Shown here: in pieces, positions 1-11,144 of the stretch | Numbering within the stretch: the first letter of the stretch is position 1 | Layout of the letters: each line of letters starts with the position of its first letter | Source of the DNA: a virus | Strand: one strand, 5' to 3' | DNA: 11,144 nt | Virus record (IMG/VR): IMGVR_UViG_3300027863_000702 | Coordinates: 1-11,144 of that record | Made by a program: the position numbers and the translations under genes | Notes under the pieces: model-generated | Told to the model about the DNA's origin: nothing | Databases searched by the model: none | Seen by the model: the letters and a program-made list of their open reading frames with translations, nothing else

Positions 1-127
1 GGATTAAAAGATGATGATTTTGTTGATGGATATGAACAGATTTAAGTTATTCGGTTTACCGAAAGTCTTAAAAAGTTCGGTTAACTGCTTTAATGCATGG
101 TTAACGAAGCAGAATTAAGAGACCGAA
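1..127. repeat. Terminal direct repeat, copy 1 (identical to 11018-11144). Circularisation overlap or terminal redundancy.
   Basis: Base-by-base comparison of 1-127 with 11018-11144 shows 127/127 identity. It contains the last 45 nt of CDS 10646-11062, a promoter, and the first 31 nt of CDS 97-483. Confidence 0.97.
50..81 (+). promoter_or_regulatory. Class-A archaeal-type BRE/TATA promoter (ACCGAAAGTCTTAAAAAG, 58-75) embedded in TTCGGT/ACCGAA/TTCGGT inverted repeats
   Basis: ACCGAAA starts 39 nt upstream of the ATG at 97. The same motif recurs at 1622, 2526 and 10343 at 38 nt from an ATG. The hexamers TTCGGT (50-55), ACCGAA (58-63) and TTCGGT (76-81) bracket the TATA element. Confidence 0.6.
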
Positions 128-483
128 AAGACGACCCTGTAGATTTCTATTGTGCTGATGGAACAGGCATAGCAAAAGGAACGCTTCTTAAATTAAGTGA
201 CGCAAGAGTTGTTTCAGCAGCGGACAGCGAAGGTTGTGTATGCGCTGGAATTGCAGCAAGGGAAAAAGTAGCTAATGATGGCAGAACAAGAATTGCAGTT
301 TATCAGCAAGGCATTTTTGACATGGTAGCAAGCGGGGCTATTGCAGTAGGATCTAAGCTTATAGCCGCAGGTACTAACAATCAAGTTAAAGCAGGGAATG
401 CTCAATCTGGAGCGGCTGTAATTGGCTACGCCTTAGAGACCGCAACAGACGGAGAAAGAATACAAGTGAGGTTAATGTTATAA
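97..483 (+). CDS. Head decoration/cement-like protein (DUF2190-like), 128 aa
   Basis: Small beta-rich protein located directly upstream of the capsid gene. Its pattern GTLLKLS...GIAAREKV..G.RIAVYQQGIFDM...AI.VGSKL...G..NQV......AVIGYALE.A.DGE.IQVRLM resembles the DUF2190 / phage head-decoration family. A leaderless-type promoter lies upstream. Confidence 0.6.
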   Translation: MVNEAELRDRKDDPVDFYCADGTGIAKGTLLKLSDARVVSAADSEGCVCAGIAAREKVANDGRTRIAVYQQGIFDMVASGAIAVGSKLIAAGTNNQVKAGNAQSGAAVIGYALETATDGERIQVRLML

Positions 484-484
484 A

Positions 485-1342
485 ATGGCATCAGGAGTAG
501 AAACCAACGAGATAAGAGGCCTTGACATAGACAAGGCGGTAAAGGGCTTCGCCTTAAGAGAATATAACTTCTTAGAGGAATGTTTAGTCTCGGCTATGTC
601 TGGAGACAGCCTAAGATGGTATCAAGAAACAGCAAGCGACTTAACTGCTACAACACCAACAGACCTTAATGTTTCACCACTCAGCAGTTTTCCATATTTG
701 GAGGTAACTTGGACAAGGCAAACGAGCTATGTCCAGAAATATGCAGCAGAAGGGTTTATTTCTTTAGAAGACGCAAAAAGCGCGGATATTGATGTAGTCA
801 CAAGAACATTACTCAGACTTACAAGAGCAGTTATTAAAAAAAGGGACATTGCAATTTATTCAGTCTTCCAAGGAGCAAGCAACAGCTTTGCCGTCACAAG
901 CATAGGCGGGGCAACATGGGACGCGGTAAGCGGACAAGACCCAATTAAAGACCTTCTACATGCACAATATCTTATTAGCAGCCAAGATTATGACGCAAGA
1001 GGAGCCTCGCTCTTACTCAATCCTTATGACTACAAAAGCTTAATAACATGGCTTATTTCCTCTAAAGGAACTTATTTCACAGGATTCAGTAGTGATACTT
1101 TGCAATCGGGAAGAGTTTTAGAAATTTTGGGCCTGAGAATAAAAGTTTCTAATAATGTAACAGCTGGAGAGGCTATTGTTATAGTTCCTCAAAGGGCAGT
1201 AACATGGAAAGAATTCACGCCTATTACTGCGAGAACTATTGAAGAAGTTGGAATAGGCTATAAAATAAGGGTATGGTGTTTGGGAGTTGCTATAATGACT
1301 GACCCTTATGCTGCATGCAGATTAACCAATCTAAAGACCTAA
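485..1342 (+). CDS. Major capsid protein, HK97-fold candidate (285 aa, no delta domain)
   Basis: The size matches a mature HK97-type MCP. It sits immediately after the decoration gene (stop 483, ATG 485, GAGGT SD upstream). A long helix-like segment DVVTRTLLRLTRAVIKKRDIAIY and a LLLNPYDYKSL segment are typical of the family. Gene order is scaffold-like, then decoration, then MCP. Confidence 0.7.
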   Translation: MASGVETNEIRGLDIDKAVKGFALREYNFLEECLVSAMSGDSLRWYQETASDLTATTPTDLNVSPLSSFPYLEVTWTRQTSYVQKYAAEGFISLEDAKSADIDVVTRTLLRLTRAVIKKRDIAIYSVFQGASNSFAVTSIGGATWDAVSGQDPIKDLLHAQYLISSQDYDARGASLLLNPYDYKSLITWLISSKGTYFTGFSSDTLQSGRVLEILGLRIKVSNNVTAGEAIVIVPQRAVTWKEFTPITARTIEEVGIGYKIRVWCLGVAIMTDPYAACRLTNLKT

Positions 1343-1343
1343 A

Positions 1344-1469
1344 ATGGTTTATGAAAAAGTGTATTTGTTTAATACAGAAATTGAAAGAGATAATTTTGAG
1401 AAAGAAGTAGAGGAAAAAGTTTTAAAAAAACCTGTAATAATAGAAAATGATGAGGGAGGTATAGTTTAA
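1344..1469 (+). CDS. Small acidic hypothetical protein, 41 aa (not in ORF track)
   Basis: Hand translation gives MVYEKVYLFNTEIERDNFEKEVEEKVLKKPVIIENDEGGIV. The start is 1 nt after the MCP stop, and its stop overlaps the next start (TAATG). It fills an otherwise empty gap in a tightly packed operon. Confidence 0.45.
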   Translation: MVYEKVYLFNTEIERDNFEKEVEEKVLKKPVIIENDEGGIV

Positions 1470-1633
1470 TGGCTGCTGGAGATGTTGAAGTGAGAATTGT
1501 AAAAGCAACGGCTGATTTAGTAGATACTGCCCTAACTCAAATGAGAGCAACAGCTGGCCCTAATGGAAAATATGGCATGGTGTCAATCCAAAACGGCCAA
1601 TATATTCTTATTTGGGCTATAACCGAAACTTAA
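1469..1633 (+). CDS. Small structural-module protein, 54 aa. Domain-less paralog of the LamG protein's N and C termini (not in ORF track).
   Basis: Hand translation gives MAAGDVEVRIVKATADLVDTALTQMRATAGPNGKYGMVSIQNGQYILIWAITET. GGAGGT SD at 1455-1460. The N-terminus MAAGDVEV matches MAVGDVQV of CDS 1660-2526, and the tail resembles that protein's C-terminus. Confidence 0.6.
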   Translation: MAAGDVEVRIVKATADLVDTALTQMRATAGPNGKYGMVSIQNGQYILIWAITET

Positions 1634-1637
1634 ATAA
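1622..1637 (+). promoter_or_regulatory. Class-A BRE/TATA promoter (ACCGAAACTTAAATAA) for the LamG gene
   Basis: ACCGAAA starts exactly 38 nt upstream of the ATG at 1660. There is no SD in between, which is consistent with a leaderless mRNA. Confidence 0.6.
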
Positions 1638-1659
1638 ACTTTGATTTTTTCTCTAATTT

Positions 1660-2526
1660 ATGGCGGTTGGAGATGTTCAAGTTCTATTTGCAGATGTAGT
1701 TACAAGAAGTAATTTTCATGACGCGATAAGCAGCAATATCTCGATTAATGACGGAATGGTATTTAACGGAACAAACAGCTACGCTTATATACCTAATTTT
1801 GATTTAAGCGACACAAAACAGATAACCTTTTCATTCTGGATTTATCCCACGGCCAGAACTCTCTGTTGCATATGTGAGCACAGCGCTAACTCAAGCGCTA
1901 ATAATGCTTTTTTCGTTAATTTTGAGTCTGGCTCGGCTGCAGATAAAGTGAAATTTGCTATAAGAGACCATGAAAGCACAACGAATTGGTATAACATTTT
2001 TAAAACCATTAAAGAGTATCCAATAAATAACTGGTACCATGTGGCCATAACTAAAGACAGAACTCAAGAAGGACGAGAACAAACAAAAATATGGGTTAAC
2101 GGAACGCAAGATTATGCCATCTATTCTAATTATTACAATACTCTTACCTCATATTTCGAAAATAATACTTTGTATATTGGAACGAGAGGTAATGTTGCTT
2201 ATTTTCTTTATGGTAGATTATGCAACTTTTTAATTTATAAAAGAATTTTAAATGAAAGAGAAATTAAAGACTTATATAACAGCGGCAGAACATCTTATGC
2301 AGTTGTTACCGACGGGCTCTATGTCGAATATTCTGGACGAGATTTCGAAGGCAGTTCATCAAGCCCGACGCTAATTTATGATACCAGAAGTATTACCCGC
2401 GCGATGTTTCAACCTAAAATAATAACACAAGTATTAAGAGAATTGCGCACCAATGCAAACACCAAATATTTAGCTGCGGAAATTAACGGAAAAATTATGT
2501 TTGCTGGAATTGAGGAAGCAGCCTAA
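1660..2526 (+). CDS. LamG / concanavalin-A-like lectin-domain protein (288 aa). Candidate host-adhesion or capsid/vertex-displayed protein.
   Basis: Segments typical of Laminin_G_3-type domains: FNGTNSYAYIP......ITFSFWIYP, WYHVAITKD, KIWVNGT, LYIGTRGN, and F.GRLCNFLIYKRILNEREIKDLYNSG. The gene has its own promoter directly after the capsid operon. Confidence 0.75.
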   Translation: MAVGDVQVLFADVVTRSNFHDAISSNISINDGMVFNGTNSYAYIPNFDLSDTKQITFSFWIYPTARTLCCICEHSANSSANNAFFVNFESGSAADKVKFAIRDHESTTNWYNIFKTIKEYPINNWYHVAITKDRTQEGREQTKIWVNGTQDYAIYSNYYNTLTSYFENNTLYIGTRGNVAYFLYGRLCNFLIYKRILNEREIKDLYNSGRTSYAVVTDGLYVEYSGRDFEGSSSSPTLIYDTRSITRAMFQPKIITQVLRELRTNANTKYLAAEINGKIMFAGIEEAA

Positions 2527-2542
2527 CCGAAAGATTTAAATA
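2526..2542 (+). promoter_or_regulatory. Class-A BRE/TATA promoter (ACCGAAAGATTTAAATA)
   Basis: ACCGAAA starts 38 nt upstream of the ATG at 2564. It overlaps the stop codon of the LamG gene. Confidence 0.6.
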
Positions 2543-2563
2543 TTAGTGTGTGCTTTATCTTCT

Positions 2564-2773
2564 ATGGAAACTCAAGTAATCAAACAAGAAAAACCTAACT
2601 CATGGGAATTTGGAAAAGCGGCGAACCGCTTTAAGATATATTTTGATACTCCAACGGACTTAAAAGAAACAATTAAAGCCTTACATAAAGAAGGGTTTTT
2701 AAAGGACTTTGATGAGCTTATGAAAGATATTGAAGTGTTATCGAAAGTAAAGGAGCGGCAAGATGAATATTAA
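2564..2773 (+). CDS. Hypothetical small protein (69 aa from ATG 2564; the ORF track starts at GTG 2546)
   Basis: Open frame with plausible protein composition. I prefer ATG 2564 because it lies at the conserved 38-nt spacing from the class-A promoter. The next gene overlaps its end. Confidence 0.6.
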   Translation: METQVIKQEKPNSWEFGKAANRFKIYFDTPTDLKETIKALHKEGFLKDFDELMKDIEVLSKVKERQDEY

Positions 2774-3131
2774 AGGAAAAATTGAGAAAATCGGAAGCAG
2801 ACAAGGAAAAACACAATTTGGTAAAAGTTATACCTTATACGAAATTTACATTAATGGAAAAAAATACACTTTCTTTAATGAGCAATTTTTAAATGGGTTA
2901 GATGTTGGGGATTATGTTGAGGTTTCTCTAGAAAAGAAGGGCCTATATAATGAAGTCCAAAATATTGTTAAAATAACCAAAGAGGAAGCTGAAAAGGCGG
3001 CGGAAAACGAACCTAAAAATAAAACAGCTTATGAAATAAACGAACTTCTCAAATTAATTTTAGCTGAGCTAAAAGAATTAAATCAAACAACAAAAACAAC
3101 ATGGGTGAAAGTGCAAGATGGCAAACCTTAA
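2763..3131 (+). CDS. Hypothetical protein, possible OB-fold nucleic-acid-binding N-domain plus helical C-tail (122 aa)
   Basis: AGGAG SD upstream. The N-terminal beta-rich pattern MNIKGKIEKIGS..G......Y.L.EI.INGKKY......GL.VGDYVEVSL.KKG.YN.V is reminiscent of OB folds. This fold guess is weak. Confidence 0.55.
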   Translation: MNIKGKIEKIGSRQGKTQFGKSYTLYEIYINGKKYTFFNEQFLNGLDVGDYVEVSLEKKGLYNEVQNIVKITKEEAEKAAENEPKNKTAYEINELLKLILAELKELNQTTKTTWVKVQDGKP

Positions 3132-3342
3132 ACAACGAACTCAAAAAATTGAATGGTTAAAGGGCGTAATAGCCGCTTTTAATGAGAAATATCCTTTAAA
3201 ACCAATGTCAAAAGATAAACTTATCGCGGAATTTTGCTTAACCTTTAACTCAACTGAAAGAACGGCTAAAGAATGTCTTAAAATATTGGCCAACACCGGC
3301 TTTATAATACTGGACAAAAAAGAGGTGCAAAAAAGATGCTGA
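3118..3342 (+). CDS. Small winged-helix-like DNA-binding protein (74 aa)
   Basis: The C-terminal pattern STERTAKECLKILANTGFIILDKKEV looks like a recognition helix followed by a beta wing. It overlaps the preceding gene by 14 nt. Confidence 0.6.
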   Translation: MANLKQRTQKIEWLKGVIAAFNEKYPLKPMSKDKLIAEFCLTFNSTERTAKECLKILANTGFIILDKKEVQKRC

Positions 3343-3515
3343 AGTATAGGCCTCTTACAATAAGGCAACTGGTGGACCTTATTTTATCGTTGGAAATACT
3401 TCATTTCTTTTTTGATGTAATTTTATGAACATTTGTGTCAATTTTTCTACAGAAGCTTATCTGCAGTTAATTTTATTATTGCTGCTTTTCTTGATTTTCT
3501 ACGAGGTGTATAAAA

Positions 3516-3692
3516 ATGTTAGAAAATGAGGAATTAGGCCTAAAGGTTGCGGAAAATGAGGAAGAGGCCTTTTGGCAAGAAATCATAGACAGCACAAAAA
3601 AAGACATTGAACGCCTTGAAAAACTTTTAAAATTCAATAAAGCGGTGTTAGAATTAGCCGAAAATAAAATAAATGCCATACAGAAAAATTAG
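3516..3692 (+). CDS. Small acidic coiled-coil protein, 58 aa (not in ORF track)
   Basis: Hand translation gives MLENEELGLKVAENEEEAFWQEIIDSTKKDIERLEKLLKFNKAVLELAENKINAIQKN. AGGTG SD lies 8 nt upstream. The listed antisense ORF 3476-3679 has S/F-rich shadow-like composition. Confidence 0.55.
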   Translation: MLENEELGLKVAENEEEAFWQEIIDSTKKDIERLEKLLKFNKAVLELAENKINAIQKN

Positions 3693-3849
3693 ACATTGCA
3701 TAAGCTGCGGTAAGCTTTTGGGCCGTTCTTCAAAAATATATTGCTCTCGTTGCCTCATGAAAAAAAACCGCTGGAAAAAGAACGATGACTTACATAAATA
3801 TTTCTCCGTCTTTGATTTCAATAAGGCCTGCTTTTTCGAATGTTTCTAA
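3673..3849 (+). CDS. Zinc-ribbon miniprotein B, 58 aa (CxxC-N10-CxxC). Paralog of 5498-5629 (not in ORF track).
   Basis: Hand translation gives MPYRKIRHCISCGKLLGRSSKIYCSRCLMKKNRWKKNDDLHKYFSVFDFNKACFFECF. It shares R..C..CGK...Y.C..C....WKKN with the other zinc-ribbon ORF. No clear SD. The last 60 nt overlap the convergent gene 3790-4002. Confidence 0.4.
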   Translation: MPYRKIRHCISCGKLLGRSSKIYCSRCLMKKNRWKKNDDLHKYFSVFDFNKACFFECF

Positions 3850-4002
3850 TTGTTCCTTGACTTCTTTTATTTTAACCCCTACATTAACCGCTATTTGGGC
3901 CGCTAAACTCTCAAAATTAGCCCTTTTATCTTCTGCCTGCTTTATGCTGTCAATTATTCGCCATATGGCCTTATTTATTCTCTCAGTTTTGCTTTGATAC
4001 AT
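3790..4002 (-). CDS. Small winged-helix-like DNA-binding protein (70 aa)
   Basis: Helical N-part, then LAAQIAVNVGVKIKEVKEQLETFEKAGLIEIKDGEI, which looks like a wHTH recognition helix plus wing. It is coupled to the upstream RHH gene (2-nt gap) with a GGAGG SD. Confidence 0.6.
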   Translation of the reverse strand: MYQSKTERINKAIWRIIDSIKQAEDKRANFESLAAQIAVNVGVKIKEVKEQLETFEKAGLIEIKDGEIFM

Positions 4003-4004
4003 CT

Positions 4005-4421
4005 TTATTCACCTCCTTTCATCTTTTGGTATTCTTTAAAGGCATTAAGAACTTGTTCATAAGTTATGTTGTATTTGAAATAGAGGTTTTTGTATCGGTT
4101 TAGCAAGCTTTGTTCGGTTAATGAAGGAAAAGAGCGAAAATCCTCTAAAATTTCATTTGGTAAGTCTCTAAATACTTCTCTCATTTGTTCTTTTTTCTTT
4201 TTAATTATTTCAAGCGCTTCTAAGGTCTGTTTTAACTCCAATTCTTTCTCAGCTATTTCTTTTTTCAAAGTTATTACATTCTGCTCCAAATCTTTCTCTT
4301 TTAAATCATCTCCAGACAAAAAGAAGTTTTTCAATAATTTTTCAATTAAAGCTGATGTATTGGTTTCTTTTAATTTGTTTATTAATTGTTCATCTAAATA
4401 GATAGTTGTTATTTTTTTCAT
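4005..4421 (-). CDS. Ribbon-helix-helix (CopG/Arc/MetJ-like) transcriptional regulator with long coiled-coil C-domain (138 aa)
   Basis: The N-terminus KKITTIYLDEQLINKLKETNTSALIEKLLKNFF fits a beta-strand/helix/helix RHH pattern. It is the first gene of the only minus-strand operon and diverges from the non-coding control region. Confidence 0.65.
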   Translation of the reverse strand: MKKITTIYLDEQLINKLKETNTSALIEKLLKNFFLSGDDLKEKDLEQNVITLKKEIAEKELELKQTLEALEIIKKKKEQMREVFRDLPNEILEDFRSFPSLTEQSLLNRYKNLYFKYNITYEQVLNAFKEYQKMKGGE

Positions 4422-4444
4422 GTCTAAATAAGTGTGTGTGTTTG

Positions 4445-4459
4445 TATTTATAAATATTT
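4445..4459 (-). promoter_or_regulatory. Class-B TATA promoter for the minus-strand RHH operon (minus strand reads AAATATTTATAAATACAAACACACAC...ATG)
   Basis: TTTATAAATA ends 23 nt upstream of the ATG at 4421, with no SD. It shares TATAAATACA followed by a CA/CG alternating tract with the promoter at 5135. Confidence 0.55.
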
Positions 4460-4476
4460 CTATTTTCTATTATATA

Positions 4477-4617
4477 TTTTTTTTATTTTTTTTTATTTTT
4501 TTATTTTTTTAGGCTATTTTATTTTTACAAAAAATTATTTATTTAATAAATAAATAAATAGGATTTTGATTAATGTTAATTCCTTAAAAAAAATAAAAAA
4601 AGAAAAAATAAAAAAAA
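4477..4617. repeat. A/T-tract inverted repeat around a 23-nt palindrome. Putative replication origin / DNA-unwinding element.
   Basis: T8-A-T9-A-T7-A-T7 (4477-4510) is mirrored by A8-T-A7-G-A6-T-A8 (4586-4617). The perfect palindrome TTATTTATTTA-A-TAAATAAATAA (4535-4557) lies between them. No ORF is present. Confidence 0.5.
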
Positions 4618-4675
4618 TTTCCCTTTCTGAGAACCCTTAATTTGCGCATTATTTTTTTTGTTTTTGGGTATTAAC

Positions 4676-4736
4676 GCGCCTCGCAGGCCACTTTATCCGG
4701 CATATCTAAAGATATGCCTGTGGCCATGCTCGGCGC
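4676..4736. other. 61-nt composite GC-rich hairpin (hairpin 0)
   Basis: Pairings: GCGCC (4676-4680) with GGCGC (4732-4736); GCA with TGC; GGCCAC (4686-4691) with GTGGCC (4720-4725); GGCATATCT (4699-4707) with AGATATGCC (4710-4718). Confidence 0.6.
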
Positions 4737-4828
4737 TAATAAGCCTTATAAAGCCCATATATGAGGTTTTTAGGCTTTTTGGCTTTTTTGAATTTTATGA
4801 TTTTTTTGGATGGTTTTTAGGGGGACTT

Positions 4829-4883
4829 AGGCTTTTTGCGAAAAAAGAGGGGGTTAGGGGGTGAATTTTTTCGCAAAAAGCCT
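4829..4883. other. Hairpin 1: perfect 18-bp AT-rich stem with 19-nt loop GAGGGGGTTAGGGGGTGAA
   Basis: AGGCTTTTTGCGAAAAAA (4829-4846) is the exact reverse complement of TTTTTTCGCAAAAAGCCT (4866-4883). The loop at 4847-4865 is identical to the loop of hairpin 3. Confidence 0.85.
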
Positions 4884-4928
4884 TTATAAGCCGTAAAAAT
4901 GCAATATAAGGGGGTTTTGGTATGTTAC

Positions 4929-4979
4929 GCCAAAGCCCCGGAATAACAAAGGGGGTTTAAAGATGTCCGGGGCTTTGGC
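4929..4979. other. Hairpin 2: perfect 14-bp stem with 23-nt loop containing AAGGGGGTTT
   Basis: GCCAAAGCCCCGGA (4929-4942) is the exact reverse complement of TCCGGGGCTTTGGC (4966-4979). The loop is ATAACAAAGGGGGTTTAAAGATG. Confidence 0.85.
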
Positions 4980-4984
4980 AATAA

Positions 4985-5025
4985 CCCCGGCGCAAGAGGG
5001 GGTTAGGGGGTGAATTGCGCCGGGG
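4985..5025. other. Hairpin 3: perfect 11-bp GC-rich stem with the same 19-nt loop GAGGGGGTTAGGGGGTGAA
   Basis: CCCCGGCGCAA (4985-4995) is the exact reverse complement of TTGCGCCGGGG (5015-5025). The loop is at 4996-5014. Confidence 0.85.
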
Positions 5026-5040
5026 GCTATTTTGGCCTAA

Positions 5041-5098
5041 AAGGAGCGGAGCGAAGCGGAGCGACGAAGCAAGGGGGGGAAGGAAAGGATAGGGGGGT
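5041..5098 (+). repeat. Purine-rich block with a tandem 10-mer AGCGGAGCGA x2 (5045-5064), a G7 tract (5073-5079) and a G6 tract (5092-5097)
   Basis: Read directly: AAGGAGCGGAGCGAAGCGGAGCGACGAAGCAAGGGGGGGAAGGAAAGGATAGGGGGG. Apart from its C residues, the + strand contains only a single pyrimidine (one T). Confidence 0.8.
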
Positions 5099-5134
5099 CC
5101 TCACGGACAAATTTTTTAAAAATAAAAACAAAAA

Positions 5135-5150
5135 GTATAAATACACGCAC
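5135..5150 (+). promoter_or_regulatory. Class-B TATA promoter (GTATAAATACACGCAC) for the HNH-terminase-portal operon
   Basis: TATAAATA ends 29 nt upstream of the ATG at 5173. It shares TATAAATACA plus an alternating CA/CG tract with the divergent promoter at 4445. The spacing is slightly longer than in class A, implying a short leader. Confidence 0.45.
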
Positions 5151-5172
5151 ATATTAAATAAATAAACCAAAA

Positions 5173-5526
5173 ATGAAAGAAAAAAGAGACGACATAACAC
5201 CAGATTACAGAATTAGACGAGAATTAAGAATGCTGTGGCTAAAATCACGAGAAAGAAGCGCAGCATTAAAAAGAGCTAAATATTGCTGTGAAATCTGCGG
5301 CGTTAAAAGAAGCGAAGCAAAAGGAAAAGAACAACCTATAGAAGTACATCATAAAGAAGGAATTGAAAATTGGGACAAAGTGATAAAAACAATAAGAGAA
5401 GAGATATTATGCGAACCAGAGAAGTTAATTTGCGTATGCCCAAGATGTCATCAAAAACTTCATAACAAAAAGCTAACTTATGAGGACTTAATAAAAAATG
5501 AAGGCAATAAGGAACAGGTTTTGTAA
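5173..5526 (+). CDS. HNH endonuclease (117 aa), packaging-associated
   Basis: CCEICG ... IEVHHKEG ... CVCPRCHQKLHN gives two CxxC pairs flanking the HH / H..LH beta-beta-alpha-metal core. It lies directly upstream of the large terminase, as in cos-type HK97-like phages. Confidence 0.85.
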   Translation: MKEKRDDITPDYRIRRELRMLWLKSRERSAALKRAKYCCEICGVKRSEAKGKEQPIEVHHKEGIENWDKVIKTIREEILCEPEKLICVCPRCHQKLHNKKLTYEDLIKNEGNKEQVL

Positions 5527-5629
5527 AAGATGCGGTAAAATATTCCAAGCAAGAACAAAATATAGCTATATATGCCCTAATTGCCAAAAACCAAGAGGTT
5601 ATACAGCGTGGAAAAAAAATAAAAAATGA
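5498..5629 (+). CDS. Zinc-ribbon miniprotein A, 43 aa (CxxC-N12-CxxC), between HNH and TerL. Possible DNA-recognition (small-terminase-like) factor (not in ORF track).
   Basis: Hand translation, verified codon by codon: MKAIRNRFCKRCGKIFQARTKYSYICPNCQKPRGYTAWKKNKK. GAGGA lies upstream. The start overlaps the HNH 3' end by 29 nt. The stop TGA overlaps the TerL ATG (ATGA at 5626-5629). Confidence 0.6.
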   Translation: MKAIRNRFCKRCGKIFQARTKYSYICPNCQKPRGYTAWKKNKK

Positions 5630-6906
5630 TTGGGAACATTAAACTTGATGATTGGCAAGAAAAAATTGTTAATTTAGGATTAACAGGCAATAAAAACATA
5701 GCAATAAGAGCAGGGCGGCAGGTTGGAAAATCAACAGCCATAGCGGTTTTAGCTGGAGAATTTGCGGTTAAAAACGAAGATAAGGTTATAATGATTATTT
5801 CAGCTGTAGAGAGGCAAGCCTTTTTGCTTTTTGAGAAGGTTTTAGAGTTTATTGACGATAGATATAGCCAGATGGTTACATGGGGAAAGAATAAGCCGAC
5901 CAAAAGCCAGCTAACCTTAAAAAACGGCTCAAGAATATATTGTTTGCCGACAGGATTAGACGGCTACGGAATAAGAGGCTATACAATAGACCTTCTTATA
6001 GCTGATGAAGCAGCGTATATAAACGATGATGTTTTTAATGCCATAACGCCTTCTTTAGCAGCCAGAAAAAACGCGAAAATTGTTCTTTTATCAACGCCGT
6101 TCGGCAGAGAGGGCTATTTTGCAAGAGCATTTAACGACCCAACTTTTGAAACATTTCACATAACAAGCGAAGAATGCAGCAGAATTAACAAGGAATTTTT
6201 AGAGCAAGAAAAAAAGAGAATGACGAAAAGGCAATATATGCAGGAATATTTAGGAGAGTTTATAGATGAATTATTGCAGTGGTTTCCAGATCAGCTTATA
6301 AAAGAATGCATGAAACGAAAGCGACCAGAAAAAATAAACAAAAATGAAAATTACTTTTTAGGGGTTGATTTGGCCAGAATGGGCAAAGATGAGACAACCT
6401 TCGAAATTGGATTTTTAGCAGAAAATAAGAGAATAATCCAAGTTGAGAACCTTATAACGAGGAGGACAAGATTAAACGAAAGCGCAAAAATGATTTTAGA
6501 GCTTGATAAGATTTATAACTTTAGGAAAATATACATAGATGATGAAGGAATAGGAGTTGGAGTTTATGATTTCCTTTTGGAAAATGAACAAGTTAGAAGA
6601 AAGTTAACAGCCATTAATAATTCTAAACGTGTTTTGGACTTGGAGGGAACATCAAGAGTTAAAATCTTGAAAGAGGACCTATATAATAATCTTTTAAGGC
6701 TTATGGAAACAGGACAAATAGAACTTTTAGATGACCCTGAAATATTTCAAAGCCTGAAAAGCGTTCAATATGACTATACAACGGACAGCTTAGGGAGAAG
6801 TCACCTTAAGATATTTGGTAATTACACACACATCGCAGAAGGGCTTATAAGATTGGGTTGGTGTATTAAAGAAAAAGGTTTAAATATTTGGGTTAAGTCA
6901 ATATAG
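5626..6906 (+). CDS. terL: Terminase large subunit (426 aa)
   Basis: Walker A is AGRQVGKST. Walker B is IDLLIADEAAY. The coupling motif is LLSTPFG. The C-terminal RNase-H-like nuclease shows acidic motifs FLGVDLARMGKDETT and IYIDDEGIGVG. Confidence 0.9.
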   Translation: MIGNIKLDDWQEKIVNLGLTGNKNIAIRAGRQVGKSTAIAVLAGEFAVKNEDKVIMIISAVERQAFLLFEKVLEFIDDRYSQMVTWGKNKPTKSQLTLKNGSRIYCLPTGLDGYGIRGYTIDLLIADEAAYINDDVFNAITPSLAARKNAKIVLLSTPFGREGYFARAFNDPTFETFHITSEECSRINKEFLEQEKKRMTKRQYMQEYLGEFIDELLQWFPDQLIKECMKRKRPEKINKNENYFLGVDLARMGKDETTFEIGFLAENKRIIQVENLITRRTRLNESAKMILELDKIYNFRKIYIDDEGIGVGVYDFLLENEQVRRKLTAINNSKRVLDLEGTSRVKILKEDLYNNLLRLMETGQIELLDDPEIFQSLKSVQYDYTTDSLGRSHLKIFGNYTHIAEGLIRLGWCIKEKGLNIWVKSI

Positions 6907-6907
6907 T

Positions 6908-7270
6908 ATGACTGAAACCTTATGCGACAGCGGAGCAGTTAAGATAAAAGCAGGAGCAAATGCCGCAACATTAACCGCTGCGCAATACACGGACATCATA
7001 AACAGGGCTGAAGGCTTTGTATGTGCAGCCGCAAGATACGACTTTATAACAAATTACAGCAATATATCCACTATAGGGAAGAATTTTTTAAAAGACGTTA
7101 CGAGCTCTAAAGCGGCCATAGAGGTTATAAATTATGACATGTCAGGCTTTACATCACGAACTGAGGCGCAGGTTATGCTTGATGTTAATTACAATATATT
7201 AGTTGACGGAATAAACTTATTAAGAGACGAGAAATTTAGAAGCTTTATAATAAGCGGAGAGGTGGCATAA
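6908..7270 (+). CDS. Hypothetical structural protein (120 aa), possibly a gp6-like head-tail adaptor/connector
   Basis: The start is 1 nt after the TerL stop and the stop overlaps the next ATG (TAATG). The size and the AQYTDIINRAEGFV...Y segment are loosely reminiscent of head-tail connector proteins. The functional call is weak. Confidence 0.5.
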   Translation: MTETLCDSGAVKIKAGANAATLTAAQYTDIINRAEGFVCAAARYDFITNYSNISTIGKNFLKDVTSSKAAIEVINYDMSGFTSRTEAQVMLDVNYNILVDGINLLRDEKFRSFIISGEVA

Positions 7271-7920
7271 TGGCTGATTTGATGAAAAAAAAGAGCTTTT
7301 TAAGAAGCGGAGAAGGCGCAATAGCGAGCTATAACTATGAAGACATAGCTTCAGGCAGCGGAGTTATTGTTTTTTACGCTTTAGAAGCGAGTACATCAAC
7401 AAACGGCTCAAACGAGCAAGCAAAATATTTTTTAACAACTGAGAGAATTAAATCTAAAGACTATTACACGCAGTATACAATACCGGGCGGAAATTGGTGT
7501 AAATTTTGCGAATTTTCATTTGATAGTTTGCCTTTTAATACAAAAAGAATTTTAAACGGAAGGTGTTATTTTTCGCCATTGTTCAAAATTGATACCAATG
7601 AGTTAAGTGTTTATGCAACTATTACTCTTATAAAATATTCTAATTCAACAGAGGAAATTTTAGGAAGTGTTCAAAGCGGAGTAATAGCAGGGGGGGGCAA
7701 GTATAAAAGGCCTACAACTTATTTAGACATTTCAAATGTAGTTTTTAAAAAAGGGGATCTATTAAGAATAAAATTTGAAGGGTATGGCCACTATGGTGGC
7801 GGGTCGGCTTCTGCATGGTTTTATTATGATGGATACGGCAGAGGATTACCGGCAGATATAGAAGGAAACACAGAAACAGCAGACAGCATATTTTACATAC
7901 CTTTTAAAATAGATGTATAA
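7270..7920 (+). CDS. Beta-rich hypothetical virion protein (216 aa). Candidate vertex/tail-stub or receptor-binding protein.
   Basis: GAGGTGG SD. Aromatic/Gly-rich beta-type composition with no recognisable family. It sits between TerL and portal and contains a G8 homopolymer at 7690-7697. Confidence 0.55.
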   Translation: MADLMKKKSFLRSGEGAIASYNYEDIASGSGVIVFYALEASTSTNGSNEQAKYFLTTERIKSKDYYTQYTIPGGNWCKFCEFSFDSLPFNTKRILNGRCYFSPLFKIDTNELSVYATITLIKYSNSTEEILGSVQSGVIAGGGKYKRPTTYLDISNVVFKKGDLLRIKFEGYGHYGGGSASAWFYYDGYGRGLPADIEGNTETADSIFYIPFKIDV

Positions 7921-7926
7921 AACAAA

Positions 7927-9012
7927 ATGACAGAATTAGATGTAACAAAAGCAAGCGCAACAAACATTTATAGCGGAAGCGATTGGAATATTGAGGAATA
8001 CGAGACAGAGGCGCAGAGTTTAGAGCATGGCGAAGCCGACGAGGTCGTTGTAACATTCCCTAAGGCAGCCGAATATTTTGGGTATTATAAAAAGTATGGC
8101 CAGTTAAAGAAGGCTATTGACACACTCTGGTTGTATGTTGTGGGAAAAGGTTATGAAGTAGACCCTGAAACTAAAGTGATTTTAGAGCATATAACTGGAT
8201 TTGGGGAGGACACTTTTGTATCGATTTTGTGGAATATGGGGGTGGTGTCAATGATACAGGGCGACGCCTTCGCTGAAATTGTGAGAGATGACAAAACAGG
8301 AAAACTCATAAATTTAAAGCCTATAAGTCCAGAAAGAATGAGAATAATTTATGGCTCTAACGGACTTATAAAAAGATATGAGCAGGTTACCAAAGACAAA
8401 ATAATAAAATGGAACAAAGAAGAAATATTTCACATAAGAAACGACGCAATAGCTGATGAACAAAGAGGAACTTCAGTTATTGAAAGCTGTAAATGGGTTA
8501 TTGACGCCATAGAGGAAGCAAGGAGAGATTATAGGATAGTTCTACATAGAAACGTCGTACCTTTGAGAATTATTGAGATTGATACGGACGACACGGCAAA
8601 AAGAAATAGCTTGATGCAGGAATACAAAGATGCCATACAAAAAGGTGAGGTTTTAGTTATTCCAAAGGGAACCGTTCAAGTAACAGAAACGGCAATAAAT
8701 GTTCAAGACCCTTTAGGTTGGATACAGAGTTTAGAGAATTACTTTTATTTGGCTGTAGGCATACCGAAAACAATAGCCAACCCTGAAGGAGTAAGCGAGG
8801 GAACCTCTAAAATAGGTTATCTGATTTTTGAGCCAATTTATAGCTTCAGGCAGACTTTAATGGAAGCTGATATTTGGAACCAGCTTTATTTCAGGATTAA
8901 ATTCAACAGGCCGGCCTCTTTAGTGGACAACATAACAACTAATGAGGCAAAAAATACCAGTCAATTAGGCTTCCAACCTAAGGACCTATATGTAAATTTA
9001 AACAGGGAGTAA
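7927..9012 (+). CDS. Portal protein (361 aa)
   Basis: The size and position are in the packaging operon. The segment GEDTFVSILWNMGVVSMIQGDAFAEIVRDDKTGKLINLKPISPERMRIIYGSNGLIKRYEQ resembles the conserved N-terminal region of HK97/SPP1-type portals. An acidic-rich central helix region follows. Confidence 0.75.
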   Translation: MTELDVTKASATNIYSGSDWNIEEYETEAQSLEHGEADEVVVTFPKAAEYFGYYKKYGQLKKAIDTLWLYVVGKGYEVDPETKVILEHITGFGEDTFVSILWNMGVVSMIQGDAFAEIVRDDKTGKLINLKPISPERMRIIYGSNGLIKRYEQVTKDKIIKWNKEEIFHIRNDAIADEQRGTSVIESCKWVIDAIEEARRDYRIVLHRNVVPLRIIEIDTDDTAKRNSLMQEYKDAIQKGEVLVIPKGTVQVTETAINVQDPLGWIQSLENYFYLAVGIPKTIANPEGVSEGTSKIGYLIFEPIYSFRQTLMEADIWNQLYFRIKFNRPASLVDNITTNEAKNTSQLGFQPKDLYVNLNRE

Positions 9013-9016
9013 AAAA

Positions 9017-10159
9017 ATGGCTTTATCAAAAAAGAAAAAACAAACAACCGCAACAGACCAACAGCAACAGCCTCAGCAGCAACCGCAAATAGCCTTTATA
9101 GGTAAAGAAATGCCAGCGTGGCAAAAGGCGCAGCAACAGCAACAGCAGCCACAACAGCCGCAAGCAGTTATAGGCGCAGGCCAGCCTGCAAACCTGCAAC
9201 AATTAAGCGAACTTTATAGCAATTACTTAAATCAACAGAAAGAACAGCAAAAACCAAAATATCTACAAAAAGGCGGTTATGTTGACAGCTCAACAGGAGA
9301 ATATATTCCACCTAAAAATATAACAAAAGTGAAGTTTAACGATGACGGAACAATAGATTACACGCCAAAAGGGACTGATGAAACAATTAGGTTGACAAAA
9401 GAGGAATACGGGGCATTAATTGGAGATAAAGGAGAAACAAAAACAACCGACAAAGTCTTAAAAATTAAATATCTTGAAAGCCCAGAATATCAGCAAGATT
9501 TGCTAAACCAACAACAGCAACAGGAGAAGGAAAGATATTTAAATGCCCTAAAAAGCCAGCAACAAATAAAACCTGAAATGCTTGATTTGTTGGCTGCAGA
9601 GAAAGGATTAGAGTTAAAAGACAATGTTGTTCAAAAGGTCACTTCTGTAGGCGCAGGTATAGGCGGAGCCATGGCGGGCGCTAAAACAGGGGCAACTATT
9701 GGGTCTGTTATAGGGCCAGAGGGGGCAGCTGTTGGGGGGGTTATAGGTGGTGTTGTTGGTGGTGTCGCAGGCTTTATTGTAAAGACGGGATTTGACCAAA
9801 GACAAAACACCAAAAATTCCTTTAAAGTTTATTCAGCCGCAAAACAAAACCAAAATTTCATATTATCTCAGGTGAGACAAGGGACAATCTCACCAGAACA
9901 AGCTCAGCAATTATGGGACGAACAGAAAATTAACCTTCTTATTGCAGAGAGAAATTTAAAGAAGTTAACTCAAACAGACTTAGACAAATTTTTATCTAAT
10001 GCAGGCGACGAGCTTATAACAATAGAAACCTACATGCAAAGACAGCCTTATATGGACGATATCTTTGCGCAAGAATTAGCAGGCATTCCAGCTAAAAACC
10101 CAAATAATATTTACCCAGAACTAAATTATGTAGATTTAGACGACTATGAGCCAGAATAA
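9017..10159 (+). CDS. Poly-Q / glycine-zipper protein (380 aa). Candidate internal virion, ejection or membrane-inserting protein.
   Basis: GGGAG SD. There are three Q-rich tracts (QQQQPQQQPQ, QQQQQQPQQPQ, QQQQQE). A roughly 50-aa GxxxG-rich hydrophobic segment reads VGAGIGGAMAGAKTGATIGSVIGPEGAAVGGVIGGVVGGVAGFIV. The C-terminus is helical. Confidence 0.7.
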   Translation: MALSKKKKQTTATDQQQQPQQQPQIAFIGKEMPAWQKAQQQQQQPQQPQAVIGAGQPANLQQLSELYSNYLNQQKEQQKPKYLQKGGYVDSSTGEYIPPKNITKVKFNDDGTIDYTPKGTDETIRLTKEEYGALIGDKGETKTTDKVLKIKYLESPEYQQDLLNQQQQQEKERYLNALKSQQQIKPEMLDLLAAEKGLELKDNVVQKVTSVGAGIGGAMAGAKTGATIGSVIGPEGAAVGGVIGGVVGGVAGFIVKTGFDQRQNTKNSFKVYSAAKQNQNFILSQVRQGTISPEQAQQLWDEQKINLLIAERNLKKLTQTDLDKFLSNAGDELITIETYMQRQPYMDDIFAQELAGIPAKNPNNIYPELNYVDLDDYEPE

Positions 10160-10388
10160 AGATTTACACTTTTTATTGATTGTTTTGAGAAATAGCCTCA
10201 TATTAGGCGGTTTATATTTTGTTTCTGTTTTTGCGACGATGGAACTCTCTTATGAAACCTGCAAGCCAGTAATTATTTTTATTTTATCTTACATCTTCAC
10301 AGAATTAGCCAGACATTATAAGTTAAGCCTCAGGACAACAGAACCGAAAGATATAAAAAGACACACAACCTTATTTTACTATGGCTGA
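10146..10388 (+). CDS. Small membrane protein with two predicted TM helices (80 aa), possibly holin-like
   Basis: Hydrophobic stretches LHFLLIVLRNSLILGGLYFVSVFA and PVIIFILSYIFTELA are followed by a basic C-tail. It overlaps the preceding gene by 14 nt. Confidence 0.5.
   Translation: MSQNKDLHFLLIVLRNSLILGGLYFVSVFATMELSYETCKPVIIFILSYIFTELARHYKLSLRTTEPKDIKRHTTLFYYG
10343..10359 (+). promoter_or_regulatory. Class-A BRE/TATA promoter (ACCGAAAGATATAAAAA), internal to the 3' end of CDS 10146-10388
   Basis: ACCGAAA starts exactly 38 nt upstream of the ATG at 10381. It is followed by ACACACA, like the other promoters. Confidence 0.55.
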
Positions 10389-10644
10389 TGAGAAAAAGCA
10401 AGAGGAAAAACCTATAGAAAACGAAAGGCCTGATTTAATAAATGATGCTTTAATAGCCGCAGAGACTTTAAAAAGAGAAAATGAGAGAATGGAGCAGAAC
10501 ATTAAACAGCTTCAGGAATTAAAGGCATGGGAAATGTTAGGGGGAAAAAGCAGGGGAAAAGAGCCAGAGGAAAAGCCTCAGGAAATAGACCATAAAACTT
10601 ATGCGGAACTTCTTTTAAAAGGAATAATTCCACAGAAAACTTAA
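10381..10644 (+). CDS. Scaffolding-like protein (87 aa, highly charged, coiled coil)
   Basis: E/K-rich helical sequence (ETLKRENERMEQNIKQLQELKAWE). It lies upstream of the decoration and MCP genes once the circle is closed. The MCP lacks a delta domain, so a separate scaffold is expected. Confidence 0.5.
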   Translation: MADEKKQEEKPIENERPDLINDALIAAETLKRENERMEQNIKQLQELKAWEMLGGKSRGKEPEEKPQEIDHKTYAELLLKGIIPQKT

Positions 10645-10645
10645 A

Positions 10646-11062
10646 ATGGAGTTATATGTTATTGCCGGCGGACAGATGGATAGCCTTAACCGATGGCAAC
10701 AAGACTTAAATTCTGTTTTTTTGCCCATTTATAAAAACGGAAAAAAGGTAAAATATGAGGAAGGTGGATTAACGCATAGGCGGTTATTGGTTGCTCCTGT
10801 TCAGCTGTTCAAAATATGCTTCCCTAAAGAAGAGCTTGAAAATGTGATGTCTATGGTTTGCCCGACGGATTATATAGAAAAAAAATATAGTGTAATAAGA
10901 AAAAGCATAATGTTTTTAAGGAAAATTTTGCGCCTAAAAAAAGCTCCAGAACCTAAATATTTAAATCCTTTTCTACAGCCTAATCAAGTAGATAAAGCTG
11001 TTTTTGTTGTACCTATAGGATTAAAAGATGATGATTTTGTTGATGGATATGAACAGATTTAA
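10646..11062 (+). CDS. Hypothetical protein (138 aa), head-module position. The last 45 nt are duplicated at 1-45.
   Basis: The open frame starts 1 nt after the previous stop. I recognise no family. Confidence 0.55.
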   Translation: MELYVIAGGQMDSLNRWQQDLNSVFLPIYKNGKKVKYEEGGLTHRRLLVAPVQLFKICFPKEELENVMSMVCPTDYIEKKYSVIRKSIMFLRKILRLKKAPEPKYLNPFLQPNQVDKAVFVVPIGLKDDDFVDGYEQI

Positions 11063-11144
11063 GTTATTCGGTTTACCGAAAGTCTTAAAAAGTTCGGTTA
11101 ACTGCTTTAATGCATGGTTAACGAAGCAGAATTAAGAGACCGAA
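11018..11144. repeat. Terminal direct repeat, copy 2 (identical to 1-127)
   Basis: Same as copy 1. The repeat begins inside CDS 10646-11062 and ends 31 nt into a second copy of the 97-483 gene. Confidence 0.97.

Follow-up and report, generated by a model that had tools for sequence, protein, structure and literature searches.

The stretch of viral DNA analysed here (the window; 11,144 nucleotides, positions 1 to 11,144 of IMG/VR record IMGVR_UViG_3300027863_000702) is a complete 11.0-kb circular genome, not a piece of a larger one. This closed unit encodes an HK97-fold major capsid protein (MCP), a cement protein, a portal protein and the large terminase subunit (TerL). Its size is at or below the smallest known for viruses of this head-and-portal type, and it represents an apparently undescribed family of very small, probably archaeal viruses with a capsid, a packaging machine and a likely neck adaptor, and with no recognisable tail, protease or replication genes. 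The reading that we favour, with a probability of roughly 0.6, is that of an autonomous minimal archaeal virus which has a stubby tail made of novel proteins and leaves replication wholly to its host.

A closed genome and its relatives

The first and the last 127 nt of the window are identical (1-127 and 11018-11144), and this terminal direct repeat closes a unit of 11,017 bp with a GC content of 35.9%. It must be noted that 127 nt is a k-mer length used by assemblers, thus the overlap by itself proves merely a cycle in the assembly graph. The end-to-start junction is also spanned colinearly by contigs L109 and L110, which come from separate ENA MEGAHIT assemblies (99.95% and 99.2% identity, respectively), and with these two independent crossings the 11,017-bp circle proposed in an earlier note on this sequence stands. 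The gene count given there, about 25, was slightly too high, we find 22-23 credible genes. No tRNAs and no Rfam matches were found in the window. The unit is smaller than the 11.6 kb cited as the minimum for tailed phages, represented by Salmonella phage astrithr, and for the satellite P4 (Aguilar et al., bioRxiv 10.1101/2025.06.18.659913), in agreement with its earlier placing at or below the lower limit of tailed viruses.

IMG/VR contains at least 194 related loci, none of them above about 12.9 kb except one contig of 21.4 kb. This contig was rejected as a larger family genome, it is an assembly join of two variants. The longest contigs of the 344 homologous MCP clusters pile up at 11.4-12.8 kb. 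Twelve genomes, among which that of the window is the smallest, have terminal overlaps that close them at 11.0-12.6 kb, and some of these are distant members (31-35% MCP identity); that relatives down to 31% identity still close at this size tells against the window being a fragment, which would have undone the earlier interpretation. The core gene order is TerL, g16, g17, portal, a low-complexity protein, g21, (g22), cement protein, MCP, small ORFs and a variable adhesin. The family is large, and its size and synteny are strictly conserved. Megablast with the window gave no matches, and in 50,697 GenBank phage records tblastn gave no match to the portal protein or to the products of 6908-7270 and 7270-7920. 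Judged from these searches, no deposited or described family appears to be close, and the earlier view of the genome was not overturned by matches to a known one.

Head and packaging genes

Coordinates refer to the plus strand unless indicated otherwise. The cement or decoration protein (128 aa, 97-483; PF09956 Phage_cement_2, E 6e-10) is a core gene, present in 80 of 81 loci. It is followed by the HK97-fold MCP (285 aa, 485-1342; PF25209, 4.5e-12; phrog_1650, 2.5e-23), which lacks a delta domain and has its closest named matches in Arthrobacter phages (24% identity). The nearest named relative of TerL (426 aa, 5626-6906; phrog_2, 4.8e-46; PF03237, 1e-15) is that of Halogranum tailed virus 1 (HGTV-1; 31% identity, 92% coverage, 1e-50), the next-best named matches being in Meiothermus and Thermus phages (2e-33). 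The portal protein (361 aa, 7927-9012) matched PF04860 (5e-12), PF06074 (1.6e-9) and phrog_12 (2.7e-13). The HNH endonuclease (117 aa, 5173-5526), recognised through PHROG HNH families (phrog_3106, 6e-8), is accessory and not core (2 of 27 genomes, one other locus only); relatives bear SNase or ERCC4 nucleases in its place. Pfam or PHROGs matches thus confirmed the HNH, TerL, portal, decoration protein and MCP assignments previously made from the sequence alone, as well as that of the LamG protein described below. No window ORF had a Pfam or PHROGs match to a prohead protease.

A very basic 43-aa ORF (5498-5629, pI 10.5) overlaps the TerL start; that it encodes a minimal, small-terminase-like DNA binder is speculative, and no homologues were found. 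The charged 87-aa protein g21, leaderless and preceded by a BRE/TATA element (10345-10359; feature 10345-10644), is a candidate scaffolding protein. It has no family matches; family g21 occurs between the portal module and the cement-MCP pair in 21 of 27 genomes.

Small ORFs and the control region

The MCP gene is followed by two short ORFs of 41 and 54 aa (1344-1633) without family matches, and small ORFs are kept at this position across the family (clusters C16, C23 and C7). A leaderless 69-aa gene (2528-2773, ATG at 2564), lying behind a BRE/TATA element at 2528-2541, agrees with a 69-aa JGI gene call. The basic 122-aa protein encoded at 2763-3131 (cluster C15, 6 genomes) has only a weak HAS-barrel match (E 0.019), and may be a DNA-binding protein of the small beta-barrel or OB-like kind. 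Three small early or regulatory ORFs, a basic one of 74 aa and two of 58 aa, occupy 3118-3849; one of the 58-aa products is coiled-coil-like and conserved in 27 of 81 loci, the other has a CxxC...CxxC zinc ribbon. A divergent pair on the minus strand (3790-4421) encodes a 70-aa winged-helix and a 138-aa coiled-coil protein, with weak matches to wHTH and replisome-organiser N-terminal profiles (phrog_379, 1.3e-4; phrog_5968, 4e-4; PF01726, 0.0026); a TATA-like TTTATAAATA can be read about 23 nt ahead of the ATG at 4421.

The adjacent 751-nt non-coding control region (4422-5172) contains a poly-T/poly-A inverted repeat (4476-4618) and hairpins with z-scores of -4.8, -3.9 and -5.4. Two hairpins (4836-4876 and 4985-5025) differ in their stems and carry the identical 19-nt loop GAGGGGGTTAGGGGGTGAA, a third one (4929-4979) is located between them. 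In relatives G5-N3-G5 motifs are found upstream of TerL, and the largest gap of a genome sits 0-700 nt before TerL in about 12 cases out of 26. We consider the region a candidate origin and/or packaging site. A basic 138-aa protein of unknown function (10646-11062), kept in roughly half of the family, had no PDB, PHROG or Pfam matches. None of the window ORFs matched an integrase, Rep, polymerase, primase or helicase in Pfam or PHROGs, and a replicase is absent throughout the family.

Neck, tail and delivery candidates

Searches of Pfam and PHROGs gave no tail tube, sheath or baseplate match for any window ORF, no tail protein family was detected in the window and 27 relatives, and no window protein could be assigned to a tail tube, nozzle, fibre or plug. 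Nor were genes for lysis or egress identified. HMM and structure searches did not bring up a normal set of tail or replication genes, which would have undone the earlier interpretation.

The core protein g16 (120 aa, 6908-7270; family of 678 representatives) is an acidic five-helix bundle in its AF2 model (pLDDT 96.4). Its top BFVD match reached a TM of 0.80 (E 1.8e-3), the named ones were head-to-tail adaptors, connectors and Mu gp36 (TM 0.50-0.55), and the structural matches include one HGTV-1 protein (R4T6L7, TM 0.46). The natural PDB proteins with the best TM were the P74-26 neck and the JBD30 connector, and the top PHROG over 60 members was phrog_541, head-tail adaptor (E 0.0056 in 3 of the 60). 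The matches are convergent and individually non-significant (Foldseek E 0.4-4 for the named ones); g16 is probably a head-tail adaptor. A tail-borrowing satellite would likewise retain such a protein.

The neighbouring g17 (216 aa, 7270-7920) was modelled on a 14-sequence alignment (AF2 pLDDT 84) as a jelly-roll beta-sandwich whose N-terminal arm is disordered; a C-terminal PFKID motif is conserved. Foldseek found merely a generic jelly-roll, galactose-binding-like or TNF-like fold, and there were no homologues in PHROG, Pfam, PDB or GenBank phages. One relative has a PD40/WD40 beta-propeller protein at this position. We regard g17 as a candidate distal neck or tail-tip protein.

The low-complexity poly-Q protein (380 aa, 9017-10159) has a glycine-zipper hydrophobic segment at about aa 214-260, supported by Gly-zipper Pfam matches and by hydropathy. 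Its PHROG matches to tape-measure, tail-lysin and internal virion proteins are restricted to aa 190-280, and matches of the tape-measure type occur in the window only on this glycine-zipper segment. The gene has a conserved position and a hypervariable sequence (16% mean column identity). It may encode an internal, ejection or tape-measure-like protein, roles which it fits better than that of a scaffold. The LamG/concanavalin-like protein (288 aa, 1660-2526; PF13385, 1.2e-18) is a putative receptor-binding or adhesin protein. The locus behind the MCP is hypervariable, in relatives it holds proteins of 170-850 aa with LamG, lectin, PKD or BclA_C domains. LamG-type domains may also serve as capsid decorations instead of receptor binders. 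An 80-aa membrane protein (10146-10388; cluster C41) has a hydrophobic segment at aa 7-35.

Such a gene set could also belong to a capsid-forming satellite that depends on a larger tailed virus of archaea. The satellite would itself supply a small capsid, a portal, a terminase and an adaptor, package only its own genome, borrow pre-assembled helper tails and be replicated by helper or host, as are the bacterial cf-PICIs. A full head and packaging module with an adaptor-like connector and without recognisable tail, lysis or replication genes would suit such an element, as would the strictly conserved small-capsid size and the 11-12.6 kb length, which fits cf-PICI and P4-type satellites. The hallmarks of satellites are missing, however: there is no integrase in the window, the variable proteins from 27 genomes gave a single match to one, and replication initiator or primase and helper-sensing regulators are lacking. 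An MCP scan over 185,579 GTDB genomes found no integrated copy, and the family-level matches of a TerL scan (11 of 25 loci) were all free short contigs, none longer than 11.6 kb, and no genes other than those of the family were detected on them. Known satellites retain replication genes and borrow structural ones, whereas 71% of the 11,017-bp genome is structural or packaging. The hypervariable adhesin locus and the ejection-protein-like gene would be superfluous if helper tails were used, and no helper candidate is known. Because of the missing integrase, the lack of GTDB copies and the uniformly short TerL-matching contigs we prefer autonomy to an integrated satellite; the satellite, which the earlier note had offered as one of three readings, is not excluded but appears unlikely.

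We are more sceptical of a truly tailless HK97 virion, another of those readings, in which g16 and g17 would seal the portal vertex, the LamG adhesin would be displayed on the capsid, and delivery would proceed via the portal with the glycine-zipper protein. The lack of any detectable tail protein family, the generic jelly-roll of g17 and the position of the adhesin gene directly behind cement and MCP, like that of a head decoration gene, are compatible with it. It is weakened because g16 resembles adaptors, which join tails, and to our knowledge every characterised portal-plus-terminase virus of prokaryotes bears a tail. What separates such a virion from one with a very short podovirus tail is mostly a matter of terms, and sequence cannot decide between the two. 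The third reading, a minimal virus whose tail is not recognisable, is the one that we favour.

Promoters and host

An archaeal-type BRE+TATA promoter (CGAAAG TC TTAAAAA, 60-74) is located 37 nt before the leaderless cement ATG, and BRE+TATA elements lie 36-37 nt ahead of three window start codons. In the cement genes of relatives TTTAAATA is found at -29 in 10 of 23 cases, and at -33..-26 in 14 of 23 (0.35 expected). The leaderless starts behind BRE+TTTAAATA have neither a Shine-Dalgarno (SD) sequence nor a -35/-10 pattern; the window promoters belong to the leaderless BRE/TATA type of archaea. Eleven relatives were binned in MAGs, five of them in archaeal bins (four Woese-, Pace- or Nanoarchaeota) and six in bacterial ones (two CPR), including Saccharibacteria, Staskawiczbacteria and Bacteroidota; MAG binning is composition- and coverage-based.

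Taken together, the promoters, the affinity of TerL to a haloarchaeal virus and the DPANN bins indicate an archaeal host, and the ERCC4 nucleases of relatives add support to what the earlier note had tacitly assumed. The host is most plausibly a DPANN archaeon (Nanoarchaeota/Woesearchaeales-type), an inference that rests on MAG binning, without a CRISPR-spacer or provirus link. A bacterial phage, e.g. of CPR/Patescibacteria or Bacteroidota, is the reading that we find hardest to accept: the six bacterial bins, the Arthrobacter phage MCP matches and SD-like GGAGG motifs on internal genes are outweighed by the positional conservation of BRE+TTTAAATA, the TerL ranking, the ERCC4 nucleases and the strong over-representation of DPANN bins, and SD motifs serve operon-internal genes in archaea also.

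Discussion

If the genome is that of an autonomous minimal virus, a small capsid (T=3 or T=4, about 40-45 nm) would assemble on the portal without a protease, scaffolded by the charged 87-aa protein. TerL, which would recognise the hairpin/G-run element that precedes the packaging genes, would pack replicative DNA into it, and the portal would be capped by the adaptor-like g16. A very short podovirus-like tail may be formed by family-specific proteins, the jelly-roll protein g17 and the variable adhesin (here LamG). The glycine-zipper/poly-Q protein, packaged or attached as an ejection protein, could provide a conduit through the host envelope. In the absence of an own replication enzyme the small winged-helix, zinc-ribbon and OB-like proteins would bring the replisome of the host to the AT-rich repeat region, in the way proposed for the verdandiviruses of Asgard archaea.

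It is instructive to compare this genome with known small systems. The cf-PICIs are bacterial elements of 10-15 kb with an HK97 MCP, portal, TerL, sometimes an HNH, and head-tail connectors, but no tail. The window genome shares with them the MCP, portal, TerL, a connector-type protein and the lack of an encoded tail. They are integrated, and besides an integrase and regulators they possess a prohead protease, TerS and a replication module; the window genome showed none of these, whereas the window family has a variable adhesin gene, an ejection-protein-like gene and a host in another domain, the archaea. Astrithr (11.6 kb) and the phi29-like podoviruses are, similarly, minimal portal-containing dsDNA viruses with short tails and genomes at the lower size limit; their tail proteins are identifiable, whereas the window genome is smaller (11.0 kb) and archaeal. 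The phi29 group uses a protein-primed DNA polymerase and pRNA-dependent packaging. No sequence similarity to the smallest tailed phages was found by megablast or by tblastn against GenBank phages.

HGTV-1, a 144-kb haloarchaeal myovirus, has the closest named TerL and one protein among the structural matches of g16, but its genome is 13x larger and encodes a contractile tail and replication machinery; sequence searches detected no similarity between the MCPs or portals. The 'twilight-zone' mini HK97 genomes mined from IMG/VR, DTR-closed, HK97-MCP-encoding and <11.6 kb (Aguilar et al., bioRxiv 10.1101/2025.06.18.659913), are likewise small and closed, with tail genes rarely detectable. Their defined clade, from human gut, differs: its genomes, about 8.9 kb, have an integrase, RepA or helicase and encapsulin-like MCPs and no portal or terminase, whereas the window family has portal, TerL and adaptor and lacks integrase and Rep.

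Verdandiviruses, tailed viruses of Asgard archaea (Medvedeva et al., bioRxiv 10.1101/2021.07.29.453957), have genomes of about 19-23 kb. The window genome is about half that size and lacks a major tail protein, a recognisable tape measure and a baseplate hub, its likely host is DPANN and not Asgard, and its MCP belongs to PF25209, whereas the VerdaV2 MCP is of the encapsulin type only according to Aguilar et al. The likenesses are several: both are small archaeal HK97 viruses assembled as circles, with a capsid-stabilising protein gene directly upstream of the MCP, arrays of small genes of low conservation, among them HTH and Zn-finger regulators, structural proteins with adhesin domains, and variable host-recognition modules. 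Both encode TerL and portal and no replication or transcription enzymes, and in this respect the verdandiviruses provide a precedent for replication without own enzymes (bioRxiv 10.1101/2021.07.29.453957).

Genome unit and gene content

The terminal 127 nt are identical at both ends of the window, leaving a unit of 11,017 bp with 35.9% GC. Since assemblers typically work with k-mers of 127 nt, the overlap on its own shows merely a cycle in the assembly graph. The end-to-start junction is also crossed colinearly by two contigs from separate ENA MEGAHIT assemblies (L109, 99.95% identity; L110, 99.2%), thus the unit length is real and the molecule either circular, circularly permuted or concatemeric. 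The closure at 11,017 bp claimed in an earlier note on this DNA is supported by both the exact repeat and these contigs, while the gene number given there, about 25, was somewhat too high: 22-23 could be counted as credible. Virion and packaging genes, computed from their coordinates, occupy ~71% of the genome (7.85 kb). Neither tRNA genes nor Rfam matches were found in the window by tRNA and Rfam searches.

One start codon deserves mention. The longest ORF at 2546-2773 starts with GTG at 2546, whereas a BRE/TATA element at 2528-2541 predicts a leaderless ATG start at 2564 (69 aa). The latter was also chosen by the independent JGI gene call, and the GTG start is probably wrong.

A JGI scaffold of 8,711 bp (L108, from 3300005573) is 99.4% identical to the window and lacks 1,570 bp (window 6366-7935). 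The gap removes the C-terminal half of TerL and the two ORFs that follow it, g16 and g17, and creates an in-frame TerL-portal fusion ORF of 602 aa. This scaffold, which contains an N-gap across the AT-rich region, must be either a defective variant with a deletion or an artefact of scaffolding.

The functions that had been named from the sequence were all borne out by Pfam or PHROG matches. The genes, all on the + strand, encode a cement (decoration) protein at 97-483 (PF09956, 6e-10), an HK97-fold major capsid protein (MCP) at 485-1342 (PF25209, 4.5e-12; phrog_1650, 2.5e-23), a LamG protein at 1660-2526 (PF13385, 1e-18), an HNH protein at 5173-5526 (PHROG HNH families, 6e-8), TerL at 5626-6906 (phrog_2, 4.8e-46; PF03237, 1e-15; a weak Terminase_6C match) and the portal at 7927-9012 (PF04860, 5e-12; PF06074, 1.6e-9; phrog_12, 2.7e-13). 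With an HK97-fold MCP, a portal and a large terminase the window has the head and packaging features of Caudoviricetes. The reported lack of a recognisable tail tube, sheath, baseplate, protease, integrase or replication family also holds, as no such family was matched by any window ORF. Pfam/PHROG scans did not find TerS in the window genome, or a prohead protease anywhere in the family.

A family of small genomes with conserved gene order

The MCP homologues formed 344 clusters at 90% identity, and their longest contigs were concentrated at 11.4-12.8 kb. IMG/VR contains at least 194 relatives; the 80 loci listed of these are all 12.9 kb or shorter save one of 21.4 kb. This exceptional contig (IMGVR_UViG_3300028920_000300, 21,422 bp, with loci L082 and L072) comprises ~1.8 units, two diverged variants arranged head-to-tail, and carries a 218-bp repeat (98.6%) with a period of 11,831 bp. 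The joining of two variants through the repeat rules it out as a larger genome or an integrated copy. The join also reveals co-occurrence of strains and cautions against taking long contigs for larger genomes.

Assembler-type terminal overlaps were present in 11 further genomes, giving 12 closed units of 11.0-12.6 kb, the smallest of which is the window. Two distant relatives with 31-35% MCP identity (L087 and L092) close at 11.2 and 11.4 kb. With even distant relatives closing within this range, the possibility raised in the earlier note, that the contig is a fragment of a larger genome, was not upheld.

The conserved gene order is TerL, g16, sometimes a SNase-like nuclease, g17, portal, a low-complexity protein of 300-500 aa, g21 (~87 aa), g22 (a ~140-aa protein present in about half of the genomes), cement and MCP. 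Downstream of the MCP gene there are small ORFs, at least one hypervariable large protein, and then, in a variable block, small genes of either strand. The SNase-like endonuclease (cluster C13; PF00565, 1.4e-9; phrog_452, 2.7e-17) lies between g16 and g17, within the neck gene block, in 7 of 27 genomes (L029, L044, L054, L058, L075, L076 and L077). An ERCC4 nuclease was found in two of the 27, and the HNH gene, also in two, does not belong to the core, which excludes cos packaging dependent on HNH as a trait of the family. The nuclease appears to be an accessory function that can be exchanged, filled by HNH in the window and by SNase or ERCC4 elsewhere.

Candidate neck, tail and scaffold proteins

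The best candidate for a head-tail adaptor is g16 (6908-7270, 120 aa), whose family comprises 678 representatives at 50% identity in an exhaustive representative search. Its predicted fold is an acidic five-helix bundle (pLDDT 96.4). The highest TM-scores with natural proteins in the PDB were 0.46 (P74-26 neck) and 0.41 (JBD30 connector), with E-values that were not significant. Among predicted viral structures the top match reached TM 0.80 (E 1.8e-3), and the named matches, at TM 0.50-0.55, were head-to-tail adaptors, head-tail connectors and Mu gp36. The commonest PHROG among 60 members was phrog_541, 'head-tail adaptor' (3/60, best E 0.0056). A search of the PDB with the sequence profile gave nothing meaningful. 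These matches are individually weak; because they converge, g16 is probably a head-tail adaptor. In some members (L029 5013-5882; P0225, P0232, P0235, P0244, P0148) an N-terminal beta-rich domain of ~170 aa with a GQSFTxG motif is fused to the g16 part, and in P0148 the domain is duplicated in tandem. That this extension might be a fused g17 was ruled out by hhalign (probability 0.2%).

The structure model of g17 (7270-7920, 216 aa, a length typical of the family) was based on the 14 sequences obtained by a profile search. It shows a jelly-roll sandwich (pLDDT 84); conserved parts are the N-terminal arm, which is disordered, and a PFKID motif at the C-terminus. The folds matched by Foldseek were all generic (jelly-roll, galactose-binding-like, TNF-like), and none resembled a tail tube. 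No relatives of g17 were found in PHROGs, Pfam, PDB sequences or GenBank phages, and profile searches of the PDB with g17 and with g22 (10646-11062, 138 aa) yielded nothing meaningful. In one relative (L077, 2553-3386) the g17 position, between nuclease and portal, is taken by a 277-aa PD40/WD40 beta-propeller; beta-propellers are typical of podovirus nozzle proteins.

The poly-Q protein (9017-10159, 380 aa) contains a glycine-zipper hydrophobic segment (aa 214-260), to which all its matches to tape-measure, tail-lysin and internal-virion-protein PHROGs are limited. Its position is kept across the family and its sequence is extremely divergent. Such a pattern is characteristic of proteins for ejection or of the tape-measure-like type, and not of scaffolds. 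The best scaffold candidate is g21, the 87-aa charged protein encoded in 10345-10644, a choice that follows from position and composition only.

The locus behind the MCP gene is hypervariable and encodes adhesion domains (LamG in six cases, lectin-like, PKD, BclA_C), a pattern that is the signature of receptor-binding proteins. In relatives, a module of ~50 aa (cluster C7, G-T-x-E-L-x-T-x-Y-P-x-T-x-G-L-x-A-G-T-T-K-Q-T-G) lies between the MCP and the variable large protein (for example L041 7897-8061, L072 11483-11632 and L054 7408-8019), in some genomes forming the C-terminal end of a 200-aa protein. The module, which was not detectable in the window, may anchor the variable adhesins. A domain shared by the 54-aa ORF of the window and the LamG protein was considered and found no support, only the first 8 residues matching (E 0.45).

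When 74 family members of g17, g21, g22 and the small ORFs were compared with PHROG and Pfam, only the SNase nuclease cluster was recovered. The evidence for a portal-attached tail consists of the adaptor-like g16 with its converging weak matches; searches for families of tube, nozzle, fibre or baseplate proteins came up empty.

Host

At three sites of the window the sequence CGAAAG is followed after 1-2 nt by a TATA-like box, 36-37 nt ahead of the ATG codons at 97, 2564 and 10381. The genes starting there have no Shine-Dalgarno sequence, which is present at operon-internal genes. In the family, TTTAAATA (at most one mismatch) starts between -33 and -26 of the cement gene in 14 of 23 cases, exactly at -29 in 10, the expected number being ~0.35, and purine tracts of the GAAAG or GAAAAG type stand before the box. 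A BRE/TATA element ~25 nt upstream of the transcription start, combined with leaderless first genes, is the promoter architecture of archaea, and the predicted promoters of the window and its family are of this kind.

The best named relative of TerL is that of the haloarchaeal virus HGTV-1 (1e-50), followed by those of Meiothermus and Thermus phages (2e-33). The protein pI values in the window, which bear on the question of a halophilic host, are not acid-shifted. We count the ERCC4 nucleases of relatives as further support for an archaeal host. Five of 11 MAG-binned relatives are in archaeal bins, four of them Woesearchaeota, Pacearchaeota or Nanoarchaeota, lineages that make up only a small percentage of GTDB species. 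The archaeal host assumed in the earlier note agrees with the promoters, the TerL relative, the ERCC4 nucleases and the bins, all of which are indirect, and we regard it as highly probable. A DPANN host in particular, for which binning is the sole basis, we rate lower for that reason, at about even odds. A bacterial host, a question separate from that of the tail, is very improbable in the face of the same evidence.

Replication, lifestyle and the nature of the virus

The window contains a non-coding region of 751 nt with a poly-T/poly-A inverted repeat (4476-4618; 33-nt arms 88% complementary, up to 67-nt arms at 72%), which sits between divergent gene blocks and is a candidate DNA-unwinding element or origin. 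Two hairpins (4836-4876 and 4985-5025) have different 11-bp stems and an identical 19-nt loop, GAGGGGGTTAGGGGGTGAA, and between them lies a third with a 14-bp stem (4929-4979). Differing stems with an identical loop suggest that the set (4836-5030) may be a structured cis element, such as a pac/cos site or an origin. A nearly identical loop occurs in a hairpin of L072, and G5-N3-G5 motifs were found upstream of TerL in six relatives (L005, L035, L058, L071, L072 and L078).

A scan of 139 non-core proteins from 27 genomes identified two C-5 cytosine and one Dam DNA methylases, nucleases, CcdA-like proteins and a glycosyltransferase. These proteins gave no match to Rep, primase, polymerase, helicase, MCM or Orc, and the window none to Rep, primase, polymerase or helicase; all that the window has here are small winged-helix, zinc-ribbon and basic proteins. 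No integrated copy was found in 185,579 GTDB genomes, where a scan with an MCP pattern detected no relatives and a TerL scan gave 11 family-level matches, all in binned free contigs of at most 11.6 kb with only family genes detected. From the lack of replication enzymes in the family and of integrated copies we infer that the host replisome replicates the genome, starting at an origin within the non-coding region, and that the virus does not integrate. The Asgard verdandiviruses are a precedent: they encode no replication or transcription proteins (bioRxiv 10.1101/2021.07.29.453957). Phage_integrase was matched once (1e-17) among the variable proteins of the 27 genomes and not in the window; given this lone match, one or more members of the family may be temperate.

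The reading we favour, with a probability of about 0.6, is an autonomous minimal archaeal virus that encodes its own stubby tail and is replicated by its host. Such a virus would have a T=3 or T=4 capsid, as inferred from the 11-kb payload and the precedents of P4 and SaPI1, assembled with the aid of a scaffold and without a protease. TerL would package the genome from a site in the hairpin region; portal, g16 adaptor, g17 neck and variable adhesin would together form the stubby tail, and the glycine-zipper protein would serve as ejection conduit.

The same genes could belong to a capsid-forming satellite that borrows the tails of a helper. It would account for an adaptor kept where the tail is missing, and for capsid and packaging genes without tail genes, the latter being absent only in the sense that none is recognisable. 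However, there is no integrase, integration, TerS or protease, and no replication module or helper-responsive regulator was recognised; adhesin and ejection genes would moreover be superfluous with helper tails, and we consider a satellite rather unlikely. A truly tailless portal virus, for which the lack of any recognised tail family would need no further explanation, is still less probable, g16 being adaptor-like. It remains doubtful, although possible, that the family represents the first archaeal capsid-forming satellite or a genuinely tailless, portal-bearing HK97 virus, of 11 kb and infecting DPANN archaea; a miniature capsid with portal, terminase and adaptor would then be self-encoded, delivery would rely on a co-infecting helper or do without a tail, and all DNA replication would depend on other genomes.

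If the autonomous minimal virus is the correct reading, 11.0 kb (11.0-12.6 kb for the family) is a new lower size limit for HK97 capsid-portal-terminase viruses, with the whole virion programme contained in ~7.9 kb without protease, recognisable tail or replication enzyme. If the satellite reading were true, this would be the first capsid-forming satellite in archaea. With its hundreds of genomes and 678 adaptor-family clusters, the family offers deeply diversified natural material for the question of how little a portal-vertex apparatus can consist of, and both the conserved BRE/TATA-leaderless promoters and the hairpin/G-run cis element lend themselves to direct tests. The family would add a widespread group of viruses for archaea, probably DPANN, whose viruses are, to our knowledge, almost unknown.

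Comparison with known viruses

No nucleotide similarity to GenBank phage or archaeal-virus records was detected, nor protein similarity to the portal, g16 or g17 in these records, and the similarity of the MCP to named viruses is limited to 24% identity with Arthrobacter phages. We found no description of the family in the literature. A close match to an already described virus family, which would have spoken against the novelty claimed earlier, is thus not known from these sources.

The family is relevant to the debate on capsid evolution and on HK97 entities of small size. HK97 genomes smaller than 11.6 kb were mined by Aguilar et al., who defined a clade without portal and terminase, and with integrase and RepA (bioRxiv 10.1101/2025.06.18.659913). 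The nearest known kind is a small archaeal tailed virus of the verdandivirus type (bioRxiv 10.1101/2021.07.29.453957). A major tail protein, tape measure or baseplate hub of the Verdandiviridae type was not found in the window, apart from the glycine-zipper, tape-measure-like signal in 9017-10159. Unlike the verdandiviruses, the members of our family are half the size, have no recognisable tail proteins and possess an MCP of a different Pfam family, and we file them as a new lineage of Duplodnaviria, of family level or higher, at the lower size limit.

Follow-up and report, generated by a model that had tools for sequence, protein, structure and literature searches.

Probable archaeal-type BRE/TATA promoters with leaderless mRNAs in a minimal HK97-type virus from an uncultured family

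Four copies of the heptamer ACCGAAA in this virus genome, each followed by an A/T-rich box and, at a nearly constant distance, by the start codon of a gene, raise the question of what kind of promoter they form and in what kind of host it would be read. The window, by which we mean the whole stretch of 11,144 nt that was analysed, is a complete, circularly permuted genome; positions 1-127 are identical to 11018-11144, and the unit genome is a circle of 11,017 bp. The gene content includes an HK97-type major capsid protein, a portal and a large terminase, and no tail, replication or integrase genes are recognisable in the 11,017 bp. To our knowledge, the genomes of the smallest isolated tailed phages, at 11.6 kb, are larger than this one. 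The virus is a member of a large uncultured family with genomes of 11-12.7 kb; the family is apparently undescribed, and the promoter biology itself is already known.

All four copies that the preliminary description had placed 38-39 nt before ATGs are present, on the + strand, at 58, 1622, 2526 and 10343. The first putative promoter (ACCGAAAGTCTTAAAAAG, 58..75) consists of the BRE ACCGAAAG and the TATA-like box CTTAAAAA (67-74) and heads the cement/major-capsid operon, with ATG 97 lying 39 nt from the A of ACCGAAA; the spacing is 38 nt in the other three. The second (ACCGAAACTTAAATAA, 1622..1637), with the BRE ACCGAAA and the TATA box CTTAAATA (1629-1636), serves a LamG-domain gene that begins at ATG 1660, an earlier start being excluded by an in-frame TAA at 1654-1656. 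The third (ACCGAAAGATTTAAATA, 2526..2542) joins the BRE ACCGAAAGA to the box TTTAAATA (2535-2542) and serves a block of 69-aa, 122-aa and 74-aa genes from ATG 2564, while the fourth (ACCGAAAGATATAAAAA, 10343..10359) has the same BRE, ACCGAAAGA, with the box TATAAAAA (10352-10359) and serves 87-aa and 138-aa genes from ATG 10381. The genes are not parted by clean intergenic gaps, and the promoters overlap the genes upstream of them: the BRE at 2526 begins on the final base of the LamG gene stop codon, the TATA box at 1629-1636 includes the stop codon of an upstream 54-aa ORF, and the promoter at 10343 sits within the 3' end of an 80-aa ORF (10146-10388).

The heptamer occurs seven times on the + strand of the window and not at all on the - strand, against an expectation of 1.17 +/- 1.08, and seven copies were reached in none of 200 shuffles. 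Since positions 1-127 are repeated at 11018-11144, the copy at 11075 is that at 58, and two of the six unique copies, at 122 and 8763, fall within ORFs and have no TATA box. The combination ACCGAAA-N31-32-ATG was observed four times; in 500 dinucleotide-preserving shuffles it averaged 0.05 occurrences and never exceeded 1.

We consider it highly probable that the four motifs are archaeal-type BRE/TATA core promoters that give rise to leaderless mRNAs, a reading already offered in the preliminary description and supported here by the geometry of the sites, their coupling to ATGs in relatives and the lower frequency of Shine-Dalgarno sites at genes with such a box. With the ATG as a proxy for the transcription start, the four 8-bp A/T boxes are centred 25.5-27.5 nt upstream of it, and ACCGAAA(G) ends 1-3 nt 5' of the box at every site; the family profile reads T/T/T/A/W/A/W/A at -29 to -22. 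The window thereby resembles archaeal core promoters in having a purine-rich BRE that adjoins an 8-bp A/T box on its 5' side, a box centre about 26-27 nt before the presumed start, and a pyrimidine at -1 and purine at +1 of that presumed start. Promoters of Methanocaldococcus jannaschii have a 9-nt BRE beside an 8-nt box, together with an Inr and a PPE, and prefer A, C, C and G at -40 to -37, ahead of the box TWTATATA (PMC2699501); in haloarchaea most transcripts are leaderless, the BRE reads CGAAA and the centre of the TATA box falls at -27/-28 (PMC2151090). The extended A-C-C-G of the former, followed by AAA, is found in the window, as is the core CGAAA of the latter (Halobacterium/Haloferax). 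The window box, TTTAWAWA (mostly TTTAAATA), differs from the TWTATATA of M. jannaschii, and the spacing to the presumed start is 1-2 nt shorter than the commonest spacing there. The latter point counts against the reading, as the commonest M. jannaschii spacing (ACCG at -40 to -37, box end at -24) would put the start 0-2 nt inside the ATG; either the host spacing is about 1-2 nt shorter, or the box register differs.

In such promoters the TATA-binding protein (TBP) of the host would bind the A/T octamer (consensus TTTAWAWA), transcription factor B (TFB) would read the adjoining upstream purine-rich BRE, here in the extended form ACCGAAA, and archaeal RNA polymerase would start about 24-27 nt past the box, at a position that coincides with the A of the ATG or differs from it by no more than 1-2 nt. 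A transcript of this kind would have essentially no 5' leader, so that its first gene would be translated without a Shine-Dalgarno site, and the genes downstream on each transcript would be translated via Shine-Dalgarno pairing or stop-start coupling. Binding of TBP and TFB, the exact start site and an archaeal host are what we infer from the DNA sequence.

A promoter matrix was trained on relatives only, anchored on the ATG and with eight A/T bases at -29 to -22 as its sole requirement; it recovers C(-36), G(-35) and AAA(-34 to -32), none of which was imposed. Scanning the window with this matrix gave six matches of at least 12 bits, compared with 0.39 expected, and all six point to a gene start at an offset of 0 to +8. 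The promoter at 2526..2542 has the top score of the window (16.8 bits), followed by those at 10343..10359 (15.0 bits) and 1622..1637 (12.3 bits), all with offset 0. The promoter at 58..75 is the lowest of the seven discussed here, at 9.3 bits; cement-gene orthologues in relatives have TTTAAATA at a distance equal to that of its box, and in about 20 relatives the promoter of the cement gene retains TTTAAATA at -29 to -22.

The matrix adds to the four sites three candidate promoters that lack CCG, before ATGs 6908, 5173 and, on the - strand, 4421. The first of these (6868..6886, +; 14.7 bits, offset 0) pairs an A-rich BRE, AAAGAAAAAGG, with the box TTTAAATA (6879-6886), 21 nt before ATG 6908; it sits within the 3' end of the terminase gene and heads an operon of 120-aa, 216-aa and portal genes, and in two relatives (L003 and L004) CGAAAAGTTTAAATA is found 37 nt before the orthologous 121-aa gene. 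The candidate at 5127..5144 (+; 14.4 bits, offset +8) comprises AACAAAAAG and TATAAATA (5137-5144) and precedes the HNH/terminase operon at a start that has no Shine-Dalgarno site; ATG 5173 lies 8 nt past the leaderless position, and a short leader is therefore expected. The third candidate, GAAAATAGAAATA with TTTATAAATA at 4445..4467 (-; 14.1 bits, offset +4), serves 138-aa and 70-aa regulator-like genes. At least seven BRE/TATA promoters would, on these predictions, divide the 11,017-bp circle of this minimal HK97-type virus into compact transcription units.

The linkage of motif and start codon that the preliminary description had made a test of its reading is also found in relatives, as an ATG peak at 36 nt. 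Among 94 distinct CGAAA+TATA sites from about 100 related genomes, whose promoters are not statistically independent, the ATG lies exactly 36 nt from the C in 32 and at 35-37 nt in 45, over a background of 0-5 per position, and 41 of these 45 ATGs open ORFs of at least 40 aa. At the BRE position relatives have degenerate A-rich variants (GAAAAG, AGAAAGA, ACGAAAG) whose distance to the TATA box is fixed; no conservation was found in the sequence between box and ATG in relatives, and the genes that follow are of different families. In 75 unrelated, non-family low-GC mobile-element contigs, among them many with genes for archaeal XerA-like integrases, the ATG is exactly 36 nt away at 9 of 34 sites and never at 35 or 37 nt. 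As the peak recurs in unrelated elements, the motif behaves as a basal host signal.

Leaderless mRNAs in which internal operon genes are led by Shine-Dalgarno sites are known in haloarchaea and Sulfolobales (PMC2151090, PMC3986360). The window, as far as its sequence reveals, is similar: first genes follow their promoters at a fixed distance and have no Shine-Dalgarno site (0/4 of the motif-led genes, as claimed earlier), and 7-9 nt before many internal genes there is a GGAGGTG-type site. Those named in the preliminary description were confirmed at 1454..1460 (GGGAGGT, 8 nt before ATG 1469), 2751-2755 (AGGAG), 7257 (GAGAGGTGG) and 9005-9009 (GGGAG), and further internal genes have GAGGTG at 3503-3508 (+) and AGGAGGTGA at 4017-4009 (-). 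Several internal genes are also without a site (1344, 6908, 7927 and 10646). A departure from archaeal leaderless operons is that two of the seven window promoters (5127 and 4445 on the - strand) imply leaders of about 4-8 nt. Family-wide, G is enriched at -14 to -8 of internal genes, and Shine-Dalgarno-like motifs precede 14.5% of genes with TATA at the promoter position, compared with 30% of other genes; box and Shine-Dalgarno site thus tend to avoid each other (odds ratio 0.40, p = 2e-8). A pyrimidine occupies -1 in 67% of TATA-positioned genes of the family and in 23% of its other genes, and in the window the base before the start codon is C or T at all four sites and likewise at 6908.

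Because these promoter signals look archaeal, the window virus and its many uncultured relatives probably have archaeal rather than bacterial hosts, possibly of the DPANN lineage. Relatives fall in six GTDB bins: three are archaeal, two of these Nanoarchaeia/Woesearchaeota, and three bacterial (Bacteroides, Anaerolineales and Levyibacteriota). The latter are contigs of 5-10 kb, for which binning is unreliable, and the Levyibacteriota-binned contig has the same promoter pattern. One relative encodes an ERCC4 nuclease with its best match to archaeal Hef/XPF models, and integrases of elements that share both the palindrome described below and the promoter match archaeal XerA best (NF040815; PDB 4A8E); both matches are below the curated NCBIfam cut-offs and indicate affinity, not membership. 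Neither a spacer match nor a provirus was found for the element. In GenBank no close relatives exist for the capsid protein or the portal; the terminase matches best that of Halogranum tailed virus 1 (HGTV-1; 31% identity over 92% of the length, 1e-50, the second-best match being at 2e-33), and all capsid and terminase matches other than one archaeal virus are bacteriophages. HGTV-1 likewise has an HK97-type major capsid protein, portal and large terminase, but its genome is 144 kb, compared with 11.0 kb for the window.

The first promoter overlaps a second element. An imperfect copy of a palindrome, GTTATTCGGTTTACCGAAAGTC, lies at 46..67 (conserved form AGTTATTCGG-N4-CCGAATAACT); the ACCGAA at 58 forms the right arm, so that the heptamer there may owe its sequence partly to another function, and a further half-site, TTCGGTTAAC, is found at 76-85. 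The palindrome is family-wide, with perfect copies in 32 family contigs of IMG/VR, two copies in many of the virus genomes, and distances to the cement ATG in three classes of about 20-24, 48-50 and 57-59 nt; in three relatives (L024, L025 and L029) it is 13 nt upstream of a separate BRE/TATA. Perfect palindromes in elements outside the family adjoin XerA-like integrase genes, the site lying 120-200 nt upstream of them; such a gene stands beside the palindrome at 28 non-family loci and at 0/172 family loci. The integrases of the 28 palindrome-bearing non-family contigs are related to six that were tested, and all six match an archaeal XerA model best. From this association the palindrome looks like a dif/att-type site, a new point, and is probably separate in function from the promoter. 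Archaeal dif has an 11-6-11 organisation with nearly identical arms (PMC2958812), and the architecture AGTTATTCG / GTATAC / CGAATAACT fits the two inverted arms and spacer that a tyrosine recombinase binds in dif. The likeness to Xer/dif sites, which concerns the palindrome only, lies in near-perfect inverted arms of 9-11 bp around a centre of 4-6 bp. Two differences are that many family virus genomes carry two copies and that the centre is itself palindromic (GTATAC, GTTAAC) and so would have no polarity. No recombination junction or product and no chromosomal dif copy was observed for the palindrome.

The palindrome invites the explanation that ACCGAA(A) is primarily the half-site of a protein that recognises it, such as a Xer-like recombinase or a dimeric regulator, rather than a BRE, and that the four copies mark regulated or recombinogenic sites which lie near A/T-rich starts by chance. 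The shared arm at site 58, the half-site at 76-85, the three discrete distances of a family-wide palindrome from the cement ATG and the presence of all seven ACCGAAA copies on one strand fit this proposal, which we nevertheless regard as unlikely: the sites at 1622, 2526 and 10343 have no second arm and only ACCGAA in common with the palindrome, the A-rich variants of relatives at a fixed TATA distance are those expected of a BRE, palindrome and BRE/TATA are separate in the three relatives mentioned, and the promoters without CCG (6868, 5127 and 4445 on the - strand) show equal geometry. A purely compositional origin might be suspected in a genome of about 64% A+T with short intergenic regions, in which A/T octamers are common and T-runs and A-runs frequent throughout, but chance is effectively refuted by the shuffle test and by the ATG peak at exactly 36 nt, seen independently in the relatives and in the unrelated contigs.

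A bacterial promoter, in a CPR or other host, would require the A/T box to act as a -10 element ahead of a leader of about 15 nt that has no Shine-Dalgarno site, or else ACCGAAA to serve as an odd -35 element. The three bacterial bins, of which one is assigned to CPR and comes from a 0.1-um groundwater fraction, and the predominance of bacteriophages among the capsid and terminase matches are in its favour, yet it appears very improbable. Sigma-70 promoters have a -35 TTGACA and a -10 TATAAT 16-18 nt apart, and for a bacterial leaderless mRNA the -10 element must fall at -12 to -7 from the ATG. The box TTTAWAWA is without the A(-11)/T(-7) pattern of the -10 hexamer, there is no conservation 17 nt upstream of the box (about -50 from the ATG), and in 415 candidate first genes the information content of positions -12 to -7 is 0.01-0.07 bits. 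We counted 24 sigma-70-like sites where 33.8 +/- 6.9 were expected, none of them before the four genes, and hairpin-plus-T terminators are not enriched (9 vs 7.7 expected). With a leadered mRNA, moreover, there is no reason why the spacing to the ATG should be exactly 36 nt, and co-occurring elements that have this motif carry genes for archaeal-type XerA-like integrases.

With archaeal-type promoters as the preferred reading, a wider picture can be sketched tentatively, one that is possible as a whole but that we would not call probable: the window may represent a globally distributed, apparently undescribed family of minimal archaeal HK97-type viruses, without a replication protein, integrase or recognisable tail, transcribed entirely from host-type BRE/TATA promoters, and with one or two dif-like palindromes, of a kind also found in integrase-encoding mobile elements, acted on by a XerA-type recombinase in trans. 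If this is true, the viruses would obtain that recombinase from the host or from a co-resident element and could use it to resolve dimers, to integrate, or to exchange the two site-delimited genome halves.

The four copies of an ACCGAAA element with a TATA-like box (at 58, 1622, 2526 and 10343) that the preliminary description had placed 38-39 nt before the ATGs at 97, 1660, 2564 and 10381 lie exactly at those coordinates, and the gap between (A/C)CGAAA and box is 1-3 nt in the window. ACCGAAA occurs seven times (six unique copies), on the plus strand only, against 1.17 expected, while ACCGAAA-N31-32-ATG occurs four times against 0.05 expected and at most once in 500 dinucleotide-preserving shuffles. 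None of the four motif-led genes is preceded by a Shine-Dalgarno site, and such sites are indeed present at internal genes (1469, 2763, 3516, 4002 on the minus strand, 7270 and 9017), both as originally claimed. The promoters of the window do not sit in free intergenic DNA but within the 3′ ends of the genes upstream.

About 100 related loci of the large uncultured virus family to which the window belongs (the family) were searched for CGAAA with a TATA-like box without the use of gene starts. An ATG lies exactly 36 nt after the C, equivalent to 38 nt from the A of ACCGAAA, in 32 of 94 distinct sites, and at 35-37 nt in 45 of the 94; 41 of these 45 ATGs begin ORFs of 40 aa or more, and any other distance has 0-5 sites. 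This peak links the motif to start codons in the relatives, against the alternative of random positions. The sequence between box and ATG is not conserved, and the genes that follow differ, including the cement gene, a 120-aa post-terminase gene and many small ORFs on both strands. When anchored on the ATG, candidate first genes display C at -36, G at -35, AAA at -34 to -32 and TTTAWAWA at -29 to -22, with neither -12 to -7 nor the region near -50 conserved; G enrichment at -14 to -8 marks the internal genes of the family instead. Among genes with a TATA box so placed, 14.5% have a Shine-Dalgarno-like motif, compared with 30% of other genes (p = 2e-8); the -1 base is a pyrimidine in 67% and 23%, respectively. 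The same spacing is found in 75 low-GC mobile-element contigs without family genes, where an ATG lies exactly 36 nt away in 9 of 34 CGAAA+TATA sites and none lies at 35 or 37; the promoter architecture is therefore common to unrelated elements and not the private motif of one family, which is what a basal promoter predicts.

A promoter matrix trained on the relatives only and then scanned on the window returned six matches of at least 12 bits, against 0.39 expected, each aimed at a gene start. The scan of the relatives themselves is partly circular, as the training set was anchored on ATGs, and was for this reason set aside in favor of the 36-nt peaks and the window scan. Three of the six matches are the sites at 2526, 10343 and 1622, while the site at 58 scores 9.3 bits. 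The new promoter candidates, which lack CCG, lie at 6868-6886 (plus strand; ATG at 6908), inside the 3′ end of the terminase gene and at a position where the related loci L003 and L004 also carry a promoter; at 5127-5144 (plus strand; ATG at 5173), with a leader of ~8 nt; and at 4445-4467 (minus strand; ATG at 4421), with a leader of ~4 nt. Alternating purine-pyrimidine tracts directly follow the TATA box in four of seven window promoters (GTGTGTG at 2543-2552, ACACACA at 10361-10368, ACACACACAC at 4432-4444 on the minus strand and CACGCACA at 5145-5152).

Bacterial explanations were weighed against this pattern. Conventional expression from sigma-70 promoters with intrinsic terminators was rejected, as sigma-70-like sites number 24 in the window against 33.8 expected, with none before the four genes, and hairpin-plus-T terminators are not enriched; oligo-T termination signals are uninformative in a genome where T-runs are so frequent. 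A bacterial leaderless promoter needs its -10 element at -12 to -7, where none is present, and a leadered bacterial mRNA leaves the exact promoter-to-ATG distance unexplained. Motif, spacing and relatives together support archaeal BRE/TATA promoters with leaderless mRNAs, as first proposed, from which we infer the transcription starts and the binding of the basal factors. Such promoters, like leaderless translation, are textbook biology for archaea, and the motif itself is not new; the window supplies a new instance of both.

Published archaeal promoters provide a close comparison. In Methanocaldococcus jannaschii an 8-nt TWTATATA box is immediately preceded by a BRE of nine positions, and A, C, C and G are over-represented at -40 to -37 (PMC2699501); the haloarchaeal BRE consensus is CGAAA, with a box centered at -27/-28 and mostly leaderless transcripts (PMC2151090). 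The ACCGAAAGA-TTTAAATA of the window matches these consensus sequences almost letter for letter. Application of the most common M. jannaschii spacing would place the start 0-2 nt inside the ATG, and the spacing in the host must be slightly shorter, or the box register shifted; only 34% of M. jannaschii starts have that most common spacing (PMC2699501).

Positions 1-127 of the window are identical to 11018-11144, a 127-nt assembly overlap, so the window represents a complete genome of 11,017 bp in circularly permuted form. To our knowledge the smallest isolated tailed phages have genomes of 11.6 kb, above this size. The genes include those for the cement/decoration protein (97-483) and the major capsid protein, which is of HK97 type (485-1342), along with a protein with a LamG domain (1660-2526), an HNH endonuclease (5173-5526), the large terminase (5626-6906), the portal (7927-9012) and a 380-aa glycine-zipper protein (9017-10159) resembling tape-measure and internal virion proteins. 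The last combines a glutamine-rich N-terminal half with a glycine-zipper membrane segment, has matches to the equivalent regions in families of tape-measure, tail-lysin and internal virion proteins, and could serve as an ejection protein here, where tail genes are otherwise missing. No replication protein, integrase or recognizable tail gene was found in the window, which also has no Rfam match at E <= 1. No tRNA genes were found in the window, 36 relatives or 15 palindrome contigs, and tRNAs consequently offer no att-site or host clue. The starts of a 54-aa ORF (1466-1491) and of the LamG gene (1657-1682) have a common 26-nt repeat of 85% identity encoding MA(A/V)GDV(E/Q)V, beyond which similarity between the two proteins is not significant (E = 0.45). 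A 750-nt non-coding region (4422-5172) separates the divergent regulator operon from the HNH/terminase operon and may be an origin and/or packaging site; its features are an extreme T-run/A-run inverted repeat (4476-4618), the 23-nt G-rich repeat AAGAGGGGGTTAGGGGGTGAATT in two identical copies (4845 and 4994), further G5 strings and a hairpin with a 14-bp stem (4929-4978; z = -2.9).

GTTATTCGGTTTACCGAAAGTC (46-67), whose right arm is the ACCGAA of the site at 58, is an imperfect version of a family-conserved palindrome, AGTTATTCGG-N4-CCGAATAACT, and is followed in the window by a further half-site (76-85); relatives have the palindrome at, for example, L030:2672, L086:1838 and L024:3593 and 9540. 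One copy lies at the cement promoter, after the stop codon of the gene upstream, and its distance to the cement ATG is ~20-24, 48-50 or 57-59 nt. Many family genomes have another copy, usually a perfect one, upstream of the terminase gene, in most cases ~130-380 nt from the start of that gene, and the two copies divide the circle into roughly equal halves. Thirty-two of the 34 IMG/VR contigs with the perfect palindrome belong to the family; a match in the larger contig L102, inside an ORF, looks like chance. As an RNA hairpin the window's copy folds no better than shuffles (z = -0.85), whereas perfect copies in relatives do (z = -3.8), with no T-run after them. Gene-cluster co-occurrence across 41 near-complete genomes gave no convincing candidate for a palindrome-binding protein (best p = 0.007, uncorrected). 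Ends of family contigs fall within 100 nt of the palindrome in 10 cases against 3.4 expected, and the window's own ends lie ~45 nt from it; recombination or heterogeneous junctions could account for this excess, as could an assembly artefact.

Among the first 120 palindrome matches in JGI metagenomes, 78 are without family genes. In the low-GC non-family contigs the palindrome is intergenic, typically with a tyrosine recombinase gene 120-200 nt downstream and a P-loop/SF3-helicase-like gene alongside. The recombinases are archaeal XerA-like integrases (palindrome upstream in L104, L134, L140, L145, L154, L211 and L244): the archaeal XerA model NF040815 was the best match for all six tested, and Pyrococcus abyssi XerA (4A8E) the best PDB match of the one searched. 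Integrases of this type occur in 28 non-family loci, with no homologue in 172 family loci; Pfam Phage_integrase gave one match among 105 family accessory-cluster representatives, which was not located by motif searches or among large ORFs. The palindrome is sometimes in tandem (L215, L233 and L244), and a GTGTGTGTGT tract similar to those at window promoters lies beside it in L145 and L149. Its architecture resembles archaeal dif, an 11-6-11 arrangement with nearly identical arms (PMC2958812). Our best guess from these sequence comparisons is a dif/att-like site with the recombinase supplied in trans; an operator or an origin is a possible alternative. The integrase-bearing elements probably share hosts with the family. 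This dif-like palindrome common to integrase-bearing elements is a side discovery, and its overlap with the site at 58, tying the family to those elements, provides a separate, testable lead.

The capsid protein has 344 homologues, all on contigs of at most 12.8 kb and many of 11-12.7 kb, and at least 196 related contigs are present in IMG/VR; a 21-kb contig (L094) was rejected as a provirus, its size being ~1.8 copies of a 12-kb genome. No close relative was found among GenBank phage records, where the capsid protein matches only Arthrobacter phages (24%) and the portal has no match. For the terminase, the haloarchaeal virus HGTV-1 ranks first in GenBank (31% identity, 1e-50), with Meiothermus and Thermus phages well behind (2e-33). 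An ERCC4-domain nuclease of 153 aa (L084:8739-9200, minus strand), encoded by a relative with a capsid identity of ~40%, has archaeal Hef and XPF as its best matches in NCBIfam, each below the curated cut-off. MAG bins containing relatives, all as short contigs, are mixed (Thaumarchaeota, Woesearchaeota, Nanoarchaeia, Bacteroides, Anaerolineales and Levyibacteriota). Given a rough estimate that archaea make up only a few percent of GTDB species, three archaeal bins out of six would amount to enrichment, though not to proof. No specific description of an ~11-kb DPANN or archaeal HK97 virus family was found in the literature; one preprint surveys metagenomic HK97 genomes of up to 20 kb, with hosts not assigned.

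Taken together, the sequence evidence favors archaea as the probable hosts of this family, whose HK97-type viruses are unusually small, with the host lineage inferred. The promoter model, (A/C)CGAAA, 2-3 nt, TTTAWAWA and an ATG 36 nt after the C, can serve to annotate starts and operons across the family, and the motif gives a probable domain-level host assignment, read from DNA alone, for a large uncultured group that MAG binning scatters over both bacteria and archaea. Should the family prove archaeal, its members would be by far the smallest HK97-type viruses known from archaea, and a compact model of the minimal needs of a capsid-portal-terminase virus.

Follow-up and report, generated by a model that had tools for sequence, protein, structure and literature searches.

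REP/BIME (REPIN), Correia and BOX sequences are multi-copy intergenic hairpin repeats that often lie at gene 3' ends, form inverted pairs and are also found in mobile DNA; the REP stem is conserved, with a 5' tetranucleotide of the GTAG type, while its loop is free. In the CsrB/RsmZ sponges, clustered hairpins and linkers repeat one short, G-rich motif that resembles a ribosome-binding site, A(N)GGA, on stems that are mutually unrelated. Integron attC sites keep their structure while their sequence varies, fold as single strands, delimit cassettes and are known in many phyla; they have been reported in Archaea as well. RNAs with quadruplex-duplex junctions, of the Mango and Spinach type, and the G-rich loop of ColE1 RNA II have a stem capped by closely spaced G-tracts, and in the junction RNAs purine residues (GA...GAA) flank the tracts. 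Phages, in turn, carry RNA mimics of host RNAs, among them pseudo-ToxI of phage phiTE and the solitary repeats that serve as RNA anti-CRISPRs. The hairpins described here have features in common with each of these systems.

The window analyzed is the whole 11,144-nt stretch of IMG/VR record IMGVR_UViG_3300027863_000702, which holds an 11,017-bp circular mini-phage genome; the assembly is circular through the hairpin region, and its 127-bp end overlap lies elsewhere. The only long non-coding region, at 4422-5172, separates a leftward gene (4005-4421) from a rightward HNH-TerL operon. Its features are as follows.

4430-4620, unstranded: extremely AT-rich stretch (12-22% GC) forming the left part of 4422-5172, with the cumulative GC-skew minimum nearby
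4676-4738, unstranded: long imperfect hairpin with a GCGCC..GGCGC outer stem and a GGCATATC/GATATGCC tip
4770-4781 and 4827-4838, + strand: two copies of a local 12-mer, TTAGGCTTTTTG, the second of which includes the start of the hairpin 1 5' arm
4790-4807, + strand: GAATTTTATGATTTTTTT, resembling by eye GAATTTGATTTTT, the block that precedes the CPR G-loop hairpin
4817-4825, + strand: unpaired TTAGGGGGA, directly preceding hairpin 1; the CPR 'A2' copies have this motif as their single-stranded G-run
4829-4883, + strand: hairpin 1, arms 4829-4846 and 4866-4883, an AT-rich 18-bp stem that is 100% complementary
4847-4865, + strand: loop of hairpin 1, 19 nt, GAGGGGGTTAGGGGGTGAA
4907-4915, + strand: unpaired TAAGGGGGT between hairpins 1 and 2
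4929-4979, + strand: hairpin 2, arms 4929-4942 and 4966-4979, a perfect 14-bp stem
Between these arms, + strand: loop of hairpin 2, 23 nt, containing AAGGGGGTTT, with a single G-run, AAGGGGGT, at 4949-4956
4985-5025, + strand: hairpin 3, arms 4985-4995 and 5015-5025, a perfect, GC-rich 11-bp stem
4996-5014, + strand: loop of hairpin 3, 19 nt, identical to the hairpin 1 loop
5043-5070, + strand: GGAGCGGAGCGAAGCGGAGCGACGAAGC repeats, which include GCGAAGC at 5051-5057
5073-5117, + strand: G7-N12-G6 tract pair, then ..GGACAAATTTTTT, immediately upstream of the HNH gene

About 210 nt hold two full modules, one hairpin with a single G-run and two unpaired G-runs; the hairpin cluster has the sense orientation of the HNH-TerL late operon and precedes it by 150-350 nt. 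GGGGG occurs 23 times in the window, always on the + strand.

The first-pass annotation had reported three perfect hairpins and an identical 19-nt loop in the first and third, and both observations proved exact. Its statement that the stems of hairpins 1 and 3 have no similarity is true of most of the stem only: the identical segment is in fact the 23-mer AAGAGGGGGTTAGGGGGTGAATT, which reaches into each stem by 2 nt, so that the closing A-U pairs are common to the two hairpins and the remaining stem is unrelated. Two copies of the 19-mer, and no more, are present in the window even with 3 mismatches allowed; it is in 0 of 200 dinucleotide shuffles. Perfect hairpins with a stem of at least 11 bp and a loop of at most 30 nt are limited to these three in the whole window; whole-window shuffles contain a mean of 0.245 (maximum 2) and shuffles of 4620-5172 a mean of 0.018. 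Folded singly on the + strand, hairpins 1, 2 and 3 have z-scores of -7.1, -5.5 and -4.6. A covariance model, R1, which was built from CPR copies, matched hairpin 1 at 4827-4883 (42.9 bits, E 2e-5) and hairpin 3 at 4986-5024 (41.8 bits, E 3e-5). The concern that the region might be a chimeric assembly insert was dismissed because separately deposited contigs agree with the window: those of a 97-99% variant (L002/L139) carry the same hairpins, and another (L120) equals the window over both hairpin regions examined. Within the three hairpins, only the hairpin-2 loop differs between the window and the variant (L002/L003), and the flanks of that loop show indel differences in this near-identical genome.

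Collections were searched with the exact 19-mer, so that its invariance among the copies is partly by construction; it was found at 45 metagenome and 48 genome loci. At about 25 AT-rich loci, on metagenome and MAG contigs of the CPR/DPANN type, the 19-mer is the loop of a hairpin, with 21 distinct flank pairs and about 17 unrelated stems. When 15 non-redundant copies were aligned with RNAalifold, 8 of the 9 pairs showed compensatory double changes. This covariation, together with the same loop on so many stems, supports the original view that the hairpins are a selected structured element and not a simple duplication. Only a few loop-independent copies were recovered, and many of the CPR copies are related to one another. 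One loop-independent copy found with R1 (L159, 2097-2245) has the loop GAGGGG-AACTAAA-GGGGTGAA, and two G-runs are likewise retained in the variant loops of L001 (G6-N20-G6) and L117 (G6-TTGCA-G6). Most occurrences of the module are in non-phage chromosomal contexts. On a Micrarchaeota contig it lies next to a tRNA-Pro gene, and tRNA and tmRNA scans gave no link to the hairpins except at the L184 hairpin, which has a tRNA-Pro about 190 nt upstream.

Thus the arrangement is the reverse of that in REPs, the loop being invariant and the stems unrelated. It also differs from that of CsrB/RsmZ: the motif is (U)UAGGGGG(U) or GAG5UUAG5UGAA in 19-nt loops, A(N)GGA is not repeated in the loops and linkers of the window, where GGA is only incidental at 4817-4825, and the module is also found singly in chromosomal repeats. 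Rfam 15 returned only sub-threshold chance matches for 4000-5600 at E<=10 (best 23.7 bits, against a gathering threshold of 52), and no Rfam family matched the elements in phage relatives, CPR loci or class-B loci. A full-text literature search on the loop sequence retrieved no paper describing the element, nor did we find anything relevant in the literature on CPR structured RNAs and phage G4 hairpins, in keeping with the first-pass remark that no such architecture had been described. Two further sets of matches were put aside. A degenerate loop scan (GAGGGGGNNNGGGGGTGAA) of viral contigs gave 91 matches, nearly all to one unrelated family of gut phages with a TAA variant and no flanking inverted repeats. 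Class B, TCCCCCTCTCC-N5-7-GGA[19-mer]G, belongs to GC-richer genomes of many phyla and forms a different hairpin: there, a C-run further upstream is the pairing partner of the first G-run; it was treated as a separate family.

Among mini-phages, the presence of the module is variable. The hairpins are missing in six contigs of five relatives (L189, L190, L191, L193, L195, L196), whose TerL is 64-70% identical to that of the window and in which the rest of the region's character is kept; the block common to the mini-phage relatives is the G-tract block at 5073-5117, not the G-loop hairpins. A second mini-phage with the module, L001, carries it on the opposite strand relative to TerL: its loops and downstream homopolymer tracts are all flipped together, with C-runs on the TerL strand. 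Inversion of the whole segment does not explain this, since the flanks CCGACGTT and ACAAAATTTT keep their orientation and only the G/C features switch strand. The same three-hairpin layout is seen in the non-coding region of L117, which encodes a rolling-circle Rep (PF23343). The best match of TerL among GenBank phages is only 31% identical (Halogranum tailed virus 1), so that there is no cultured relative from which to borrow biology, and a blastn search with the region found nothing among GenBank phages.

These comparisons bear on the proposal, made in the first-pass annotation, that the hairpins are a cos or pac site recognized by HNH/TerL (HK97-like packaging), which is the least probable of the explanations that we weighed. 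The region does lie directly upstream of HNH, zinc-ribbon and TerL genes and forms a GC-rich island within an AT-rich genome. Contigs of several relatives also break here (L190, L194, L196, L004, L120), although the breaks coincide with G/C homopolymers, as in L196, which ends inside a G-run, and a technical cause is at least as likely. The absence of the hairpins from relatives with so similar a TerL argues against cos/pac function or HNH recognition, as do the opposite orientation in L001, the presence of the module in many non-phage loci and the assembly of the window as a circle through this region. The family-conserved G-tract pair at 5073-5097 would be a better cos candidate.

We also regard as unlikely, though less so, a replication origin or priming signal, in which single-stranded DNA or a primer transcript would extrude the hairpins (the G4-type/ssi or ColE1 RNA II models), with the GCGAAGC mini-hairpin and the G tracts as part of the signal. 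No replication protein, Rep or primase was recognized in the window, of which this is the only long non-coding region, and the neighboring 70-aa wHTH protein has a weak 'replisome organizer' match. A 12%-GC stretch, a turn in GC skew and the iteron-like TTAGGCTTTTTG repeats are adjacent, and the Rep-encoding L117 has the same layout. The heptamer d(GCGAAGC) is an unusually stable DNA mini-hairpin that has been reported at phage origins. However, most copies of the module are in chromosomal intergenic spacers, at several per 8 kb, which is not origin-like, and the relatives without hairpins retain everything else that characterizes the region. Furthermore, the + strand of the window lacks CCCCC and hence a C-run partner for a ColE1-type interaction with the G-loops.

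CPR chromosomes carry the module within a repeat of ~110-300 nt, of which it forms the terminal hairpin; the repeat resembles a small-RNA gene and, unlike a REP, has a structured 5' domain. The repeats stand in alternating orientation around defence and accessory cassettes (AbiE, DRT, DGR, Fic, viperin-like), as is the case in 9 of 9 multi-copy loci; four elements lie within 8 kb in L159, and L119 and L128 come from different parts of a single 847-kb contig. Some elements are back-to-back, joined by a palindromic connector. The CPR elements therefore resemble REP/BIME in having many intergenic copies, often as inverted pairs. By eye, their 5' domains are flanked by RYYYAAC/GTTRRRY-like boxes (GCCTAAC...GTTAGGT, CGCTAAC...GTTAGCG). 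Beyond the putative R' box there is a conserved core of 100 nt, and the variable insert hairpins have tetraloops of the GNRA/UUCG type. In the variant copies termed A2, the hairpin is replaced by a single-stranded UUAGGGGGU followed by a canonical terminator; nine of these, found with R1 independently of the loop, have a single-stranded (TT)AGGGGG. This replacement of the hairpin by a single-stranded G-run and a terminator suggests that what matters functionally is the exposed G-run. The G-run was also considered as the ribosome-binding site of a conserved small ORF, and this was rejected because the downstream ORFs (12-27 aa) are not conserved.

What the phages have in common with the CPR elements is only the hairpin, plus flanking motifs noted by eye. 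The hairpin at 4676-4738, with a 2x2 internal loop that is TC/TC in the + strand and GA/GA in the - strand, may be the counterpart of the 5' hairpin domain, judging from a by-eye comparison. GAATTTTATGATTTTTTT at 4790-4807 received no score under R1. A scan of IMG/VR viral contigs for the CPR-element core gave 71 chance matches, none of which R1 confirmed. The phage hairpins lie between divergent operons, unlike the CPR copies at gene 3' ends in many loci.

The chromosomal contexts are relevant to a possible role of the hairpins as a transcriptional insulator or terminator cluster, stable structures that would stop read-through, with the CPR copies acting as REP-like bidirectional terminators or 3'-end stabilizers. 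In 11 of 18 CPR cases the hairpin end of the element abuts the 3' end of a convergent gene (~0-60 nt), and at the corresponding position A2 copies have canonical terminators. We nevertheless consider this very unlikely. Scans of 4000-5700 showed no promoter or terminator beyond chance (the terminator scan gave 0 sites), there is no T-run after hairpins 2 or 3, the loops are 19-23 nt long as against 3-8 nt in terminators, and the invariance of the 19-nt loop sequence would be left unexplained.

A selfish or recombinational DNA repeat (MITE-, REP- or attC-like), inserted in the phage non-coding region and without function for the phage, is a possible explanation, if not a likely one; the CPR copies would then be cassette ends or recombination handles. 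Such a repeat would fit the patchy presence among mini-phages, the opposite orientation in L001 and the spread over unrelated replicons (a tailed phage, the Rep-encoding L117, CPR chromosomes and a Micrarchaeota contig). It would also fit the dense elements that alternate around cassettes, some of them back-to-back via the palindromic connector, and the RYYYAAC/GTTRRRY-like boxes of the 5' domains. Yet a conserved loop on variable arms is the reverse of what arm-binding recombinases or transposases need, and no transposase, integrase (IntI included) or RAYT was seen in the loci examined. With regard to attC, R boxes are absent from the G-loop hairpin and from the surroundings of the window hairpins, similar ones having been noted, by eye, only in the 5' domain of the CPR elements, and attC arrays are co-oriented whereas these elements alternate. 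Finally, the terminators, the tetraloops and the G.A/G.U patterns speak for a transcribed RNA, and the two identical loops with perfect stems, unchanged in the variant genome, suggest maintenance over decay.

Since the phage stems are perfectly Watson-Crick paired, they are uninformative on the folding strand and on RNA versus DNA. Among the copies, G.T pairs outnumber A.C pairs on the G strand by 9 to 4, a modest excess, tandem G.A 2x2 internal loops are found in 9 of 21 hairpins, and variant copies have canonical intrinsic terminators downstream of the G-run, on the G strand. The folded strand is probably the G-rich one, and the molecule is probably RNA. With its G-quadruplex option, ViennaRNA predicts a two-tier quadruplex in each 19-nt loop (~-8.6 kcal/mol per loop), and the energy of 4815-5030 is -99.0 kcal/mol with this option and -81.8 kcal/mol without it. 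In contrast to the Mango and Spinach cores, these would be natural, multi-copy genomic elements with only two, predicted, tiers per loop. A single loop has only two G5 runs and so lacks the canonical three-tier G4 motif; the A2 copies have one G-run, and thus no intraloop quadruplex is possible in them. Equivalence of the A and A2 copies would mean that the essential feature is something other than the quadruplex.

The reading that we tentatively favor is that the window hairpins are copies of a portable module, the G-loop hairpin, which is common to AT-rich CPR/DPANN-type genomes and their mobile elements, and in which the displayed G-runs are the ligand. The stem would be free to vary, serving only to hold A-GAG5-UUA-G5UGAA-U single-stranded. 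The G-runs might act as a Shine-Dalgarno-like ligand complementary to the 16S 3' tail, or be bound by a G-run-binding factor; alternatively or additionally, they might fold into a two-tier quadruplex cap. The clustered phage copies would compete for, or recruit, a host factor that acts on the chromosomal elements, and could also form very stable roadblock or 3'-end structures. As with the known phage RNA mimics, a short structured unit is present both in the phage and in defence loci of hosts; the host elements do not belong to one system but lie on the flanks of defence cassettes of many kinds, and the mimicry is putative. We think it quite improbable, more so than an origin, that the module is a quadruplex-capped or otherwise specifically recognized RNA or ssDNA unit of undescribed small-RNA-like inverted repeats that control CPR/DPANN defence cassettes, and that mini-phages and small plasmids carry it as a mimic to neutralize, or plug into, the system acting on those repeats.

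If the G-loop hairpin is such a portable module, it would represent a new family of structured elements specific to CPR/DPANN, in which the stems vary freely while the G-rich loop of 19 nt stays the same, and it would occur both in host defence-island repeats and in tailed phages that are the smallest known from these habitats. Uncultured mini-phages and plasmids could then be linked with their hosts through it; it would also be a candidate for an RNA mimic or decoy in the conflict between phage and host, and a natural example of a quadruplex-capped hairpin. Even as a dispersed repeat, it could be used, through R1, to map cassette boundaries in CPR genomes.

The strongest ribosome-binding site of the phage is AAAGGAGGTGAATAAAG-ATG, to which AGGGGGUGA is similar. 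A central G stands where the Shine-Dalgarno consensus has A, which is unexpected from selection for anti-SD pairing alone. Repeats of the GAGCGAAGCG type are enriched on the same strand as the G features, and 11 of 20 loci have motifs of the GGAGCGGAGCGAAGCGGAGCGACGAAGC class beside the G-loop hairpin on its own strand, with a density of 3.12 per kb near the hairpin, compared with 0.57 elsewhere and 0.41 on the other strand.

Three perfect inverted repeats were found, by sequence reading and with a repeat finder, exactly where the first-pass annotation had placed them:

4829-4846/4866-4883, + strand: hairpin 1, 18-bp stem
4929-4942/4966-4979, + strand: hairpin 2, 14-bp stem
4985-4995/5015-5025, + strand: hairpin 3, 11-bp stem

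Hairpins 1 and 3 carry the same 19-nt loop, GAGGGGGTTAGGGGGTGAA, as had been reported. The further claim that their stems are unrelated fails at the closing A-U pairs, which are shared, but holds for the rest of both stems; in the repeat finder the identity runs 2 bases into each stem and gives a 23-mer. Allowing up to 3 mismatches brought up no further match to the 19-mer in the window, and it was absent from 200 shuffles. Hairpins 1-3 are the only perfect hairpins in the whole window with a stem of at least 11 and a loop of at most 30, whereas shuffling yielded on average 0.245 such hairpins across the window and 0.018 across the region, and each of the three folds far better than its own shuffles (z -4.6 to -7.1).

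The two ends of the window (1-127 and 11018-11144) are an identical 127-bp overlap, which makes the window a complete, circular 11,017-bp assembly. It encodes an HNH protein, a zinc ribbon, TerL, portal, a cement/scaffold protein, a capsid protein, a Laminin_G-type protein and small DNA-binding proteins; none of its genes was recognised as coding for a replication protein. Most TerL relatives lie on contigs of 11-12.7 kb, so the phage belongs to a family of very small tailed phages. It has no cultured relative, and the best TerL match among GenBank phages (31%) is an archaeal virus. The hairpins occupy the sole long non-coding region (4422-5172), which has a leftward gene on one side and the rightward HNH-TerL operon on the other; along it GC climbs from a 12% stretch at the start to 57%. 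GGGGG matches 23 times in the window, always on the + strand; 13 of these matches, making up ten separate G-runs, fall in 4820-5097. Iteron-like TTAGGCT(A/T)TTT(T/G) repeats occur at 4509-4520, 4770-4789 and 4827-4838, the last of which overlaps the beginning of hairpin 1's 5' arm.

The exact 19-mer was present at 45 metagenome and 48 genome loci, which flank analysis sorted into two classes. In class A (~25 AT-rich loci, including MAG contigs labelled Peregrinibacteria, one labelled Micrarchaeota and one contig encoding a rolling-circle Rep) it forms a hairpin loop, and about 17 of the 21 distinct flank pairs are unrelated stems. RNAalifold on 15 non-redundant copies gave nine pairs, eight of them with compensatory double changes. 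Most copies were retrieved through the exact loop sequence, and the invariance of the loop therefore needs loop-independent support. Many class A stems contain a tandem G.A 2x2 internal loop (GC-GA-G...C-GA-GC), and on the G strand G.T pairs outnumber A.C pairs by 9 to 4, which hints modestly that the G-rich strand is the one that folds. Within 300 nt of the hairpin, GAGCGAAGCG-type motifs show a roughly 5-fold enrichment on the same strand. In the window, an imperfect 63-nt hairpin (4676-4738) has a 2x2 internal loop that reads TC/TC on the + strand; read on the - strand it is tandem GA/GA, the arrangement of the CPR G-loop hairpin stems but on the opposite strand. Class B, from GC-richer genomes of many phyla (Chloroflexota, Bacteroidota, Planctomycetota and others), was set aside as a different hairpin, since its first G-run pairs with an upstream TCCCCCTCTCC. 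Its motif, TCCCCCTCTCC-N5-7-GGAGAGGGGGTTAGGGGGTGAAG, includes the same 19-mer (loci L141-L188 and L096-L140; e.g. L155 4820-4865) and sometimes lies near inverted partners (CCTCACCCCC...CCCCTCTCC); these loci had no match in Rfam.

The Rep-encoding contig L117 (6.9 kb, with its ORFs of 100 aa or more all on one strand and a rolling-circle Rep, PF23343) repeats the layout of the window: a G-loop hairpin, a plain hairpin, a second G-loop hairpin with the loop GGGGGGTTGCAGGGGGGAA, GAGCGRAG repeats and G-runs.

152-1405 and 6500-6911: Rep and non-coding layout of L117

An origin or priming signal would fit this Rep, a phage without recognised replication genes, and the location, AT-rich flank and iteron-like repeats of the window hairpins; it is at odds with the many chromosomal copies, and we regard it as unlikely.

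These chromosomal copies belong to a conserved element in CPR contigs, of which the G-loop hairpin is the last of five parts:

part 1: 5' hairpin domain, a covarying long-range stem with tetraloop-capped inserts
part 2: GTTAG-NN-GATGTACATTTTT
part 3: small hairpin
part 4: GAATTTGATTTTT
part 5: G-loop hairpin

Conservation ends directly after the G-loop hairpin. R1, a covariance model of the element core, recovers both window G-loop hairpins (E ~2-3e-5). The further copies that R1 finds independently of the loop sequence include one with the loop GAGGGG-AACTAAA-GGGGTGAA and nine variant (A2) copies ending in a single-stranded (TT)AGGGGG, followed by either a terminator-like hairpin with a T-run or a gene. 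Given these loop-independent copies, the exposed G-run is the constant feature and the hairpin is one mode of displaying it. A terminator or insulator would account for the gene-end positions in the CPR loci and leave the loop unexplained, and is quite improbable.

The elements can be dense (four in 8 kb of contig L159) and alternate in orientation. Inward-facing pairs, whose ends have ~100-110 nt in common, tightly bracket gene blocks in 9 of 9 multi-copy loci, and some elements stand back-to-back via a palindromic connector. The bracketed genes are of accessory or defence type: AbiEi/AbiEii, a UG21-type defence RT, a complete diversity-generating retroelement (DGR), Fic, a viperin-like radical-SAM protein, a methyltransferase-like protein and an APH kinase. 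The DGR lies within one cassette of contig L129 (249-3938):

249-1130, - strand: RT
1644-1775: TR
2105-2236: VR, at the 3' end of a 614-aa gene

The two copies of this 132-nt repeat mismatch where the TR copy has adenines, the pattern expected of a TR/VR pair. The connectors in L129 (5480-5545) and L119 (8819-8968) are a palindrome, GTTGTGCGG...CCGCACAAC, whose arms supply an RYYYAAC-like box for each flanking element and appear attC-like in sequence. A repeat of selfish or recombinational nature that had entered the phage genome would explain the attC-like boxes in the 5' domains and a patchy, orientation-free distribution; this is doubtful, since a conserved loop with free arms does not fit and the loci showed no mobilising enzyme. 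A search of IMG/VR viral contigs did not recover the full core, and what phages share is the hairpin module only, plus some flanking motifs recognised by eye.

Within the phage family, a 97-99% identical variant (L002/L003/L139) has hairpins 1 and 3 unchanged, and only the hairpin 2 loop differs, by indels. In the relative L001 (TerL identity 48%), the exact 19-mer sits on a different stem of 9 bp, a second hairpin has the loop GAGGGGGG-N20-GGGGGGTGAA, and an outer stem encloses both of them; TerL is on the other strand. The G-loop hairpin is absent upstream of HNH in six contigs from five relatives with TerL identities of 64-70%, in which this region is still GC-rich and hairpin-rich. These absences and the opposite strand in L001 speak against the terminase-linked role suggested in the first-pass annotation. 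Directly before HNH lies a family-wide block, CCGACGTT...[G7-8]-N-[G6-8]...ACAAATTTT (G tracts G6-8 overall):

window 5073-5117: G-tract block
L191 8925-8985: G-tract block
L193 8258-8310: G-tract block
L195 988-1040: G-tract block
L196 11550-11583: G-tract block
L001 6515-6560: G-tract block, tracts as C-runs, flank orientation unchanged

As the L001 tracts are C-runs between unflipped flanks, all G-rich features move together on one strand. The block may act as a family-wide signal, as a cos site, an origin or a promoter. Its conserved G-tract pair at 5073-5097 is a better candidate for such a signal than the hairpins, for which a cos/pac packaging function is the least supported rival and very improbable. 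Pairing with the G tracts is conceivable for the C-run loops that some relatives have upstream (a loop of C7 in L196, a run of C13 in L191). Several relatives' contigs end in the region upstream of HNH, one of them within a G-run; such ends are as compatible with homopolymer sequencing trouble as with genome ends.

The G-loop hairpin is thus an invariant-loop module with variable, covarying stems and strand-linked G features, present in hosts and mobile elements and, in the phage family, patchy and variable in orientation. Because A2 terminators lie on the G strand, and given the tetraloops and G.A/G.U patterns, we infer that it functions in single-stranded form, most likely as RNA, with a stem that would serve solely to display the G-runs. 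Two compatible ideas may explain the loop. It could be a Shine-Dalgarno-like ligand: both halves look Shine-Dalgarno-like, and in our pairing analysis, made on the standard 16S 3' tail rather than a host sequence, AGGGGGUGA would form a duplex with UCACCUCCU that includes one G.U pair. AGGGGGUGA is also similar to the strongest ribosome-binding site of the phage itself. It could also be a quadruplex cap, as ViennaRNA with the G-quadruplex option predicts a two-tier quadruplex (GG.GG...GG.GG) in each loop, with a gain of ~8.6 kcal/mol per loop. The phage has seven G5 motifs in ~210 nt on the sense strand upstream of the late operon, and we tentatively propose that this cluster may be a decoy for, or recruit, a factor recognising the chromosomal elements. 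An Rfam check matched no described family to the CPR elements, in agreement with the first-pass view that this architecture had not been described. The element is known in kind, as a dispersed structured intergenic repeat or small-RNA-like element that mobile DNA also carries; its inverted logic (loop invariant, stems free), its association with defence-cassette boundaries in CPR genomes and its sharing with mini-phages are new within that kind.

Elsewhere in the phage genome, the window and variant L003 differ at 188 positions in the ~750 nt of 7250-8000, inside a 216-aa ORF (7270-7920), versus 1-15 positions per 250 nt outside this interval; by its sequence, the ORF appears to be a localised hypervariable or mosaic gene.
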